A stretch of 61,424 nucleotides of DNA, the filler included, from Coriobacteriales bacterium (GTDB lineage: Bacteria; Actinomycetota; Coriobacteriia; Coriobacteriales; UBA8131), in assembly GCA_031263105.1 (NCBI GenBank). It is 6 parts of 6 records of this genome, joined end to end, with 100 filler letters (N's around TTAATTAATTAA, not from the genome) between each part and the next. Parts side by side here need not be neighbours in the genome. Positions count along the whole stretch, not along the records: positions 8,521 to 34,357 come from JAISGJ010000093.1; 5 more parts are not named here. The stretch is one strand, 5' to 3'. The notes under the pieces were generated by a model, which had not been told where the DNA came from, did not search any database, and worked only from the letters and a program-made list of their open reading frames with translations. Of this stretch, positions 1 to 61,424 are shown piece by piece; position 1 is the stretch's first letter; each line of letters begins with the position of its first letter. The translations under genes and the position numbers were made by a program.

Positions 1-160
1 GAAGGTTCCTCGGCTGCGGGGCTTCGCCCCTCCGCTCGGAATGACAGTGGGGGGCGAGCTGCGGGCAGAGGCGCCTCCCGGCCACGGTCGGCCGCTTGCG
101 CGGTCGAAGGTTCCTCGGCGGCGGGGCTTCGCCCCTCCGCTCGGAATGACAGTGGGGGGC
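1..160. repeat. TGTC-tagged palindromic REP-like repeat, two partial units
   Basis: Two copies of GAAGGTTCCTCGGC..GGGCTTCGCCCCTCCGCTCGGAATGACAGTGGGG; same terminal motif as about 15 other intergenic loci. Confidence 0.85.
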
Positions 161-407
161 GAGCTGCGAGTGGGGGGCGAGCTGCAACAGCTCCTTTGTC
201 CGTGTCCGTCGTGTACTCCAAGAGGTCGCCCGGTTGACACTCCAGTTCGCGGCACAGGGCCTCCAGTGTCGAGAAGCGGACGGCCCTGGCCTTGTCGTTC
301 TTCAGTATCGAGAGGTTGGCGGGAGTGATGCCGACGCGTGCGGCAAGCTCGCCGGCGCTTATCCGGCGCTTTGCCATCATCACGTCTATGTGCAGCCTGA
401 TTCCCAT
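1..407 (-). CDS. Cro/CI-type (YozG/HTH_26-like) transcriptional regulator; 3' end runs off the window
   Basis: Manual translation from the ATG at 407: MGIRLHIDVMMAKRRISAGELAARVGITPANLSILKNDKARAVRFSTLEALCRELECQPGDLLEY, the typical DUF2975 partner regulator. No stop codon before position 1, so it is absent from the ORF track. Confidence 0.88.
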   Translation of the reverse strand, partial: MGIRLHIDVMMAKRRISAGELAARVGITPANLSILKNDKARAVRFSTLEALCRELECQPGDLLEYTTDTDKGAVAARPPLAARPPLSFRAEGRSPAAEEPSTAQAADRGREAPLPAARPPLSFRAEGRSPAAEEP

Positions 408-419
408 GCAGCTCCCTGC

Positions 420-875
420 CTAGATGGTGAGGTCGTTCTCGTCTTGCAGCGCGACGGCGGCGGCGAACAGGTTCTTCACCACGCGGAGCACCACGCCGAA
501 GAACGCGGCGATGATCGCGAGGGCAAAGAAGGTGAGGGAGACGGCACTGCTTGCAAGCAGCACGCCCGCCGCCGCGAAGCACGCCCAGGATATGGTGCGG
601 AGGTAGCGGACGTTGCGCGCACTGAACACCTCGCCGCGTCTGACGGCGACGAGCAGACGGTCGAGGGAGACGAGCGCCGTGTAGGCAGGCACGCAGAACG
701 CGTAGTATGCGGGCATGACGAGCAGGGCGTTCTGTGCCGCGATGAACGCGCGCCCCTCGAAGAAGCCGCCGACGCAAAGGAACGGCAGGGCGATGCCGAG
801 CAGCACGCCCAACAGCATAATAATGCGGGTACAGACCTGCGACAGGGTCACCGACCTGTCCGTGCTCCACGACAT
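420..875 (-). CDS. DUF2975 family membrane protein
   Basis: About 4 hydrophobic segments; motif GEVFSARNVRYLR and C-terminal LQDENDLTI. Start MSWSTD follows a GAGGTG RBS; paired with the HTH gene. Confidence 0.85.
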   Translation of the reverse strand: MSWSTDRSVTLSQVCTRIIMLLGVLLGIALPFLCVGGFFEGRAFIAAQNALLVMPAYYAFCVPAYTALVSLDRLLVAVRRGEVFSARNVRYLRTISWACFAAAGVLLASSAVSLTFFALAIIAAFFGVVLRVVKNLFAAAVALQDENDLTI

Positions 876-985
876 AGGCACCTCGCTCCCATGCTCCTGT
901 GCTCTCGTGCTTCCTTGGTGCCGCAAGCCCTGTCGTCGGCAACCAGCCTGCTCATGCAGCGCTGTTCCTACGATACCAAAAGGTA

Positions 986-1021
986 TCTCGATTATCAATA
1001 CAATTTTATTGTTTTTCGATA
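986..1021. promoter_or_regulatory. Putative tandem operator for the DUF2975/HTH operon
   Basis: AT-rich island with two related imperfect palindromes, TCTCG-ATTAT-CAATA (986-1000) and TATTG-TTTTT-CGATA (1007-1021). Confidence 0.5.
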
Positions 1022-1025
1022 AATT

Positions 1026-1982
1026 CTACTGCACCAGCTTCTTTGCCAGGTCGCCGGCGGGGGTGTTGAAGCCGTCGCCGAAGGCGCTCGGCATCACGAC
1101 GACGCCGCCGTTGTCCTTGACGCTCTCGTAGACCAGGTTCATGGTCCTCAGTTGCAGGGCGACCTCGTCTGCGTTGTAGACCTTGGCCGCGTTGGCGAAC
1201 ATCTCCGAGATGTCCTGCTCGACCTCCGCCAGGATGATGCGTGCGTTGCGGGCGCGCTCGGCCTGCGCCTCCTTGGACATCGCATCCTGGAGTTCCTTGG
1301 GGATGAGGATGTCGCGTATCTCGACGCTGATGATCGTGATGCCCCAGGCTTCGGTCTTCTGGCCGATGATGGACTGGAGCTCGTTGTCGAGCTGGTCGCG
1401 ACGGGTCGCAAGCTCGGCGATGCTCAGGCTGCCGACGGCGTTGCGCATGGTGGTCTGCGCTATCCACGAGACCGCGTTGGGGTAGTCCTCGACCTCGGTG
1501 CAGGCCTTCTGCGGGTCCCAGACCATCCAGAACAGGATGGCGTCCACGTCCACCGGCACAAGGTCGGAGGTGAGCGTCTCCTCGGCGTTGAAGGGCGTGG
1601 CCATGGTGCGCTGGTCGATGCGGGCGGCGACGAACTCGACAAGCGGTATCGTGAGGAAGAGCCCCGGCCCGACCGTGCGGTTGAGACGACCGAAGCGCAT
1701 GACCACGCACCTCTCCCAATCCATGGCGATATGGACCATGTTGGACACCACCAGCGCCACCAGAAGGGCCACGAAGATCGCAAGGGCCGTTATGTTGTGG
1801 TAGAAGAGCGCCAGCACGGCAGCGAACACGACGCAGAACAAGGCGGCGTATATGAGGTATATGCCGTTGCGACTGGCCTTCCGGTTGCCTCGGGACGGAG
1901 GGGCGGCGAGGTTGAAGTCGCTCCGTCTCGCCTGGGGCGGCCCGGCGGAGGCCGACATGCCGGGGCTGTGCTTGGGTCTCAT
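1026..1982 (-). CDS. SPFH/band 7 (stomatin/slipin) family membrane protein
   Basis: Two N-terminal TM helices; motifs WERCVVMRFGR, GPGLF, WGITIISVEIRDI, AMSKEAQAER, ALQLRTM. An alternative upstream start exists at 2027. Confidence 0.9.
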   Translation of the reverse strand: MRPKHSPGMSASAGPPQARRSDFNLAAPPSRGNRKASRNGIYLIYAALFCVVFAAVLALFYHNITALAIFVALLVALVVSNMVHIAMDWERCVVMRFGRLNRTVGPGLFLTIPLVEFVAARIDQRTMATPFNAEETLTSDLVPVDVDAILFWMVWDPQKACTEVEDYPNAVSWIAQTTMRNAVGSLSIAELATRRDQLDNELQSIIGQKTEAWGITIISVEIRDILIPKELQDAMSKEAQAERARNARIILAEVEQDISEMFANAAKVYNADEVALQLRTMNLVYESVKDNGGVVVMPSAFGDGFNTPAGDLAKKLVQ

Positions 1983-2023
1983 CGGCTTACCTCTTTCCTT
2001 TAGGGTCATCGGGGAAGCGGCAC

Positions 2024-2455
2024 TCATGCATTGCGTGCCGCCTTCCGGCCGGTCTGCCTCGTCCCCTTGGTGCCCGAACTGCCCAGACGGGCCTGACGGG
2101 CCTTGACCAAAGCCGTGATGTCGGATGCGGTAAGGCCCAGGCTCCTCATTCGTGAGAGGTACTCGTCGGTGATAAGGTCGGCCGTGCTTCCGGGCGTGCC
2201 GTCTCCCCTATCCGTGAATTCGGTGACGAAGGTGCCCTGGCCGCGCTTGGAGACGATGTAGCCGTCGCGCTCAAGGCTCTGGTAGACCTTGTTGACCGTG
2301 TTGTAGTTTATCTTGAGCAGGACGGCCATCTTGTGCACCGTGGGCAGCTGGTCGCCGACCTGGTAATGGCCGGAGGTGATGAGGAAGAGCAGGCGGTTGC
2401 GCAGCTGCACCCAGACGGGAATCCCGCTCTTCTCGTCGATTGCAAAGTCGTCCAT
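2024..2455 (-). CDS. GntR family (YtrA-like) transcriptional regulator
   Basis: SGIPVWVQL...GDQLPTV...INYNTVNKVYQSLERDG...RGQGTFV wHTH signature. Confidence 0.92.
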   Translation of the reverse strand: MDDFAIDEKSGIPVWVQLRNRLLFLITSGHYQVGDQLPTVHKMAVLLKINYNTVNKVYQSLERDGYIVSKRGQGTFVTEFTDRGDGTPGSTADLITDEYLSRMRSLGLTASDITALVKARQARLGSSGTKGTRQTGRKAARNA

Positions 2456-2479
2456 GGGCGGTCGCTCTCCTTGCCGTGC

Positions 2480-3376
2480 CTACAATGCCAGCGATGAGGC
2501 AAGTTGCACGTCAGGATGCGTCCCCACCATGAGAAAACAATACCGTATCGCCAGTGTGCCCGCCAGCAGCATGAGCGCGTAGACCGCCGTCAGGCTCCAG
2601 GTGGCCTTGCGATGGGTCAGCCACTCGACGCCCAGGGGCACTGCTATGCCGCACGCGACGACTCCGCCCCAGAACGGCAGAAGGTAGTCGCCGGACACCA
2701 GTTCCGCAGCAGATTCGGCCGCCGCCGGGGAGCCGTGGAGGGCAAGGGCCACATAGGCCGCCAACAGAAGCGACTCGCAGACAATGAGGGGAAGGTGGGT
2801 GCCCGACAGCTGCGCCATCAGCCTGAGCGGCACGCCGTCCGCCTGTCGGAAGAAGCTGATGAGCATCAGCAGCGCGACCCCGCCGGAAAGCGAGCTGAGC
2901 ACGAGGATCGCCGGCAACAGAGGGGAGTTCCAGAAGTGCACCGAGCGCAGATCCTGCAGGAGGAGGCCGACGTAGAGCATCACGGCAAGCGCACTGAGGG
3001 CGCTTGCCCAGCGAACCGCGATGTGGACGACCTTGGGAACACGTTCGGCGAACCGCAGACGCAGCAGCATCTGGAGGGCGGTCAGCGCCAAAAAGAGAGC
3101 CAAGAACCAAGCGCCTGTGGCAAGTACCGTCACACTCGGGTCAACAAGGAGTTCGAGCAACCGGTCGACACGACCGAGGTCGAAGACCAGAAACACCGCA
3201 CCGCATATGACGCAGACGATGCCGACGAGGTGCCCGGGCGCAACGAGCGGACGATACGATGCGTAGAGGTGCGGCCTGAAGCACCTGACGAAGCTGTCGA
3301 GGAAAAAGACGACGAAGGACAGGCCGCTCCCCGCCCCGGCAAAGAACATATACCATATGATGTTTACGCTGAACAT
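2480..3376 (-). CDS. NrfD/PsrC family membrane anchor subunit
   Basis: About 8 TM helices; YMFFAG, DLGR, GAW, YVGLLL, FWNSPLLP, FW-GV and IRY motifs. Confidence 0.85.
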   Translation of the reverse strand: MFSVNIIWYMFFAGAGSGLSFVVFFLDSFVRCFRPHLYASYRPLVAPGHLVGIVCVICGAVFLVFDLGRVDRLLELLVDPSVTVLATGAWFLALFLALTALQMLLRLRFAERVPKVVHIAVRWASALSALAVMLYVGLLLQDLRSVHFWNSPLLPAILVLSSLSGGVALLMLISFFRQADGVPLRLMAQLSGTHLPLIVCESLLLAAYVALALHGSPAAAESAAELVSGDYLLPFWGGVVACGIAVPLGVEWLTHRKATWSLTAVYALMLLAGTLAIRYCFLMVGTHPDVQLASSLAL

Positions 3377-3464
3377 AGCAGCAGCATACCATATCCGCCC
3401 GCCTCCGCCCGACTAAACCTATTTACTTATGAAAATAGAACTATCCCCCCGCACAGCCTGCACA

Positions 3465-3602
3465 CCCCCACTGTCATTCCGAGCTCCGCCGAGGAATCTT
3501 TGGACACGCAGTGTCCAACCGCAGGCCAGGGGGTCCTTCGACCTGCGGTCGACCGCTGGCGCGGCCGAGGATCCCTCGGCAGGCTCGGGATGGCAGTGGG
3601 GG
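3465..3602. repeat. TGTC-tagged palindromic REP-like repeat
   Basis: CACTGTCATTCCGAGC ... GCTCGGGATGGCAGTG termini; internal TTGGACACGCAGTGTCCAA and GCGGTCGACCGC hairpins. Confidence 0.9.
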
Positions 3603-3808
3603 TCTGTGGAGGGTGTGACCACGTGTGCCTGTAACGCGAAGGCTGCCGCGAAAGCTGCTGGCTCGTGTCGAGCGGCAGCCAGACCCTTGGCGATGCTCAA
3701 AGCCATGTTGTCTGAGGAAGCGCCCGACATCCGAATACGCTTTGCGCCTGCCTTCTTCGCCAAAAAGAGAACGAAAGGGAGACGGGGCGAAGGGCTATAA
3801 TGGTGCCT

Positions 3809-4699
3809 ATGAAGATCGTCCGCTCTCGATATGCCGGTGCCTGTTATGGTGTCGAACGTGCCTTGTCGCTGGTCGATGACGCGGCGGATGCGGCGCGTGT
3901 GAGCGGTGCCGCCGTCCATACCCTCGGGCCGCTCATCCACAACCCGCAGGTCGTGGGAGAGCTGCAGCGGCGCGGGGTCGAGGAGGTGCGCGGGGTCGAG
4001 GAGGTGGGCGAGGGCATTCTTGTCATCCGCTCGCACGGCGTCGCCCCTGCGGCCATCGAACGGGCGCGCAGCCGAGGGCTGCAGGTCGTCGATGCGACCT
4101 GCCCGCATGTCTCCAAGGCGCAGGCGGCGGCGCGGCATCTGCGCGAGCAGGGCTGCCGCGTGGTGGTGGTCGGCGAGCCGGGGCATCCCGAGGTCGAGGG
4201 CATCCAGGCCTACGCCGGAAGCGACGCGATCGTGGTGCAGGGGCCCTCCGACCTGCCCGCAGGTCTTGTGGGGGGCGGGGGCGGACGCAAGGGAGTCGGC
4301 AGCGAGGACGGCGGGGGCATGATAGGGGTCGTCGTGCAGACCACGCAGACCGCCGAGGTGCTCGACGCGGTCGTCGAGGCGCTCCGTGGACGCGGCATCG
4401 CGCCTGTCGTGCGCAACACCATCTGCTTTGCGACCCGGCAGCGCCAGGAGGCCGCCATCGAGCTGGCCGACAGCGTGGACGCCATGGTGGTCGTCGGCGG
4501 GCGGAACTCGGGCAACACGACCCGCCTCGCGCAGCTCTGCCAGGCGGTCTGCCCACGGACCCATCACGTCGAGAACGCATCCGAGCTTGTGCCCGCATGG
4601 TTCGAGGGCGTCTCCGTGGTGGGGATAACCGCAGGCGCATCCACGCCGGAGGGCCAGATCATCGCCGTCGAGCAGGCACTTCAATGCGCTCGCTTGTAG
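3809..4699 (+). CDS. ispH: 4-hydroxy-3-methylbut-2-enyl diphosphate reductase
   Basis: GACYGVERA, LIHNPQV, IRSHG, DATCPHV, HPEV, QTT, NTICFAT, VGGRNSGNT and GITAGASTP motifs. TATAAT lies 7 nt before ATG 3809. Confidence 0.97.
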   Translation: MKIVRSRYAGACYGVERALSLVDDAADAARVSGAAVHTLGPLIHNPQVVGELQRRGVEEVRGVEEVGEGILVIRSHGVAPAAIERARSRGLQVVDATCPHVSKAQAAARHLREQGCRVVVVGEPGHPEVEGIQAYAGSDAIVVQGPSDLPAGLVGGGGGRKGVGSEDGGGMIGVVVQTTQTAEVLDAVVEALRGRGIAPVVRNTICFATRQRQEAAIELADSVDAMVVVGGRNSGNTTRLAQLCQAVCPRTHHVENASELVPAWFEGVSVVGITAGASTPEGQIIAVEQALQCARL

Positions 4700-4801
4700 T
4701 CCCTCATGCACCCTTGACAGCCTGTGGGCAAGAGCCTGATAATAAAACAAAGTAAAAAGAAATAAGAAAGAATAAAACGAGCAATCGTCGAAGGAGCCCT
4801 G

Positions 4802-5908
4802 ATGTACAACAATCCCTTCACCCCCGTGTTCGGCAGCGAGCCGCTTTACCTTGCAGGGCGCAAGAAGCTGGTCTCCGACGTTTTGAGAGGCTTGGAAAAC
4901 GGTCCGGGCGACCCCAACAGAACCACCGTTTTTACGGGTGCGCGCGGCAGCGGGAAAACGGTCCTGCTCTCACATATCGCCTCTGCGGCAGAGGGCATGG
5001 GGTGGATCGCCGCACAGGTTGCCGCAGGCCCCGACATGCTTCTCGACCTCATGGACCAAGTCGAGAAAAGCGGCAGAGAGTTCTTGCCCGCGCAACCTTC
5101 GAGCCGACTTTCCGAGTTGACGCTTGGAGGCTTTGGCGCAGCGCGGGAACTGCAGCCCCCAAAGCAGCTTGGATGGCGGGCACAGATGGAATCCCATCTG
5201 GACGCGCTCGATGCCCAAAACGTCGGCCTGCTGTTCACCGTAGACGAAGTGAAGGCGACAGAGCCGGATCTGATCCGGTTTGTCTCGGTGTTCCAGTTCT
5301 TTGTCAGAGACAGGCGCAACGTCGCGCTTCTGATGGCCGGGCTTCCGGGAAACGTCGTACAGATGCTCCGGGTGGACTCGATCTCGTTTATGCGGCGAGC
5401 CTTCCAGAGGACGCTCGACCCGCTCCAGCAGCCAGAGACCCGTCAACTGATCAGGGACACCGTCGAAGCCACAGGGCGCAGCATCGACGACCGGGCGCTC
5501 AGGGCTGCCGCGAATGCCACCAGCGGCCTGCCGTTCCTCATCCAGCTTATCGGCTACCATGCCTTCAACCAGTCGAACAGGGAAACGATCTCGCTGAAGG
5601 ACACCGAGGCAGGGATCATCGACTCCCGTGAGGACATGAGGAACATGGTCTTGAACGCCACCTTGAACGACCTGTCGGAAGTCGAGAGGCGTTTTCTCCA
5701 TGCAATGGCGCTGGACGAACGTGAGAGCAGGGTCGCAGATATCGCTGCGAGGCTGGGCGAGAGCAGCCAGTACGTCGGGACGTATCGCCGCCGTCTGATC
5801 TCGCAGGGAGTGATAGCACCTGCCGGGCGCGGCAAGCTGACCTTTGCCATGCCGATGCTCAGAGAACTGCTGTTGGAAGACATACAGGAACGAGGAAAAG
5901 AAGTATGA
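4802..5908 (+). CDS. AAA+/P-loop ATPase with C-terminal winged helix
   Basis: NPFTP..G..P..LAGR, Walker A GARGSGKT, Walker B LLFTVDE, G-PFLIQL and a C-terminal HTH (YRRRLISQGVI). Confidence 0.85.
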   Translation: MYNNPFTPVFGSEPLYLAGRKKLVSDVLRGLENGPGDPNRTTVFTGARGSGKTVLLSHIASAAEGMGWIAAQVAAGPDMLLDLMDQVEKSGREFLPAQPSSRLSELTLGGFGAARELQPPKQLGWRAQMESHLDALDAQNVGLLFTVDEVKATEPDLIRFVSVFQFFVRDRRNVALLMAGLPGNVVQMLRVDSISFMRRAFQRTLDPLQQPETRQLIRDTVEATGRSIDDRALRAAANATSGLPFLIQLIGYHAFNQSNRETISLKDTEAGIIDSREDMRNMVLNATLNDLSEVERRFLHAMALDERESRVADIAARLGESSQYVGTYRRRLISQGVIAPAGRGKLTFAMPMLRELLLEDIQERGKEV

Positions 5909-6279
5909 AGTTCGTAGCACGTTGGCTTATCTGTGCCGTTGCCGCCGGCATCGCGTTCTGGCTCGTCCCCGGCATCGACGTCGTCGCCTCCCCGCCCTAC
6001 CTTGCCATCGGCATCCTCGCGCTCTTCCTCGCGCTCATCAACGTCTCCCTCAAGCCGCTTCTCCAGGCAATCGCGCTGCCGTTCACCATACTGACCTTCG
6101 GCATCTTCTACCTCGTCGTCAACACCGCCCTGCTCTACCTGGCGGCGTGGCTCGCAGGCGCGCTCTTCGGCGTCAGCCTCGTCATCGCAGGCTTCGGCTC
6201 GGCCTTCCTCGCATCCCTCGTCATCAGCATCGTCACCGTGATCCTCAACGCCCTCACAGGTGCCAAGCGGGACCGATGA
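5905..6279 (+). CDS. Phage holin-like family (DUF360/YvlD) membrane protein
   Basis: 4 TM helices; motif LIN..LKPLL..I.LP.TILTFGIF.LVVN. Confidence 0.85.
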   Translation: MKFVARWLICAVAAGIAFWLVPGIDVVASPPYLAIGILALFLALINVSLKPLLQAIALPFTILTFGIFYLVVNTALLYLAAWLAGALFGVSLVIAGFGSAFLASLVISIVTVILNALTGAKRDR

Positions 6280-7901
6280 CCCAGGAGCAGGCACCGGAAG
6301 CGGAGGCGCAGGGACGCGACGGGGAGGGGCCGTCCCCCGATACGGCCCCGCTGTGCTGCACCGCCTCCTATGCCCCCACCGAGCCGCCCGGCACGCACGG
6401 CGCGGTGATCGCAGGCGTCGATCCTGCCTCTCCGGGGGAGAAGGGCGGGCTCGTCGCGGGCATGCGCGTCCTGTCCGTCGAGGGCGTGGTGCCGCGCGAC
6501 GTCCTCGACTGGATGTGGCTTGCCAGCGACGCGGAGGTGCATCTGACGGCGTGCGGGGGGCCGCAGGCGACGGCGGCGGACGGGGCGGCGAAGGCGGCCG
6601 CAGGCCGTGGGGCGGGGGCGGATGCAGGGACGGCCCGCACTTCTCCCCATGCCCACGTGACCGCGCACACGCTCAGGCGCGGCCTGGGGGAGGACTGGGG
6701 CGTCACCTTCGCCGACCCGCTGTTCGACGGGCTCATGACCTGCCGCAACAGCTGCGTCTTCTGCTTTATGACGATGCTGCCCAAGGGAATGCGCCCCTCG
6801 CTGTACCTGCGCGACGACGACTACCGCCTCTCCTTTTTGCAGGGCAACTTCGTGACGCTGACGAACCTCGGCGAGGACGACGTGCGGCGCATCGTCGACT
6901 ACCGCCTCTCGCCGCTCCATGTCTCGCTGCACGCCGTCGGTCCCGCCGTGCGCCGCCGCCTCATAGGGGCGAACCACGCCCGTGGCATCGAGGTGCTCGA
7001 CCGGCTGCTCGACGCCGGCATCGAGGCGCACGCGCAGGTGGTAGTCGTGCCCGGCATCAACGACGGGGCCGAGCTCGACCTGACGCTGGGGTGGGCCGCG
7101 CGGCGGCCCGGCATCCTCTCCTTGGGCGTCGTGCCCTACGGCCACACCCGCTTCGCACGCCTGCAGGCCGCGTTTCGCCCTGACGACGCACGGCGCGTGA
7201 TAGCGCAGCTCGCCCCTTGGCAGGAGCGCTCGCGCGAGGCGGAGGGCGCGACGCGCTTCCAGCTGGCCGACGAGTGGTACCTGCTGGCGGGCGCACCGCC
7301 TGCGCCTGCGGAGCACTACGACGGCTACCCCCAGTTCGAGGACGGCATCGGGATGCTCCGGGCCTTCGAGGACGAGTGGGAGGCAGCGGCGGCGGACGAT
7401 ACGAGAGGAACGGGCCGTGCGGAGGGCGCAGGGAGCGCGGAAGCCGAGGGGGGCACGGGCACGGGCACGGGGCACGCGGAAGGCGGCGGAGGTGCTGCGG
7501 AAGATGCGGGGGCTGCGGGGAACGCAGGGGCCGAGGGCTCAGGGGCACATCTGCTCCTCGTCACCGGGGAGGCCTTCGCGCCGACCTTGCGACGGCTGGT
7601 GACCGCGTCCTTCCCCCACAACACCCCCGAGGTCCGGGCCATACGCAACCGCTTCTTCGGCGGCAACGTGAACGTCACCGGGCTTCTCACCGCGCAGGAC
7701 GTCGTCGCCCAGCTGAAGGAGCAAGGGACCTCGCCGCACAGCACCGTCGTCCTCCCCTGCGCCCTCTTCAACCCCGACGGCCTGACGCTCGACGACAAGC
7801 AGGCCGCAGACATCGCCCGGGCCCTGGGCCGGCGCGTGGTCGTGGCATCCGCCGGCGCAGAGGGGGCCTTCGAGGCCTGCCGCCTCTCGCAGGTTCCGTA
7901 A
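6276..7901 (+). CDS. DUF512 domain radical SAM Fe-S protein with N-terminal PDZ-like domain
   Basis: CRNSCVFCF, RPSLYLRDDDYRLSFLQGNFVTLTN, YDGYPQFEDGIG and NRFFGGNVNVTGLLT motifs. ATG 6276 overlaps the holin stop codon. Confidence 0.9.
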   Translation: MTQEQAPEAEAQGRDGEGPSPDTAPLCCTASYAPTEPPGTHGAVIAGVDPASPGEKGGLVAGMRVLSVEGVVPRDVLDWMWLASDAEVHLTACGGPQATAADGAAKAAAGRGAGADAGTARTSPHAHVTAHTLRRGLGEDWGVTFADPLFDGLMTCRNSCVFCFMTMLPKGMRPSLYLRDDDYRLSFLQGNFVTLTNLGEDDVRRIVDYRLSPLHVSLHAVGPAVRRRLIGANHARGIEVLDRLLDAGIEAHAQVVVVPGINDGAELDLTLGWAARRPGILSLGVVPYGHTRFARLQAAFRPDDARRVIAQLAPWQERSREAEGATRFQLADEWYLLAGAPPAPAEHYDGYPQFEDGIGMLRAFEDEWEAAAADDTRGTGRAEGAGSAEAEGGTGTGTGHAEGGGGAAEDAGAAGNAGAEGSGAHLLLVTGEAFAPTLRRLVTASFPHNTPEVRAIRNRFFGGNVNVTGLLTAQDVVAQLKEQGTSPHSTVVLPCALFNPDGLTLDDKQAADIARALGRRVVVASAGAEGAFEACRLSQVP

Positions 7902-7918
7902 ACAAAGACCTTTCGCTG

Positions 7919-8197
7919 TTAGTCACCCATCTCTTCAGCGAAGTCAGCTACGGACATCGACTGCCTTGGAATCAGGCCGCTCCGCATTTCCTCGATCTCG
8001 CGAATCGCCGCCAGCGTCTCCGCGTTCGGTCTGTTCAGCCCGATTTCAAACGGGATCTTCCCTTGTCGTACCGACTGGCGCACAAAGACGTTCAGCGCAG
8101 TGGTCATATTCATTCCCAACTCGGAAAAAAGGCCGTCAGCCTGTTCTTTGAGGCTCTTGTCCATGCGGATACTGAGATTTACGGTTTCACCGTTCAT
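7919..8197 (-). CDS. RelB/DinJ family antitoxin, no adjacent toxin
   Basis: IRMD..LK..A..LF.ELGMNMTTALNVFVRQSVR.GKIPFEI..PNAETLAAI is a DinJ-type signature. Confidence 0.88.
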   Translation of the reverse strand: MNGETVNLSIRMDKSLKEQADGLFSELGMNMTTALNVFVRQSVRQGKIPFEIGLNRPNAETLAAIREIEEMRSGLIPRQSMSVADFAEEMGD

Positions 8198-8315
8198 TGC
8201 GTTAGCTCCTTTCGATTCAATGTGCTTTTATCATACCATATAATATGTGCAATGCCCATGCAACATATATGTCATGCACATATTTTACAAGCTCCGTGTT
8301 ACTGTTCACACCCTA

Positions 8316-8420
8316 CTGTCATTCCGAGCGCAGCGTAGCGAAGTCGAGGAATCTTTGGGTCCGAGCGCCCGGAAAACGCACAGCGTTTTCAGCGAGGATG
8401 GCGCGACAGTCCAGTGGACT
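8316..8420. repeat. TGTC-tagged repeat, truncated by gap
   Basis: ACTGTCATTCCGAGCGCAGCGTAGCGAAGTCGAGGAATC; near-identical to the copy at 61238. Confidence 0.85.
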
Positions 8421-8520
8421 NNNNNNNNNNNNNNNNNNNNNNNNNNNNNNNNNNNNNNNNNNNNTTAATTAATTAANNNNNNNNNNNNNNNNNNNNNNNN
8501 NNNNNNNNNNNNNNNNNNNN
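8421..8520. other. Artificial contig linker (N44-TTAATTAATTAA-N44); the same linker is at 34358-34457, 39265-39364, 47215-47314 and 58056-58155
   Basis: Identical 100-nt N-run plus stop-codon linker occurs five times. Confidence 0.97.
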
Positions 8521-8595
8521 CGGAGGGGCCCCTGACCTACCGTTGGACACTGCGTGTCCAAAGATTCCTCGGCGGGGCTCGGAATGACAGTGGGG
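8521..8595. repeat. TGTC-tagged repeat, right half
   Basis: TTGGACACTGCGTGTCCAAAGATTCCTCGG..GCTCGGAATGACAGTGGGG. Confidence 0.85.
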
Positions 8596-8617
8596 TGCGA
8601 GCTCAGTAACCATCTCC

Positions 8618-10237
8618 CTAAGCGGCCTTGGCCTTGGTGTCGGTCTTGGTCGTGGACTTGGTCGGGGTCTTGGCTCCGGCATCGGCATCGGCATCGTCTC
8701 CGGTCTTGGTGCCGGTGTCAGTGCCCGTGCCGGTCTTGGTTCCGGTGCCGACATCGTCCCCGGTCTTGGTGCTGGCATCAGTGCCCGTGCCGGTCTTGGT
8801 TCCGGTGTCGGCATCCTCCCCATCCCCGGCATCGACAGGCGGTTTGAGGTTGCCCTTGCTCACGTCGATGACGACGTGGAACTCAAGGGGGATGAAGCGG
8901 CTGTGGTCGTCCATGGCGACCACCGTGCCCTTGGACTCGGAGGAGTCCACGTAGCGCAGCTCGTAGGTGACGTTCGCGCCTTTGGTGGCGAAGTCGTTGA
9001 AGAAGGCCGCAGGCAGGTCGCCCTCACTCGTCCCCCGATAGTCCCTGAGGTAGGGCAGGCCCTCCGAGTAGGTCACGGTGAGCGTGGCCTCGTCGCCGGG
9101 CAGCAGGCGCGTCCCGGCCGCGAGCGATTGGGAGACAAAGCGACCGTAGGCGACGCTGGGGTGGAAGCGCGTCTCGATGACGAGAGGCAGCCCTTCGGCG
9201 GCGGCGGAGGCCGTCTCGGCCGTGTAGGCGGAGAAGTCCGGCACGATAATCGCCTTGCCGAGGGAGACCGTGACCGAGAACGCGTCCTTCTTGGCGAGCT
9301 TCTCGCCCGCCGCCACGCTCTGGCTGACGACGCCGCCTTCCTCGACCGTGTCCGAGTCCGCCTCCTCGACGGTCAGCACGAGGCTGTTCGTCTGCGCCCA
9401 GGTCTCGACCTCGCTGCGCATCTTGCCCGCGAAGTCCGGGACCGTGATGTTCTTCTCGAACACCTCGGCGCCCTGTGAGTAGTACAGCGTCGCGTAGTCG
9501 CGACGGCGGTAGCGTGCGGCATCCACGTCGTTGCCCCGAAACTCGATCCGCAGGAAGTCCCCGTCCGCAACCGTGTCGCTGTACTCCTGCACGAGGCGCA
9601 GGTTGTCCGCCCGCATGTCCTGTATCCAGGCCTCGGCGGCAGCGCGCTTCAGGGTCGCGAAGTCGGGCAGGGCAAGGGCCTCGTCAGGGTCGGGCCCCTT
9701 GCTCACCGCAAGCGCCAGCACCGAGCCCTTGCTGAGCTTCTCGCCAGCGGGGACGCTTTGGGAGAGGACCGTGCCCTCCTCCTCGGCCAGGCGGTACTCC
9801 TCGGCCAGGTCGAGCCCTATCCCCGAGTCGTTGGAGAAGGACTGCGCCTCCGCCACCTGCTTGCCCACCAGCTCCGGCACCTCGACCAGGCGCATGAGGT
9901 ACCAGGCGAGGAAGGCGAGCGCCGCGAACACTACGACGGCGCCCATGACGACGACCGCACGCACCAGCCTCTTGCGTCGGTAGCCCTTGTCGACCTCGAC
10001 GCGATGGTCGAGCGAACGGATGCCGTAGGCGGACGAGGCGGGGGCGACGGGGGTCACGGGGACGAAAAGGCCGTCGTGGCCTGGCTCGACGGTGCCGGTG
10101 GGGGCAGACGCGGGCGCGGCGCCACCAGCGGGCGCGGCGCCGTCGGGTGCGGCCCCGACATCGGAACCAGGGGCTGCCCGCTGCGCGACCACCGGCTTGA
10201 CGCCGTCGCCCTCGAACTGGCTCAAAAAATCGCCCAT
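8618..10237 (-). CDS. Single-TM multi-PASTA domain protein with T/G/K/D-rich repetitive tail
   Basis: TM helix (AVVVMGAVVVFAALAFLAWYL), then repeated VP(E/D)..G / SDTV..G.V.SQS..AG / L.VS.G PASTA units. No kinase or transpeptidase domain. C-terminal TGTKTG repeats. Confidence 0.88.
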   Translation of the reverse strand: MGDFLSQFEGDGVKPVVAQRAAPGSDVGAAPDGAAPAGGAAPASAPTGTVEPGHDGLFVPVTPVAPASSAYGIRSLDHRVEVDKGYRRKRLVRAVVVMGAVVVFAALAFLAWYLMRLVEVPELVGKQVAEAQSFSNDSGIGLDLAEEYRLAEEEGTVLSQSVPAGEKLSKGSVLALAVSKGPDPDEALALPDFATLKRAAAEAWIQDMRADNLRLVQEYSDTVADGDFLRIEFRGNDVDAARYRRRDYATLYYSQGAEVFEKNITVPDFAGKMRSEVETWAQTNSLVLTVEEADSDTVEEGGVVSQSVAAGEKLAKKDAFSVTVSLGKAIIVPDFSAYTAETASAAAEGLPLVIETRFHPSVAYGRFVSQSLAAGTRLLPGDEATLTVTYSEGLPYLRDYRGTSEGDLPAAFFNDFATKGANVTYELRYVDSSESKGTVVAMDDHSRFIPLEFHVVIDVSKGNLKPPVDAGDGEDADTGTKTGTGTDASTKTGDDVGTGTKTGTGTDTGTKTGDDADADAGAKTPTKSTTKTDTKAKAA

Positions 10238-10238
10238 G

Positions 10239-11114
10239 CTACACCAGCGCCTCTCTTTCCGAGTCCGAATCCGACGCGGCAGGAGCGGCAGTCGAGGGGA
10301 CAGCAGGCGCGGCGGACACAGGGCCGCCGGGCGCAGCGACCGCCGGGCCGCTGGGAGCAGCAAACGCAGGGGTGCCAGGCGCAGCCGCAGCAGCGACCAT
10401 CGGATCGCCGGGGGCAACCGCAGCAGCAACCGCCGCCCCGCCCGTCACCTCGCCGAGCACCCCCTTGGACAGGTTCAGCACCTCGTCCGCCTCGTTGGCG
10501 ACCTCGGCGGCGTGGGTGACGACGACGACGCACTTGTCGTGCTCGTGAGCCAATGCCTTGAATATCTGCACAATCTCCTCAGAACTCGTCTCGTCGAGGT
10601 TGCCGGTGGGCTCGTCGGCGAGGATGAGGTCCACGTTGGTGGCAAGCGCCCGCGCGATGGCGACGCGCTGCTGCTCCCCGCCCGAGAGCTGCGGCACGCG
10701 GCGCTCGGCCCTCGTGGCGTCGATGCCGAGGTACGAGAGCAGGTTGGTCGCGACGGCACGCTGGTCTGCCGGCAGCTTGTTGTCGGTGATGTCCATCGCG
10801 ACGAGCACGTTCTCGGTGGCGGTGAGCCACGGGATGAGGTTGTAGCTCTGGAAGACGATGCTCACGTGGTTGCGCCTGAAGCCCTCGTAGCCCAGCTTCT
10901 GGATGTCCGTGCCCTGGTAGAGGACCTCGCCGGAGCGGGGCGCGTCGAGCGCGCTCATCAAGGAGAGCAGGGTGGTCTTCCCCGAGCCGGAGTTGCCGAG
11001 GATGGCATAGAAGCGGCCCGGCTCGAAGTCGTAGGAGATGTCGCTTAGGACATAGCGCTGGGTGGCGCCGTCCTGATAGGCATAGGTGAGGTTGCGCAGA
11101 GACAGTATGGCCAT
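10239..11114 (-). CDS. ABC transporter ATP-binding protein (MacB/LolD-like)
   Basis: [49 protein letters not shown]; Ala/Pro-rich C-terminal tail. Confidence 0.95.
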
Positions 11115-11128
11115 GGGGCGTTCCCTTC

Positions 11129-12703
11129 TCACATCAGTATCTTCTTGGGCTTCAGGCGCAGCACGTAGAGCAGCGGCACGACGCACGAGAGCGCCGTCAC
11201 TCCCACGCCGAGCCCCAGGAAGGTGAGCACGTAGGGCACGCTGAGGCTCACGCGGTAGCCCGCCGCCACGTCCTCGGCCGAGATGGAGTCCATCAAAAGG
11301 CCCGCGTCGCCCCCCAGGTAGCTGCCTGCCGAGATCATCATCCCGTCGCCCGCGCCCTGCGAGGGCATCAGCTGGTTGTCCACCATCTGCTGCGAGAGAC
11401 CGCCCGAGACGAGCGAGCCCGTGAACAGCGCGATGCCCAAGGCCACAATTGCGACCACAAGCACCTCTATCAGCACCTGGCTGACGATCAGCGGCCTGCG
11501 CGCACCGAGCGAGAGGTAGATGCCGAACTCCTTGCGGCGGTCACGCAAAAAGAGCACGACGACGAGGGAGACGACGGCAAGCGCCACGACGACCACGACG
11601 ACGAGCGCCACGGACATGATGTTCTGGATGTCCCTCATCGGCCCTGCGACCTGCTCGTACTGGGAGGTGGCAGAGAGCACCTTGTAGTACTCGGGGAGCC
11701 GTGCGGACGCCGCCTGCTCGAAGCTCTCGAGGTCGTCGATGGAGTTGAGCAGGTAGACCGGCGTGTAATACGGGGTGTAGCTCTCGTTCGACCACAGCTC
11801 GCCCTCGCCTGCGGCCACCGCCAGCTTGCGGTACTCCTCCGTGTTGAACTCGTCCTCCGCCTGCGCCACCTTGATGGGCACGTAGAGGGTGCTGTACAGC
11901 TCGCTCTCAGTGAAGTCGACGACGACGCCCCCGCCGCCGCCGGTGCCGGCCTCGTCCTTGTCGCCCCCTGTCAGGTCGTCGGCACCGCTGTTGCGCGCGA
12001 ATATGCCGATGACCTCGAGCACCACGTCATGCGAGGCCGCCACCTTGGCGCCCGACTCGTCGGAGGCGGCGATGTCCGTCCCGCCCGCCGAATACCAGTC
12101 CTGTATCTCGTTGACAAGGACGACGGTGTCGCCCACATGGAGGTTGTTCGTCTCGGCCACCACGTCGGGGACGATGGCGACCATCCTGCCCTCGCTGATG
12201 TCCGCATCGGTGAACACGCGCCCCTCCACAAGGCTGAGCTTGCCCTCCTCGATGGGCAGGACGGGGGCATAGCGTATGCCACGGAGCGTGAAGTAGGCCG
12301 AATCCGCGTCCGGGCCGACGGCGATGGCACTCGCAACGCCACCCTCGCTTTCAGGCGGCTGGTAGTTCTTCAAGGTTCGGGAGAGGAGATAGGCGCCGAG
12401 CGAGTAGTCGAAGCTCCTGACCTCGGGCCGCTGCCCCAGCTCCTCGATGAGCGCGGCATCAGGATATTCGATCGTGGGCTCCTCGCCCCTGTTGTAGGCC
12501 TCCATGAGCTTCTGGTCGTCCATCCCCAAAGAGACGTTGGCGCCGAGCGCCTGCTTCGCCGCCTCCTCGGACTGCACGATCGCCTGGCGCACCGCCACGG
12601 TGCCCGCTATCAGGTTGCCGATGATGAGCACGACCAGGAACAGGATAAGGCTCTTCCCCGGCCTCCGCACGATACTCAAGGCCGCACGTCTCGCGAAGTC
12701 CAT
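11129..12703 (-). CDS. FtsX/MacB-type ABC permease (paralog 3)
   Basis: MDFARRAALSIVRRPGKSLIL N-terminal TM, large extracellular domain, RDRRKEFGIYLSLG FtsX motif, C-terminal LKPKKILM. Confidence 0.92.
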   Translation of the reverse strand: MDFARRAALSIVRRPGKSLILFLVVLIIGNLIAGTVAVRQAIVQSEEAAKQALGANVSLGMDDQKLMEAYNRGEEPTIEYPDAALIEELGQRPEVRSFDYSLGAYLLSRTLKNYQPPESEGGVASAIAVGPDADSAYFTLRGIRYAPVLPIEEGKLSLVEGRVFTDADISEGRMVAIVPDVVAETNNLHVGDTVVLVNEIQDWYSAGGTDIAASDESGAKVAASHDVVLEVIGIFARNSGADDLTGGDKDEAGTGGGGGVVVDFTESELYSTLYVPIKVAQAEDEFNTEEYRKLAVAAGEGELWSNESYTPYYTPVYLLNSIDDLESFEQAASARLPEYYKVLSATSQYEQVAGPMRDIQNIMSVALVVVVVVALAVVSLVVVLFLRDRRKEFGIYLSLGARRPLIVSQVLIEVLVVAIVALGIALFTGSLVSGGLSQQMVDNQLMPSQGAGDGMMISAGSYLGGDAGLLMDSISAEDVAAGYRVSLSVPYVLTFLGLGVGVTALSCVVPLLYVLRLKPKKILM

Positions 12704-12826
12704 GCGACGCCTCCTTCCTTCGCTGACATCAAGACACGGGCACCCTCGAACGGCTGTGCCTGTCGAGACACCACTATACTGCTTGCCGGAAGCGAAAGCC
12801 AGCGACCGTGCGGGCATGACCTCCTC

Positions 12827-12876
12827 TTCCCTTCTCACATCAGTATCCTCTTGGGCTTCAGGCGCAGCACGTAGAG
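12827..12876 (-). pseudogene. Remnant of an FtsX permease 3' end
   Basis: 49/50 nt identical to 11121-11170; encodes LYVLRLKPKRILM-stop. Confidence 0.8.
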
Positions 12877-12890
12877 ATGCTGAGCCTGCC

Positions 12891-13976
12891 TCACCGTATC
12901 TCCTCCCCCGTGACCGCATCGAAGTGGCAGCGGTAGGGCATCCCGTCGGCCTCCACCGGGCCGTCCTGCGCCCCGGTCGCTATCAAATAGCTCCACACGG
13001 GAACCAGTTCGACCGCAGAGCGCGAAGGGTCGGTGTAGCGGACGCAGTACTCCAGGCGGACGTCGGTGACCTCGTAGGGACGCGCCGCGATGAGGGCCGC
13101 CGCGTACCTCTCGTCCAAGAGCCGGTCGGCGGCCTCCTGTGGTAGGATCTCGACCGTCCTTACGTTCGAAGTATCCACCGTGTAGAGCGCCGAGACCGAG
13201 AGCGACACAAGGCCCTCGGCGGTAACGAGGGCCTCGATGGGAGCACCCCCTCTGTACTCTGGGCTTTGGAGGGTGCCGGTGAGGTCGTCGGCGTACAGGG
13301 GGATGCCGCCGACCTCTGGCTCGAGGATCAGGTAATAGCAGTCGTCGGCCTCTGTCCAAGACTCCTTGGGGACGATTTTCCTGTACAGAGACACACCCTC
13401 GTTGTCCGGGTCCCCCAAGATGCCCTCCTCGGCCGCTGCCATCGCCTCGTGGTCGAGGGCATAGGTCGTCACCTTGCCGAACGAGATAAAGCCAAGGCCG
13501 CTCAGGACAGCCTTCACCTTGTCGACGGCCTCCTCGGGGCTGCAGAACCAAAGCCTCCCGCCCGCCGCCGCCCCCTCCGCCCCTAAAAGAGCGTCGCTGG
13601 ATGCGCTCAAATCGAAAACGTCTCTGATGGCCTTGGAGAACGGACCGGAGAAGCTGACGTAACCGGCGTGATCTACGTATACGTCAAAGCCGTCGGTTGT
13701 CGCAATACGGTAATTCGGCCCGCCCTGGCTTTCGTCACGGTAGGTGACGTCGGAGACGGTCTTGCCCTCCAAGAGGCAGGCTTCGGCCTCCTCCGGCGTA
13801 ACGACACGGATGCCAAAGGCCGGGACGTCCAGCGTCGCAGGGGCATCCACCGACTGCCCCAAGGGGTTGCCGAGAGAGCCGCCTGCGCCCTCGCCGGAGG
13901 CACGGCCGACACCCTGGCAGGCGGCGAGCGCAAGCACGAGCAGACACGAGAGGGCACAGAGCACGAACCTTGGCAC
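12891..13976 (-). CDS. Uncharacterised lipoprotein (paralog L3)
   Basis: GTG start, lipobox LAAC; highly similar to 18037-19122; C-terminal L-PVW and FDAVTGEE motifs. Confidence 0.85.
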   Translation of the reverse strand: MPRFVLCALSCLLVLALAACQGVGRASGEGAGGSLGNPLGQSVDAPATLDVPAFGIRVVTPEEAEACLLEGKTVSDVTYRDESQGGPNYRIATTDGFDVYVDHAGYVSFSGPFSKAIRDVFDLSASSDALLGAEGAAAGGRLWFCSPEEAVDKVKAVLSGLGFISFGKVTTYALDHEAMAAAEEGILGDPDNEGVSLYRKIVPKESWTEADDCYYLILEPEVGGIPLYADDLTGTLQSPEYRGGAPIEALVTAEGLVSLSVSALYTVDTSNVRTVEILPQEAADRLLDERYAAALIAARPYEVTDVRLEYCVRYTDPSRSAVELVPVWSYLIATGAQDGPVEADGMPYRCHFDAVTGEEIR

Positions 13977-13991
13977 AACCGATCCTTCTTT

Positions 13992-14102
13992 CTTTGTTCG
14001 AGCAGCGCTTGCCACCAAGGACGTTTCCCGCACACAGGCACCCACCCTTCTGAAGCCTTCACTTAGTAATAGTTGCGAGTTGGGGAACGGTTCACATTTT
14101 TC
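13992..14102 (-). promoter_or_regulatory. Duplicate of the ECF sigma gene promoter and first codons; putative ECF promoter TGAACC at 14094-14089
   Basis: Aligns with 26838-26949; TGAACCG and CTCGCRACTATTACTA are conserved while the spacer differs. Confidence 0.65.
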
Positions 14103-14171
14103 TTGGAATCGGCAGGGTGCCTCAAACCCTCGGGCCTGCCGCCCCTGTCCTCGTCAAGCTGATCCCTCCCC

Positions 14172-15698
14172 TTATAGCAGTATCCTCCGAGGCTTCAGGC
14201 GCAGCACGTAGAGCAGGGGCACGACGCAGGAAAGGGCCACCACGCCTACGCTGACCCCGAAGAACGTGAACACGTAGGGCAGGTCGACACTCACCTGATA
14301 GCTCGCCATGGCGTCCTCTACGGACAATGTGCCCATCAGAAGACCCATGGTGCTCGTCAGTGAGTTGCCCGAGATAGAGTGCATCGAGGAGATGTCCTGT
14401 TGACCCGCCATCTGGCCCTCCACCATGTGCTGAGAGAGCGCCCCAGAAGCAAGGGAGCCCACGAACAGCGCGAGGACGAGGGCGACGAGGGCGACCGCGA
14501 GCACCTCCGCGAGCACCTGGGCCACGACGACAGGACGATGCACGCCGAGCGAAAGATAGATGCCGAACTCGCGGCGGCGGTCGCGCAGGGAGAGCGCGAC
14601 AACGAGCGAGACGACGGTGAGCGCCGCAGCTGCCACTACGACGAGCGCCGTGCCCATGGCCCGCTGGATGCCCTTCATCGGGCCTGCCACTTCCTCGAAC
14701 TGGGTCGTGGCGGAGAGCACCTGGTAGAACTCGGGGAGCGCCGCCTGCGCCGCCTGCTCGAAGCTGTCGAGGTCGTCTGGGGAGTGAAGCAGGTAGAGAA
14801 CGCTGTAGCGCGGCCCCCTGCCTTCCGACTCCTCCCTCGTGAGCTTGCGCTCCGCCTCCAGAGCAAACTCCTGTTCCTCGCGTGCGAGACCGACGGGCAC
14901 GTAGAAGACCTCGTAGTACTCGTTCGCAGCCTCCGTGACGCGCTCTTGAAGCTCCTGTCTGCCTTGGCTGCCTGCAGCCGCCGCGCCCGCGCCGCCGCCG
15001 AGGGAGAACACGCCGATGACCTCGAGCGTGAGGTCGTGCGAGGCGACCACCTCACCGTCCTCCCGACTGGAGAACTTCCCCGCCTGATCCGCTGACGAGT
15101 AGTCCCGCACCTCGTTGAGGAGGGCGACGCGGTCGCCCACGTGAAGGCCGTTCTCCGCAGCCACCATGTCGGGTATGAGGGCGACCGGCCTGCCCTCGGC
15201 GACCTCCTCCTCCGTGAACGTGCGCCCTTCCACGAGGGCAAGTGCACCCTCCTCGATGGGCATGACGGGAGCGTAGCGCGTGCCCCGAAGCGTGAAATGG
15301 GCCATGTCGTCAACCGGGCCGAAATCCAAAGCCCCGGGTACCCGATAGTTCTTCAACTCCGGGGCAATGATTAGCATGGCGTCGATCGAGTAGTCGAAAG
15401 CCCTGACCTCGGGGCGCCGCCCCAGCTCCTCGAAGAGTTCAATGCTGAGGTTCTTGACGACGAAGTCATCGAAGTCCACCCCCCGCTCTTGGGCCTCCGT
15501 CAACGCCTGGGAGTCCCCTCCCAAGGAAACGCTGGCGCCCAGCGCCTGTTTTGCTGCCTCCTCGGAACCGGCCACCGCCTGGCGCACCGCCACCGCGCCC
15601 GCCATCAGGCTGCCGAGTGCGAGCACGACCAAGAACAGGATGAGGCTCTTGCCAGGCCGCCGCACGATGCTCAGAAACGCACGCCTCACGAAGCCCAT
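14172..15698 (-). CDS. FtsX/MacB-type ABC permease (paralog 2)
   Basis: Same architecture as 11129-12703; RDRRREFGIYLSLG motif. Confidence 0.92.
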   Translation of the reverse strand: MGFVRRAFLSIVRRPGKSLILFLVVLALGSLMAGAVAVRQAVAGSEEAAKQALGASVSLGGDSQALTEAQERGVDFDDFVVKNLSIELFEELGRRPEVRAFDYSIDAMLIIAPELKNYRVPGALDFGPVDDMAHFTLRGTRYAPVMPIEEGALALVEGRTFTEEEVAEGRPVALIPDMVAAENGLHVGDRVALLNEVRDYSSADQAGKFSSREDGEVVASHDLTLEVIGVFSLGGGAGAAAAGSQGRQELQERVTEAANEYYEVFYVPVGLAREEQEFALEAERKLTREESEGRGPRYSVLYLLHSPDDLDSFEQAAQAALPEFYQVLSATTQFEEVAGPMKGIQRAMGTALVVVAAAALTVVSLVVALSLRDRRREFGIYLSLGVHRPVVVAQVLAEVLAVALVALVLALFVGSLASGALSQHMVEGQMAGQQDISSMHSISGNSLTSTMGLLMGTLSVEDAMASYQVSVDLPYVFTFFGVSVGVVALSCVVPLLYVLRLKPRRILL

Positions 15699-16363
15699 GC
15701 GCCGTCACCTCCGTCCTTCGCTACGATGCGCCCCTGATCCATCTGGCAGACGGTGTCGCAGAGGAGCGCCAGGTCCTCCCTCGAGTGGCTGGCCATGAGA
15801 ATGGTCTTTCCGTGCTCCCGCAGCTCGATCAGGAGCTGCCGCATGTCCTCGACGCCCGCTACGTCAAGCCCGTTGAAGGGCTCGTCTAAGATGAGGAGCG
15901 CAGGATCCTCCATGATCGCCTGTGCGATGCCCAGACGCTGGCGCATGCCCAGCGAGAACTTGCCCACATGCTGCCTGCTCAAAGGGTCGAGCCCCACCCG
16001 TTCGAGGGCACCGGCCAGCTGTTCCTTGGTGGCCTTTCCCCTGATGTTCGCCAAGAGCCTCAGATTGCCAAGCGCACTGTACTGGGGGAGGAAGCCCGGG
16101 GCCTCGATGATGATGCCCACGTCTTTGGGCACATCGGTGTCCTTCCCTATCCGCCTGCCGTCCACGGTGATGCTCCCCGAGCTGAGGGGGACAAAGCCGC
16201 AGACCGCCTTGAGGAGCACGGTCTTCCCACAGCCGTTGCGACCCGTGATGCCATGGATGAGTCCCTGCTCGAAGCTCAGGCTCACGTCGTCCAATACCAC
16301 GTGCTCCCCGTACTTCTTTGTCGCGTTCGCGATAGTCACGATATCCAAGGCAATGCTCCTCAT
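15686..16363 (-). CDS. ABC transporter ATP-binding protein (BcrA/drug-resistance-like)
   Basis: GRNGCGKT, FSLGMRQRLGIAQAIME, LILDEPFNGLD, ASH. Confidence 0.95.
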   Translation of the reverse strand: MRSIALDIVTIANATKKYGEHVVLDDVSLSFEQGLIHGITGRNGCGKTVLLKAVCGFVPLSSGSITVDGRRIGKDTDVPKDVGIIIEAPGFLPQYSALGNLRLLANIRGKATKEQLAGALERVGLDPLSRQHVGKFSLGMRQRLGIAQAIMEDPALLILDEPFNGLDVAGVEDMRQLLIELREHGKTILMASHSREDLALLCDTVCQMDQGRIVAKDGGDGAWAS

Positions 16364-16367
16364 GCTC

Positions 16368-17222
16368 CTAAAGGGGCTTCGACACGTCGATTTTCAACGA
16401 CCGCGCTTTGAACAGGGACGCAGCCGCCAACACCAGGCAAGCGCCAATCAACACTGCAAGGGCGTAAGACACCGTGGGATAGGGCGAAAAGCCCGTGGTA
16501 TCCAGGATAGAGAGGTCCGACCAGGCCGTGGGAGCGAAGTGGTACATCCAGTAGCCGCTCCCCGAGAACTGGAACAACTGGGGCGCGAGGGAGGCCACGA
16601 GTCCCATCGCGATGCCGGCGGCACGCCCCGAGTAGAGGTTCACGGCGAACATGGCAAGGCCTATCAGGGCGACCTCCAAGGCAAACAGCCCGGAACTGAG
16701 CGCCATGGCACAGGCCGGCGTATAACTCGCCTGTACGACATAGGGGACAGGGACGTCGATGTAGTTGTAGCCTGCCGTCGTCAGGGCGGCTGTCGAGAGG
16801 ATCCTCCCCCACTCAAAGGTGAAGCCCAGATGGGGGACGAGCGTAAGGACGCTGACCGCCGTCACGAACAGCACATAGACGAGCGTCGCCAAAAGGACGT
16901 AGAGCAGCTGGCCGCAGAGCCATCGCACCTTGCCCGCACGGATGCTCTCGTAGGGCGTCAAGTCGTGTATGAACGGCGCGTCGCAGAAGAGGAGAACCAC
17001 CGCAAAGAAGAGCGGCATGCAGACCCGCAGGTCGCCCAAGAGGAAAGGGAGGGTCCACGGCGCGACAGGGACGTCGACCACCTGCGAGAAGGCCACAAAG
17101 CCCTGGCTGAAGCCGTGGACGACGAAGGCCGCCAAGAGGAAGGACACCCAGTAGCGCGGCTCGATGAGCCAGCGCCTGAAATTGTTCGTGGCGAGGCGGA
17201 CAACCACCCGCATACTACCCAT
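16368..17222 (-). CDS. ABC-2-like membrane permease
   Basis: About 6 TM segments, LFCDAPF and IRAGK..W motifs; directly upstream of the ABC ATPase. Confidence 0.8.
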   Translation of the reverse strand: MGSMRVVVRLATNNFRRWLIEPRYWVSFLLAAFVVHGFSQGFVAFSQVVDVPVAPWTLPFLLGDLRVCMPLFFAVVLLFCDAPFIHDLTPYESIRAGKVRWLCGQLLYVLLATLVYVLFVTAVSVLTLVPHLGFTFEWGRILSTAALTTAGYNYIDVPVPYVVQASYTPACAMALSSGLFALEVALIGLAMFAVNLYSGRAAGIAMGLVASLAPQLFQFSGSGYWMYHFAPTAWSDLSILDTTGFSPYPTVSYALAVLIGACLVLAAASLFKARSLKIDVSKPL

Positions 17223-18012
17223 CGCCGAGCCTCTTTCTTACGCTCCGGCAGAAGAGCAGGCCGAACAGGGCCGTCAAAACGATGAAGAGAAAAACGGAGT
17301 AGAGCAGCGAGAGGCCCGCGTCAGGAAAGACCGCAAGGCCCTCCGCGAGCCTGCCTATCCTGAGGAAGGACGGGAGGCCGAGCAAGGAGGAGACGAGGCC
17401 CGTGAACCAATAGGCCACGACGGGTGCCGCATAGACCACGAAGACGTTGGGGACGACCGAGGAGACATAGAGCGCGAACACCGCCCAGAACGAGCAGGCG
17501 ACGCTCATCGCCACCATCTGCAGCAACAGATACGCCAAGGCCGGAAGCTGGACGACCCCGCCGAAGAACAGGAACTCGAAGGAGACCGCCTCATGGGCGG
17601 CGGTCAAGGGCGCCTGGAGCCCAAGGAGCAGCGCGGCGCAGGCATAGCCCAGAAGGACCGCCGCAAAGGTCGAGAGCGCCACGGCGACGACCCGCGAGGA
17701 CGCATAGGCCCCTGCGGAGGAGCGGATCACGCAGAACCTCACGAAACGGCTCCGGTAGTCTGCACAGAACGAGTGGCCGTAGGCAGCAACCCCCAGGCTG
17801 TAGGCGACGATTGCGAGGGTGGTGTTCTGAAAGACGAAAAAATGAAAGAGGTAGGAGACGCTCTGGGTTGCCCCTGCGCCCAGGGCGGCCGAGCGCTCCA
17901 GGGACATCGAGAGAAAGCAGAGCGCCACGATGGCAAGGGCCGCCCCACAGAAGCGCGGCGAGAGGAAGGCCCTCCGCAGATCGGAGCGCAAGGCTGATCT
18001 GCGGCTAGCCAT
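17215..18012 (-). CDS. ABC-2-like membrane permease
   Basis: About 6 TM segments, YGHSFCADY...IRSS...Y motif; overlaps the next gene. Confidence 0.8.
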   Translation of the reverse strand: MASRRSALRSDLRRAFLSPRFCGAALAIVALCFLSMSLERSAALGAGATQSVSYLFHFFVFQNTTLAIVAYSLGVAAYGHSFCADYRSRFVRFCVIRSSAGAYASSRVVAVALSTFAAVLLGYACAALLLGLQAPLTAAHEAVSFEFLFFGGVVQLPALAYLLLQMVAMSVACSFWAVFALYVSSVVPNVFVVYAAPVVAYWFTGLVSSLLGLPSFLRIGRLAEGLAVFPDAGLSLLYSVFLFIVLTALFGLLFCRSVRKRLGDG

Positions 18013-18036
18013 ACAGGCGCCCCCTGGAGGCCTGCC

Positions 18037-19122
18037 TCACAGTATCTCCTCCCCCGTGACCGCATCGAAGTGGCAGCGATAGGGCATCCCGTCGGCCTCC
18101 ACCGGGCCGTCCTGCGCCCCGTCCGCTATCCGGTAGCTCCACACGGGCACCAGCTCGACCGCAGAGCGCGAGGGGTCGGTGTAGCGGACGCAGTACTCCA
18201 GTCGGACGTCGGCGACCTCGTAGGGACGAGCCGCGATGAGGGCACCGTACTTCTCCTCCAAAAGCCTGTCGGCGGCCTCCTGGGACAGGAGTTCGACCGT
18301 CCTTGAGGCAGCGGGATCCACCGTGTAGAGCGCCGAGAACGTGAGCGACACGAGGCCCTCGGCGGTGACGAGGGCCTCGGCGGGGATGCCGGCTCTGTAG
18401 TCTGGGCTCTGGAGGGCACGGGTGGGGTCGTCGGCGTACAGGGGGATGCCGTCGACTTCTGGTTCGAGGATTATGCGGTAGCAGTCATCGGCCTCCGTCC
18501 AGGACTCCTTGGGGACGATCTTCCCATACGCGATCATGTCCTCGTTTGTCGGATCCCCCAAGACGTCCTCCTCGGCCGCAGCCATCGCCTCGTGGCCGAG
18601 GGCATAGACCGTCACCTCGCCGGACGAAGTGAGGCCCAAGGCACCCAGGGCTGCCCTCGCCTCGTCGACGGCCTCCTCGGGGCTGCAGAACCAAAGTGCC
18701 TCGTCTGTCGCCGTCCCCGCCGCTTCTAAAAGAGCGTAGCGGGATGCACCAAGACTGAGAACATCTCCGATGGCTTGAGAGAATGGGCTGGACATGCTGA
18801 GATATCCGACACTGTGATCTATGTATACGGAAAAGCCGTCGGTCGTCGTAATGCTGTAACCTGGCCCGCCCTGGCTTTCGTCGTGGTAGGTGACGTCGGA
18901 GACGGTCTTGCCCTCCAAGAGGCAGGCCTCGGCCTCCTCCGGCGTAAGGAGACGGATGCCAAGGGCTGGGATGTCCAGCGTCGCAGAGGCATCCACCGAC
19001 TGCCCCAAGGGGTTGCTGAGGGAGCTTGCTGCGCCCTCGCCGGAGGCACGGCCGGCGCCCTGGCAGGCGGCGAGCGTAAGCATGAGCAGGCACGAGACGG
19101 CACAGAGCACGAACCTTGGCAT
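18037..19122 (-). CDS. Uncharacterised lipoprotein (paralog L2)
   Basis: MPRFVLCAVSCLLMLTLAAC lipobox; paralog of 12891-13976. Confidence 0.87.
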   Translation of the reverse strand: MPRFVLCAVSCLLMLTLAACQGAGRASGEGAASSLSNPLGQSVDASATLDIPALGIRLLTPEEAEACLLEGKTVSDVTYHDESQGGPGYSITTTDGFSVYIDHSVGYLSMSSPFSQAIGDVLSLGASRYALLEAAGTATDEALWFCSPEEAVDEARAALGALGLTSSGEVTVYALGHEAMAAAEEDVLGDPTNEDMIAYGKIVPKESWTEADDCYRIILEPEVDGIPLYADDPTRALQSPDYRAGIPAEALVTAEGLVSLTFSALYTVDPAASRTVELLSQEAADRLLEEKYGALIAARPYEVADVRLEYCVRYTDPSRSAVELVPVWSYRIADGAQDGPVEADGMPYRCHFDAVTGEEIL

Positions 19123-19229
19123 AGCAAGCCCTTCTTTCCTTGAAGCGGGGCGGGAGGCGGGGAGGCGTGCCTCCATCCTCCGGAGTCGCAGGAGCAGCAC
19201 GTAGAGCAGACTCTTCGCTCTCTCAGCCT

Positions 19230-19679
19230 CTAGGAGCACCACTTGACAGCGAGACGCAGCCAGCCAAACTCATCGTTGGTTGTATGGCCAAGCATTCTAA
19301 TCCATGTGTTTGCACCTACAGTAGTGCTGCTCCAGTACCATTGGTATGACGTTTGGCCGTATGCTCCCGGAAAGCCGTTATACCCATACGAGCCCCTGAT
19401 CAGCTCTATGGTGTCTGAGACTACCGCCCCGCCAGAGAGCTTGGCACGAAAGTACACCTTTTCTCCTACATGCCAGTCGCTGGCAACACCGTCAAAACTG
19501 GTTCGCGGCGTAACAAACCAGCGTCCCTCGTTATCTACCTTTTGATTCGGTGGAGTTTCTTCATTGGTGCCATTTGGATTCATAAGCAGCATAAGATCCA
19601 CGTTGCCTGCGAACGCAGGGGAGATGCCCCCGAACAACAGGACACCGACAATCGCAAAGACCGCTATTTTCTTTTTCAT
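19230..19679 (-). CDS. Secreted 149-aa protein (paralog A2)
   Basis: Sec signal MKKKIAVFAIVGVLLFGGISPAFA, RBS AAGGAGGA, visibly lower GC than flanking genes; mature part about 49% identical to 22819-23268 (manual ungapped count, 61/125). Confidence 0.88.
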   Translation of the reverse strand: MKKKIAVFAIVGVLLFGGISPAFAGNVDLMLLMNPNGTNEETPPNQKVDNEGRWFVTPRTSFDGVASDWHVGEKVYFRAKLSGGAVVSDTIELIRGSYGYNGFPGAYGQTSYQWYWSSTTVGANTWIRMLGHTTNDEFGWLRLAVKWCS

Positions 19680-19849
19680 GAAATCCTCCTTCTTCTTGAA
19701 ACGGGACAGCCCAAATCCTCGATGGTGGTCAGAGCACTAGCGTCCGTACCTATCCGCTCGCATGGCATCCCCTCCTTTCAACCCCTCGAATCCCTCAAAA
19801 ACCGGCGGGAAGCGGCACGTTCCGCCGTTCCCCGCCAAGGTGAAGCCTT

Positions 19850-19963
19850 CTACTTGTCCAGCGTAAGCGGAATTTCCACAGACGTGCTATCGACCGCAAA
19901 GGAGAGCGTGAGCGTCTCGGGGGCGTCGAAGTACATGCTGTCGAGCTCGATACGGCTAGCCAC
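19850..19963 (-). pseudogene. Chimeric deletion scar: first codons of the ABC-2 permease fused in frame to the anti-sigma C-terminus
   Basis: GTG-ASR (compare MASR at 18012) joined to IELDSMYFDAPETLTLSFAVDSTSVEIPLTLDK-stop (compare the end of 25058-26311). Confidence 0.8.
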
Positions 19964-19987
19964 ACAGGCGCCTCCGGGAGACGTGCC

Positions 19988-21081
19988 TCACAGTATCTCC
20001 TCTCCCGTGACCGCGTTGAAATAGCATTGGGAGGGCATCCCATCGGCATCCACCGGGCCGTTCTGTGCCCTATCCGCTATCGAGTAGCTCCATGCAGGCA
20101 CCAACTCGACCGCAGCATGCAAGGAGTCGGTGTATTGGACAAAATACTCCAGCCGAACGTCGGTGACCTCGTAGGGGCGATTCGTGATGAGGAGACCGTA
20201 CTTCTCATCCAAGCACCTGTCCGCAGCCTCTTGGGGCAGGAGCTCAACCGTCCTTACAGTCGAGTGATCCGTCGTGTAGAACGCCTTGACCCAAAGCGAG
20301 ACGATGCCGTCAGCGGTAACGAGGGCCTCGATGGCACCACCCGGACTGGAGTTGTAAGTCTGAACGCTGGTAAAGTCGTCAGAGTGCAGAGGGATGCCGC
20401 CGATTTCCGTCTCAAGGACTATGTAGTAGCAGTCGTCGGCCTCCGTCCAAGAGTCTTTGGAGGCAAGCTTGCCCAAGGCGAGCATGTCATCATTGTTCGG
20501 ATCCCCCAAAATAGCCTCCTCAGCCGCTGCCATCGCCTCGTGGCCGAGGGCATAGATCGCCACCTCGCCGGTCTGGGTGAAGCCCAGACCGGTCAGAGCA
20601 GCCTTCAGCGTGTCGACGGCCCCTCAGGACTACAGAACCAAAGGCTCTCGGCTGTAGACGAGCTCTTCGCCCCTAAAAAAGCATCCCTGTCCACAGCGAG
20701 GCCCAAGATCTGATCGACGGATCTCGCAAGCGGGCCACGGAACACAAGCGAACTGTGGTTCGCAAACGAACTGCTGGTCGCTACGGATGCGACAAAACCC
20801 TCGGTCGTCGTAATGGTACAGACTGAGTCATCCACAACTTCATAGTATTCGGTATCAGAGACAGTCCTGCCTTCGAGGAGGCAGGACATAACCTCTTCCG
20901 GCGTAACCGCGCAAAAGGCAAGCGCCGGGACATCAAGCGTCACAGGAGTATCCACTGATTGCGCAAGGGGGTTGCTGATGGGGTTGCCGGCGTCCTCTCC
21001 AGAGGCACGACCGGCACCCTGACAGGAACTGAGCGCGAGCGCGAGCAGGAACGAAGCAACAAGCAACACGAATCTGGGCAT
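19988..21081 (-). pseudogene. Lipoprotein paralog L1, frameshifted
   Basis: Two ORFs (20605-21081 and 19988-20563) align to consecutive halves of L2/L3. A 1-nt deletion at about 20621 turns CSPEEAVD into CSPEGPSTR-stop. Confidence 0.82.
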
Positions 21082-21123
21082 AGTCGCTCCCTTCCTTGAA
21101 ACGAGGCATGACATGGCATTCCC

Positions 21124-22662
21124 TCACATCAGTATTCGTCTAGGCTTCAAACGCAGCACGTAGAGCAGGGGCACAGCGCACGAGAGGGCCGCCACGCCCA
21201 TGCCAAGGCCAAGGAACGTGAGCACATAGGGCGCGTCGATGCCCACCCGATAGCCCGCCACGGCATCCTCTGCGGAGAGCGTGCCTATCAGGAGGCCCAC
21301 GTCGTCGCCGAGGTGGTTGCCCGAGATTTCCACTCCGTAGCCCGAGTAAGCGATGCCCTGCCGAGCCGCCATCCGGCCCTCCACCACCTGCTGGGAGAGC
21401 GCATCGGAAGCGAGCGAGCCCACGAGCAACGCAAGAGCAAGGGCGACGAGGGCGACCACGAGCACCTCCACGAGCACCTGAGCGACGACAGCAGGGCGGT
21501 GCGCGCCGAGCGAGAGGTAGACGCCGAACTCACGTCGGCGGTCACGCAAGGAGAGCACGACGACGAGCGAGACGACGGCCAACGCCGCCGCCGCCGTGGC
21601 GAGGACGGTCGTGTCCATAGCCCGTTGGATGCTCTTCATCGGGGCGGCCACCTCCTCAAACTGGGTCGTGGCGGAGAGCACCTTATAGAACTCGGGGAGC
21701 GCCGCCTGCGCCGCCTGCTCGAAGCTGTCGAGGTCGTCGGCGGAATGGAGCAGATAGAGGAGAGTATAGGACGGCCCTCTGTCGTCCGGTGCCTGCCCCG
21801 CAAACTTACGCTCCGCCTCCAGAGCGAACTCCTGCTCCTCCCGCGCGAGGCTTACGGGCACATAGAAGGTTCGGTAGTACTCGTTCGCAGCCTGGGCGAC
21901 ACGTTCCTTGAGCGCATCCCTGCCCAGCCCGTCTGCGACGGCAGCGCCCGCGCCACCGTCGAGGGAGAACACACCGATGACCTCGAGCACGACATCGCGC
22001 GAGGCGAGCACCTCACCGTCCTCCCGACCGTAACCTTTCACCGAACTCACTTCCGAGTAGTCCCGCACCTCGTTGAGGAGGGTCACAGCATCCCCTGCGT
22101 GGAGGCCGTTCTCTGCGGCCACCACGTCGGGGATGAGGGCGACCGGCCTGCCCTCGGCGACCTCCTCCTCGGTGAACGTGCGCCCCTCCACGAGAGCGAG
22201 GGCACCCTCCTCGATGGGCATGACAGGGGCATAGCGCGTGCCCCGGAGCACGAAGTAGGCCATATCCGCTACCGGGCCATAACTCAGGGCCTCCGTATCC
22301 CAAGCCGGGTACCAGTTCCTCAGTTCCGGGGCCGCAAGGAATGCATTGGTCGAATAGTCGAAGCTCCTGACCTCGGGGCGCCGCCCCAGCTCCTCAACGA
22401 GCTCCGCGCTGAGGTTCTTGACAATGAACTCGTCGAAGTCAATTCCCCTCTTCCAAGCCCCTGTCAGCGCTTGGGTATCACGCCCCAAGGATACGCTTGC
22501 CCCCAGCGCCTGCTTCGCCGCCTCCTCGGATTCCGCCACCGCCTGGCGTACCGCCACCGCACCCGCCGCCAAGCTTCCGAGGGCGAACACGACGAGGAGC
22601 AGGATGAGGTTCTTGCCGGGCCGCCGCACGATGCTCAGGAACGCGCGTTTCGTGAAATGCAT
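21124..22662 (-). CDS. FtsX/MacB-type ABC permease (paralog 1)
   Basis: Highly similar to 14172-15698; RDRRREFGVYLSLG motif. Confidence 0.92.
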   Translation of the reverse strand: MHFTKRAFLSIVRRPGKNLILLLVVFALGSLAAGAVAVRQAVAESEEAAKQALGASVSLGRDTQALTGAWKRGIDFDEFIVKNLSAELVEELGRRPEVRSFDYSTNAFLAAPELRNWYPAWDTEALSYGPVADMAYFVLRGTRYAPVMPIEEGALALVEGRTFTEEEVAEGRPVALIPDVVAAENGLHAGDAVTLLNEVRDYSEVSSVKGYGREDGEVLASRDVVLEVIGVFSLDGGAGAAVADGLGRDALKERVAQAANEYYRTFYVPVSLAREEQEFALEAERKFAGQAPDDRGPSYTLLYLLHSADDLDSFEQAAQAALPEFYKVLSATTQFEEVAAPMKSIQRAMDTTVLATAAAALAVVSLVVVLSLRDRRREFGVYLSLGAHRPAVVAQVLVEVLVVALVALALALLVGSLASDALSQQVVEGRMAARQGIAYSGYGVEISGNHLGDDVGLLIGTLSAEDAVAGYRVGIDAPYVLTFLGLGMGVAALSCAVPLLYVLRLKPRRILM

Positions 22663-22818
22663 GCGCTGCCCCTTCCCTGCCCGCTGCCGTAAGGTTCCTC
22701 CGACGCAACGATATGAAGACCAAACGCCGGAATATACCTACTCATAGACGCTGCCATTTTGGAAAGAGGGTGCAGGCAAGCGAGAAGCCTACAGCCACCA
22801 GATTCCCACAATCGACCT

Positions 22819-23268
22819 CTAGGGACACCACCTGCCGACCATACGCAAAGCGCCGAAGCTGTCGCTGTTTTTATAGCCAGCCATTTTGACAACATAGTTC
22901 GCACCCACAGAGAGAGAACTCCAATACCACTGGTATGCATGGACGTTATAGGTTCCGAAAAAGCCGTTAGGCCCATTCCCATTCTTGATCAGCCCTACCG
23001 TATCCGAGAGCGCCGCTCCAGCGAAATTCTGTGCACGAAAGTATACCGCTTCACCCGTGTTCCAGTCGCTGGAAGCACTCCCTAGGCTGGACAGCGGCGT
23101 AACGTACCAGCGCCCCTCGCTGTCATCTTTCGCGTTCGTCGCAGTATGTGACTCGATACCGCCTTGCTGGATGAGAAGATTAAAATCCGCGTTGCCAGCA
23201 AATGCAGGAATAGCGCCCCCAAACAACAGGATGCCAACAATCGCAAAAATCGCTATCTTCTTCTTCAT
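22819..23268 (-). CDS. Secreted 149-aa protein (paralog A1)
   Basis: Signal peptide MKKKIAIFAIVGILLFGGAIPAFA, RBS AAGGAGGA; ends in GRWCP. Confidence 0.88.
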   Translation of the reverse strand: MKKKIAIFAIVGILLFGGAIPAFAGNADFNLLIQQGGIESHTATNAKDDSEGRWYVTPLSSLGSASSDWNTGEAVYFRAQNFAGAALSDTVGLIKNGNGPNGFFGTYNVHAYQWYWSSLSVGANYVVKMAGYKNSDSFGALRMVGRWCP

Positions 23269-23380
23269 GAAATCCTCCTTCTTCTTGAAACGGGACAACT
23301 CGAATCCTCGATGGCAGTCAGCGCACTAGCGTCCGTACCGATCCGCTCGCATGGCATCCCCTCCTCGTATCATAATCATC

Positions 23381-23585
23381 GTCTCCTCCCGGAGACTTTC
23401 AGTCCTGTACTTACGTCTTTGTGAATATGGGGCAATCCATGACGGCAGGGGTCGCATTTCATCTCCTGAAGCTCAGTCTTCTTCTGAAAGGCTTGCGCCC
23501 CTGCCTGGCGGAGTAACACCGATCAGCTGGATAGCGCTCAGTCGCTTCATGTCTAACGAGGATGTGTGCCGTCAGGCTCCGGGGA
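23381..23585 (+). ncRNA. Putative IS110 bridge RNA (left-end non-coding RNA)
   Basis: 5' hairpin GTCTCC/GGAGAC. A stem-enclosed loop carries TCATCTCCT and TGAAAGG, matching the target. A second loop carries AGCTGG and ACGAGG, matching the donor junction. Both inner hairpins share GCTCAGTC. Boundaries are approximate. Confidence 0.72.
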
Positions 23586-23629
23586 AGAACCTGCCACCCT
23601 TTATCCGTTTGATTGATTGGAGGTAGAAG

Positions 23630-24814
23630 GTGTACTACGTAGGCATCGATGTCGCCAAGCGAAAGCACAGCATGGCGGTAATCACAGGCGAGGGCGAAAA
23701 AGTCATAGAGGGCTTTGAGCTCGCCAACACGACCGAGGGGTTCAAGGTGATGTTAGAGATGCTTGCTGCGTCAGGCGTCACGCACGAAAACTCAAAGGTC
23801 GCCTTAGAGTCCACCGGCCACTGCAGCAACGCCATATCGGCGCATCTGGTGGTCCACGGCTTTCAGATTGCCCTGGGCAATCCGCTTCAGACCCACAACT
23901 TCGCCAAGGCCCAAAGCATAAGAAAGGTGAAAAACGATGCTGTCGACGCATTGGCGCTGGCGCAGTGGCTGCTGCTTCAACGCCCAGGCTGCTTTAAGAT
24001 GTCATCGTCTGAAGCCGCAGAGCTGAAGTCGATCGCAAGGTTTCGCACCTTTCAAATGCAGATTATAGGCGATTGCAAAAGAAAGGTCATCGCGATTTTA
24101 GACCAGCTCTTCCCGGAGTACGAGCGCTTCTTCTCCGACATCTTCGGCACAGCCTCTACAGCAGCGCTTTTGCGCTACCCGTCGGCCAGAGCGCTGTCCC
24201 GCGCCCATATCGACTCCCTCGCGAACCTGCTGAAAAGCTCCAGCAGGGGCAAGTTGGGTTCCGAGTTGGCGATAAGGCTGCGGGATGCGGCCAAAGACTC
24301 GTTTGCCACCAATGCCGCCGTCGAATCCCAGTCTATGGCGCTGGTGCAACTACTGACCCAAATCGAGTTCAGCAAAAAGCAGCTCAGGGCCATTGACAAG
24401 GAGATGAAGTCGCTGCTGGACGTCGCCGCGACACCCATCGCCACTATCCCTGGGATCGGCATCGTCTGCGCAGCCACCATCCTCGGCGAGATTGGCGACA
24501 TAACGCGGTTCAAGAAGCCATCAAGCCTGGTGGCCTATGCCGGGCTTGACCCGTCGGTCTTTCAGTCCGGTGAGTTCACCGGCACGAAGAACCACCTGTC
24601 CAAGCGCGGCTCGACGTTCCTGCGCTGGGCGCTTTGGATAGCTGCTGACCGGGCTAGGATGTTTGACCCGGCGTTTAAAGCCTACTATGCCAAGAAGCGC
24701 TCGGAGGGCAAGTGCCACAAGGTGGCGATGACCGCCGTGGCTCGAAAGCTCTGCAACACCATCTTTGCCGTTTTGACCAGGAACACCGAATACGTCTGCC
24801 CGGTCGCCGGGTAG
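23630..24814 (+). CDS. IS110 family DEDD transposase/recombinase
   Basis: YVGIDVAK, ALESTGH and KNDAVDA (DEDD), IPGIG, EIGDITRF, AYAGLDP.VFQSG (catalytic Ser region), SKRGS, AVARKL. GTG start after GGAGG. Confidence 0.97.
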   Translation: MYYVGIDVAKRKHSMAVITGEGEKVIEGFELANTTEGFKVMLEMLAASGVTHENSKVALESTGHCSNAISAHLVVHGFQIALGNPLQTHNFAKAQSIRKVKNDAVDALALAQWLLLQRPGCFKMSSSEAAELKSIARFRTFQMQIIGDCKRKVIAILDQLFPEYERFFSDIFGTASTAALLRYPSARALSRAHIDSLANLLKSSSRGKLGSELAIRLRDAAKDSFATNAAVESQSMALVQLLTQIEFSKKQLRAIDKEMKSLLDVAATPIATIPGIGIVCAATILGEIGDITRFKKPSSLVAYAGLDPSVFQSGEFTGTKNHLSKRGSTFLRWALWIAADRARMFDPAFKAYYAKKRSEGKCHKVAMTAVARKLCNTIFAVLTRNTEYVCPVAG

Positions 24815-25004
24815 CCTGAAGACCTCAATCCGCAATCATAGCGAGCGGTTCTGCCGCCCGCCACCTTATGCTGCCCAAAAATGCCTAAAGTCTTCGTATG
24901 CGACCCGGGTTTGTCCCATATTCAACTTTCAAAGATCACTTTCAAAAACTTCTCAAGACTCTATTGACTTTTCATAGCTGGCCTTTCAATCCCTCGAATC
25001 CCTC

Positions 25005-25045
25005 AAAAACCGGCGGGGAGCGGCACGTTCCGGCGTTCCCCGCCA
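25005..25045 (-). terminator. Possible intrinsic terminator after the anti-sigma gene (paralog at about 19797-19836)
   Basis: GGCGGGGA...TCCCCGCC stem followed by GGTTTTT on the minus strand. Confidence 0.45.
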
Positions 25046-25057
25046 GGGTGAAACCTC

Positions 25058-26311
25058 CTACTTGTCCAGCGTAAGCGGAAGCTCTACGACCGTGCGACCA
25101 GATGCAAAAGAGAGCGTAAGGGTCTCGGGGGCATCGAAGTACATGCTGTCGAGCTCGAACCAACACTTCGCGACGCCGTCCGTCACGCCGTTTTGACTCC
25201 AAGACCCGGCATCGTAACGTTTGCCGCCCGCTTCCGCACAGGCGTCTACGTGCATCAGGTCGTACTTGGCCTGCGGGTAGCCCGTCTCAGCCGAGAGCGT
25301 CGCGCTGTCAGGGTGGCCCAAGCCGTTCTTCGAGAAGTCAAGATCAGCCTCGAGCCTGCACACGGAGGGCAGGACCGTCACACTCGTGACCTCGATGCCG
25401 GCAGTTGCGAAACCTGGCGCGACACTGTAGGAGAGGGCTTCGATGCGCAGGAACTTGCTATCGACGTCTATGTCGTATGTCCAGTCGCCCCCAAGGACCA
25501 CGGTCTCCAGCGCACCGTCTGCACCAGCGTAGTAACTGAAGCTCAGGTCACTGATGCTCACACGCACCTTTTTCTCGACAGAAACCACCGGTTCGTCGAA
25601 TTTGACAATAACGGGAACCTGGTACCTGCCATCCTCGGTCTTCGCGACATCGGCCATGGCGATAAAATCTTGGTTGCTCCGCACGCTTTCGTGGGTGTTG
25701 TTTTTCATGTCGAAGAAGTAATGGCCTCCGGGAAACGTCTTGTTCTCGATGCCAGTCTCGAAGTCAAAGCTCTCCTTCCACGCGGCGGTCTTGCCGTTCT
25801 CATCGGTCATCTCCAACGAGAACTCCCGCATGAACACGGAAGTGGGGTCATCCGGGATGTCCACGCCGGACAGGATGAAGTCGAGGCCGATCTCGTTGCT
25901 GTCCGCATAGTAGGCCTGGAGCTCCAGCGTGGCACCGAAGGTGAAGACAGGCGACCCGTCCTGCGCCTCGGCCACGAAGCCGGCATCGACGATGGCGCGG
26001 CGCGAATCGTTGGCGAGCATCCCGTCCCCGGTAATCGTCGCGAACAGGGTGCCGAGCGCCCCCGTTGCCGCAAGCGCGGTCGTGCCCAGCGCCAGCACAA
26101 GGATGGTTGCAACGGCGACCGTGGCAAACACGCGGCGACGCGGAGCCCCCGCATACGCTCTCTCCCAACGCGAATGCCCCTGCGAGCCTTTCTGGGAGGC
26201 ATGGCCCTTCACCCTGTCCACGAGGTCGCGACTCGGCGTCTCCGAGATGGAGAGCGCCCGACGGAGCAGGGCGTCGACATCGACTCCGTCAACTCGATTG
26301 TCAGAAGCCAT
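25058..26311 (-). CDS. Putative anti-sigma factor (DUF4179-like, single TM)
   Basis: Short cytoplasmic N-terminus (DALLRRAL), one TM helix (VAVATILVLALGTTALAA), large beta-rich extracellular domain; overlaps the ECF sigma stop codon. Confidence 0.78.
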   Translation of the reverse strand: MASDNRVDGVDVDALLRRALSISETPSRDLVDRVKGHASQKGSQGHSRWERAYAGAPRRRVFATVAVATILVLALGTTALAATGALGTLFATITGDGMLANDSRRAIVDAGFVAEAQDGSPVFTFGATLELQAYYADSNEIGLDFILSGVDIPDDPTSVFMREFSLEMTDENGKTAAWKESFDFETGIENKTFPGGHYFFDMKNNTHESVRSNQDFIAMADVAKTEDGRYQVPVIVKFDEPVVSVEKKVRVSISDLSFSYYAGADGALETVVLGGDWTYDIDVDSKFLRIEALSYSVAPGFATAGIEVTSVTVLPSVCRLEADLDFSKNGLGHPDSATLSAETGYPQAKYDLMHVDACAEAGGKRYDAGSWSQNGVTDGVAKCWFELDSMYFDAPETLTLSFASGRTVVELPLTLDK

Positions 26312-26879
26312 GGTCTGCCACCAATCCTTTCTCAATAAGCTTCCGAGCCTTGTGCAGGCGGCTCTTCACGGTGCCCTCGGGCAGGCCGAGGACGGACGCG
26401 ATGTCCGCGACGCTCATCTCGTTGGCGTAGTACAGGACGACGGGGGCCTTCAGCTTGTCCGGGAGCGCCTCCACGAGCCGCCGCACGGCTCGCTGCTCCT
26501 CCCGCGCCATGAAGTCGTCTTCCGTGCTCGCCGTGCTCGCCGCAGCGCTGCCGCTGTCTGTGGCCTCGTCGAGTGCGACCTCCGGCGCGAGCCGCCTCCT
26601 GCGGGCGTACTTTCTGCGCCTGCTCTTCCACAGAAAGGCCGCCACAGACAAAAGGAAGCTCTGGGGGTCGTCCGCATCCTCCACGTTCGCCATCTGGGAG
26701 AATGCCTTGAGGAAGGTGTCCTGGAACAGGTCGTCCGCATCCTCCCTCGCATAGGTGATGCTCCGACAGAAGCGGTAGACCGCCCCGCCGTACCCGTCGA
26801 CAAGCCCCGCCGCAGACAGCCTGGAGCCTGCCTTTGCCTTTGTTCGAACAGCGCCTACCACCAAGGACGTTTCCTGCAC
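26301..26879 (-). CDS. ECF RNA polymerase sigma factor
   Basis: Region 2 (DADDLFQDTFLKAF) and region 4 (LPDKLK..VVLYY....SVADIASVLGLPEGTVKSRLHKAR). Start uncertain (GTG 26879 or 26891). Confidence 0.93.
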   Translation of the reverse strand: MQETSLVVGAVRTKAKAGSRLSAAGLVDGYGGAVYRFCRSITYAREDADDLFQDTFLKAFSQMANVEDADDPQSFLLSVAAFLWKSRRRKYARRRRLAPEVALDEATDSGSAAASTASTEDDFMAREEQRAVRRLVEALPDKLKAPVVLYYANEMSVADIASVLGLPEGTVKSRLHKARKLIEKGLVADHGF

Positions 26880-26909
26880 ACGCGCACTCACCCTTCTGAA
26901 GCCTTCACC

Positions 26910-26940
26910 TAGTAATAGTCGCGAGATCGAAAGCGGTTCA
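26910..26940 (-). promoter_or_regulatory. Putative autoregulatory ECF promoter (TGAACC -35-like element)
   Basis: TGAACCG...CTCGCGACTATTACTA lies upstream of the sigma gene and is conserved in the copy near 14070-14094. Confidence 0.55.
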
Positions 26941-27060
26941 TTGTTTTTTCGGAATTCCGTGCGCAATGCAAAGGATGCCCTGAGCCAAATTGCCTTGGCG
27001 GGCGTAGCGGGAGCCTCAGTACGTCTTGCCGTCAGATGTAGGCTGTCGTTACTATTCACA

Positions 27061-27255
27061 CCACTGTCATTCCGAGCCTGTCGAGGAATCTTCGACCGCG
27101 CCAGCGGTCGACCGCAGGTCGAAGAGGGCCTCGACCTGCCGTTGGCCGCTTCGCTCTCCATGGGCCTGTCGGCCCGTCCTCGCTGAAAACGCGGTGCGTT
27201 TTCCGGGCGCTCGGACCCAAAGATCCTTCGGCAGGCTCAGGATGACAGTGGGGGT
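27061..27255. repeat. TGTC-tagged palindromic repeat, long composite form
   Basis: CACTGTCATTCCGAGCCTG ... CAGGCTCAGGATGACAGTGGGG; contains the CCTCGCTGAAAACGCGGTGCGTTTTCCGGGCGCTCGGACCC module. Confidence 0.9.
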
Positions 27256-27312
27256 GTGAACAGGCTGTCAGCCCTCAGTGCTCCCTGTAAATGCTGCTGC
27301 GGTGGCCGAGCA

Positions 27313-27564
27313 TCAATCGAGTCCGAACTCTTTCTTGAACTCCTCGGATGAGACTGTCCGCCTGTCGGATGCCTCCCACTCCTTTATGGACTCGCGCTCC
27401 CAGCGGCTTGAGTTGCGAATCACAATCTCGTCTGACTCTGCTGCATTCTTTGCCACCATCAGAACAAAGGCGTTTACGGAAAGCCCTACGTTCTCCGCCG
27501 CCTGTTGGATGATTGCCTTGGTCTCAGGGTCGGTCTTGATACTGAGTGTTGCGGTACTTGCCAT
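27313..27564 (-). CDS. Small RHH antitoxin-like protein (RelB/DUF1778-like), no adjacent toxin
   Basis: TLSIKTDPETK.II.QAAE.VGLSVNAFV RHH pattern and a C-terminal VSSEEFKKEFGLD typical of RelB-like antitoxins. Confidence 0.7.
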   Translation of the reverse strand: MASTATLSIKTDPETKAIIQQAAENVGLSVNAFVLMVAKNAAESDEIVIRNSSRWERESIKEWEASDRRTVSSEEFKKEFGLD

Positions 27565-27877
27565 AATGGTCTCCAAAATAGCCGTGATGGTTCTTATGGA
27601 ACCCATACTACCATAGTTTCGCAGCCTTCATCGACCGCTGGCAGTGTGAGGGCGGCTGAGTTCTTCCCAAGAGCCTGCAGGCCCTAGGGAAGCGATGATT
27701 AATGCTTGTGCGCCGGATTCCGAGTCGGTTTGCCCCGTCCCTGTTCGGGCGGACGGGGGCACTACTTGCGGTAATGCCGCCGTCCGCACGGGCGGGGACG
27801 GGGCAAGACGGCCGGAAGACGGCATGCAATGATTGATCATCGTCTCCCAAGACGAGTACACGAGCACGGGAGTACGT

Positions 27878-29542
27878 ATGAACCAGGTGCGTAGGCGGGC
27901 CGAACCGGACGTCATCGTCGAGAGGGGAGAGGTGCGGGACGATCCGGGTGCGGGGCCGCCCCCCGAGCCGGACGCGGGGTCGCCCCCCGAGCAGGATGCC
28001 GCCCCGCCCCCCGAGCCGGACGTCATCGTCGAGATGCGGCACATCACGAAGCGTTTCCCCGGGGTGGTCGCGAACGACGACATCGACCTGAGCATCCGCC
28101 GAGGCGAGATATTCGCGCTGCTCGGCGAGAACGGCGCGGGCAAGAGCACGCTCATGAGCATGCTGTTCGGCATGTACGAGCCGGACGAGGGCGAGATACT
28201 CCTCCGGGGCAAGCGGGTGCGGATCGCCTCGCCCTCCGAGGCGGTCGCCCTCGACATCGGCATGGTGCACCAGCACTTCAAGCTCGTCTCGAACTACACG
28301 GTCACGGAGAACATCATACTCGGCAAGGAGCCCGTCAGGCGTCTGTTCGGGCTTCTCCCCCTCGTGGACCGCAAGGAGGCGGACCGGCGGGTGCGGGAGC
28401 TTTCGGCGCGTTACCGCTTCGACCTGGAGCCGACCGCCGTCATCGAGGACCTCGGCGTGTCCGCACAGCAGCGCGTCGAGATACTCAAGATGCTCTACCG
28501 CGAGGCCGAGATACTCATATTCGACGAGCCGACCGCCATGCTCACCCCGCAGGAGATCGAGGCGCTGCTCGCCATCGTCCGGGCGCTGCGCGACGCGGGC
28601 AAGACCATCATCCTCATCACGCACAAGCTCGAGGAGATAAAACAGGTCGCCGACCGCTGCGCCGTCCTCAACAGCGGCAGGCTCGTCGAGGTGTTCGACG
28701 TGGCCACGACCTCGACGAGGCTCATGGCGCAACGGATGGTCGGCCGCGAGGTGGACTTCGAGATAAGCAAGCGGCCCGCCCGCTTCGGCGAGGTCGTCCT
28801 GGACGTCAGGGGCCTGACGGTGCACGACGAGCAGAAGGTCGCGCGTGTGAAGGGCCTCAGCTTCCAGGTGCACGGCGGGGAGGTGTTCGCGGTCGCCGGG
28901 GTCGCGGGCAATGGGCAGGTCGAGCTCGCGGACGCCCTGGCAGGGCTTCTGCCCACGCGGCAGGGGACGGTCGTCCTCAAAGGCGAGGACATCACCCGCT
29001 CGAGCGTGCGCAGGCGCACGGTCAAGGGCGTGGCGTACATCCCCGAGGACCGTCATGGCGTGGGCCTCATCCTCGACTTCCCCGTCGCGGACAACCTCGC
29101 CTCCAAGTCCTACTTCCGCCCGCCGTTCTCCAAAGGGCCCCTCCTGCGGCAGGCCGAGTTCAAGAGCCATGCGACCGAGGTCATCGAACGCTACGACATC
29201 CGGTGCGGCAAGGGGCCGATGACGCTGGTGCGCTCCATGAGCGGCGGCAACCAGCAGAAGGTCATCGTGGCGAGGGAGATAGACCAGGGCGCCGACCTCG
29301 TGATCTTCGTGCAGCCGACGCGCGGGCTCGACATCGGGGCGACCCTCGGCATCCGCAACCGCATCATAGCCGAGCGCGATGCGGGCAAGGCGGTGCTCCT
29401 CATCTCGCTCGAACTGGACGAGGTGCTTTCCTGCGCGGACACCATCGGCGTGCTCTACAACGGCGAGATGACGAAGGTGGCGCCCGCCAGCGAGCTGGGC
29501 CTGGGCGAGGTAGGGGAGTACATGATGGGGGTGCGGCGATGA
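27878..29542 (+). CDS. Nucleoside/simple-sugar ABC transporter ATP-binding protein (NupA-like, two NBDs)
   Basis: ITKRFPGVVAND, LLGENGAGKSTL, GMVHQHF, IPEDR, SGGNQQK, QPTRGLD. Confidence 0.93.
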   Translation: MNQVRRRAEPDVIVERGEVRDDPGAGPPPEPDAGSPPEQDAAPPPEPDVIVEMRHITKRFPGVVANDDIDLSIRRGEIFALLGENGAGKSTLMSMLFGMYEPDEGEILLRGKRVRIASPSEAVALDIGMVHQHFKLVSNYTVTENIILGKEPVRRLFGLLPLVDRKEADRRVRELSARYRFDLEPTAVIEDLGVSAQQRVEILKMLYREAEILIFDEPTAMLTPQEIEALLAIVRALRDAGKTIILITHKLEEIKQVADRCAVLNSGRLVEVFDVATTSTRLMAQRMVGREVDFEISKRPARFGEVVLDVRGLTVHDEQKVARVKGLSFQVHGGEVFAVAGVAGNGQVELADALAGLLPTRQGTVVLKGEDITRSSVRRRTVKGVAYIPEDRHGVGLILDFPVADNLASKSYFRPPFSKGPLLRQAEFKSHATEVIERYDIRCGKGPMTLVRSMSGGNQQKVIVAREIDQGADLVIFVQPTRGLDIGATLGIRNRIIAERDAGKAVLLISLELDEVLSCADTIGVLYNGEMTKVAPASELGLGEVGEYMMGVRR

Positions 29543-30672
29543 GCCCCCGCAACCTTTTCGTGCGCATCGTCCACTACGAGCGCACCCAGCCCTTGCTCAT
29601 CGCGGCCTGCGCCGTGCTGCTCAGCCTCGTGGCCTTCTCGCTCGTGCTCCTGGCCCTCGGGAAGAACCCCCTGACCGCCTTCCAGGGCCTGCTCCAGGGC
29701 TCGGGGCTCCTGCCGAAGCCGCGCTACGCGGGCGGCAAGGACATGTTCACCGACCTGCTCGGCCTGCTCGACGCCATGACGCCCATGCTCTTTGCGGCGC
29801 TGGCGGTCGCGATAGCCTTCCGGGCGGGGCTCTTCAACATCGGCGTCTCGGGCCAGATGCTCCTGGCGGGCTTCCTCGCGACGGTGCTGGTCGGCTACAG
29901 CGGCCTTGCGGCGGTTCTGGCAAAGCCCCTGGTGATCCTCGTGGGGCTTGTCGTCGGAGGGGCGGTCGGCGCCTTCGTCGGCCTGCTCAAGGCGCGCTTC
30001 AACATCCACGAGGTCGTCTCGACCATCATGCTCAACTACATCTTCCAGTTCGTCGTGAGCTTCTTCGTCAAGAGCTACTTCGTCGACCCCGTCTCGCGAC
30101 AGTCGCGCGCCATCGCCTCCGACGCGCGCCTCACGCTCATGAACGTGCCGCTGGGGGACGCCGCCACGCGCGTGCCCCTCTGCTTCCTTCTGGCGGTCGC
30201 GGTCGCCGTGGCGCTCTACCTCCTCGTCAAGAAGACCTCCCTCGGCTTCGAGATACGCGCCGTGGGCAGCAACAGGAAGGCGGCCCAGTACACGGGGATA
30301 CGCTCGGGCCGCGTCATCGTCATAGCCATGGTGCTCTCGGGCTGCTGTGCGGGGCTCGCGGGCGTCACCTACTACCTGGGCTACTTCGACACCATCGAGC
30401 CGGGGACGCTCACGACGGTGGGCTTCGACTCCATCGCGGTCGCCCTGCTCGGCAACAGCAACCCTGTGGCCTGCATACTCTCGTCCCTGCTCATCACCGT
30501 CATGACCTACGGGAGCACCTATATGAGCAGCGTCGCGGACGTGAGCGCCTACATCGCCCATCTCATGGTGGGCGTCGTGCTGCTCTTCTGCGCCTGCAGC
30601 GCCTACCTCAAGCACCGGATCGAGCGGAGCGTGCAGAGACGCGCCGACGAGGAGGGGGGCGAGAGGACATGA
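29539..30672 (+). CDS. Nucleoside ABC transporter permease (NupB-like)
   Basis: AFRAGLFNIGVSGQ, HEVVSTIMLNY, GFEIRAVG.N, GFDSIAVALLG. Confidence 0.92.
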   Translation: MSPRNLFVRIVHYERTQPLLIAACAVLLSLVAFSLVLLALGKNPLTAFQGLLQGSGLLPKPRYAGGKDMFTDLLGLLDAMTPMLFAALAVAIAFRAGLFNIGVSGQMLLAGFLATVLVGYSGLAAVLAKPLVILVGLVVGGAVGAFVGLLKARFNIHEVVSTIMLNYIFQFVVSFFVKSYFVDPVSRQSRAIASDARLTLMNVPLGDAATRVPLCFLLAVAVAVALYLLVKKTSLGFEIRAVGSNRKAAQYTGIRSGRVIVIAMVLSGCCAGLAGVTYYLGYFDTIEPGTLTTVGFDSIAVALLGNSNPVACILSSLLITVMTYGSTYMSSVADVSAYIAHLMVGVVLLFCACSAYLKHRIERSVQRRADEEGGERT

Positions 30673-31628
30673 CCGCCCTCATCGTCAACGGGCTCTCCTA
30701 TGCCCTGCCCCTGCTCATAATCGGCATCGGCGGCATCTACTCGGAGCGCAGCGGCGTGACGAACCTCGCCCTGGAGGGCCTGCTCGGCTTCGGCGCCTTC
30801 TCGGGAGGGCTGTTCGTCGCCTTCACGAGCGGCTTTCTGGTGGCCGGCTCCGGGTTGCAGTTCTACCTGTCCTTCGTGGCCGCTGCGGCGGGAGGGGCGC
30901 TGTTCGCCCTGCTCCATGCCCTGCTCTGCATCAAGCTGCGCGCCAACCAGGTCATCAGCGGCGTGGTGGTCAACATCGCCGCCATGGCGTTGACGGGCTT
31001 CCTCACGGTGCAGCTCAACGACATGGTCTTCGGCTCCGCGTCCAACAAGTTCCTGCTGTTCACCGCGCCGCGCTCCTCGGTGCCCGTGCTGAAGGACATC
31101 CCGGTCCTCGGCGGCTTCTTCACCGACGTCTACTCCTTCGAGCTGGTCATCGTGGTTCTCGTGGCCGTGTTCTGGCTCGTCCTGTACCGCACGCGCTTCG
31201 GCCTGCATCTGAGGGCCTGTGGGGACAACCCGCAGGCGGTCGATGCCGCAGGCGTCAACGTGGCGCGCACGCGCCTCGTCGCGGTGATGATATCGGGCCT
31301 GCTCAGCGGCGTGGGCGGCATGTGCTTCGCGTACTCCATCAGCACGAACGTCTCCCCGGCCATCTACTTCGGCGCGGGCTACCTGGCGATAGCCGCCATG
31401 ATATTCGGCAACTGGAAGATAATCCCCACGCTCGGCGCCTGCCTCATCTTCGGCTTCGCGCGCAGCGCCGCGCAGCAGCTCGTGCTCTTCCTCAAGGTGG
31501 ACTCCAGCGTGACGGACCTCGCCATGGTCGTCCCCTACGTCCTGGTGCTCGTCCTGCTGGTCTTCTTCTCGAAGTCCAACCGCCCCCCTCGCGCCCTCGG
31601 CTCCATCTACGACAAGGGGGAGCGCTAG
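30669..31628 (+). CDS. Nucleoside ABC transporter permease (NupC-like)
   Basis: SERSGVTNLALEG, ANQVISG, RTRFGLHLRACGDNP, GYLAIAAMIFGNW. Confidence 0.92.
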   Translation: MTALIVNGLSYALPLLIIGIGGIYSERSGVTNLALEGLLGFGAFSGGLFVAFTSGFLVAGSGLQFYLSFVAAAAGGALFALLHALLCIKLRANQVISGVVVNIAAMALTGFLTVQLNDMVFGSASNKFLLFTAPRSSVPVLKDIPVLGGFFTDVYSFELVIVVLVAVFWLVLYRTRFGLHLRACGDNPQAVDAAGVNVARTRLVAVMISGLLSGVGGMCFAYSISTNVSPAIYFGAGYLAIAAMIFGNWKIIPTLGACLIFGFARSAAQQLVLFLKVDSSVTDLAMVVPYVLVLVLLVFFSKSNRPPRALGSIYDKGER

Positions 31629-31671
31629 GGGAGCGCCGGTTTCTGGCTAATTTTCAAAGTGACCGCACTCC

Positions 31672-31838
31672 CTAGTAGGCCGTTCGGCAAATAACTGGCC
31701 ATTCCGGACGGCCTGTTCTCTGCCATGCTGCGTTGGAGAAGCACGCCGTTACTGCAAGCAGTGCCGCACTTCTCCGCCTTGCCTGGCAAAGAATATGCTC
31801 GCCCGTAATGGCCAGTTATTTGCCGAACGGTCTACTAG
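31672..31838. mobile_element. MITE-like element with long terminal inverted repeats
   Basis: CTAGTAGGCCGTTCGGCAAATAACTGGCCATT / AATGGCCAGTTATTTGCCGAACGGTCTACTAG (31/32 complementary); non-coding, 167 bp, CTAG at both ends. Confidence 0.65.
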
Positions 31839-31890
31839 TGTTGCGGTTAGTGTCATGACTCCGCAAATTTGCCAAACGTTACACGTCACA

Positions 31891-32067
31891 CCCCCACTGT
31901 CATTCCGAGCCCCACTGTCATTCCGAGCCCCCACTGTCATTCCGAGCCCCGCCGAGGAATCTTTGGACACGCAGTGTCCAACGGCAGGTCGCAGGGCCCT
32001 TCGGCCTGCGGTCGACCGCTTGCGCGGTCGAGGATTCCTCGACAGGCTCGGAATGACAGTGGGGGTG
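31891..32067. repeat. TGTC-tagged repeat with triplicated left terminus
   Basis: CCCACTGTCATTCCGAGC x3, then the full palindromic body and GCTCGGAATGACAGTGGGG. Confidence 0.9.
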
Positions 32068-32151
32068 TGACGTGTAACTGCCAAACTGTGACAGAGGGGA
32101 GATGCCGATTGACGGCTTGCAAGTTGATAGCGTATCGGGTATCATGTCGGC

Positions 32152-32363
32152 ATGGAGAAACTGACCTTCGATTGGGTGAAGCGCTCGGACGGGACAAGTG
32201 AGTTCAAGGAGTACATGGACTCACTGCCCGTGAAAGACCGCGCCAAGCTCTATGCCGTCATCTCCAAGACCGCAGGCAACGGCATGGAGGTCGCCAAGAA
32301 GGCGAGGTGGGTCAGCATTCCAAGAAGCTGCGGGACGAGTACCTGAGAGGTGAGGACAGATGA
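32152..32363 (+). pseudogene. RelE/ParE-superfamily (Gp49-like) toxin, internally deleted and frameshifted
   Basis: The N-half (DGTSEFKEYMDSLPVKDRAKL...WVS) jumps directly to a C-terminal fragment HSKKLRDEYLRGEDR-stop in another frame; the central part expected for the family is missing. Confidence 0.75.
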
Positions 32364-32635
32364 GCGCGATAGACGAACTGATACAGGAGGAGTGCGAGAA
32401 AAGCGCGGAGTTCGCCGCCGAGTTCCGCAGGGAGGGCGAGCGCCTCGACGCCGCTGTCGCCCTCATCGGGCTGCGCGAGGAGTTCGGGATGACCCAGCGG
32501 CAGTTGGCCGCAGCAACCGGCAAGACCCAGTCTACCATCGCCCGCATCGAGAACGGCAACATGAACCCTTCCGTCAAGCTGCTCGGCGAGATCGCTGTGG
32601 CGCTCGGCAGGCGCTTGGAGTACAGGTTCGTATAG
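32360..32635 (+). CDS. Xre/HigA-type HTH antitoxin
   Basis: LREEFGMTQRQLA...GKTQSTIARIENG.MNPSV.LL..IA.ALG; lies downstream of the toxin remnant. Confidence 0.88.
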   Translation: MSAIDELIQEECEKSAEFAAEFRREGERLDAAVALIGLREEFGMTQRQLAAATGKTQSTIARIENGNMNPSVKLLGEIAVALGRRLEYRFV

Positions 32636-32816
32636 GGCTGAAGCGCCCTCGGCTCCATCGGATAGCGGAGGCGTCTTTCTCCGTTTCACCCGAAGCCCTC
32701 GTTTGGCGTTCTCTGTCAGCGGGGTCATCGCGTGATAGGTGAATCGACCCCAGTATCTGCGTAGGCTGTCGCACCTGTCGGGTCATGTGCAAGGACAAGA
32801 ACGGCTCGATCCAAGT

Positions 32817-33920
32817 TCACCGGAAGTCCAGCGCCGCCTTGAAGGCGGGGGAGGAGAAGGCCGCCTCGAAGTCCTCGGGAGGGTGCAGCTCAATGGGAGG
32901 GAGCGCGACCCGTCCCGAGCGCAGCAGCGCCAGGGCAGGCCCGAAGCTTCCACAGCGGCTGCCCTGTATGCGTATCTCGCGCACGACCACCTCGCTCATG
33001 TCTATCTCCGTCGTGCCCGCATAGGTGCTCTTCATGACGAGGGTGCCGGCGCTCCGTGTGAGGGCCAGCGCCTCGGCCAGTGCGGCGGGGCTGCCGGTCG
33101 CGTCGATGACGACCTCGAAGCCTGCGTCTGCTGCGGGTTCGTCAGCCGCAGGCCTGTCTGCGGGGTCGGCACCTGTGCTCCCGCCCGCTGCGGGCCCTCC
33201 TCCTGTGGGTGCGCCTTGGGTTGCTGCGGGGTCGGCCTCCCCGCCCTCGTCCGCTTCCGAGCCGCCCTGCGCCCCGCACGCCCTGCGCCCTGTGCGCACC
33301 ACGTCCGCATACGGCGCGAAGAGGGCGAGCTTCCCGGGGTGGCGCCCCCTCACCGTGAGCCGTGCCCCGGTCGTCGCCGCGAGCGCCTGGCAGACCATGA
33401 GCGCAAGGCGCCCGTCCCCGAGGATGCCGACGGGCATGCCGTCCGCGATGTCTGTCTGCTCGGTGATGCGCAGGGCGGCGGCGAGCGGCTCGGTGTAGAC
33501 GGCCTCCTCGGGCGCAAGGCCCTCGGGCACGGGGTGCAGCAGGCGTGTCGGCAGTGTCAGGAACTCGGCGAAGCTGCCGTCCTTGCCGTTGATGCCCAGC
33601 GTGGCGCGCCTCGCGCAGTGGCGGGGGCGGCCGCTCGTGCAGTACAGGCACGCGCCGCAGTCGAGGTTGATCTCGCCGACGACGCGCCTGCCGGCGAGCG
33701 CGCCGCCTGCGCCCTCCGTGCCCTCCGCCTCCACCACGCCGACGAACTCGTGCCCCATGACCCCCGAGAAGTCGGGGCGGTAGCCGCGCAGTATCTCCCG
33801 GTCCGTCGAGCAGACGGCGGCAAGCTCGACGCGCACGAGGCTCTCCCCCTCGACGGGCACAGGGGGCCTCCGGTCCCCGACGAAACGGGCACGCCCGCCC
33901 TCGAACACAACGGCCTTCAT
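32817..33920 (-). CDS. Zinc-dependent MDR alcohol dehydrogenase-like protein
   Basis: VCSTD, GHEFVG, CGACLYC...HC, EPLAA, ILGDGRL, IDATG. Confidence 0.92.
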   Translation of the reverse strand: MKAVVFEGGRARFVGDRRPPVPVEGESLVRVELAAVCSTDREILRGYRPDFSGVMGHEFVGVVEAEGTEGAGGALAGRRVVGEINLDCGACLYCTSGRPRHCARRATLGINGKDGSFAEFLTLPTRLLHPVPEGLAPEEAVYTEPLAAALRITEQTDIADGMPVGILGDGRLALMVCQALAATTGARLTVRGRHPGKLALFAPYADVVRTGRRACGAQGGSEADEGGEADPAATQGAPTGGGPAAGGSTGADPADRPAADEPAADAGFEVVIDATGSPAALAEALALTRSAGTLVMKSTYAGTTEIDMSEVVVREIRIQGSRCGSFGPALALLRSGRVALPPIELHPPEDFEAAFSSPAFKAALDFR

Positions 33921-34110
33921 AGGGTCTTCGCCCCGCCGGGTCGGTCTGCGGCTTCCTGCGCGGGCCGCTCCTCTGGTCTTCCCATCGTCCGCCTCTCTCT
34001 GATCCAGACAGTCTGGATAGAATCTACCGCAATCTCACCGTGCGGGCAAATGGAAATGCTGCCAGGAGCGTCCACCGTCAGGAGCGTCCACAAGGCAAAG
34101 TGTGTCCATG

Positions 34111-34357
34111 CCCCCACTGTCATCCCGAGCCCCCACTGTCGTCCCGAGCCCCACTGTCGCCCCGAGCCCCACTGTCGCCCCCAGCCCCACAGTCGCCCCG
34201 AGCCCCCCCGTCGCCCCCCGCCCCCCCCTGCCGACCCGAGACCCACTGACAGTCCGAGCCTGTCGAGGAATCCTCCCCCCCGCCAGCGGTCGACCGCAGG
34301 CCGAAGGGCCCCCCGAGCTACCGTTGGACACTGCGTGTCCAAAGATTCCTCGGCGGA
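34111..34357. repeat. TGTC-tagged repeat with tandemly amplified 18-19 nt terminus
   Basis: CCCACTGTC(A/G)(T/C)CCCGAGC about 5 times, then the repeat body; sequence quality appears to drop toward the gap. Confidence 0.8.
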
Positions 34358-34473
34358 NNNNNNNNNNNNNNNNNNNNNNNNNNNNNNNNNNNNNNNNNNN
34401 NTTAATTAATTAANNNNNNNNNNNNNNNNNNNNNNNNNNNNNNNNNNNNNNNNNNNNGTTGTTACACGTCACA

Positions 34474-34650
34474 CCCCCACTGTCATTCCGAGCTCCGTCG
34501 AGGAATCTTTGGACACGCAGTGTCCAACGGCAGGTCAGGGGGCCCTTCGACCTGCGGTCGACCGCTAGCGCGGTCGAGGATTCCTCGGCAGGCTCGGAAT
34601 GACAGTGGGGCTCGGGGTGGCAGTGGGGCTCGGGGTGGCAGTGGGGGTGT
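34474..34650. repeat. TGTC-tagged repeat with tandem right terminus
   Basis: Full body followed by GGGGCTCGGGGTGGCAGT repeats. Confidence 0.88.
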
Positions 34651-34797
34651 GACCTGTGACAGTGAGGCTCGGAATGAGGTCTGAGCAGTAACGACGCTAT
34701 CTGCACCAGCTTCGTCGCCGCTCCGGATCAGATTGCAAATCTGGAAAATAGACAGGCCAGGATGCTTCTGTGCCTAGGTGAATTGTAGGATGTAAGG

Positions 34798-35517
34798 TCA
34801 CAACAGGCCCAGTCGGCAGTCCTCCTCGACGTGCGACGCTGCGAAGTCCGCCCAGGCTGCGTAGTAGCCGCAGGTGTCGGCTGCCCGTACCTTGGCTGCG
34901 AAGCCGCCTATCCAAAGCGCCAGATGTTCAGACAGGAACTCCTGCTGGGCCGACCGCAGCAGGAGTTCCTCCTCTTGGCCCGATTGGGCGCGGGCCGCAT
35001 CCTGAGCCTTGTCGCAGAGGCAGGCCATGAAGCCCAGCTCGAAGCCCAGGTGGTCGTCCGGGATGCGGTTCTTTGCGGCCACCTCCATCCCCTGCCTGCG
35101 GTAGGCGTCGCGCACCGAGCGCGTTACGTCGGTGAACAGCCGTCGGGGGAAGCCCCGGTACAGCGACTCGTAGAGCGGCGCCAGCGGCGGGCGGGGTCCG
35201 ACGAACAGCTCCGCGTAGGCTGTCCGTATGTCGGTCTGCAAGGCCTGCAGGTCATGGTCGGCGAAGCCCCTCAGCTGCTCCCGCAGCCTGTCCTCGTGCT
35301 CCGAGGCGGAGGCCTGCCCGCCGCCCTCCGTTGCGCCCGTCCCCGCCAGCGGGGCGTCGAGGACGCCGCCCCCTACGCCCCCCGCGACTCTGCTGCCCCC
35401 GCCTCCCGCCCCGTCTGCCCAATCGACGAGGGCCCCGAGCTCGTTTGCGCTCGGCTCGCTTTGGAACACGTGCGCCAACAGACGGTACCGCTCGGCCCGA
35501 CCGCCGCACAGCGGCAT
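34798..35517 (-). CDS. TorD/DmsD family molybdoenzyme chaperone
   Basis: YAELFVGP...APLYESLY, PDDHLGFEL.FM, FL.EHL..W. Confidence 0.92.
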   Translation of the reverse strand: MPLCGGRAERYRLLAHVFQSEPSANELGALVDWADGAGGGGSRVAGGVGGGVLDAPLAGTGATEGGGQASASEHEDRLREQLRGFADHDLQALQTDIRTAYAELFVGPRPPLAPLYESLYRGFPRRLFTDVTRSVRDAYRRQGMEVAAKNRIPDDHLGFELGFMACLCDKAQDAARAQSGQEEELLLRSAQQEFLSEHLALWIGGFAAKVRAADTCGYYAAWADFAASHVEEDCRLGLL

Positions 35518-35524
35518 GGCCCTC

Positions 35525-36043
35525 TCAGCGCCCCACGAAGCGCAGGTTCGGGCCGTTGCCGTGCATCGTGAAGCCTACGCCCTCCTTCACGGCGCCCTCG
35601 GCCTCGAACTCGCTTATGGTGCCGACGCTCAGGACTTTCAAGGGGCAGGACAGCACGCAGGCCGGCACGTCGTCGCCATCGAGCCGGGCGGCGCACAGGT
35701 CGCACTTCACCATCTTGTTGTTGATCTCGTTTTGCTGCGGTGCGTCGTAGGGGCAGGCGGACACGCAGGAGTAGCAGCCGATGCAGACCTCGGCGTCATG
35801 GGTCACGATGCCGTCCGCCTCCCGCTTCTGCACCGCCCCGGTCGGGCAGACGGCGGTGCAGGCCGGAACGTCGCAATGGTTGCAGGCGACCGAGAGGAAG
35901 GGCCCGACGATCTGGACTTGGGAGCTCGTGGCCTTCCGCGGATAGGTTCCGGGCCGTATGCCGTGGCGTGCCCGGCAGGCGGACACACAGGTCTGACAGC
36001 CGATGCAGTAGTTCTGGTCGAAGAGAAAGCCTTTCTGTTCCAT
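35525..36043 (-). CDS. 4Fe-4S dicluster electron-transfer subunit (DmsB-like)
   Basis: CIGCQTCVSAC, CNHCDVPACTAVCP, CIGCYSCVSACP, KCDLC...PACVLSCP. Confidence 0.95.
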   Translation of the reverse strand: MEQKGFLFDQNYCIGCQTCVSACRARHGIRPGTYPRKATSSQVQIVGPFLSVACNHCDVPACTAVCPTGAVQKREADGIVTHDAEVCIGCYSCVSACPYDAPQQNEINNKMVKCDLCAARLDGDDVPACVLSCPLKVLSVGTISEFEAEGAVKEGVGFTMHGNGPNLRFVGR

Positions 36044-36069
36044 GTTCCGATCTCCTTTTTCGCTGAGTG

Positions 36070-38379
36070 TCAGGCCTTGGCCACGTCGACGAGACAGCTC
36101 TGGTAGCTGACGCCCCGCCCGAAGTCGGCCTGCTCGTCCGTGGTCAGACAGTTGATGTTGGCCTCCCCGGTCATGGCGGGCCAGGTGCTCTTGTACGAGA
36201 CCGCCGTGCCCTCCTTCACGGCGCCGTCCATGATGCGGGCGCGTCTGCGAACCTCGCCCCTGTCGTTGTAGACGCGCACGGGGTCGCCTTCCGCGATGCC
36301 GCGTGCGGACGCGTCGGCGGGGGAGAGCAGGACGTGGTTCTCCTCAAAGAGGATGTTGTTGTCCTCCATGTTGCCGAAGCAGCCGTTCAGGAACTCCTTG
36401 GCGTTCGGCGACAGCAGGGCCAAGGGGTAGGCGAAAAACAGCTCGGGCGCCCCCTCCTCGCTCTCGCTGTCAGGGGTGTACACGGCAGTGCGTGTGCCGT
36501 GGTCGGCAAGAAGCTCGTCCGAGGCGAACTGCAGCTTCCCGGACTTGGTGGGGAAGCCCTCCTCCAGTTGCGTCTCCCAGGCCTTGGGCTGCACGTCGAA
36601 CCATCCCTTCTCGGCCAGCTCCTCGAAGCTGTAGGACTTCGCCTCGATCATCATGGCGCGGAAGTCGTCCATCGTGCGCTTGAACTCGGGCTCGTCGTAG
36701 CCCATCGCCTGACCCAGCAGGTTGTTCACCTCCCAGTTGGGCTTGCATTCGCCCAGAGGCTCGATCACCTGCTCGTTGAAGCAGTCGTAGTTGTGACCGT
36801 AGCCTGTGTTGTACTCCTCGTACTCGAAGGAGGTCGGTGCGGGCAGGAGGATGTCGGCATACTCTGCGGTCGGCGTGACGAAGACCTCGGAGACGACGGT
36901 GAAGAGATCCTCGCGCTCCAAGCCCTCTCGCACGAGGTTCTGGTTGGGATTGGAGACCATCGGGTTGGCCCCGAAGATGAATATCGACCGGATGGGGTTG
37001 GTGGCGAAGTCGTGCCCCTCCCCATAGTTCACGCCCGTGAGCACTTTGCCCAAGGCGGGGGAGGAGTAGTTGCGGATCGTGGATGCTGAGGAGGACTCGC
37101 TCGGCACCTTCTCCTTGAAGAGGTCGAGGCCGGCCGTGAGGTTGACGCTCCATCCTCCCGAGCTCGTCATCTCGAGGTAGCTCTCAGGGTGGCCGACGAC
37201 CACGGGCAGGAGCTTGACGCCGATGTGGCTCATGCCGCCGTTGGTGCGACGGCCGAGCTGCAGGCCGACCTTCAGGCAGGTCGATGTGCGGTTGTCCCAG
37301 AGCAGCTGTGCCAGTTCCGCGACCTGGCCTTCGGGAATCCGGCACACCTCGGCGACCCGCTCCGGCGTCCACTCGGCCGCCGACGCCCGATAGTCGTCGA
37401 AGCCGATGCCGTAGCGGTCGATGAAGTCCTGGTCGAGCATGTCGTTTTGGATGAGGTGGTTCGCCACGCCGAGCGCCAGGGCGGAGTCGGTGCCGGGCAG
37501 CGGCCTGACGACGAGGTCGGCCCATTCGACGAGCGGCGTGTGCGTCGGGTTGACCACCACGATTGTGCCGCCGGCCGCATGCATCTCTTTGATGAACTTC
37601 ACCAGGTGCAGGCTGGAGGCGCATTCGTTGTGGCTCCAGGACACGTAGAGGCTCTTTGCGGGGATGTCCTCCGGTCGCATCTGGGCGATGGTGCCCGTCA
37701 CATAGTCGAGCATCCCGACGTAGCCGTTGTTGCACAGCGACGCCTCATGATAGGTCGCCCCCATGCGGTAGAACAGCGGTTCCAGGCACCGGCGGTTCAG
37801 GGCGCCCTGGTTGCCCTGATAGCGGAACCAGGTGATCGCCTCCGGGCCGTTCTCGGCGATGATCTGCTTCCAGCGGTCGGTGACGGCCTGGATCGCCTCG
37901 TCCCAGCCGATGCGCTCGAACGTGCACCCCGGCCCTTTGGTGCCCGTGCGCCTCATCGGGTACAGGAGCCTGTCCTCCCGGTAGACGTAATCGACGTAGT
38001 TCTGGGTCTTCACGCAGAGCCCGCCCTTGGTATAGGGGTTGTCGCTGTCGCCTCGGACGGCGACCAGCTGACCGTCTGCGACCTTGCTCCTGATCATGCA
38101 GGTGTCGAAGCAGTTGCGCGAGCAGGCGCTGTGGCGCCAGACGCCCTCGGCGCTCTCTGCGGCGTACTGGTAGCCAGCGGTCGAGACGCCTGCCTGCTGG
38201 GCGCCCTCATCGGCCTGCGGCTCGTCCTCGCCCTCCTTCTGCTTCGGCGAGCAGGCAACCAGCCCTACCGAGGCAGCGAGCGCAGCGGTCGCTCCGGCCA
38301 TTGCGGAGGCCGTCACAAAACGGCGGCGGCTCAAGGCCCGTCCTTCTTCGTGCGGTGTCCGCGCTCTCTCTCGATCCAT
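36070..38379 (-). CDS. Tat-exported Mo-bisPGD oxidoreductase catalytic subunit
   Basis: Tat motif SRRRFV plus lipobox LVAC; CSRNCFDTC..GLCVK Fe-S motif; DRLLYP, PGTDSAL, TPTAEYADILLPA, V.VYNDRG. Confidence 0.93.
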   Translation of the reverse strand: MDRERARTPHEEGRALSRRRFVTASAMAGATAALAASVGLVACSPKQKEGEDEPQADEGAQQAGVSTAGYQYAAESAEGVWRHSACSRNCFDTCMIRSKVADGQLVAVRGDSDNPYTKGGLCVKTQNYVDYVYREDRLLYPMRRTGTKGPGCTFERIGWDEAIQAVTDRWKQIIAENGPEAITWFRYQGNQGALNRRCLEPLFYRMGATYHEASLCNNGYVGMLDYVTGTIAQMRPEDIPAKSLYVSWSHNECASSLHLVKFIKEMHAAGGTIVVVNPTHTPLVEWADLVVRPLPGTDSALALGVANHLIQNDMLDQDFIDRYGIGFDDYRASAAEWTPERVAEVCRIPEGQVAELAQLLWDNRTSTCLKVGLQLGRRTNGGMSHIGVKLLPVVVGHPESYLEMTSSGGWSVNLTAGLDLFKEKVPSESSSASTIRNYSSPALGKVLTGVNYGEGHDFATNPIRSIFIFGANPMVSNPNQNLVREGLEREDLFTVVSEVFVTPTAEYADILLPAPTSFEYEEYNTGYGHNYDCFNEQVIEPLGECKPNWEVNNLLGQAMGYDEPEFKRTMDDFRAMMIEAKSYSFEELAEKGWFDVQPKAWETQLEEGFPTKSGKLQFASDELLADHGTRTAVYTPDSESEEGAPELFFAYPLALLSPNAKEFLNGCFGNMEDNNILFEENHVLLSPADASARGIAEGDPVRVYNDRGEVRRRARIMDGAVKEGTAVSYKSTWPAMTGEANINCLTTDEQADFGRGVSYQSCLVDVAKA

Positions 38380-38600
38380 CCACTCCTCCTGTCATCGTCG
38401 GTTTCTTGCGGCCCTCTCTGGGTCCGACGACGATTCTGGCGGTCGGCAGCGGCTGCTGCATCATGTGCGGGCTGGTATTTCGAGTCGATTCGCCCGTTTT
38501 TCCTCCCCTATGACAGGGGATGTGGGCACAAATTCCTCTGTATCTGTATCGGGCCAGAGTCGTTGACGAGAGTCGTTAGGGAAGTGCCGGTTAATCCCCC

Positions 38601-38694
38601 TCCCGTCATTGCGAGGAGCGAAGCGACGAAGCAATCCAAATCATTGCCTGCGGGCTTCCGACTGGATTGCTTCGCTTCGCTCGCAATGACGGGA
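38601..38694. repeat. CGTC-tagged palindromic element of a second family
   Basis: TCCCGTCATTGCGAGGAGCGAAGCGACGAAGCAATCCA ... TGGATTGCTTCGCTTCGCTCGCAATGACGGGA. Confidence 0.85.
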
Positions 38695-38709
38695 CAAATC
38701 GGCGCTTCC

Positions 38710-39264
38710 TTAGCTCAAGGCGGAGGGGTCGTTGCCTTCAGCCAGGTCGTGGAGCTCCTGGCGGGAGTGGACGCCGGTTTTCTCATAGATGTGCTTGACA
38801 TGGGTCTGGACGGTGCTTGGCGAGATATGCAGCCGCTCGGCTATGGTGGGGGCGTCGCGGCCGGACAACAGGAGCACGAGCACCTCCTTCTCCCGTGCCG
38901 ACAGCGCGTGTCGTGCCGCCAGTGCGTCGGCATCGGCTTGCGCCCTGTCGGCGACGGGGCCCCCTGTTGCTGCCGTGGCCGCCGCATCCTTCAGGGCCTC
39001 GATCTCGTTTTTCTGGAGTGTCGTGTTCACCCGGATGATTCCGTAGACCAAGGAGATCACCAGCAGGTTTATCACCACGAGCAGGATCATGGTGAAAGGC
39101 GTGTCCTGCAAGGGGACGATCAGGAGGCCGATGAGGACGCCGACGAGCTCGCCGACCCCGAGGATCGCGAAACCTGGGGCGTACAGCACGGAGGACGGGA
39201 TGCCCTTCTTGCGGGTGATGGCTGCGAAATGCGTGATGAGGAGCGCCTCTGCCATCAGCCGGGC
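38710..39264 (-). CDS. Membrane-anchored LuxR-family regulator (5' end lost in gap)
   Basis: TM segments followed by the LuxR HTH LSAREKEVL.LL..GR....IAERL.IS..TV.THV.HIYEK.GVHSRQEL. Confidence 0.9.
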   Translation of the reverse strand, partial: ARLMAEALLITHFAAITRKKGIPSSVLYAPGFAILGVGELVGVLIGLLIVPLQDTPFTMILLVVINLLVISLVYGIIRVNTTLQKNEIEALKDAAATAATGGPVADRAQADADALAARHALSAREKEVLVLLLSGRDAPTIAERLHISPSTVQTHVKHIYEKTGVHSRQELHDLAEGNDPSALS

Positions 39265-39364
39265 NNNNNNNNNNNNNNNNNNNNNNNNNNNNNNNNNNNN
39301 NNNNNNNNTTAATTAATTAANNNNNNNNNNNNNNNNNNNNNNNNNNNNNNNNNNNNNNNNNNNN

Positions 39365-39502
39365 GGTCGCAGGATCTTCTGACCGCAGTCGACCGCTTGC
39401 GCGGTCGAGGATCCCTCGGCAGGCTCGGGATGACAGTGGGGCTCGGGACAGTGGGGCTCGGGATGACAGTGGGGCGTGGACAGACAGTGGGGCGTGGACA
39501 GT
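39365..39502. repeat. TGTC-tagged repeat, right half with tandem termini
   Basis: GCTCGGGATGACAGTGGGG and shortened derivatives repeated about 5 times. Confidence 0.85.
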
Positions 39503-39568
39503 AACTATGCAGTGTCAAGGCCACAGAGCTGCTGAAGTCGTGCGTCGCGGCTGCGCGGCGACGCACGT

Positions 39569-41017
39569 TTACCTGTTGAGGTAGGCGTGGCACTCCTCGG
39601 CGGCTTGGCGGCCTTCCATGAGGGCCCAGACGACGAGGCTTTGGCCACGGCGCATGTCGCCGGCGGCAAAGACGGAGTTGAGCGAGGTCGCGTAGGTGCC
39701 CGGCCTCGTCCGCACGTTGCCACGGGCGTCGCATTCCAAGCCGAGCGCGTCGGGCAGCGTGCGCTCGGGGCCCGTGAAGCCCATGGCGATGAGGACGAGC
39801 CCTGCGTCGCGGAGCTCCTCGGTGCCCTCGACCGGCTTGAAGCCCTGGTAGCGCATGGCGCAGACGGCCTGCACGTGCCCGGTCTCGTCCCCAATGACCT
39901 CCTTGACGGAGGTCTCGAACTCACGGGGGTCGTGGCCGAACAGCTCGATGGCCTCGTGCTGGCCGTAGTCGGTCTTGAAGACGCGCGGCCACAGCGGCCA
40001 GGGGTTGTCCGCCGCGCGCGCCTCTGCCGGCTTGGGCGTTATCTCGAACTGGGTCACGCTCGCGGCGCCCTGACGTATCGCAGTGGCGACGCAGTCGTTG
40101 CCGGTGTCGCCCCCGCCGACGATGAAGACGTCCTTGCCCGCAGCGTCGAGGTGCTCCTCGCCCGCAAAGCCCTCGTCGACGAGACGGCGCGTCGCGTTCG
40201 TGAGGTAGGCGACGGCCGGTGCCACGCCGACGAGGTCGGCCCCCGGCGCGGCGAGCATCCGCGCCTGGGTCGCGCCCCCGCAGAGCACCAGTGCGTCGAA
40301 CTCGTCGAGCAGGCGCGAGAGCGGCACGTCCCTGCCGACCTCCGCCCCGAGCTCGAAGCGCACGCCCTCCTCGCGCATGAGCTCGACGCGGCGGGCGACG
40401 ACGGACTTGTCGAGCTTCATGTTGGGGATACCATAGGTGAGCAGCCCGCCTGCGCGGTCGGCCCGCTCGTAGACCGTCACGTGCTCGCCGAGCTGGTTGA
40501 GGTGCTCGGCGCAGGCCAGGCCCGCCGGCCCCGAGCCGATGACCGCGACCTTGTGGCCCGTGCGCGTGGACGGGGCAGGGACGCGGGGCCTCAAACGACC
40601 TGTGGCCGTGGCGTGCTTGTCGAGGAAGTGCTCGATGTCCTTGATGGTGACCGGCAGCTCGTGCTCCCCCAGCGTGCAGGAGCCCTCGCAGAGCGCGGGG
40701 CAGATGCGACCCGTGAACTCCGGGAAGGGATGCGTCTTGCGCAAGCGGTCGTAGGCCGCGTCGTAGAGCCCACGGTACATCAGGTCGTTGACCTCGGGGA
40801 CGAGGTTCGAGAGCGGGCAGCCTATGGAGAGGCCGTCGACGCTCAGGCCCGCGTGGCAGAACGACACGCCGCAGTCCATGCAGCGCGCGGCCTGCTCGGT
40901 GAGCACCTCGGGGGCTTGCAGGGCGTGGAACTCCTCGAAGTCCCGCACCCGTTCCCTGACGGGGCGGTTCGTCGCATCGACCCTGGCGTACTCCAGAAAT
41001 CCCGTCGGCTTGCCCAT
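39569..41017 (-). CDS. gltD: Glutamate synthase small subunit
   Basis: [59 protein letters not shown]. Confidence 0.97.
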
Positions 41018-41026
41018 GAGCGCCCC

Positions 41027-45787
<4,761 letters not shown>

Positions 45788-45887
45788 TCCTCTTTGTCTG
45801 TTCTCTCGCCGCGCAGACGGTCGCCGAGGGCAGCACGCATGGACGGCAGAGGGGGAAAGAGTATTTTACCTCATTGCAGGGAGTCCG

Positions 45888-46275
45888 GGAGGTGGGGAGT
45901 CCGGGAGGTGGGGAGTCCGGGAGAGAAGGGGCTGCTTGTCGGTTACTCGTCACACCCGTTACTGTTTACACCCGTTACTCGTCACACCCGTTACTCGTCA
46001 CACCCCCACTGTCATCCCGAGCCTGCCGAGGGATCTTCGACCGCGCAAGCGGTCGACTGCGGCCAGAGGGCGCTTCGGCCTACGGTTGGCTGCCTTGCAG
46101 CCAAAGATTCCTCACGCTCGGGCTTCGCCCTCGGTTCGGAATGACAGTAGGTCGGGCTTCGCCCTCGGTTCGGAATGACAGCAGGGTGTGAGCGGTAACG
46201 CCTGTCGCCGCTGCGTGAAGCGGGAGACGGCAGGGTGTGAGCGGTAACGTTCGTCGCCACTGCGTGAAGCGGGAG
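45888..46275. repeat. Composite repeat tract: short tandem repeats plus a TGTC element
   Basis: GGGAGTCCGGGAGGTG x2.5; GTTACTCGTCACACCC about 4 times; TGTC element at 46004-46182; GCAGGGTGTGAGCGGTAACG...CTGCGTGAAGCGGGAG x2. Confidence 0.8.
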
Positions 46276-46703
46276 TCTCAACGCGACACGGTACATGCGG
46301 GCTGCGAGGGGGGCACAGCCAAGGGCGGGCCGTGAGGGGGGAACACGGCTCCAGCAAGGAGAAGGGGGGACTCCACCGGTCCGGATCCTCCCGCTTCACG
46401 CAAGGGCGACGAACGAACGACAGTCGAACAGGACAGGCCTCTCTCGGACTGAGAACGGCCTCTTGTCCAGTCTAACACGGCGACACAGGCAATTCAGCGA
46501 TGTGCACTCAAATGTCACTAAAGAGTATCCCATCAACTTTATAATTTTGGAAGTATTTTTGAGACTTTTTAGGCTCACCGGTCGATTTTTCTAGGACAGG
46601 GGGACGGAGCCGTGCATTCCGGGGGACGGAGCCCGGGGGAACGGGTCCTTCTGTGGTATCGTGTTGGCTGTATGCATCGGGTTTTGCAAAGGAGAGTAAC
46701 ACC

Positions 46704-47078
46704 ATGAGTAACGACGTGAGTTTTGACAATGCGGTGACGGAAATCAACGAAGGTGTCGCACAGGAGGTCCACTCCATCGAGGACGTAGAGACCGCGAGCG
46801 ACTTCGAGTTGAAGCACACCCCCAGGCTCGAGGTCATAGAGGGCTCCAAAGGGCAGACCGTCAAGGTGGGCATCGGACTGAAGGGCATCACGCATCCCCA
46901 GACCGAGGAGCATTACATCGAGTGGATCCGCGCCTTCGACGGCACCGAGCCCCTTGGCACCGTGAGCTTCGGCCCCGCCGACGCCCCCGTTGCCGAGTTC
47001 GAGGTGAAGCGGACAAGCGGACAGATCGTCGTCCAGGCCCTCTGCAACCTGCACGGCATCTGGGAGGCCCGCGTCTAG
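46704..47078 (+). CDS. Superoxide reductase (neelaredoxin/desulfoferrodoxin Fe-binding domain)
   Basis: KHTP, HPQTEEHYIEWI and CNLHGIW iron ligands; RBS AAGGAG. Confidence 0.9.
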   Translation: MSNDVSFDNAVTEINEGVAQEVHSIEDVETASDFELKHTPRLEVIEGSKGQTVKVGIGLKGITHPQTEEHYIEWIRAFDGTEPLGTVSFGPADAPVAEFEVKRTSGQIVVQALCNLHGIWEARV

Positions 47079-47096
47079 GGAGACGATGATCAATGC

Positions 47097-47214
47097 CCCC
47101 ACTGTCATTCCGAGCCTGCCGAGGAATCCTCGACCGCGCAAGCGGTCGACTGCGGGCAGATGCGTCTCCCGGCCGCAGTTGGTCGCTTTGCGACCAAAGA
47201 TCCTTCGGCTGCGG
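47097..47214. repeat. TGTC-tagged repeat, truncated by gap
   Basis: CACTGTCATTCCGAGCCTGCCGAGGAATCCTCGACCGCGCAAGCGGTCGAC. Confidence 0.85.
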
Positions 47215-47394
47215 NNNNNNNNNNNNNNNNNNNNNNNNNNNNNNNNNNNNNNNNNNNNTTAATTAATTAANNNNNNNNNNNNNNNNNNNNNNNNNNNNNN
47301 NNNNNNNNNNNNNNCCCCCCCGCGCCCCCCGCCCGCCCGCCGCGCCGGCGCCCCCCCCCCCCCCCAAACCGACTGGCACGTTACTGAGGTCACA

Positions 47395-47625
47395 CCCCCA
47401 CTGTCATTCCGAGCGCAGCCGAGGAATCCTTGGACACGCAGTGTCCAACGGCAGGCCAAGGGGCCCTTCGGCCTGCGGTCGACCGCTGGCGCGGTCGAGG
47501 ATTCCTCGGCAGGCTCGGAATGACAGTGGGGCTCGGGATGACAGTGGGATGCAGGCTGTAGCGCCCGCGCGTAGTGGGATGCAGGCTGTAGCGCCCGCGC
47601 GTAGTGGGATGCAGGCTGTAGCGCC
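47395..47625. repeat. TGTC-tagged repeat followed by a 30-bp tandem repeat (x3)
   Basis: Full palindromic body at 47395-47548, then AGTGGGATGCAGGCTGTAGCGCCCGCGCGT about 3 times. Confidence 0.87.
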
Positions 47626-47635
47626 CCCGCCCGTC

Positions 47636-49402
47636 CTACTCCCTGATGAGGGCCTTGGGCAGGTGCTCGTACAGGGCCGTGGAGAGGGCCGCCTCGCTCA
47701 TGGGCTTGGAGACGTAGCCGTTGAAGCCGGCCGCGAGGAACATCTCGACGACGCCCGAGACCGCGTTCGCGGTCATCGCGACGATGGCCACCTCCGAGAC
47801 AGGGCCGTCGAGCCCACGGATGGCGCGCGTCGCCTCGACCCCGTCCATGACGGGCATCATGTGATCCATGAGTATGAGGTCGAAGTGCTCCTTCTGCACC
47901 AGTTCGAGGGCCTGTTTGCCGTCCGAGACGCTTGCGACCTGCACTCCGAAAGGCTCGAGCATGAACTCGGCGATGACGATGTTGACCTCTACGTCGTCCA
48001 CGATGAGCACCTTGGCGTCGGGCGCCTTGAACGCGTGATACTCGATCTCGACCTTGGGCAGGTCGTCCGGCGTGCCTTCCTTGAGCGGCAGGACGACCGT
48101 GAACGTCGAGCCCTCGCCGTACACGCTTTGGACGCCGACCGAACCGCCCATGAGCTCGGCAAGCTGCTTGACTATCGCCAAGCCGAGGCCGGTGCCGGTG
48201 ATGTCGCGGTTGCGCTTGATGTCCAACATCTCAAAGGCCCCGAAGAGCCGGTCGGCCTCGTCCTCCCGTATCCCGATTCCCGTGTCGTGCACCTCGAAGC
48301 CGATCAGGCCCTCGCCGACCCGCGTGACCGTGAAGTCCACCCAGCCGCTCGGCGTGTACTTGTAGGCGTTGTTCATCAGGTTGATGAGGATCTGCCGTAT
48401 CCGCTTCTCGTCCGAACAGATGACCTCGGGCAGGTCGTTGCCGCAGTGCACGTGGAATGCGATCTCCTTTTGCGCCAACATCACCTCGAAGAGCGACTTG
48501 AGGTCATCGAGCAGGTCGCCGAGCCTGAAGTACTCGTCGATTATCTCAAGCTTGCCTGCCTCGATCTTCGAGAAGTCGAGGAGGTCGTTGATGAGCGCAA
48601 GCAGGCCGTCCGAGGACGCCTGTATCTTCTCAAGCAGCCCTCGCTGGTTCTCGTCCAAGGACGTGGCCTCGATCATCTTGGAAAGCCCGATCACCGCGTT
48701 CATGGGGCTCCTGATATCGTGGGATATCTTTGCGAGAAAATCGGACTTCGCCTCGTTGGCCCGTTCGGCCTCGTATTTCGCCCGCACCAGATCGGTGTTG
48801 TCGTAGAAGAAGAACAGCCATCCCTGGCGCACCTTTGCGCTGTCGCGCATGAGGCTGACCTCCAGGGAATAGTCGCGCGGCTCGTTTCCGTCCCCAAGGT
48901 CTGCGGAGAAGTGCGTCTCGAAGTGCTCCGTCCCCTCGCCCGCCTCGGCTCCGTCGAAATGCCCCTTGAGCGTCTGCAGCACCGTATCGGGCAACCGAGA
49001 GCCGAATATCTCCTCGAAGCTCTTGCCTTTGATGAGGCCGATGCCCAAGATGCCGAGCGCCTTAAGCAGGGAGTCGGTACACAGGATGAGGTGGCGGTCG
49101 GCATCGAAGAACAGGATGAAGTCCCGGCTGTTCTGCAGCAACAGGTTCATCTGCATTTCAAGGCGGGTTCGTTCTGCCAAGACGACCTCGGCGAACTGCT
49201 TTTTGGCCTCGCTGGTGCCGCGATAGCGCTGGATGAGCGTCCGTTCCTTTTCAAGCTCGCGCTCAAGCTTCTTTATCTCACGCGCAAGCACCTTGTTCTC
49301 ATTGAGCAGCGTCTCGACGGCGTTGTCGCCGTCTTGCTGTATGCCGGTACCGCCGACACCTCCCGTAGCGCCCGTGATGCCTGTCCCGTCATCGTGATCC
49401 AT
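47636..49402 (-). CDS. Cytoplasmic hybrid sensor histidine kinase/response regulator (PAS-HisKA-HATPase-REC)
   Basis: FLAKISHDIRSPMN, QILINLMNNAYKYT, DTGIG, GTGLGL, VLIVDD, LILMD, AMTA, KP. Confidence 0.95.
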   Translation of the reverse strand: MDHDDGTGITGATGGVGGTGIQQDGDNAVETLLNENKVLAREIKKLERELEKERTLIQRYRGTSEAKKQFAEVVLAERTRLEMQMNLLLQNSRDFILFFDADRHLILCTDSLLKALGILGIGLIKGKSFEEIFGSRLPDTVLQTLKGHFDGAEAGEGTEHFETHFSADLGDGNEPRDYSLEVSLMRDSAKVRQGWLFFFYDNTDLVRAKYEAERANEAKSDFLAKISHDIRSPMNAVIGLSKMIEATSLDENQRGLLEKIQASSDGLLALINDLLDFSKIEAGKLEIIDEYFRLGDLLDDLKSLFEVMLAQKEIAFHVHCGNDLPEVICSDEKRIRQILINLMNNAYKYTPSGWVDFTVTRVGEGLIGFEVHDTGIGIREDEADRLFGAFEMLDIKRNRDITGTGLGLAIVKQLAELMGGSVGVQSVYGEGSTFTVVLPLKEGTPDDLPKVEIEYHAFKAPDAKVLIVDDVEVNIVIAEFMLEPFGVQVASVSDGKQALELVQKEHFDLILMDHMMPVMDGVEATRAIRGLDGPVSEVAIVAMTANAVSGVVEMFLAAGFNGYVSKPMSEAALSTALYEHLPKALIRE

Positions 49403-49510
49403 GTCAGTCTCACCTGTCTTGCTCTATGCCAGCGTCGCCGGCCTCCCCCGCTTCTGTCACCAAAAGCCCTGCCGCTTTCCTTCCGATCGGCACCGTCAGC
49501 CATGGAACCG

Positions 49511-50689
49511 TCAGAAGATCACCGCAACGAAGGTAGCATTATGAAAGCGGTTCGTCAGGCTGAGCCCGTCCTTGAGATTCGTCACCGGGCAGATTTCGCC
49601 TCCCGAGTACACCAAGGCATAGGGTATGCCGAGCGGATCGACGATCCCGTGCGCCGCGTTCGCCTCGCCATCCGGGTCGAGCTGCATCATGAGGTACCGG
49701 CCGATGCAGGAACAGGCAAGCATCCCATGCCACCCCTCGCCCCCGCCTGCCGCGAGGGACGCCAGCTGCGCCCGCGTGGTCGCCTGTATCTCCTCCTCGC
49801 TGAAATGGCCGACGGACAAGGTCGAACCCTCGGGCACGTCCCCGAGGCAGACCGCGTAGCCTTCGGGCGTGGTGGCGAAGATGATCCGTATGACCGGCGG
49901 GTTTCCGTCGTTGAAATCGACGATATAGGGAAAGGAGTTGACCCCTTTGATGACCCCGTTCTCGTCAGTGACCAGCCCCTTGCTCTTGAGGAACTCCACC
50001 GCAGGCTTGCCGTCGACCTCCCTGAGCTGGTTGCCGTCACTTGAGGTGACCACGCCCTTCTCCTCGAAGACGCTCTCGTGCGAGATGGTGGCGAGAAGGA
50101 ACTGCGGCTTGACGTCCCCGTAGAACGCGACGAACGCAAGCTGGTCGGCCGAGGCCTCGCCCCGACAGATGACGCGCGACTTGTGGTAGTCGATGGTGTT
50201 GTCGACCGCAAGCGTCCCGAACAGCGGCACCTGGCCGCTCACCTCGTCGAAGCTGTTGACAAGGAAGTCGCCGCCCACATTGAGGAGCAACGGCGCATAG
50301 ATAAGGACAAGGGCAGGCGCATCCGGGCGCTCCCCTGCCGCCGCACGGTAACTGCGCGCAATGATGTCGGCGTCCTCGCTGAGGATGGGGTCGGTCTGCC
50401 CTATGACGAACTCTGTCTCGTCGCTGGTTATGAGTAACAGGTTGAGTATCTCCAAAGAAGAGGAGCCGGGGCTTGCCGCCGCTATCGTCGTCTGCCCGAC
50501 GAGGTCGAAGGGAAGCGCCTCCTGCAGGGCCTCGACCACCCCGCTCTCGACAAACTCAGGGGTGGCGCCGATGAGGCCGACCGTATGGGAAAGCAGGCGA
50601 TCCTTCGGTGGAAGCTGCCCCAAGATGTCAGCGACCGCCTCTTCGACATCGTCGATCTCAGACGTGAATGCGCTCGAGGTCCGAATCAT
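49511..50689 (-). CDS. FIST signal-transduction domain protein
   Basis: TSEIDD, PLFG, VTSSDGN.L.EVDG.PA, SCIGR, YSGGEICP, FHNAT. Confidence 0.88.
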   Translation of the reverse strand: MIRTSSAFTSEIDDVEEAVADILGQLPPKDRLLSHTVGLIGATPEFVESGVVEALQEALPFDLVGQTTIAAASPGSSSLEILNLLLITSDETEFVIGQTDPILSEDADIIARSYRAAAGERPDAPALVLIYAPLLLNVGGDFLVNSFDEVSGQVPLFGTLAVDNTIDYHKSRVICRGEASADQLAFVAFYGDVKPQFLLATISHESVFEEKGVVTSSDGNQLREVDGKPAVEFLKSKGLVTDENGVIKGVNSFPYIVDFNDGNPPVIRIIFATTPEGYAVCLGDVPEGSTLSVGHFSEEEIQATTRAQLASLAAGGGEGWHGMLACSCIGRYLMMQLDPDGEANAAHGIVDPLGIPYALVYSGGEICPVTNLKDGLSLTNRFHNATFVAVIF

Positions 50690-50846
50690 AGGCCAACCTC
50701 CCGCTCAATATGGCAATCCGTGAACCGCGCCCCATGGTACCATAATCCGTGAACCAGCCCCCATGGTACCATACCAAGGCGATACTGTGCCCCTCAAAGG
50801 CGAATTCTCTTGTCAGAACACGTCACAGACGTTACTGCTCACACTC

Positions 50847-51207
50847 CACTGTCATCCCGAGCCTGTCGAGGGATCTTCGACCGCGCAAGCGGTCGACCGC
50901 AGGTCGAAGGGCCCCCTGACCTACCGTTGGACACTGCGTGTCCAAAGATTCCTCGGCGAGCCTCAAAATGACAGTGGGGTGTGACCGAGGTACAGGTAGT
51001 CGCGCTCGATGCCCGGGCCCCCTGACCTGCCGTTGGACACTGCGTGTTCCGTGGGCCTGTCGGCCCGTCCTCGCTGAAAACGCGGTGCGTTTTCCGGGCG
51101 CTCGGACCCAAAGATTCCTCGGCGAGCCTCGGAATGACAGTGGGGGGCTCGGAATGACAGTGGCGAGCCTCAAAATGACAGTGGGGAGCTCGGAATGACA
51201 GTGGGGT
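50847..51207. repeat. Composite TGTC-tagged repeat array
   Basis: Two element bodies plus 4 tandem right termini (GGAATGACAGTGG / AAAATGACAGTGG). Confidence 0.9.
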
Positions 51208-51219
51208 GTGAGCAGTAAC

Positions 51220-52702
51220 TCACAGACGCGCGGCGTCGTCCACCAGTGCCTGCACGGCGAGGGCGAGCTGGTCGGCGACCTGTGCGGGGGCGGTGCCGCC
51301 CTCGCTGGTGCGGCGGGCGACGACGGCCTCTATCCGCAGCACCTCGAGGTCCGCCTCGTCGAAGGCCTGAGAGACTGCACGCACCTCGTCGAGGCTGAGC
51401 TGCTGGAGGGTCTTGCCGGCCTTCTCGGCAGCCAGCACAAGCCTGCCGACAAGCTCGTGCGCCTCCCGGAAGGGCAGGCCCCGCTCCGCAAGGATGTCTG
51501 CCAGGTCGGTCGCCGCCATAAAGCCGCCTTGGGCACCGCCGAGCATGGCAGGGGCGTTGACCTGCATCGTCGCGAGCATGCCCGTCACGGCCGCAAGGCA
51601 GGCCGAGAGGGTGTCTATGGCATCGAAGGCGCCTTCCTTGTCCTCCTGCAGGTCCTTGTTGTAGGCCAAGGGGAGGCCCTTGAGGACGGTGAGCAGCCCC
51701 ACGAGGTCGCCGACGACCCTACCGGTCTTGCCTCGGACGAGCTCGGCGAAGTCCGGGTTCTTCTTCTGCGGCATGATGGAGGAGCCGGTCGAGTACCGGT
51801 CGCTCAATGTGACGAAGCCGAACTCGTCGCTCGACCACAGGATGAGTTCCTCGCACAGACGGGAGAGGTGGGTCATGGCCACGGTGCAGGCATAGACGAG
51901 GTCGAGCAGGAAGTCCCGGTCGCTGACCGCGTCGAGCGAGTTGGGGATGACGCGCGCGAAGCCGAGCGCCCGTGCCGTCTGCCTGCGGTCGATGGGGTGC
52001 CCGGTGCCTGCGAGGGCGGCGGCGCCCAAGGGCGAGGCGTCGGCGCTCTCGCGCGCTGCGAGCATCCGCGTGAAGTCGCGCGCAAGCATCCAGTAATACG
52101 CGAGCAGATGGTGCGCAAAGAGCACCGGCTGGGCCTTTTGCAGATGGGTGTAGCCCGGCATGACAACCGTCGCGTTGTCCTGGGCGAGCCCCACGAGCGT
52201 CGAGCGGGCATCGAGCAGCCGTTGGGCCAGGGCCGTCGCCTCTTGCTTGGCGTAGAGCCTCGTGTCCGTCGCCACCTGGTCGTTTCTGCTGCGTGCGGTA
52301 TGCAGCCTGCCTCCCGCATCGCCGACGAGCTCGGTCAATGCCCGCTCGATGCTCATGTGGATGTCCTCGTCGGCGACGTCGAAGGCGAAGATCCCCGCCT
52401 CGATGCGCCCCGCTATCACGTCAAGCCCCTCCACGATGCGATCCGCATCCTGCGAAGAGATGACGCCCTGTGCCGCAAGCATGCGGGCATGTGCCGCAGA
52501 GCCTGCGACATCCTGCCGCCACAGCCGCCTGTCGACCGGCAGCGAGGCCCCGAAGGCCTGGAGCGCGCCGTCCGGCGTGTCCTCGAAGCGCCCCTTCCAC
52601 AAGGGCATGCCGTCCGAAGGGGAACGCGAGGCGCCGCCTTGTGCGGTGGCCGACGCGTCGTCCTGCACACCGTCCTGCACGTTGTCCTGCGCGTTGTCTG
52701 AG

Positions 52703-52710
<8 letters not shown>
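51220..52710 (-). CDS. argH: Argininosuccinate lyase
   Basis: [52 protein letters not shown]. Confidence 0.98.
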
Positions 52711-53986
<1,276 letters not shown>

Positions 53987-54092
53987 GTCGTACCTTTCAG
54001 TCTGTCGGGCTGCGCAGCAGGACCGCAGGGCGGGAGCAGGGGCGGGCCACAAGGCGGGGCCGCGCAGCGGGGCCGCGCAGGCCCCTCCGCGC

Positions 54093-54521
54093 TCACTTCA
54101 AGCGCAGCTTGTTGATGGTCGCCTCGAAGGCCTGGGCCTGCGGCTCGTCCTGCGTGATGGCGAGGATGGTGTCGTCCCCGGCTATCGAGCCGAGGACGGC
54201 AGGGAGGTCGGCGCCGTCAAGGGCGGCGGCAACGCCCTGTGCCGAGCCTGCGATGGTCTTTATCACCACGAGGTTGCCCGCCAGGCTCACGCGCTTCACC
54301 ATCTCCGAGATCATGCGCTGAAGATGTATGTCCTCGGCAAGCATGTAGACGCCCTCGGGCAACTTGCGCAGCCCCATATCGGTGACGTCGCGCGAGACGG
54401 TCGCCTGGGTGCAGGCAAAGCCCCTGTCCCTGAGCTCCTCCACCAGGTCGCGCTGGGTTCGGATATGGCGCGCGCGGACGATCTCCCGAATCGCCGCATA
54501 CCGCTCGTTACGCTTCTTCAT
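54093..54521 (-). CDS. argR: Arginine repressor
   Basis: TQ..L...L...[25 protein letters not shown]. Confidence 0.96.
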
Positions 54522-54585
54522 GTCACAGTTCCCTTCTCGTTCAACCCTTGTCGGCCCTGTTCGGCCCCGGCCTTTCTGTCCTGTC

Positions 54586-55716
54586 CTAACGGCCCTTCAC
54601 GTCCTTCTGTTCCAGCACCAGCGCAAGGAGCGCCTGCTGGGCATGGAGGCGGTTCTCCGCCTCGTCGTAAATGGCGGAATAGGGGGCGTCCATCACCTCG
54701 TCGGTGACCTCCTCGCCCCTGTGGGCGGGCAGGCAGTGCAGGAAGATGGCCTCCGGCGCTGCCCGCGCAAAGGAGGCAGCGGAGACCTGGTACGGCCTGA
54801 ACACCCGTGCCCGCTCGTCGTGCTCGGCCTCGGCGCCCATGGACGCCCAGGTGTCGGTTATCACCACGTCGGCACCTTCGAGCGCCGCATCGGGGTCGGT
54901 GCCGACGAGGAGCTGTGCGCCCGTCCGCTCCGCCAGCTCCTGGCACTGTTCCACATACGAGGCCTGGGGGCGGTACGCGTCAGGCGTCGCGATGCGCAGC
55001 TCCATGCCACAGAGGGCAGCGCCCTCGAGATAGGTGTGCGCCATGTTGTTGCCGTCGCCCACATAGGCGAGCCTGAGCTTCGAGAGGTCCCCTTTGTGCT
55101 CGTACATGGTCAGGAAGTCCGCAAGGCCCTGACAGGGGTGGAAGTCGTCCGTCAGCGCGTTCACCACCGGCACCCGTGCCCAGTGCGCGATCTCCGCGAC
55201 CCTGGCCTGCGCAAAGCTGCGGATGACGATCGCGTCCACGAAGCGCTCCAGTACCATCGTCGTGTCCTTGAGGGACTCGCCGCGCGAGAAGGCCGAGTTC
55301 GTGTCGCTCATGACCACCGGACAGGCACCGAGGCGCGCCGCCGCCAGCTCGAACGAGACCCGTGTCCGCAGCGACGGCTTCTCCATGATGATGCCGACCG
55401 CCCGCCCTGCATACGGTGCCTGCTGTTGCGCACGTGCGGGATCCACCTTCCAGCGCCTCTTGTTCTCAAGGGCGGTGGAAAGGAGGAGGACGAACTCATG
55501 GGGGCCGAGGTCGAGCAGGCGCAGGAGGTCGCGGCCCGCAAGCGGATTGGGAGCCGCGAGCGCACCGGGGGCCGCAGGGGCACCGGGGGCCGCAGAGGCC
55601 GCAGGGGCACCGGGGGCCGCAGGCGAATCGAGGGCCGAGGCGATGGGCCCTCCGGCCAGGTCAGAGGATGCCATGGGGTCTGCCACAAGGTTTGTCACGG
55701 GATCTGTCATGGTCAC
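54586..55716 (-). CDS. argF: Ornithine carbamoyltransferase
   Basis: KPSLRTRVSF, HPCQ.LAD, GDGNN, TDTWASMG, FLHCLP, AENRLH; low-complexity N-terminal extension. Confidence 0.97.
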   Translation of the reverse strand: MTMTDPVTNLVADPMASSDLAGGPIASALDSPAAPGAPAASAAPGAPAAPGALAAPNPLAGRDLLRLLDLGPHEFVLLLSTALENKRRWKVDPARAQQQAPYAGRAVGIIMEKPSLRTRVSFELAAARLGACPVVMSDTNSAFSRGESLKDTTMVLERFVDAIVIRSFAQARVAEIAHWARVPVVNALTDDFHPCQGLADFLTMYEHKGDLSKLRLAYVGDGNNMAHTYLEGAALCGMELRIATPDAYRPQASYVEQCQELAERTGAQLLVGTDPDAALEGADVVITDTWASMGAEAEHDERARVFRPYQVSAASFARAAPEAIFLHCLPAHRGEEVTDEVMDAPYSAIYDEAENRLHAQQALLALVLEQKDVKGR

Positions 55717-56939
55717 TCGCTTGCCTCCATAATCTTTTGCAGCCTTTCGATGAGCAGGTCGACGTCCGCCTTCGTACAGACGAGCGGCGGAAGGAAGCGC
55801 AGGATGTGCCGGCCGATGCTGTTGAGCACAAGACGGTGCTCAAGCCCCGCCGAGACGACCTGCTCCGCAACGGGCCTGCTGAGCTCGATGCCCACCATGA
55901 GCCCTCGGCCGCGGACCTCGGTGACGAGCGGCAGCCTCTTCAGCTGTTGTTGCAGGTAGGCCCCTACCTCGGCGACCTGCGGCCCGATGTCGAGTGCCTC
56001 GAGCTCGTCGAGCACGGCGTTCGCCGCCGCGACCGCCAGCGGACTCCCCCCGAAGGTCGATCCGTGGTCGCCGGGCTCGAAGGTCTCGGCAGCGGGGCCA
56101 CGGGCACAGAGTGCGCCGATGGGCACGCCCGCGCCCAGGCCCTTCGCAAGCGTCACGACGTCCGGCACGATGCCGTAGTGCTGGAAGGCGAAGGGGCGCT
56201 CCCCGGTCCGGTAGAAGCCGGTCTGGACCTCGTCGAGCATGAGCAGTGCGCCGGTCTCCGCCGTCAGCTCGCGCGCGGCATGCAGGTACTCCTCGGTACA
56301 GGGGTACACGCCGCCCTCGCCTTGGATGACCTCGAGCAAAAGCGCGCAGATGGCCTTGCCGCCGATGCCCTGATGGAGCAGGGCCTTGAGCGCATGAACG
56401 TCGCCCAGGTCCACGTGGACGAAGCCCTGGGGAATCGGCTCGAACGAGTCGCGCTTCGAGTGCTGCCCGGTCGCAGCAAGCGCGGCAAGCGTGCGTCCGT
56501 GAAAGGAGCGCCGCGCGGCGATGACGGTGCTTGCGCCCTCAAGGCGGTGTGCCCCGTACTTCCGCGCGACCTTGATGGCGCCCTCGACCGCCTCGGCCCC
56601 GCTGTTCGCGAAGAAGGTCCTCCAAGGCGTTGCCGCATCTGCAGGAAGCCCCCTGTTGAGAAGGCCGCTGAGCTTCTGGGCAAGCGCACCGCGCCCCTCC
56701 ACATAGTAGTAGTTGCTGACGTGCAGCAGCTTTTCCGCCTGCCCCTGGATGGCTTTGACGACCCGGGGGTTCGTATGGCCGACGCTCACCGCGCCGACCC
56801 CCGCAAGGAAGTCGAGGTACTCGGCGCCCGTGTCGTCGTACAGACGGATGCCGTCGCCACGCACGAACTCGACCGGCTTGCGCCCGTAGGTCTGCATCAG
56901 GAAGGCCGCATCGAGCCTCTGTTCCTCTTGAAGTGACAT
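55713..56939 (-). CDS. argD: Acetylornithine aminotransferase
   Basis: NSGAEAVE, SFHGRT, EVIQGEGG, DEVQTG, LAKGLG, HGSTFGG. Confidence 0.96.
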   Translation of the reverse strand: MSLQEEQRLDAAFLMQTYGRKPVEFVRGDGIRLYDDTGAEYLDFLAGVGAVSVGHTNPRVVKAIQGQAEKLLHVSNYYYVEGRGALAQKLSGLLNRGLPADAATPWRTFFANSGAEAVEGAIKVARKYGAHRLEGASTVIAARRSFHGRTLAALAATGQHSKRDSFEPIPQGFVHVDLGDVHALKALLHQGIGGKAICALLLEVIQGEGGVYPCTEEYLHAARELTAETGALLMLDEVQTGFYRTGERPFAFQHYGIVPDVVTLAKGLGAGVPIGALCARGPAAETFEPGDHGSTFGGSPLAVAAANAVLDELEALDIGPQVAEVGAYLQQQLKRLPLVTEVRGRGLMVGIELSRPVAEQVVSAGLEHRLVLNSIGRHILRFLPPLVCTKADVDLLIERLQKIMEASE

Positions 56940-56966
56940 ACCGTCTCCTTCTGCCCGTCGGGGGCG

Positions 56967-57893
56967 CTATCCATGGAGCTTGCTTGCGAGGTTGTCGAGC
57001 GGCGCCGCCACAAAGCCGCCTCTGGACAGCCCGTCCTCGTCCGGCACGATCATCGTCCCTATCCCCTCGTCCGTAAAGACCTCGATGAGCAGTGCATGGG
57101 GAATCGTACCATTGAGTATGTGCGCACGGAAGACCCCGGAGGCAAGCGCCTTCACGCAGGACTGCAACTTGGGGAGCATCCCCTTGGCGAGCTGCCCCTC
57201 CTCCAGAAGCGCTCGGGCCTCGGCGAGGCTGAGCCGGGAGATGAGCGAGCCCTTGTCCGAGAAGTCCCGGTACAGGCCGTCCACGTCGGTGAGGAAGATG
57301 ACCTTGTGCGCGCCGATCGCCGCAGCGACCTCCCCGGCGACCACGTCGGCGTTCACGTTGTAGGACCGGCCGTCCGCGCCCACCGCGACGCTGGCGATGA
57401 GAGGGATGTAGTCGTTGGTGACAAGATCGGCGATAAGCGTCGTGTCGATGGCCGTCACGCTGCCGACCAGCCCGAGCTCCTCGGAGACCTGCTCGGCCTT
57501 GACGATATGGCCGTCCGCGCCGTTGAGGCCGACCGCGATATGCCCATGCCCGTTGAGCTGGGCGACCAGCTCCTGGTTCACCTTGCCGACGAGCACCATC
57601 TTGACGATGTCCATGACCTCGGGCGGGGTGACGCGCAGGCCGTCCTTGAACGCGACCGGCAGGCCGAGCTGCTCGGACAGGCGTGTGATGTCCTTGCCGC
57701 CCCCGTGGACGATGACGGGGTTTATCCCGATGAGCTTCATGAGGACGATGTCGCTCATCACGTTCTCGCGCAGCTCGTCATCGACCATCGCCGCACCGCC
57801 GTACTTTATGACGACGGTCTTGCCCGTGGCCTCCTTTATCCAAGGCAGCGCCTCGATGAGCACCTCCGCCTTGTCCAACGCCTGTTCAAACAT
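56967..57893 (-). CDS. argB: Acetylglutamate kinase
   Basis: EALPWI, VIKYGGAAM, VHGGG, GLRVT, NVNAD, LTDVDG, GMLPKL; RBS AAGGAG before 57896/57893. Confidence 0.97.
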   Translation of the reverse strand: MFEQALDKAEVLIEALPWIKEATGKTVVIKYGGAAMVDDELRENVMSDIVLMKLIGINPVIVHGGGKDITRLSEQLGLPVAFKDGLRVTPPEVMDIVKMVLVGKVNQELVAQLNGHGHIAVGLNGADGHIVKAEQVSEELGLVGSVTAIDTTLIADLVTNDYIPLIASVAVGADGRSYNVNADVVAGEVAAAIGAHKVIFLTDVDGLYRDFSDKGSLISRLSLAEARALLEEGQLAKGMLPKLQSCVKALASGVFRAHILNGTIPHALLIEVFTDEGIGTMIVPDEDGLSRGGFVAAPLDNLASKLHG

Positions 57894-57967
57894 CACGTTT
57901 CTCCTTACAAAATCCGACATGCCTACAGCATTCTCCAAGGAAGCACCTTCACTGTCGTTCCGAGCCT

Positions 57968-58010
<43 letters not shown>

Positions 58011-58155
58011 CCCCGCGCGCCCCGCCCCCCCCGCCCGCGCCCGCCCGAGGGCGGCNNNNNNNNNNNNNNNNNNNNNNNNNNNNNNNNNNNNNNNNNNNNT
58101 TAATTAATTAANNNNNNNNNNNNNNNNNNNNNNNNNNNNNNNNNNNNNNNNNNNN

Positions 58156-58497
58156 ATCCCGAGCTCCGCCGAGGGATCTTCGGCTGCGAAGCAGCCGACC
58201 ACAGGTCGAAGCTCCCCTCTAGTTGCAGTCGACCGCTTGCGCGGTCGAGGATCCCTCGACAGGCTCGGGATGACAGTGGGGGCCGGGGCGGCCGGGCTCG
58301 GGACAGTGGGGCTCTCGGGACTATGTGGGAGCTTGCTGCTCGGGCAAACGTAAGAATGGGCGGCAGGGCTCGGGACAGTGGGGCTCTCGGGACAGCAGGG
58401 CTCTCGGGACAGCAGGGCTCGGGACAGTGGGAGGCCGGGGCGGCAGGGCTCGGGACAGTGGGGTTCTCGGGACAGCAGGGCTTGGGACAGTGGGGCT
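58156..58497. repeat. TGTC-tagged repeat followed by a degenerate tandem array of its terminus
   Basis: Element body to about 58280, then about 9 copies of GGGCTC(TC)GGGACAG(T/C). Confidence 0.85.
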
Positions 58498-59402
58498 CAG
58501 AACGCGGCGACGACGGCTCCGCTGTAGGTGTCCTCGATGAACTGCCTCACGTCGTCGGTGTGAAGCGCGTCGTAGAGGGCCTTGACGGCGGCATCGTCGG
58601 TGCGGTCGCTTTTCACCACGACGATGTTCGCGTAGGGCGAGTCGGCGCCTTCGCGGAAGAGGTTGGCGTTCGGGTCGAGGCCGCCCTCGATGATGCGGTT
58701 GGTGTTGGAGATGTAGACGTCGTACTCGTCATGCGTGCGCACGATGAGCCCCGCCTCCAGCTCGATGATGTCGAGGGGCTTGACGTAGGTCTCGATGTCG
58801 CCCTTCGTGGTGGTTGCAGGCTCGGTGCCGGACTTGAGTATGATGAAGCCCGCGTCCTCGAGGATCTTCAGCGCACGGTACTCGTTCGTGCCGTCGTTGG
58901 GGACAGCGACCGTCGCGTCGTCGGGAATCTGGTCCGTCGAGGTGTAGCGGTCCGAGTACGCGCCGATGGGCTCGATGTGGATGCCTCCGATGCTGACGAG
59001 GTCAAAGCCCTTCTCCGCAACCACCGAGTCGAGGTAGGGCTTGTGCTGGAAGTAGTTCACGTCTATCTCGCCGTTCTCGGTGAGCTGGTTGAGGGTGTCC
59101 TCGGAGGTGGGCACCAGTATTTCGAGCTCGACGCCCTGCTCGGCGAGCGTCGGCTTGATGAACTCGAGTATCTCGGCGTGCGGCACCTGCGCGGCCCCGA
59201 CGACGAGCGTGACGGGCTCGTCGGCAGCGGGGTCGCCGCCGGTGGAGTCGGCGGCAGCGGAGCTGTCAGAGGCCGCCCCGCCCGTCCCGCCGCCCGTCGT
59301 TTCGGCCGGCTTCGTCTCCCCTCCGCAACCTGCAAGCAGGGCGGTCACGAGGGAGAACACGAGCGCAAGGCCCGCTATCAGGATGATCTTTCTGTTCTTC
59401 AC
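58497..59402 (-). CDS. metQ: MetQ/NlpA family ABC substrate-binding lipoprotein
   Basis: Lipobox LAGC, PHAEIL, NYFQH.PYL, HIEP.G.YS, PND.TNE.RAL, SPYAN. Confidence 0.93.
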   Translation of the reverse strand: MKNRKIILIAGLALVFSLVTALLAGCGGETKPAETTGGGTGGAASDSSAAADSTGGDPAADEPVTLVVGAAQVPHAEILEFIKPTLAEQGVELEILVPTSEDTLNQLTENGEIDVNYFQHKPYLDSVVAEKGFDLVSIGGIHIEPIGAYSDRYTSTDQIPDDATVAVPNDGTNEYRALKILEDAGFIILKSGTEPATTTKGDIETYVKPLDIIELEAGLIVRTHDEYDVYISNTNRIIEGGLDPNANLFREGADSPYANIVVVKSDRTDDAAVKALYDALHTDDVRQFIEDTYSGAVVAAF

Positions 59403-59574
59403 AAGAGGTTTCCTTTCTTTCCTTTGCCACTTCGTTCGTTCGCCCCTGGGTGTCCGTAGGCCCCTGGGCGCTCACAGGTCTTCAGAGATGCCCGGCCCTG
59501 CCGGGCGCATCATCAACATTCTGCCCTGCGCGTCTTCAAAATCGCCGTTCCTCACAAGGGGACGTCCTTCCTCT

Positions 59575-60261
59575 TCAGAGATGTCGTTTCCGCACGATGT
59601 GCCTCGCCCAGGCCTCCCCGCCGATCTGGACGAACTCGACGATGACGATGAGCACGAACACAGCGCCGATCAGCATGTGGGTCAGGAAGCGGTTGTAGCC
59701 GTACCGCACCGCGACGTCGCCGAGGCCGCCGCCCCCGAACCAGCCTGCGATGGCCGTCACGGAGATGAGCGCGATGATGGCGATGGTGAAGTTGCGGATG
59801 AGGCTCGGCAGGGACTCCGGCAAGATGACCTTGAGCATGATCTCCCAGTTGCGTGCGCCGATGCTCTTTGCCGCCTCGACCTTGCCGCGCTCCACGGTGA
59901 GGAAGCTGCCCTCGACCATGCGGGCGAACATGGGCGTACAGGTGAGCGCCAGCGCGAACATGACGGCGCCCGGGCCCCAGGACCTGCCGACGACGAACTT
60001 GGCGAGCGGCAGCGTGAGGATGATGATGACCATCGAGGGCAGCGAGCGCAGCGCGTCGATGACCACCCCGAGGACGGCGTTGAGCACGCAGATCGGATGC
60101 AGCCCGTCCAGTCGGGTCACCAGCAGGACGATGCCGAGCAAGACGCCGAAAAGCGCCATGAGCACCGTGGAGATCACGGTCATGAACAGCGTGTCCAGCA
60201 GGGCAGGCCAGAGGACCTCCCAGGTCTTCTGGGTGAAGAGCTCCGCCAACACCTCGCTCAT
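59575..60261 (-). CDS. metI: Methionine ABC transporter permease
   Basis: RSLP..I, PMFARMVE, EAAKSIGA, GGGGLGDVAVRYGY. Confidence 0.93.
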   Translation of the reverse strand: MSEVLAELFTQKTWEVLWPALLDTLFMTVISTVLMALFGVLLGIVLLVTRLDGLHPICVLNAVLGVVIDALRSLPSMVIIILTLPLAKFVVGRSWGPGAVMFALALTCTPMFARMVEGSFLTVERGKVEAAKSIGARNWEIMLKVILPESLPSLIRNFTIAIIALISVTAIAGWFGGGGLGDVAVRYGYNRFLTHMLIGAVFVLIVIVEFVQIGGEAWARHIVRKRHL

Positions 60262-61073
60262 ATCCCCTCGCCTCCTCTCCACTCCTTTGAGCCCAGGTCG
60301 GAGTTGACCTTCACAAAGACCCTCATCGTGTCGCTGGTGGGATCGGTGAGGACCTCGCGGACGGTGCCCTGCTCGACGATGCGGCCGTCCTCGAGCACCG
60401 CGACCCGGCGGCAGGCGTACTTGATGACCTCGAGCTGGTGGGTGACGAGGACGATGGTGAGCCCGAGCGTCCGGTTGATGTCCTTGAGCAGATCGAGGAC
60501 GGAGAGCGCGATCTGTGGGTCGAGCGCGCTTGTCGCCTCGTCGGACAAAAGGACGACGGGGTCGTTCGCGAGCGCCCGGGCGATGCCGACGCGCTGCTTC
60601 TGGCCGCCCGAGAGCTGTCCGGGATAGAAGTCCCTGCGGTCGCCCAGGCCGACGAGCTCCAGTATCTCGTCGACCCGACGGGCGCGCACGTCCCTCTCCT
60701 TGCGCGCCACGGAAAGGGGGAAGTCCACGTTGCGCGCCACCGTGCGCGCGTCGAGCAGGTTGAACTGCTGGAATATCATGCCGATGCGGCGGCGGAAGCC
60801 CAGAAGCTCCGCAGGGGAGAGGGCGGTGACCACCTTCTCGCCGATGCGGATGGTGCCGCTGTCCGGCTCCTCAAGGCGGTTGAGGCAGCGAAGCAGCGTC
60901 GACTTCCCGGCACCGGAGAAGCCTACGATGCCGAAGATGTCGCCCTGCCCGATGTCGAGGTCGATGTCGTTGAGCACCTCGACGGTTCCTGCGCGCGACA
61001 CGAACGACTTGCAGAGATGCTCGATATGGATGAACGGCTCCGTCACCAGTCTCCCCTGACCTTTGTCTCCCAC
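60258..61073 (-). CDS. metN: Methionine ABC transporter ATP-binding protein (short, no C-terminal regulatory domain)
   Basis: GFSGAGKSTL, IGMIFQQFNLL, LSGGQKQRVGIARALA, DEATSALDP. Start may be the GTG at 61046. Confidence 0.92.
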   Translation of the reverse strand: MGDKGQGRLVTEPFIHIEHLCKSFVSRAGTVEVLNDIDLDIGQGDIFGIVGFSGAGKSTLLRCLNRLEEPDSGTIRIGEKVVTALSPAELLGFRRRIGMIFQQFNLLDARTVARNVDFPLSVARKERDVRARRVDEILELVGLGDRRDFYPGQLSGGQKQRVGIARALANDPVVLLSDEATSALDPQIALSVLDLLKDINRTLGLTIVLVTHQLEVIKYACRRVAVLEDGRIVEQGTVREVLTDPTSDTMRVFVKVNSDLGSKEWRGGEGI

Positions 61074-61180
61074 GAGGGGCCTTGCGATGTTCCTTCAGTG
61101 CCCTTCGCGGCACTGCCCGTAACGCCGCATAACGGCCCCTGTGCTGCCTTTTGTAATATTAGTATTCTTATAAGTTTAAT

Positions 61181-61209
61181 ATAGTAAACGGTACGCCCCC
61201 CTTCGTCAA
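61181..61209 (-). promoter_or_regulatory. Sigma70-type promoter of metNIQ
   Basis: TTGACG (61209-61204), 17 nt, TACTAT (61186-61181), followed by an AT-rich possible operator. Confidence 0.65.
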
Positions 61210-61237
61210 GCCCCCTGCCTGTTACTGTTCACACCCT

Positions 61238-61424
61238 ACTGTCATTCCGAGCGTAGCGTAGCGAAGTCGAGGAATCTTTGGGTCCGAGCGCCCGGAAAAC
61301 GCACCGCGTTTTCAGCGAGGATGGCGCGACAGTCCAGTGGACTGTCGCGGGGCGAAGCTGCGAAGCAGCGGGTGAGCCCATGGAACCGACAGGCCCACGG
61401 AACGCGAAGCAGCCAACTGGCCCG
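61238..61424. repeat. TGTC-tagged repeat, runs off the window
   Basis: Near-identical to 8316-8420. Confidence 0.85.

Follow-up and report, generated by a model that had tools for sequence, protein, structure and literature searches.

The core of the locus described here is a mobile five-gene module encoding a secreted protein (A), a lipoprotein (L), two permeases (P2a and P2b) and an ABC ATPase (ATP2). It was found in a window of 61,424 nucleotides, filler included, from the Coriobacteriales bacterium assembly GCA_031263105.1 (genome G000). The cassette as a whole is three units combined: an ECF sigma factor with its partner, the A-L-pump module, and a resident operon of FtsX permease, ATPase and PASTA protein. 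The best-fitting reading, which we hold tentatively, is that the locus encodes a protein bacteriocin secreted via Sec, together with immunity of the NisI/NisFEG kind and an orphan immunity copy.

The gene order given by an earlier sequence-only reading was recovered with all its members on the minus strand, and the features of the locus are as follows.

26838..26955, minus: promoter-like leader of the ECF gene (TGAACC-N17-TATTAC), copy 1 of 2, 84% identical to 13992-14109
26301..26861, minus: ECF sigma factor, start codon uncertain (Sigma70_r2 and r4_2)
25058..26311, minus: putative anti-sigma factor, one transmembrane (TM) segment, overlapping the ECF stop codon
24990..25057, minus: terminator-like hairpin and U-tract after the anti-sigma gene; second copy at 19782-19852
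23361..24981 (approximate), plus: IS110-family insertion element, 1621 nt, between the terminator and the A1 leader
22819..23268, minus: A1, 149-aa Sec-signal protein, mature part ~125 aa (sequence read)
21124..22662, minus: X1, FtsX/MacB-type 4-TM permease, diverged duplicate of X3 (PF02687 at 41 bits, topology, tree)
19988..21081, minus: L1, lipoprotein paralogue with its reading frame interrupted near 20620 by a 1-nt deletion
19853..19963, minus: duplication scar joining codons 1-4 of the permease gene to the final 35 codons of the anti-sigma gene (88%)
19230..19679, minus: A2, 149-aa Sec-signal protein, predicted jelly-roll (sequence read and AF2)
19175..19209, minus: FtsX 3′-end remnant of a deleted X gene between A2 and L2, 83% identical to the X2 3′ end
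18037..19122, minus: L2, 361-aa lipoprotein, lipobox LAAC, distant relative of DUF6034 and PDB 5COZ
17215..18012, minus: P2a, multi-TM permease of no named family, 27-29% identical to plasmid homologues
16368..17222, minus: P2b, multi-TM permease of no named family, 32-34% identical to plasmid homologues
15686..16363, minus: ATP2, ABC ATPase, 56-59% identical to plasmid homologues
14172..15698, minus: X2, FtsX/MacB-type permease, duplicate (PF02687, tree)
13992..14109, minus: leader/promoter-like copy 2 of 2, upstream of L3, matching the ECF-gene leader
12891..13976, minus: L3, lipoprotein lacking an A partner (orphan; sequence read)
12827..12876, minus: scar upstream of X3, a copied junction of the X3 3′ end and ATPase ribosome-binding site, 98% identical to 11121-11170
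11129..12703, minus: X3, resident FtsX/MacB-type permease, orthologues 43-64% identical in G010, G013 and G016
10239..11114, minus: MacB/LolD/FtsE-like ABC ATPase, the cassette's only one of this type, 65-79% identical to orthologues
8618..10237, minus: kinase-less 3-PASTA membrane protein with a low-complexity tail (PF03793 three times), 49-60% identical to orthologues

The earlier reading missed three features: an oppositely oriented IS110 element, the single-nucleotide frameshift of L1 and a nearby contig edge. Its description of the genes as co-oriented holds for the cassette genes but not for the intervening IS110-family transposase (23630..24814, plus strand; 225 bits on NF033542 in the NCBIfam search). 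The boundaries of this element were placed from an empty-site copy upstream of A2. Because the window is several contigs joined end to end and this one begins at 8521, after a spacer of N's and 97 nt past the PASTA gene, the cassette may extend beyond that gene. The GC content of the cassette is 0.58-0.62, compared with 0.64-0.70 in its flanks. The proposal that the cassette forms a single system had to be given up: the conserved partner of L is the two-permease ABC transporter, and the FtsX permease, MacB-type ATPase and PASTA protein form a separate resident operon.

We compared eight L loci, namely this genome, four relatives within the Coriobacteriia (G087, G599, G731 and G777), a Niallia taxi megaplasmid and plasmids of Clostridium tagluense and C. 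estertheticum. The seven other loci have the same L-P2a-P2b-ATPase order; the Clostridium plasmid homologues are 23% (L), 27-28% (P2a), 32-34% (P2b) and 58-59% (ATPase) identical to those in the window. The pairing of A with L that had been proposed as a check recurs elsewhere, with an A-like gene 53-107 nt directly upstream of L in five of the eight loci (G000, G087, G731, G777 and Niallia). The gene has decayed in two of the four relatives, carrying an in-frame TAG in G777 and being reduced in G599 to a C-terminal remnant of ~60 aa, and none was found at the L-ABC units of the two Clostridium plasmids. L and the pump are intact at all eight loci save for the frameshifted L1 copy of this genome. 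Searches found the module in 1 of 400 sampled genomes of the class with the window's P2b as query, and in 3 of 250 other family-f2 genomes with that of G087. Taken together, the patchy distribution, plasmid carriage, lower GC and IS element point to a mobile accessory trait.

The loss of A with retention of L and the pump was counted in favor of the bacteriocin reading because pneumococcal lactococcin-972-like loci show the same pattern, the secreted gene being lost and the rest retained, as described in PMC11796350. The decay in two of four relatives equally fits a dispensable accessory protein. It also suits a purely defensive envelope module, in which L-P2a/P2b/ATP2 and the X proteins with the MacB-type ATPase would clear or sequester foreign peptides active at the cell wall, A would be a binding, decoy or co-sensor accessory, and the ECF pair would sense damage. 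Consistent with this, the unit occurs without A on the two Clostridium plasmids, in C. tagluense adjoining an annotated MutFEG lantibiotic-immunity transporter; the leader shared with the ECF gene precedes L3 rather than A; and envelope-type regulators vary by locus, with an ECF factor in G000 and near G087 and a two-component system adjoining the G599 locus. A defensive role nevertheless leaves unexplained why a Sec-secreted first gene is kept across two phyla, and why divergence between duplicates is greatest in mature A and in the N-terminal half of L. We consider it unlikely.

The arrangement of L2, P2a, P2b and ATP2, a lipoprotein beside two unlike permeases and one ATPase, resembles LanI-LanFEG immunity (NisI/SpaI with NisFEG/SpaFEG); this architecture is described for NisI and NisFEG in PMC8538875. 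The best NCBIfam match of ATP2 is the lantibiotic-protection model TIGR03740, but at 166.9 bits it falls below the cut-off of 309.75, and P2a and P2b match no MutE or MutG model; a single 42-aa tblastn match (E 0.005) was obtained between P2b and a MutG gene. L, at 361 aa, is related to DUF6034 and 5COZ and not to NisI or SpaI, and the candidate ligand A is a folded protein of ~125 aa rather than a peptide. No lantibiotic precursor or modification genes were found among the 17 proteins scanned against Pfam and NCBIfam. An L-family profile gave a colinear alignment with 5COZ_A (E 8.6e-5). Against DUF6034 (PF19499, gathering cut-off 27 bits), the G087 homologue scored 30.7 bits and L2, G599 and Niallia fell below the cut-off (13.2, 16.0 and 23.0 bits); neither L3 nor the G731 homologue matched in the Pfam search. 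The relationship is distant, and neither DUF6034 nor 5COZ, deposited as an "uncharacterized protein," has an assigned function; a full-text literature search returned nothing on DUF6034 and nothing relevant on 5COZ.

A1 and A2 are 54.7% identical (81/148) and carry a Sec signal read from the sequence as an N-terminal MKKK, a hydrophobic stretch and AFA. Neither Pfam (E ≤ 10) nor NCBIfam (E ≤ 0.01) gave them a family match, and two of their metagenomic homologues (P0006 and P0009, from a set of P0006, P0008-P0010 and P0014-P0016) likewise matched no family. The fold is predicted to be an all-beta sandwich (ESM Atlas, pTM 0.70), and an AF2 model of A2 from 10 sequences is all-beta with a pLDDT of 64. 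Its neighbors are generic jelly-rolls (carbohydrate-binding modules, PNGase F, GOLD, PirA). The presence of CBM6, CBM4 and CBM36 modules among the nearest folds would suit a role in envelope biogenesis or surface display, with the pump exporting a glycopolymer or lipid-linked compound, A binding the wall in a CBM-like manner and L serving as its membrane-tethered partner; the fusion of the cassette to a PASTA-linked FtsX system also fits. The fold matches are generic, however, with Z at most 7.2, within the range the tool terms common, and a sparse, plasmid-borne, patchy distribution together with decay of A is ill-suited to a core wall function. We regard such a role as improbable.

The sequence-only reading had pointed to Sec-exported cell-wall bacteriocins of the lactococcin 972 type, which sit beside ABC immunity systems. 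By sequence A does not match that family: A1 and A2 hit no such model at the thresholds given above, the family models being TIGR01653 and PF09683. Lipid II binding and inhibition of the septum are further hallmarks of the family. Mature Lcn972 has 66 aa, compared with 125 aa for A. Similarities of layout remain, in that A is a small, Sec-signal, predicted all-beta secreted protein encoded as the first gene, with an FtsX-related permease and a MacB-type ATPase close by; Sec secretion and a beta-sandwich fold are described for the lactococcin 972 family in PMC11796350, and some of its loci that lack the bacteriocin retain immunity genes (PMC11796350; PMC4055356). The transporters differ from the family's three-gene operon, which includes a 7-TM immunity protein and a TIGR03608 ATPase: the X proteins are of the 4-TM MacB type and not the 7-TM TIGR01654 type, no bacteriocin-immunity membrane-protein model of NCBIfam matched them, the MacB-type ATPase scores 181.9 bits on TIGR03608 (cut-off 254.85), and the X genes, which the module lacks at its other loci, were recruited locally and recently.

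The three permeases are FtsX/MacB-type proteins by PF02687 (41.0, 36.5 and 40.7 bits for X1, X2 and X3; cut-off 25.5). For the MacB periplasmic core PF12704 their scores, 20.1-24.5 bits, stay under the cut-off of 27. The hydropathy profiles of X1 and X3 fit a four-TM layout: TM1, then ~300 extracytoplasmic residues and three further hydrophobic segments toward the C terminus; X1 has an extra short hydrophobic stretch at 224-242. In 3 of 33 family genomes the operon of FtsX permease, MacB-type ATPase and PASTA protein occurs by itself. The identity of X1 to X2 is 74%, and that of either to X3 is 55-56%; both are fast-evolving duplicates of the resident permease, placed in the A-L module in this genome only. 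The PASTA protein has no kinase domain, matching PASTA alone in Pfam and the PASTA kinase model NF033483 at model positions 362-545 (109.8 bits, cut-off 450). FtsEX and MacB (type VII) systems share the four-TM layout, the large extracytoplasmic domain, the FtsX C-terminal domain and the LolD/FtsE-like ATPase, and here the cassette also encodes an ECF sigma factor; FtsEX works with hydrolase activators, and YknYZ in B. subtilis is sigma-W-controlled. In contrast to those systems, permease and ATPase have a kinase-less 3-PASTA membrane protein as their conserved partner here rather than a hydrolase or membrane-fusion protein, and one ATPase gene is present for three permease paralogues.

The paralogy within the cassette was borne out, all A, L and X copies being related by sequence identity. 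Junction scars show that an A-X-L unit was duplicated in tandem and then decayed; the scar at 19853..19963 retains 77% amino-acid identity to anti-sigma residues 383-417. The ancestral unit would have comprised the anti-sigma 3′ end, A, X, L and the P2a 5′ end, and its copies may then have diverged or exchanged to give two A/L specificities and the orphan L3, which, as had been noted, has no secreted partner in the gene order. The 270 nt upstream of A are ~90% identical between copies, including the dead anti-sigma remnant, and identity drops to 51-67% within mature A between the A1 and A2 copies. L2 and L3 are 77% identical; L1 and L2 are 49% identical in the N-terminal and 66% in the C-terminal half. 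The mosaic divergence of A1 and A2 (dS ~1.1) looks like cassette exchange of specificity regions. The L1 deletion (GAGG-GGCC where L2 and L3 have GAGGAGGCC) is also present in the Logan contig of run X1, probably the source sample. Together with the IS110 element, X remnants and fusion scars, this frameshift could indicate a largely decaying, nonfunctional array of paralogues without a current role. Such an outcome is very unlikely in our judgment, as the ORFs of A1, A2, L2, L3, X1-X3, the two ATPases and the two permeases are intact, with dN/dS below 1 for all pairs and 0.27-0.57 among intact paralogues.

The ECF protein scores 86 bits on TIGR02937 (cut-off 42.9, NCBIfam) and at ~190 aa has only sigma-70 regions 2 and 4 (PF04542 and PF08281). 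Its putative anti-sigma partner is so named from its position, from a reading frame that overlaps the ECF stop codon and from a single TM segment, at about residues 59-90 by hydropathy, followed by an extracytoplasmic domain of ~320 aa; no recognizable N-terminal anti-sigma domain or other Pfam family (E ≤ 10), no NCBIfam family and no PDB match was found. The labels "anti-sigma" and "ABC-2 permease" reflect only position and topology; neither this protein nor P2a nor P2b has an NCBIfam match or a Pfam match above cut-off, one of the permeases having a single sub-cut-off MIP match (19.4 bits versus 25). TGAACC-N17-TATTAC occurs at just the two leader sites in the whole 2.9-Mb assembly. ECF control of the cassette, as earlier suggested, has its sole support in this leader, common to the ECF gene and L3. 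The terminator-like hairpin lies between the regulator pair and A1. The pair would probably drive at least L3-X3-ATPase-PASTA through the duplicated promoter. The second option of the sequence-only reading, protein-signal sensing, would make A a secreted cue for L or for the anti-sigma ectodomain, freeing the ECF sigma factor. A locus headed by an ECF factor and a partner with a large ectodomain invites this idea, and divergent A/L pairs could serve as private signal and receptor alleles. Against it, the partner is unique to this genome (0 of 33 others of the family), the hairpin parts the regulators from A1, an ATP-driven two-permease pump would be unnecessary, and no adjacent regulator was noticed in the ORF lists of G731 and Niallia (ORFs without a family scan) or, immediately adjacent, in the record annotation of the two Clostridium units. 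We give it little credence.

The anatomy, homology, distribution and rearrangement history of the locus being established, we infer killing, binding, export and regulation along the following lines. In the bacteriocin reading, A would be exported via Sec and act outside the cell as a protein bacteriocin against the envelope of competitors. L, anchored on the membrane's outer face, would bind its cognate A as NisI binds nisin, and the P2a/P2b heterodimer with ATP2 would remove A from the producer's membrane in a NisFEG-like manner. X1 and X2, recruited from the resident cell-wall-associated FtsX permease and presumably sharing the single MacB-type ATPase, may add a second, lactococcin-972-style ABC layer for self-protection or release. 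In its favor stand the conserved module, the loss of A with L and the pump kept, the LanI-LanFEG-like layout with an annotated MutFEG beside the C. tagluense unit, the Sec signal and predicted beta-sandwich of A, the mosaic divergence of the two A copies, and the patchy, partly plasmid-borne distribution. Several findings count against this reading: L1, which would be the cognate of A1, carries a frameshift, and the IS element parts A1 from its upstream region; A has no bacteriocin model match, a generic fold, dN/dS below 1 and a near-neutral pI (5.6-6.1 for A1 and A2), many bacteriocins being cationic; and ATP2 and the permeases fall under the LanFEG family cut-offs. A broader claim is possible, though we find it doubtful: a previously undescribed cross-phylum family (Coriobacteriia and Bacillota) of Sec-secreted jelly-roll bacteriocins, each neutralized by a cognate DUF6034-type lipoprotein and LanFEG-like pump, of which this gut MAG would carry a polymorphic two-specificity array with orphan immunity, the FtsX-PASTA permease duplicates being co-opted as an additional, paralogue-specific protection under ECF control.

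Sec-exported protein bacteriocins and their immunity have been charted poorly beyond the lactic acid bacteria. If true, the bacteriocin reading would give a role to DUF6034-type lipoproteins, whose 5COZ structure is solved but unexplained, and to an unannotated secreted family, and would define a portable five-gene module as a search target in gut metagenomes. It would also provide a clear case of a housekeeping MacB/FtsX permease duplicated and put to new use in an accessory antagonism locus. As a conserved trio, the FtsX permease, the ATPase and the kinase-less PASTA protein are themselves a candidate cell-wall-sensing ABC machine of the Coriobacteriales.

The assembly is a metagenome-assembled genome (MAG; 86% complete, 6.5% contamination, 250 contigs), and the cassette lies on the contig spanning window positions 8521-34357, beginning 97 nt from the contig edge. 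The spacer ahead of this contig (8421-8520) is a run of N around a sequence with stops in all frames (TTAATTAATTAA), and ORFs or repeats that span it are artefacts. ORF listing, translation and Pfam/NCBIfam scans bore out the minus-strand gene order that a sequence-only reading had described, as follows.

26861..26301, minus strand: ECF sigma factor (ORF, Pfam/NCBIfam scans)
26311..25058, minus strand: one-TM protein ("anti-sigma"), overlapping the ECF sigma stop codon
23268..22819, minus strand: A1, small Sec-secreted protein
22662..21124, minus strand: X1, FtsX/MacB-type permease
21081..19988, minus strand: L1, lipoprotein
19679..19230, minus strand: A2, small Sec-secreted protein
19122..18037, minus strand: L2, lipoprotein
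18012..17215, minus strand: P2a, multi-TM protein
17222..16368, minus strand: P2b, multi-TM protein
16363..15686, minus strand: ATP2, ATPase
15698..14172, minus strand: X2, FtsX/MacB-type permease
13976..12891, minus strand: L3, lipoprotein
12703..11129, minus strand: X3, FtsX/MacB-type permease
11114..10239, minus strand: MacB/LolD/FtsE-like ATPase
10237..8618, minus strand: kinase-less 3-PASTA membrane protein

The same reading had taken all genes to be co-oriented, but it overlooked an IS110 transposase on the plus strand inside the cassette (23630..24814, within a 1621-nt element at 23361-24981) as well as a 1-nt deletion in L1, which is also present in a Logan contig from the probable source run. 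Its labels "anti-sigma" for the one-TM protein and "ABC-2" for P2a and P2b derive from position and topology; none of the three proteins gave a Pfam match above cut-off or matched any NCBIfam model. Nor is the cassette the single system it was thought to be; we found instead three units, namely a resident trio, an A-L-pump module and a regulator pair. The divergent genes upstream of the ECF sigma gene, annotated as an ABC ATPase and two BPD_transp_2 permeases, are ordinary ABC-importer genes. PADLOC returned generic ATPase and PASTA matches only, Rfam gave no match at E <= 0.1, and scanning for sigma-70 and terminator consensus sequences brought up nothing relevant.

The A-L-pump module recurs far from this genome. 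A protein homologue search with L2 recovered as close relatives only itself, L3 and one JGI fragment, and no homologue was present in the 33 other family genomes. By tblastn against plasmids, Clostridium tagluense and C. estertheticum each gave a full-length L2 homologue (23% identical), after which homologues of P2a (27-28%), P2b (32-34%) and ATP2 (58-59%) are encoded. The same L-P2a-P2b-ATP2 unit was found in one of 400 other genomes of the class searched with P2b (G087), in three of 250 others when the G087 P2b was searched against its family (G599, G731 and G777), and on a Niallia taxi megaplasmid. The proposal that A and L co-occur elsewhere held in four of these loci: in G087, G731, G777 and Niallia, a signal-peptide protein of 134-148 aa is encoded 53-84 nt upstream of L, and these proteins can be aligned with A from end to end and have the same landmarks, among them a C-terminal G-x-W-x-P/S. 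An A-family profile containing neither protein finds those of G731 (E 6e-9) and G777 (E 4.5e-8). The G777 gene carries an in-frame TAG; in G599 the last ~60 codons of A remain, directly 3′ of a two-component system; and on the two Clostridium plasmids there is no A, every frame upstream of L being closed. An FtsX gene is absent from all these loci outside the window genome. Separately, the C. estertheticum plasmid carries a further and smaller unit 4 kb from its L module (locus L027, 6286-8172), which encodes a membrane protein, a 172-aa lipoprotein and an ABC ATPase with 44.5% identity to ATP2. The region upstream of the G087 module (locus L030, 12177-12800 and 15179-16586) encodes a 207-aa protein in which GFVWRP occurs internally and has a transposase-like ORF, as well as a divergent ECF sigma whose one-TM partner is unrelated in sequence to that of the window.

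A itself belongs to a sparse family. Among 1.84 billion representative proteins, searching with its profile gave 10 matches at E <= 0.001: one was A1, five were unnamed metagenomic signal-peptide proteins of 135-158 aa ending in GTWCP (four aligning almost end to end and the fifth over the first part), and the other four, repetitive or partial, were set aside. No Pfam or NCBIfam model matched A, a protein homologue search with A2 recovered A2 alone, and a scan of genome contigs with a pattern from the A alignment gave five matches, none confirmed. A degenerate DNA pattern found both A genes of the window and nothing in viral contigs, and the metagenomic homologue P0009 had no tblastn match among plasmids. 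Of the other metagenomic homologues, P0006 is encoded on a 37.7-kb contig and P0016 on one of about 9 kb. Across 400 other genomes of the class, a search for A gave a signal-peptide match in G124 only; G087 was among the sampled genomes, yet its A-like gene escaped this search, which is thus insensitive to distant members. DUF2712, suggested for A by 21% of one Atlas cluster, was rejected since the genome has no match to its model PF10916 at E <= 10. AF2 modelling of mature A reached a pLDDT of 33.7 with two sequences, and with ten sequences it predicted an all-beta fold at pLDDT 64. The sequence-only reading had looked to structure comparison to place A, and this yielded jelly-rolls of a generic type only, both with Foldseek, which returned nothing from the PDB at E <= 0.001, and in the VIA wide structure search (best Z 7.2). 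The predicted complex of L2 (21-361) with A2 (25-149) scored 0.02 against a mark of 0.32, in a run with no control pairs.

L is a lipoprotein with its Cys after L-A-A. The L-family profile is colinear with the uncharacterised protein of PDB 5COZ (E 8.6e-5), the G087 homologue scores above the DUF6034 cut-off, and an Atlas feature search is consistent with both links. The best model for ATP2 is the lantibiotic-protection family TIGR03740, below cut-off, while P2a and P2b are unnamed. In NisI/NisFEG immunity the antimicrobial is bound by a lipoprotein and expelled by a pump whose two permeases are unlike each other (PMC8538875), and the module has the same architecture. Likewise, lactococcin 972 loci begin with a gene for a Sec-secreted beta-sandwich protein (PMC4055356, PMC11796350), and the module appears to open in the same way. 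By these analogies, A may be a protein bacteriocin accompanied by cognate immunity and an orphan immunity copy. The loci with L and pump only or with a decayed A, the plasmids, the patchy spread and the divergent A/L pairs within one locus all fit this reading. We place it somewhat short of an even chance. None of the bacteriocin family models matches A, dN/dS values lie under 1, and a decayed A suits a dispensable accessory protein equally well. The rivals weighed were a module for defence only, a part in building the wall, signalling by a protein, and an array in decay.

The cassette retains scars of its assembly. After L1, codons 1-4 of P2a run straight into the terminal 35 codons of the anti-sigma gene, and copies of a terminator-like hairpin and of the 96-nt A leader (92.7-92.9% identical) come next. 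This junction marks a tandem duplication whose unit extended from the 3′ end of the anti-sigma gene across A, X and L into the 5′ end of P2a. Between A2 and L2, 35 nt are left of the 3′ end of an FtsX gene, so the second unit has lost its X gene. The stretch that joins the 3′ end of X3 to the ribosome-binding site of the ATPase gene has a 50-nt duplicate (98%) upstream of X3. The IS110 element is flanked directly by the hairpin on one side and the A1 leader on the other, the uninterrupted site survives upstream of A2, and elsewhere in the assembly the element has left only a 72-nt end fragment, on contig C175. Both A leaders contain an identical 8-codon mini-ORF, MRADRYGR, preceded by GGAGG (23333-23359 and 19745-19771, minus strand), which may act as a leader-peptide control element or may be there by chance.

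Divergence along the duplicated units is mosaic. The 270 nt before the A start, partly a dead gene fragment, show 71-93% identity over 45-nt windows (91-93% in five of the six), and identity within mature A is 51-67%. A1 and A2 differ at a dS of ~1.1 with dN/dS 0.32, L2 and L3 at a dS of 0.28, and L1 and L2 share 49% of the N-terminal and 66% of the C-terminal half. Simple positive selection does not explain this pattern. The simplest reading of these sequences is either a swap of divergent A/L specificity regions within conserved flanks or homogenisation of the flanks themselves. In a second sample of the study (sequencing run X2), contig pieces ~88-97% identical to L3, permease X2, ATP2, P2a/P2b, the IS and the anti-sigma gene were found over window positions 12233-26102. 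No contig covered L1 (19735-20980) at 85% likeness, which hints faintly at a possible strain variant in the variable part of the cassette.

For the regulator pair, a search with the one-TM partner of the ECF sigma gave no match in the 33 other family genomes, and also picked up the partner's own 35-codon remnant inside the cassette. The ectodomain of this partner had no PDB sequence match, and phmmer showed no likeness to A, L or X. A second copy of the 118 nt that precede the ECF gene, 84% identical, lies upstream of L3, with the hexamers TGAACC and TATTAC kept in both copies and the 17-nt spacer diverged; TGAACC-N17-TATTAC has no further site in the 2.9-Mb assembly. Autoregulation is usual for ECF sigmas, and if this sigma autoregulates, the duplicated leader would place L3 and the genes after it in its regulon.

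The resident trio of X3, MacB-type ATPase and PASTA protein (8618-12703) occurs in the same order among unrelated neighbours in 3 of the 33 other family genomes (G010, G013 and G016; loci L022, L023 and L024), and is a conserved three-gene operon in four genomes of this uncultured Coriobacteriales family. It was absent from ~367 genomes sampled from other families of the order, and its named database relatives are Coriobacteriales MAG proteins. The trio is possibly a cell-wall-sensing ABC machine, for which we know of no described counterpart. The 3′ end of the PASTA gene (8677-8808) encodes a low-complexity Thr/Gly/Lys/Asp-rich repeat with a 30-nt period in the DNA. In a maximum-likelihood tree, X1 and X2 group together (100/100) on a long stem (0.91) and nest with X3 and one metagenomic protein (99/99); this makes them duplicates of the resident permease that are diverging fast, and their differences cluster in patches of the extracytoplasmic domain.

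The literature searched contained no paper on DUF6034 or DUF2712, on 5COZ in this context (one was unrelated) or on this module. A secreted antimicrobial with a lipoprotein and ABC immunity is a kind of system already known; that literature has no account of these protein families, of the five-gene module that crosses phyla or of the recruited FtsX duplicates. Our conjecture is that X1 and X2 give extra protection or release, using the single MacB-type ATPase jointly.

What the first reader, a model, noticed from the sequence alone, without database searches (positions are those of the whole stretch)
23381..23585. Readable IS110 bridge RNA: target-binding and donor-binding loops whose guides match the actual flanks
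Seen: stem GGCAGGGG(23444)/CCCCTGCC(23498) plus CGCA/TGCG encloses an internal loop. Its left strand TCATCTCCT (23459-23467) matches the left target TCCCCTCCT at 7/9, ending on the core. Its right strand TGAAAGG (23485-23491) is the exact reverse complement of core plus right target, CCTTTCA. A second loop carries AGCTGG (23525-23530), identical to the right-end bases next to the core (24976-24981), and ACGAGG (23556-23561), the reverse complement of core plus left-end start, CCTCGT. The inner hairpins of both loops share the octamer GCTCAGTC (23471-23478 and 23536-23543). Established: IS110 recombinases such as IS621 use a left-end bridge RNA with this four-guide layout. Inference: this is a distinct, probably uncharacterised bridge recombinase with a CCT core. 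Caveat: the left donor guide does not continue through the core (ATA instead of CCT).
Basis: partly seen in the sequence, partly recalled or inferred. Interest (0 to 1): 0.85.

Follow-up and report, generated by a model that had tools for sequence, protein, structure and literature searches.

The report
Bridge RNA of an IS110 element
This is the guide ("bridge") RNA gene of a small jumping-gene element from a termite-gut bacterium, an ordinary new member of the recently discovered RNA-guided IS110 recombinase family rather than a new kind of system.

Summary

The element is a 1619-bp IS110-family insertion sequence, 23366-24984. Metagenome contigs of related strains carry the empty site as a precise 1619-bp skip with 3 shared bases. 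Its 394-aa recombinase has both IS110 Pfam domains and the IS621 catalytic residues.

The left end folds into a target-binding loop followed by a donor-binding loop. A covariance model built from 8 relatives finds this structure upstream of the recombinase gene in 148 loci, the window included. Cells are 93.9% paired against 63.5% when shuffled, and 28 of 29 pairs show compensatory change.

Across about 108 unique junctions, the target guides match each element's own flanks far better than other elements' flanks (0 of 1000 permutations reach the observed value). Handshake-guide rules and a split promoter across the circle junction also hold.

Corrections:
- The family core is CT. In this clade position 7 is C in both donor and target, so CCT behaves as a 3-nt shared stretch.

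Verdict: new member of a known kind. No expression data.

The parts
23357..23365 (+). Left target (TCCCCTC, positions 1-7) plus the left copy of the CT core (23364-23365)
   Evidence: Junction called from the donor guides. Empty-site joint 23362->24982.
23366..24984 (+). IS110-family insertion sequence, 1619 bp counted with one core copy
   Evidence: Ends are conserved in L001, L002, L081, L082 and L086 while the flanks differ. Precise 1619-bp skip in contigs of runs X1 and X2.
23368..23373 (+). -10 box TATCAT of the split promoter, complete only in the circular form. The predicted transcript start is near 23380.
   Evidence: TTGACT, 17 nt, TATCAT across the RE-core-LE junction. The same layout appears in 81 of 81 unique elements. 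The start site is inferred, not measured.
23381..23396 (+). 5' stem-loop: GTCTCC, TCCC, GGAGAC
   Evidence: RNAalifold columns 16-31, with compensatory changes in 3 of its 6 pairs.
23402..23433 (+). Second 5' hairpin (GTCCTGTA...TATGGGGC). Its 3' arm overlaps the subterminal inverted repeat TGAATATGGG 23422-23431.
   Evidence: RNAalifold columns 39-81. Inverted repeat with the right end found.
23447..23502 (+). Target-binding loop. Outer stem 23447-23451/23498-23502 and 23453-23456/23494-23497; inner hairpin 23468-23481.
   Evidence: Helices 1-3 are 89-99% paired, and 12 of 13 pairs have changes on both sides.
23457..23467 (+). Left target guide strand TTTCATCTCCT. It has the same sense as the left flank and ends on core CT 23466-67. 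It matches 5/7 target positions plus the core.
23482..23493 (+). Right target guide strand TTCTGAAAGGCT. TGAAAG pairs with CT+TTCA. GC 23491-92 is the handshake guide, complementary to donor positions 6-7 (GC).
23504..23576 (+). Donor-binding loop. Outer stem 23504-11/23569-76, second stem 23516-19/23564-67, inner hairpin 23534-23545.
   Evidence: In helices 4-6, all 16 pairs have changes on both sides.
23520..23533 (+). Left donor guide strand CGATCAGCTGGATA. AGCTGG 23525-30 equals the right-end bases 24976-81. The 3' AUA is conserved and does not match the core.
23546..23563 (+). Right donor guide strand. ACGAG 23556-60 pairs with CT+CGT of the left end. GA 23561-62 is the handshake guide, complementary to target positions 6-7 (TC).
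23630..24814 (+). Recombinase gene, 394 aa, GTG start, with GGAGG at 23619-23623
   Evidence: Pfam DEDD_Tnp_IS110 1.2e-30 and Transposase_20 4.3e-26. Matches IS621 transposase 8wt6 at E 3.5e-22, with D7, E60, D103, D106 and S313 aligned to the catalytic residues.
24915..24924 (+). Right-end copy (CCCATATTCA) of the subterminal inverted repeat
   Evidence: Function unknown.
24964..24969 (+). -35 box TTGACT of the split promoter
24976..24991 (+). Left donor AGCTGG, position-7 C (24982), right core copy CT (24983-84) and right target TTCAATC

Best explanation
The region 23381 to about 23590 encodes the bridge RNA of an intact IS110-family insertion sequence (23366-24984).

Inferred from the IS621 model (no experiment was done on this element):
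- When the element is a circle, the right end supplies a -35 box and the left end a -10 box. The RNA and the recombinase are then transcribed from the junction.
- The RNA folds into two tandem internal loops.
[quoted passage not shown] - In the second loop, the 5' strand (AGCUGG) reads the right end and the 3' strand (ACGAG) reads the core plus the left end.
- A DEDD/Ser recombinase tetramer then exchanges strands at the CT core.
- The two bases 3' of each core complement act as handshake guides for the incoming strand.

Shown here: the anatomy, helix covariation, guide-flank covariation, the boundaries, an empty site, and conserved catalytic residues.
For: - **Recombinase.** Both IS110 Pfam domains are present. 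It is related to IS621 and ISCro4 transposases of solved bridge complexes (E 3.5e-22 and 1.5e-21). D7, E60, D103, D106 and S313 align to IS621 D11, E60, D102, D105 and S241, and are invariant in 19 homologues.
- **Boundaries.** Conserved ends sit next to unrelated flanks in 5 close relatives. There is a precise 1619-bp skip with 3 shared bases in one contig each of X1 and X2. Loose ends at 23363 and 24987 point to further copies at other sites.
- **Structure.** RNAalifold on an independent MAFFT alignment of 8 left ends gives the two-loop fold. Model R1 hits 90 of 100 sources and 58 of 61 sources on the + strand upstream of the gene. On A4, cells are 93.9% paired against 63.5% shuffled and 33-45% slid, and 28/29 pairs show compensatory change.
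- **Guides.** Junctions were called from the donor guides only. The left guide matches the left target at 0.96, 0.89, 0.82, 0.74, 0.59, 0.51 and 0.44 for positions 1-7 from the core. Permuted values are 0.83, 0.45, 0.54, 0.30, 0.30, 0.28 and 0.29. The right guide matches at 0.99, 0.91, 0.85, 0.50 and 0.42, against about 0.3-0.4 permuted. This covers 109 left and 107 right unique pairs, and 0/1000 permutations reach the observed totals.
- **Close relatives.** The right guide follows different right flanks: TTCA, TTCTT, TCGCC, TTCGTG, TTCAT, CCTT.
- **Handshake guides.** The first base of the donor-loop handshake guide pairs with target position 7 in 75/84 elements and with donor position 7 in 5/84. 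The second base of the target-loop handshake guide pairs with donor position 6 in 57/84 and with target position 6 in 6/84. This is as described for IS621 (PMC11208158 passages).
- **Split promoter.** It scores >=9/12 in 81/81 unique elements, and 78 have a 17-nt spacer.
- **Conservation pattern.** Target guides are the variable columns and donor guides are invariant in an alignment that is 84% identical overall. Durrant et al. report the same pattern.
Against: - There is no transcript evidence. No RNA run holds the stretch, so the start, the 3' end and the expression level are inferred.
- A single-sequence MFE fold of the left end does not return the two-loop structure and is not unusually stable (z -1.4).
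- Rfam 15 has no match even at E<=10.
- In the window the left guide matches only 5 of 7 target positions. In L001 and L082 it matches 3 of 7.
- The left donor guide does not pair with the core. Durrant et al. state that in IS621 every guide includes it.
- In this clade both handshake guides also pair with their cognate position 7 (C in both donor and target). In IS621, cognate-only pairing blocks strand exchange.
- The permutation test does not correct for relatedness of the elements. The A4 alignment used for pair counts was fitted to the model's structure.
Confidence: 0.9

Rival explanations
1. The left end is an ordinary structured 5' leader that controls translation or stability of the recombinase mRNA. 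On this view its short matches to the flanks are chance or a by-product of end repeats.
For: The MFE fold pairs the region differently. RNAalifold also pairs the two donor-guide strands with each other, columns 177-187 with 208-217. The 7/9 left-guide match in the window is not significant on its own.
Against: A leader would not track the flanking host DNA, yet the guides match their own flanks and not others' (0/1000 permutations). Right guides change together with different right flanks in close relatives. The handshake pattern is specific.
Confidence: 0.03
2. The repeats of end sequence inside the left end (AGCTGG, CTCGT) are DNA-level recombinase binding sites, that is subterminal repeats, rather than RNA guides. 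Only the target loop would act as RNA, as a seekRNA-like short form.
For: Donor-guide sequences are invariant within clades, so they offer no covariation inside the close family. The clade also carries other end repeats: an inverted repeat about 55 nt from each end, and a copy of CT+CGTAT about 90 nt before the right end in relatives. Target-loop-only RNAs are reported to be active in part (bioRxiv 10.1101/2025.10.25.684509 passages).
Against: Across clades the left donor guide changes with the right end. AGCTGG, AGTTAG and AGTTGG each match their own end, which is how 102 to 107 right junctions could be called from the guide. The donor-loop helices covary as RNA, with 16/16 pairs changed on both sides.
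Confidence: 0.04
3. The element is a dead relic: the RNA gene and ORF look intact, but the copy no longer moves.
For: There is only one copy in the 61-kb window and no genome is held. Two guide-target mismatches lie at the left target. The empty-site contigs are about 90% alike, so they come from other strains rather than from fresh excision.
Against: The ORF is open with all catalytic residues, and the promoter halves and all helices are intact. Other junction contexts for both ends are present in the same metagenomes (loose ends).
Confidence: 0.15

Closest known systems
IS621 bridge RNA and recombinase (E. coli; Durrant et al. 2024, PMC11208160; Hiraizumi et al. 2024, PMC11208158)
   Same: - The RNA lies in the left end, upstream of a DEDD+Tnp recombinase.
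- The layout is a 5' stem-loop, then the target loop, then the donor loop.
- The 5' loop strands read the bottom strand and the 3' strands read the top strand.
- It has a CT core, handshake dinucleotides, a split sigma-70 promoter across the RE-LE junction, and ATA...TAT flanking the donor.
- The catalytic residues are shared.
   Different: - The protein is only distantly related: two aligned stretches, E 3.5e-22.
- There is an extra 5' hairpin.
- The left donor guide is 6 nt and stops before position 7 and the core. It ends in a conserved AUA.
- Position 7 is C in both donor and target, which gives a 3-nt shared stretch.
- The host is a termite-gut member of the Coriobacteriales group, by homologue names and run label.
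ISCro4 transposase (PDB 9t56) and the IS622 bridge systems used for genome engineering
   Same: Same family, and a solved recombinase with similar similarity to the window protein (E 1.5e-21).
   Different: I made no comparison of the RNAs. For the 2025 preprint I saw only the search listing and abstract start.
CazIS110-1 of Caloranaerobacter azorensis (bioRxiv 10.1101/2025.10.25.684509)
   Same: An IS110 element of a Gram-positive anaerobe with a left-end bridge RNA. It is experimentally active (passages).
   Different: That work argues for copy-out and top-strand transfer rather than cut-out, so the excision mechanism inferred here is unsettled.
IS1111-type seekRNA elements (Siddiquee et al. 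2024, PMC11187229)
   Same: An RNA-guided DEDD transposase that selects its target through short matches to both strands (abstract and passages).
   Different: There the non-coding region is downstream of the gene and the order of the guide segments is reversed. Here the RNA is upstream.
IS900 group of IS110 elements (mycobacteria)
   Same: Insertion next to translation-initiation signals, in a fixed orientation. This is recalled from Doran et al. 1997, which I did not see. I saw only indirect passages in PMC8141618.
   Different: By recall, IS900 sits between the ribosome-binding site and the start codon. In the present family the core lies at the 5' edge of the Shine-Dalgarno sequence, so SD and ATG stay together.

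Membership tests
IS110-type bridge RNA system (IS621-like) | RNA encoded in the non-coding left end, upstream of a recombinase with DEDD_Tnp_IS110 and Transposase_20 domains | tested here: met
   The model hits lie upstream of the gene on the + strand in 148 loci, the window included.
IS110-type bridge RNA system (IS621-like) | Catalytic DEDD residues and the Tnp-domain serine | tested here: met
   D7, E60, D103, D106 and S313 align to IS621 D11, E60, D102, D105 and S241. They are invariant in 19 sequences.
IS110-type bridge RNA system (IS621-like) | Two tandem internal loops, each closed by a stem and holding an inner hairpin, supported by covariation | tested here: met
   (independent alignment); 93.9% paired, 28/29 pairs compensatory, slide controls 33-45%.
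IS110-type bridge RNA system (IS621-like) | First-loop strands match the left target (sense) and right target (antisense), and covary with insertion sites across orthologues | tested here: met
   109 and 107 unique pairs, 0/1000 permutations. The window has 5/7 plus core on the left and CT+TTCA on the right.
IS110-type bridge RNA system (IS621-like) | Second-loop strands match the right end (sense) and left end (antisense) of the element | tested here: met
   AGCTGG and ACGAG in the window. Right junctions were found from the left donor guide with a full score in 107 unique cases.
IS110-type bridge RNA system (IS621-like) | CT core present at both junctions and once in the empty site | tested here: met
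   Empty-site joint with 3 shared bases.
IS110-type bridge RNA system (IS621-like) | Every guide, including the left donor guide, pairs through the core (Durrant et al.) | tested here: not met
   The left donor guide ends in AUA/AUG opposite (C/T/G)CT in all rows. The other three guides include the core.
IS110-type bridge RNA system (IS621-like) | Handshake guides pair with positions 6-7 of the non-cognate DNA | tested here: met
   75/84 and 57/84 for non-cognate pairing, against 5/84 and 6/84 for cognate. In the window both handshake guides fit (GC with GC, GA with TC), but position 7 is also cognate-paired.
IS110-type bridge RNA system (IS621-like) | Sigma-70 promoter rebuilt across the RE-LE junction | tested here: met
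   By sequence only: TTGACT, 17 nt, TATCAT, with the same layout in 81/81 elements. Promoter activity was not tested.
IS110-type bridge RNA system (IS621-like) | The RNA is expressed, binds the recombinase and is required for recombination | not testable with these tools
   No RNA run holds the stretch.
Rfam RNA families | Match to a curated covariance model | tested here: not met
   No match at E<=10 in 22800-25400. I do not know whether Rfam 15 holds a bridge RNA family.
IS1111-type seekRNA | Guide RNA encoded downstream of the transposase gene, with long subterminal inverted repeats | tested here: not met
   The RNA is upstream. The right non-coding end is only 170 nt.

The most novel reading that the evidence does not exclude
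The wider family to which this element belongs is naturally programmed to land on translation-initiation regions. The 3' end of the left target guide (…CCUCCU or …CACCU) looks like the anti-Shine-Dalgarno end of 16S rRNA, a resemblance I recall rather than tested. The element inserts antisense at the 5' edge of a gene's Shine-Dalgarno sequence, and the variable guide bases read the spacer up to the start codon. The family also reads its donor with a left donor guide that never touches the core. Together these would make it a distinct working variant of the bridge scheme. Its target class would be every gene start, and its donor core would be checked by one strand only.
Probability: 0.35. Interest if true: 0.5.

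Novelty: new member of a known kind. Interest (0 to 1): 0.3.

Why it matters
Bridge recombinases are being developed as programmable tools for DNA insertion, inversion and excision. Each natural orthologue with a readable guide layout adds to the rules for guide length, core and handshake design.

This element adds three things:
- A well-bounded example from an under-sampled host group, with its empty site on record.
- A clade in which position 7 is shared by donor and target.
- A family-wide case of a donor guide that skips the core.

It does not change the known picture. Thousands of such RNAs have already been predicted by covariance models.

Tried and rejected
- **Single-sequence folding.** The MFE structure pairs the loops differently, with z -1.4. 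I set it aside in favour of comparative structure.
- **Rfam.** No match.
- **Whole-genome copy search.** No genome is held. The window holds a single copy.
- **Earlier findings.** Nothing to show.
- **Expression.** No RNA holder is listed.
- **Contigs.** They cannot show a circle junction, and none was seen.
- **First junction calls.** I called left junctions from the right donor guide over a 170-nt window. Many were wrong, including the window's own. I replaced this with a narrower window (45-105 nt before the model hit) plus the TAT of the -10 box.
- **First right-junction rule.** It required one spacer base and missed the roughly 50%-identity clade, where AGCTGG abuts CT. It was redone allowing 0 or 1 spacer base.
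- **Idea that the target lies in REP-like repeats.** This was suggested by the right flanks of L002 and L084. It is not general and I dropped it.
- **L084.** Its right junction (AGCTGG-CT) looked aberrant until the 50% clade showed the same spacing.
- **Literature on Shine-Dalgarno targeting.** Two searches found no relevant paper: IS110 + bridge RNA + Shine-Dalgarno, and IS110 + ribosome binding site + target site + bridge RNA. The single hit mentions it in another context. Three searches for the IS900 statement gave only indirect passages. PMC335114 is not held.
- **Supplements.** I did not open the supplementary data of Durrant et al., which list predicted bridge RNAs and targets. They may already contain this family.

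Full report
**What is there.** The window holds one ORF of 394 aa at 23630-24814 (+). It carries the two Pfam domains of IS110 transposases: DEDD_Tnp_IS110 at 1.2e-30 and Transposase_20 at 4.3e-26. Against solved structures it matches only the IS621 transposase (8wt6, E 3.5e-22) and the ISCro4 transposase (9t56, E 1.5e-21). In the printed alignment the window's D7, E60, D103, D106 and S313 stand opposite the residues that Hiraizumi et al. name as catalytic: D11, E60, D102, D105 and S241, with chain numbering offset by 2. The same five residues are invariant in an alignment of 19 homologues of 49-86% identity. There are 2666 homologues at E<=1e-20. The few that carry names come from Coriobacteriales, Atopobiaceae and Slackia. 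The only DNA run holding the stretch is labelled termite gut metagenome.

**Checking the observation.** I read 23100-25200 base by base. Every coordinate and every match in the finding is correct; the list is in the observation check. The single-sequence MFE fold does not give the proposed structure and is not unusually stable (z -1.4). Rfam 15 has no match even at E<=10. The case therefore rests on comparison with relatives.

**Boundaries.** I fetched 80 loci from genome contigs and 80 from metagenome contigs using a 19-protein alignment.
- In the five closest loci that have both flanks (L001, L002, L081, L082, L086; 63-75% protein identity), the sequence starts being alike exactly at CGTATC. 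It stops exactly after CATAGCTGG(C/T), with CT on both sides and unrelated DNA outside.
- Independently, one contig in run X1 (depth 20.8, 95 nt on the shorter side) and one in X2 (depth 4.7, 61 nt) join 23362 to 24982. This skips 1619 bases with 3 bases that fit either side.
- Those contigs differ from the window at roughly one base in ten. They are related strains with an empty site, not fresh excision products.
- X1 contigs with no differences span both junctions. X1 may be the sample the window was assembled from, so that is not independent.
- Loose ends at 23363 (X1, X2) and 24987 (X1) show the same or a near-identical element next to other DNA.
- The element is therefore 23366-24984.

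**Structure.** A MAFFT alignment of eight left ends, folded by RNAalifold, gives seven helices:
- a 5' hairpin (23381-23396);
- a second hairpin (23402-23433);
- a long-range helix;
- a first internal loop closed by 23447-56/23494-502, with inner hairpin 23468-81;
- a second internal loop closed by 23504-11/23569-76 and 23516-19/23564-67, with inner hairpin 23534-45.

I built a covariance model of the two loops (140 positions, 29 pairs).
- It finds one hit on the + strand upstream of the recombinase gene in 90 of 100 sources, the window included.
- It does the same in 58 of 61 further sources. One extra weak minus-strand hit (E 0.91) I disregard.
- Two of the hits (L010, L091) cover the first loop only.
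- On the 72 distinct rows of the first set, 93.9% of cells are paired against 63.5% after shuffling (0/500 shuffles as high).
- Sliding the partners by 1-3 columns gives 33-45% paired.
- 28 of 29 pairs show changes on both sides.
- That alignment was fitted to the model, which favours the structure. The independent eight-sequence fold agrees with it.
The CC at 23504-05 belongs to the donor-loop stem.

**Guides against flanks.** To avoid circularity I located junctions from the donor-loop strands only.
- The right junction is the 6 nt before the conserved AUA of the left donor guide, followed by 0-1 base and CT.
- The left junction is the reverse complement of the right donor guide plus the TAT of the -10 box, 45-105 nt before the model hit.
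- Of 148 hits, 2 were skipped (no donor loop). Rows without a confident junction, mostly at contig ends, were dropped, and identical guide-flank pairs were collapsed. That left 109 left and 107 right pairs.
- The left target guide equals the left flank at 0.96, 0.89, 0.82, 0.74, 0.59, 0.51 and 0.44 of elements for positions 1-7 from the core. Position 8 is at background. Guides dealt to other elements give 0.83, 0.45, 0.54, 0.30, 0.30, 0.28 and 0.29.
- The reverse complement of the right target guide equals the right flank at 0.99, 0.91, 0.85, 0.50 and 0.42, against 0.42-0.29 when permuted.
- No permutation of 1000 reaches the observed totals: 540 against 327±11, and 434 against 241±13.
- The test does not correct for shared descent. 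However, the guide sequences are very diverse.
- Among close relatives the right guide follows right flanks that differ: TTCA, TTCTT, TCGCC, TTCGTG, TTCAT, CCTT.
- Left-guide matches in that clade are uneven: 6/7 in L002, L086 and L084; 5/7 in the window; 4/7 in L081; 3/7 in L001 and L082.
- In the 84%-identical alignment the target-guide columns are the variable ones and the donor-guide columns are invariant. Durrant et al. describe this same pattern.

**Core and handshake.** All junctions carry CT, the IS621 core. In the window's clade the base before the core is C in both the right end and the target (T in both in L086). Hiraizumi et al. describe two bases 3' of each core complement that pair with positions 6-7 of the other DNA after strand exchange. 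In 84 unique elements with both junctions:
- the first such base of the donor loop is complementary to target position 7 in 75, and to donor position 7 in 5;
- the second base of the target loop is complementary to donor position 6 in 57, and to target position 6 in 6.

In the window, GC (23491-92) fits donor GC and GA (23561-62) fits target TC. Because position 7 is the same in both DNAs here, the first handshake base pairs before and after exchange. In IS621, cognate-only pairing is inhibitory. Whether equal pairing is neutral is inference.

**Left donor guide.** In every row, the left donor guide strand ends in AUA or AUG where the core would be read. Durrant et al. state that the core is included in all four pairings. 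So this family departs from the IS621 scheme on that one point. In the window the donor is read over 6 nt on the left, and over CT+CGT on the right. I have no tested explanation for the conserved AUA. RNAalifold pairs it with the 5' part of the opposite strand, but those columns never vary.

**Promoter.** TTGACT (24964-69) lies 15 nt before the end of the core, and TATCAT (23368-73) lies 2 nt into the left end. In a circle they would be 17 nt apart. With the -35 box required in the right end and the -10 box in the left end, all 81 unique elements with both junctions score at least 9 of 12 against TTGACA/TATAAT, and 78 have a 17-nt spacer. This is the arrangement described for IS621. Activity and the start near 23380 are inferred.

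**How it most likely works.** See Best explanation. The steps after the anatomy are taken from the IS621 literature (passages of PMC11208160 and PMC11208158; abstract of PMC13626964). Whether excision is cut-out or copy-out is disputed (passages of bioRxiv 10.1101/2025.10.25.684509). Nothing here bears on that question.

**Context and side observations.**
- The element lies antisense between minus-strand genes. An ECF-type sigma factor gene (26304-27161) and an unassigned 425-aa ORF lie on the right. A small unassigned ORF and an FtsX-type permease lie on the left.
- Read on the minus strand, the left junction is AG|GAGGGGATG…, and a 30-codon ORF starts there and ends in an ATGA overlap with the next gene.
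- Across the family, 74 of 97 unique left flanks of at least 200 nt have an ORF of at least 50 codons on the opposite strand, starting 6-19 nt from the core. Random positions give 404/1900 (21%) and all CT sites give 1651/7440 (22%).
- In the window's own clade this holds for only 1 of 4 flanks.
- Targeting of translation-initiation signals is something I recall for IS900. I could not see that paper. My two searches that combined IS110, bridge RNA and Shine-Dalgarno or ribosome binding site found nothing relevant.

**Novelty.** Bridge RNAs of IS110 elements are established. Thousands have been predicted by covariance models: 5,511 target pairs in Durrant et al. and 181,180 IS110-adjacent sequences clustered in a 2026 preprint. 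This is a correct by-eye reading of one more, with modest clade-specific twists. I rate it a new member of a known kind, interest 0.3.

Noticed in passing
Left junctions of L003-L160; in the window 23262-23365 (minus strand): Elements of this family sit antisense at the 5' edge of a Shine-Dalgarno-like sequence followed by a start codon. 74 of 97 unique left flanks have an ORF of at least 50 codons starting 6-19 nt from the core, against 21-22% at control positions. In the window only a 30-codon ORF starts there. It overlaps the next gene's start (ATGA).
   Followed up: partly
window 23531-23533, and the same position in all model hits: The left donor guide strand always ends in AUA or AUG, next to the inner hairpin. 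It never matches position 7 or the CT core. Its role is unexplained.
   Followed up: partly
window 23422-23431 and 24915-24924: A 10-nt inverted repeat (TGAATATGGG / CCCATATTCA) lies about 57-59 nt from each end of the element. Repeats of 10-14 nt occur at the same distance in L001, L002, L086 and L009, and only 8 nt in L081. It is seen only in this clade, and the left copy is also the 3' arm of the second RNA hairpin.
   Followed up: partly
window 24893-24905; right ends of L001, L002, L081, L082, L086: Relatives carry a copy of core plus left-end start (CTCGTAT) about 90 nt before the right end. By exact match, 7 of 83 unique elements carry one (1 in shuffled controls), five of them 80-99 nt from the right end. 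The window's copy is altered (CTTCGTAT). Function unknown.
   Followed up: partly
L010 1606-1674 and L091 1106-1174: In these two loci (44% protein identity) the model matches the target-binding loop only, about 330 nt upstream of the gene. No donor loop was aligned.
   Followed up: no
window 3459-3618, 31922-32081, 34468-34627, 47389-47548, 58139-58298 and others: A family of dispersed repeats of about 160 nt, in both orientations, with runs of an 18-19-nt unit (CCCCACTGTCATTCCGAGC-like). They resemble REP/MITE-type intergenic repeats. Similar motifs lie in the flanks of L002 and L084.
   Followed up: no
window 11128-15678 and 18002-22642: Three paralogous gene modules at 60-90% DNA identity (repeat families D2-D6, D8, D9). 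One member (21127-22662, minus strand) is an FtsX/MacB-type permease.
   Followed up: no
window 23299-23312 and 24991-25004: CTCGAATCC(C)TC occurs about 65 nt left of the insertion point and 8 nt right of it. This may be chance.
   Followed up: no

Follow-up and report, generated by a model that had tools for sequence, protein, structure and literature searches.

An IS110-family insertion sequence whose predicted bridge RNA specifies a Shine-Dalgarno-type target

The bridge RNA of IS621, as described in the main text of PMC11208160, carries left and right target guides and left and right donor guides, each obeying strand rules, and the same text treats a promoter assembled at the circle junction as a trait of the family. 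For IS900, an IS110-family member, the account in PMC8141618 gives the target motif CATGNNNNNNTCTCCTT over its 58 copies, which reads as the complement of a Shine-Dalgarno (SD) word, six bases, and ATG. Targeting of ribosome-binding sites (RBSs) is a known habit in the IS110 family, and because IS900 had already been reported with this SD-type motif, the view of an earlier note on the present locus, that RBS targeting would be an unusual strategy for an IS110 element, is not upheld. The IS900 work of Doran et al. in 1997 reportedly bore the title "IS900 targets translation initiation signals...".

We found no paper linking IS900 with bridge RNA, nothing relevant in the literature on IS110 bridge RNA combined with RBSs, SD target sites, or IS900 start codons, and no paper stating either the guide-RNA explanation or the breadth of the pattern described below. 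The main text of the seekRNA paper mentions neither RBS, Shine-Dalgarno, nor IS900, and uses "ribosome" only for a cargo construct, and the word "ribosome" is absent from the main text of PMC11208160; the supplements of both papers may hold target logos.

Here we describe an element in a window of 61,424 nucleotides (the whole stretch of DNA analyzed) from a Coriobacteriales bacterium. It is an intact IS110-family insertion sequence with a predicted guide RNA that spells an RBS word. We consider it highly probable that its target guide is programmed for an SD-type word and that RBS aiming is a clade trait, matching IS900.

Boundaries, recombinase, and predicted bridge RNA

The element occupies positions 23366-24984 on the plus strand, 1619 bp including the right-hand copy of a CT core. 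Its ends were mapped by alignment with four relatives, L081 and L001 (both 73% protein identity), L002 (63%), and L004 (65%), and by an empty-site contig. The left junction reads ...CATGGCATCCCCTC-CT|CGTATCAT, with the left copy of the CT core at 23364-23365 (+), and similarity among relatives begins at CGTATC, right after the CT. The right end reads ...CATAGCTGGC-CT|TTCAATCC, where the same CT closes the element at 24983-24984 and similarity among relatives stops. The empty site is represented by a 2037-nt contig (run X1, termite gut, perhaps the sample of origin) from a related strain that is about 91% alike; it joins 23362 to 24982, omitting 1619 nt, with 3 nt shared or ambiguous at the join. 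Together with an unoccupied paralogous target described below, this contig defines a precise insertion with no target duplication beyond the shared core dinucleotide.

The recombinase gene (23630-24814, +, GTG start) encodes a 394-aa protein identified by Pfam (PF01548, DEDD_Tnp_IS110, 1.2e-30; PF02371, Transposase_20, 4.3e-26), by NCBIfam (NF033542, "IS110 family RNA-guided transposase", 225 bits against a cut-off of 140), and by its structure matches, the nearest solved structures being the IS621 transposase (8wt6, E 3.5e-22) and the ISCro4 transposase. The protein has an N-terminal RuvC-like DEDD domain and a C-terminal Tnp domain with the conserved Ser, and its SK.G motif lines up with that of IS621. 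The nearest proteins (identity up to 86%) are from Coriobacteriales MAGs and from metagenomes of termite gut and other sources. Residues D7, E60, D103, D106, and S324, which we take to be the catalytic residues of an IS110-type recombinase, are invariant across 37 homologs. The element is present once in the window, and a single-protein scan of a collection of genome contigs returned no close relative of the recombinase. Profile scans yielded at least 160 loci of relatives, most of the matches listed being distant, at 30-50% identity; record titles of clade members name Coriobacteriia, many Bacillota, Anaerolineae, and Mollicutes.

A 17-nt inverted repeat, 88% complementary, lies subterminally, about 60 nt inside each element end (left arm 23422-23438, +; partner 24908-24924), and both arms are kept in relatives. 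Reading the ends by eye, we noted a -10-like hexamer TATCAT at 23368-23373 (+), where relatives carry NGTATAAT, and a -35-like hexamer TTGACT at 24964-24969 (+). Joining of the ends on an excised circle would set TTGACT, 17 nt, and TATCAT in the arrangement of a junction promoter, a reading that follows the family trait described in the main text of PMC11208160. A circular form was not seen among the contigs examined; from these ends and the family precedent we infer a circular intermediate and its junction promoter. A promoter and terminator scan of 23100-25200 gave one promoter-like and one terminator-like site, at or below shuffled expectation. An outward promoter in the left end driving the flanking gene was considered and rejected, the only candidate being a minus-strand -10-like TATGAT found by eye.

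The 264-nt leader of four close relatives folds by consensus into an outer stem enclosing two stem-loops, each with an internal loop. In the window the predicted bridge RNA spans 23432-23588 (+), with the outer stem around a target-binding and a donor-binding stem-loop (RNAalifold consensus; 147 bits with the covariance model R1). The model was built from 12 leaders. Fourteen of the 160 loci, lacking the gene's 5' portion, were left out of its search; among the 147 sources covered, 125 gave a match, in every case on the recombinase strand (+) and a short way 5' of the recombinase gene. Across 56 distinct homologs, in an alignment fitted to the model, 88.5% of cells pair, a share that falls to 37-51% once partners are shifted by one to three columns, and compensatory changes are seen in 32 of 34 pairs. 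Rfam gave no match to the leader or anywhere else in the window.

One loop of this RNA corresponds to the flanks of the target and the second to the ends of the element itself, with the core included in both. In the donor loop, the left donor guide CAGCTGG (23524-23530, +) matches the right end, ...TAGCTGG, and its hexamer covaries with the right end across loci as AGCTGG, AGTTGG, or AGTTAG. The right donor guide ACGAG (23556-23560, +) is the reverse complement of CT plus the first left-end bases (CTCGT). Covariation with the left end holds at four or more of six positions in 61 of 74 loci, the donor pentamers and left ends being paired as ACGAG/CTCGT, ACAAG/CTTGT, ACCAG/CTGGT, ACTAG/CTAGT, and AAGAG/CTCTT; the remaining 13 loci look like shifts of alignment register.

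Target guides and the site of the window copy

The target-binding (first) loop of the predicted bridge RNA is the stretch 23459-23491. Under the strand rule given in the main text of PMC11208160, the left target guide is TCATCTCCT (23459-23467, +), 7 nt plus the CT core, which varies between relatives and equals the left flank of each. A small hairpin, GAAG...CTTC, at 23468-23481 separates it from the right target guide CTGAAAG (23484-23490, +; core AG at 23489-23490), which also varies between relatives and equals the reverse complement of each right flank. In L081, for example, guides AAGATC-CT and GGCGA-AG face flanks AAGATC-CT and TCGCC, and in L002 guides TTTTTT-CT and AAGG-AG face flanks TTTTTT-CT and CCTT.

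Overlapped at the CT/AG core, the left guide and the reverse-complemented right guide give TCATCTCCTTTCA, exactly the string that the earlier note had given for the two guides together. Combined, they specify TCATCTC-CT-TTCA(G), the complement of TGAAAGGAGATGA, so that the programmed target on the strand antisense to the recombinase is GAAAGGAGATGA, an SD-type word. By homology with IS621, the guides would pair with the target, and the recombinase would exchange strands between this target and the joined ends of the excised element. The window copy sits in a near-cognate site, TTGAAAGGAGGGGATGCC-ATG.

The rebuilt target of this copy is CATGGCATCCCCTC-CT-TTCAATCC (CATGGCATCCCCTC-CT-TTCAA). Its minus strand, TTGAAAGGAGGGGATGCCATG, consists of AAGGAGG, 7 nt, and then ATG at 23352, in agreement with the earlier reading of the site and of the AGGAGG that survives insertion. 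The left target half (23340-23365, -) reads AGGAGGGGATGCCATGCGAG..., an SD-like AGGAGG followed by ATG 23357, which opens a 30-codon ORF, and ATG 23352, which opens an 8-codon ORF; AGGAGG and both ATGs still lie intact against the left element end. The right target half, TTCAA, is at 24985-24989 (+), and its first four nucleotides match the reverse complement of the right guide. Guide and real site agree at 11 of 13 positions (seven of nine in the left guide, plus the core and four positions on the right), and a match of at least 11 of 13 at one fixed place has, by our own arithmetic, a chance of about 1e-5. The two mismatches are at left-guide positions 3 and 4.

An unoccupied paralogous copy of the target, GGCATCCCCTCCTTTCAA, lies at 19764-19781 (+) in the same intergenic context, an 18-mer without mismatches where 0.05 matches are expected by chance. 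The window is not enriched for programmed sites (15 matches with three or fewer mismatches, 8.95 expected) and the programmed 13-mer has no perfect match in it; among free sites only the identical paralog at 19764-19781 and a site at 49929-49941 come as close as two mismatches. Positions 24399-24408, within the recombinase gene, form a perfect 10-nt complement to the left target guide (AGGAGATGAA). As a feature of the clade such self-complementarity was set aside as weak, a complement of at least 8 nt occurring in seven of 77 elements versus 3.8% of mismatched pairings.

The site is intergenic. It lies past a terminator-like hairpin and U5 of the upstream gene (25058-26335, minus strand), although a 78-nt fold there does not outperform shuffled sequence (z 0.26). 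The next gene (22819-23268), with ATG at 23268 and its own AAGGAGG at 23274-23280, starts 97 nt beyond the site. The frame from ATG 23357 ends in an ATGA overlap with this next start. Only 8- and 30-codon ORFs follow the site, so no gene start can be demonstrated for this copy. The unoccupied paralog keeps both frames, and with the 30-codon frame open in both copies a small leader ORF is possible; the 30-codon ORF may encode a leader peptide. By our reading, this ORF (23265-23357, minus) differs from its paralog at about 19680-19772 by three synonymous and three non-synonymous changes.

The paralogous intergenic region (19700-19850, minus) has the same hairpin and the same 8- and 30-codon ORFs, followed by a paralogous gene for a small secreted protein, and the two regions belong to a gene cluster that is duplicated in the window. 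At 11128-22662 there are three tandem paralogous gene units, including FtsX/MacB-type permeases, whose copies are 60-90% alike. The window also contains abundant repeat families with a REP- or MITE-type look, namely 18-19-nt units in tandem (CCCCACTGTCATTCCGAGC-like) next to elements of about 160 nt, found in either orientation, at 3447-3623, 27058-27263, 31873-32086, 34093-34664, 39365-39492, 45986-46113, 47096-47567, 50843-51155, and 58139-58303. None of these repeats is targeted by the insertion sequence described here.

Programmed targets and landing sites across relatives

Guides were taken from the model alignments at 124 loci. The 99 loci with a CT/AG core reduce to 76 distinct guide pairs, the 25 loci without such a core in the model alignment being excluded; by eye, the right guide of many excluded loci still has GAGGTG or AAGGAG. 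Antisense to the recombinase, 59 of the 76 programmed 13-mers contain GGAG, GAGG, or AGGA, where 20% would be expected with random flanks and a fixed AG core, and SD 5-mers (AGGAG, GGAGG, AAGGA, or GAGGT) occur in 52 of 76 against an expected 7.7%; the guide pairs are phylogenetically related, so p-values overstate their independence. On the sense strand, none of the 76 programmed targets contains GGAG, GAGG, or AGGA. The consensus programmed target is A-AG-G-A-G, with examples from relatives at about 50% identity in TTAGGAGGTGCGA (L007), TAAGGAGGACCGA (L010), and CAAGGAGGTCGAA (L082). The programmed 13-mer of the window element, TGAAAGGAGATGA, is identical to that of L125, from a mouse-gut bacterium, and the two recombinases are 37% identical.

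To compare guides with occupied sites, left junctions were located by guide match and the conserved left-end motif NGTATAAT, and right junctions by the end ATAG(C/T)TGGTCT. Across 51 non-redundant junctions, left-guide positions 4-9 match the flank in 46-51 cases and positions 1-3 in 22-32, with agreement in the left flank favored because the guide match is part of the junction score. On the right, positions +1, +2, and +3 match in 36, 31, and 23 of 39 flanks, respectively. Since positions 1-3 are loose and 4-9 are nearly always matched, the mismatch of the window copy at position 3 is ordinary and that at position 4, matched in 48 of 51 natural junctions, is unusual. For IS621, double mismatches are poorly tolerated according to the main text of PMC11208160.

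Landing sites were scored by their distance from start codons. In 21 of 51 non-redundant left flanks, an ATG, GTG, or TTG lies 4-24 nt from the core and opens an ORF of at least 50 codons, or at least 30 if running off the flank, compared with 17% over all flank positions. Under a stricter test, which takes only the first start codon of an ORF of the same minimum lengths, 14 of 36 rebuilt sites lie 2-26 nt upstream of it, against a null of 5.3% (binomial p 1.7e-9). In four Coriobacteriales genomes with three or four copies each, 13 of 14 copies have ATG or GTG 9-21 nt from the core (a looser test), in the form AGGAG..., 4-9 nt, and ATG or GTG opening ORFs of 56-411 codons; all three copies of G259 lie 5 nt before an ATG. 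The set of 14 excludes the single copy of G144 and the four copies of G350, which lack clean junctions, three of them reading GG at the right-guide core and all having an in-frame TAG. A contig of run X3 places another relative behind ...CATAAAAA-CTCCT, that is, AGGAG, 5 nt, and ATG on the other strand. Over the stretch of the window element itself, X3 contributed only short pieces of a relative and run X2 no contig; such gaps in coverage are given no weight.

Exceptions were also found. In X1, the flank of one relative, ...AACCGTCC-CT, shows no evident start, and L196, L113, L076, and others have no start codon either. Among the closest relatives, the flank of L163 opens a 6-codon ORF only, and the left flank of L081 is 13 nt long. 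Eleven of the 51 flanks belong to a subgroup with left guide TATCCTGCT, in which the near-identical guide of L058 is counted; this subgroup is directed at a different repeat, not at an SD word. The proposal in the earlier note, that the element uses RBSs as landing pads and inserts antisense just upstream of genes, is borne out for the relatives in their programmed words and in the position of their sites relative to start codons, apart from the TATCCTGCT subgroup at its different repeat, but only partly for the window copy, with its two short ORFs.

Three groups of relatives stand apart in their guides or sites. Loci L052, L053, L054, L056, L063, L066, L068, L069, L072, and L078 of the TATCCTGCT subgroup (gut metagenome) sit in AGCAGGATAAGGAAAATGCAAC.... 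The left guides of L183, L200, and L201 (G259) and of L171-L179 contain CATG, and their target covers both the SD word and the start codon (AAGG-AG-GACACATG). In L059, L064, L071, and some 20 further loci, the junctions have TCAC in common in place of CT and the right guide reads GAGGTG, suggesting another core while the target remains SD-like. As to G350, its recombinase matches carry an in-frame TAG, and L191, L202, and L203, which read GG where L204 has the core AG, are probably decaying copies.

The SD appearance of the guides could be a by-product, if the recombinase of this clade needs a purine-rich core context (A-AG-G) and such words are simply common before genes, in which case RBS landing would be an unselected consequence. 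A G follows the core in 70 of 76 guide pairs and an A precedes it in 50 of 76, suggesting a near-core constraint, and the distal left-guide positions vary freely and are matched loosely; with G next to the core in 70 of 76, the SD-like look may in part reflect a constraint of the enzyme rather than selection for RBSs. However, A at +3 (47 of 76) and G at +4 (44 of 76) lengthen the word to AAGGAG, past the invariant G, and some guides are full SD words (TAAGGAGGTGA in L041) or include the start codon (the L183-type left guide CATGTGTCCT). A long ORF follows AGGA or AGGG words elsewhere in the same flanks in 23% of cases, compared with 18 of 32 at real junctions, and identical 13-mers are found in elements whose recombinases are only 37% identical. 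On this evidence we regard the by-product explanation as unlikely. It is far less likely still that the guide targets the 16S rRNA gene at its 3' end, where the anti-SD word lies on the guide's strand, with RBS sites as opposite-strand off-targets. When guide pairs were compared with an 11-nt 16S 3'-end motif, one of 76 matched at 11 of 11 positions and four more at 10, but 66 of 76 differ at three or more positions. In the first 34-45 flank bases, read by eye, no rRNA sequence was seen in the 51 left flanks (43 of which have at least 200 nt) or in the 14 genome copies, and the window contains no rRNA gene.

Another explanation concerns the window copy only, namely that it landed at the best partial match available, an SD-like word that no ribosome uses, so that its own resemblance to an RBS is meaningless. 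This is a serious possibility, to which we give slightly less than an even chance. The two short ORFs behind the site are what it would lead one to expect, as is a window with no perfect 13-mer match and with two-mismatch free sites, one of them the identical paralog. Against it, both paralogs keep the 30-codon frame and the ATGA overlap with three synonymous and three non-synonymous differences, so a leader ORF is possible. It is compatible with the explanation we prefer at the level of the clade, in which a target guide programmed for an SD-type word makes RBS aiming a shared trait.

Whether the pattern extends to a large IS110 bridge-RNA clade in several phyla, in which the target loop is an anti-Shine-Dalgarno mimic, the guide is portable, and the elements act as mobile expression switches, we judge to be evenly balanced. 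If true, any bacterium that uses SD-dependent translation would offer hundreds of ready intergenic landing pads, and a guide would be portable between hosts. With an SD word and start codon at the left end, the downstream gene could come under transcription leaving the element, making it a mobile expression switch; any benefit of RBS landing is something we infer. The old IS900 observation would also gain a mechanistic account. The present results join that finding of the 1990s, the landing of IS900 on translation initiation signals, to the bridge-RNA mechanism of 2024, with the RBS word written in the guide loops. They also show the RBS habit to be widespread among gut and sediment bacteria and no mycobacterial oddity. 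Annotators should look for members of this clade immediately ahead of start codons and antisense to the gene. For the engineering of bridge recombinases, the natural junctions indicate the positions that matter in this clade: left-guide positions 4-9 and the first two or three right-target bases.

Comparison with IS900 and IS621

The comparison with IS900 uses its published motif and description. Against the motif as given in PMC8141618, the window site CATG-GCATCC-CCTCCTT, with the element antisense, fits at 10 of 11 fixed positions and the L002 site CATG-GTTTTT-TCTCCTT at all 11, and the guide of the window element contains TCTCCTT exactly as in the motif. From the description of IS900 available there, both elements lack inverted repeats at their very ends and make no target duplication. 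They differ in that IS900 is described as having a long antisense ORF (hed) spanning the element, whereas the longest antisense ORF inside 23366-24984 is 112 aa. The placement of the core also differs: it lies inside the SD word (A-AG-GAG) in the window copy, so that AGGAG stays with the downstream ATG, whereas L002 and the IS900 motif have it as the final AG of AAGGAG.

IS621 of E. coli (PMC11208160, PMC11208158; PDB 8wt6) has a homologous recombinase (E 3.5e-22) of 328 aa, compared with 394 aa here. Its natural target as given in the main text of PMC11208160, ATCAGGCCTAC, is not an SD word, in contrast to the SD-type target of the window element. Unlike in IS621, pairing of the right guide in the window clade extends 2-5 nt past the core, and matching is loose at the three outermost positions of the left guide. 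In the anatomy set out in that text, however, the two-loop guide RNA of IS621 is that of the predicted RNA of the window: a guide RNA that precedes the gene and has one loop for the target and one for the donor, a left guide equal to the top strand of the left target, and a right guide equal to the reverse complement of the right target. The two elements further share the CT core and a promoter split over the two ends, which is a prediction for the window element.
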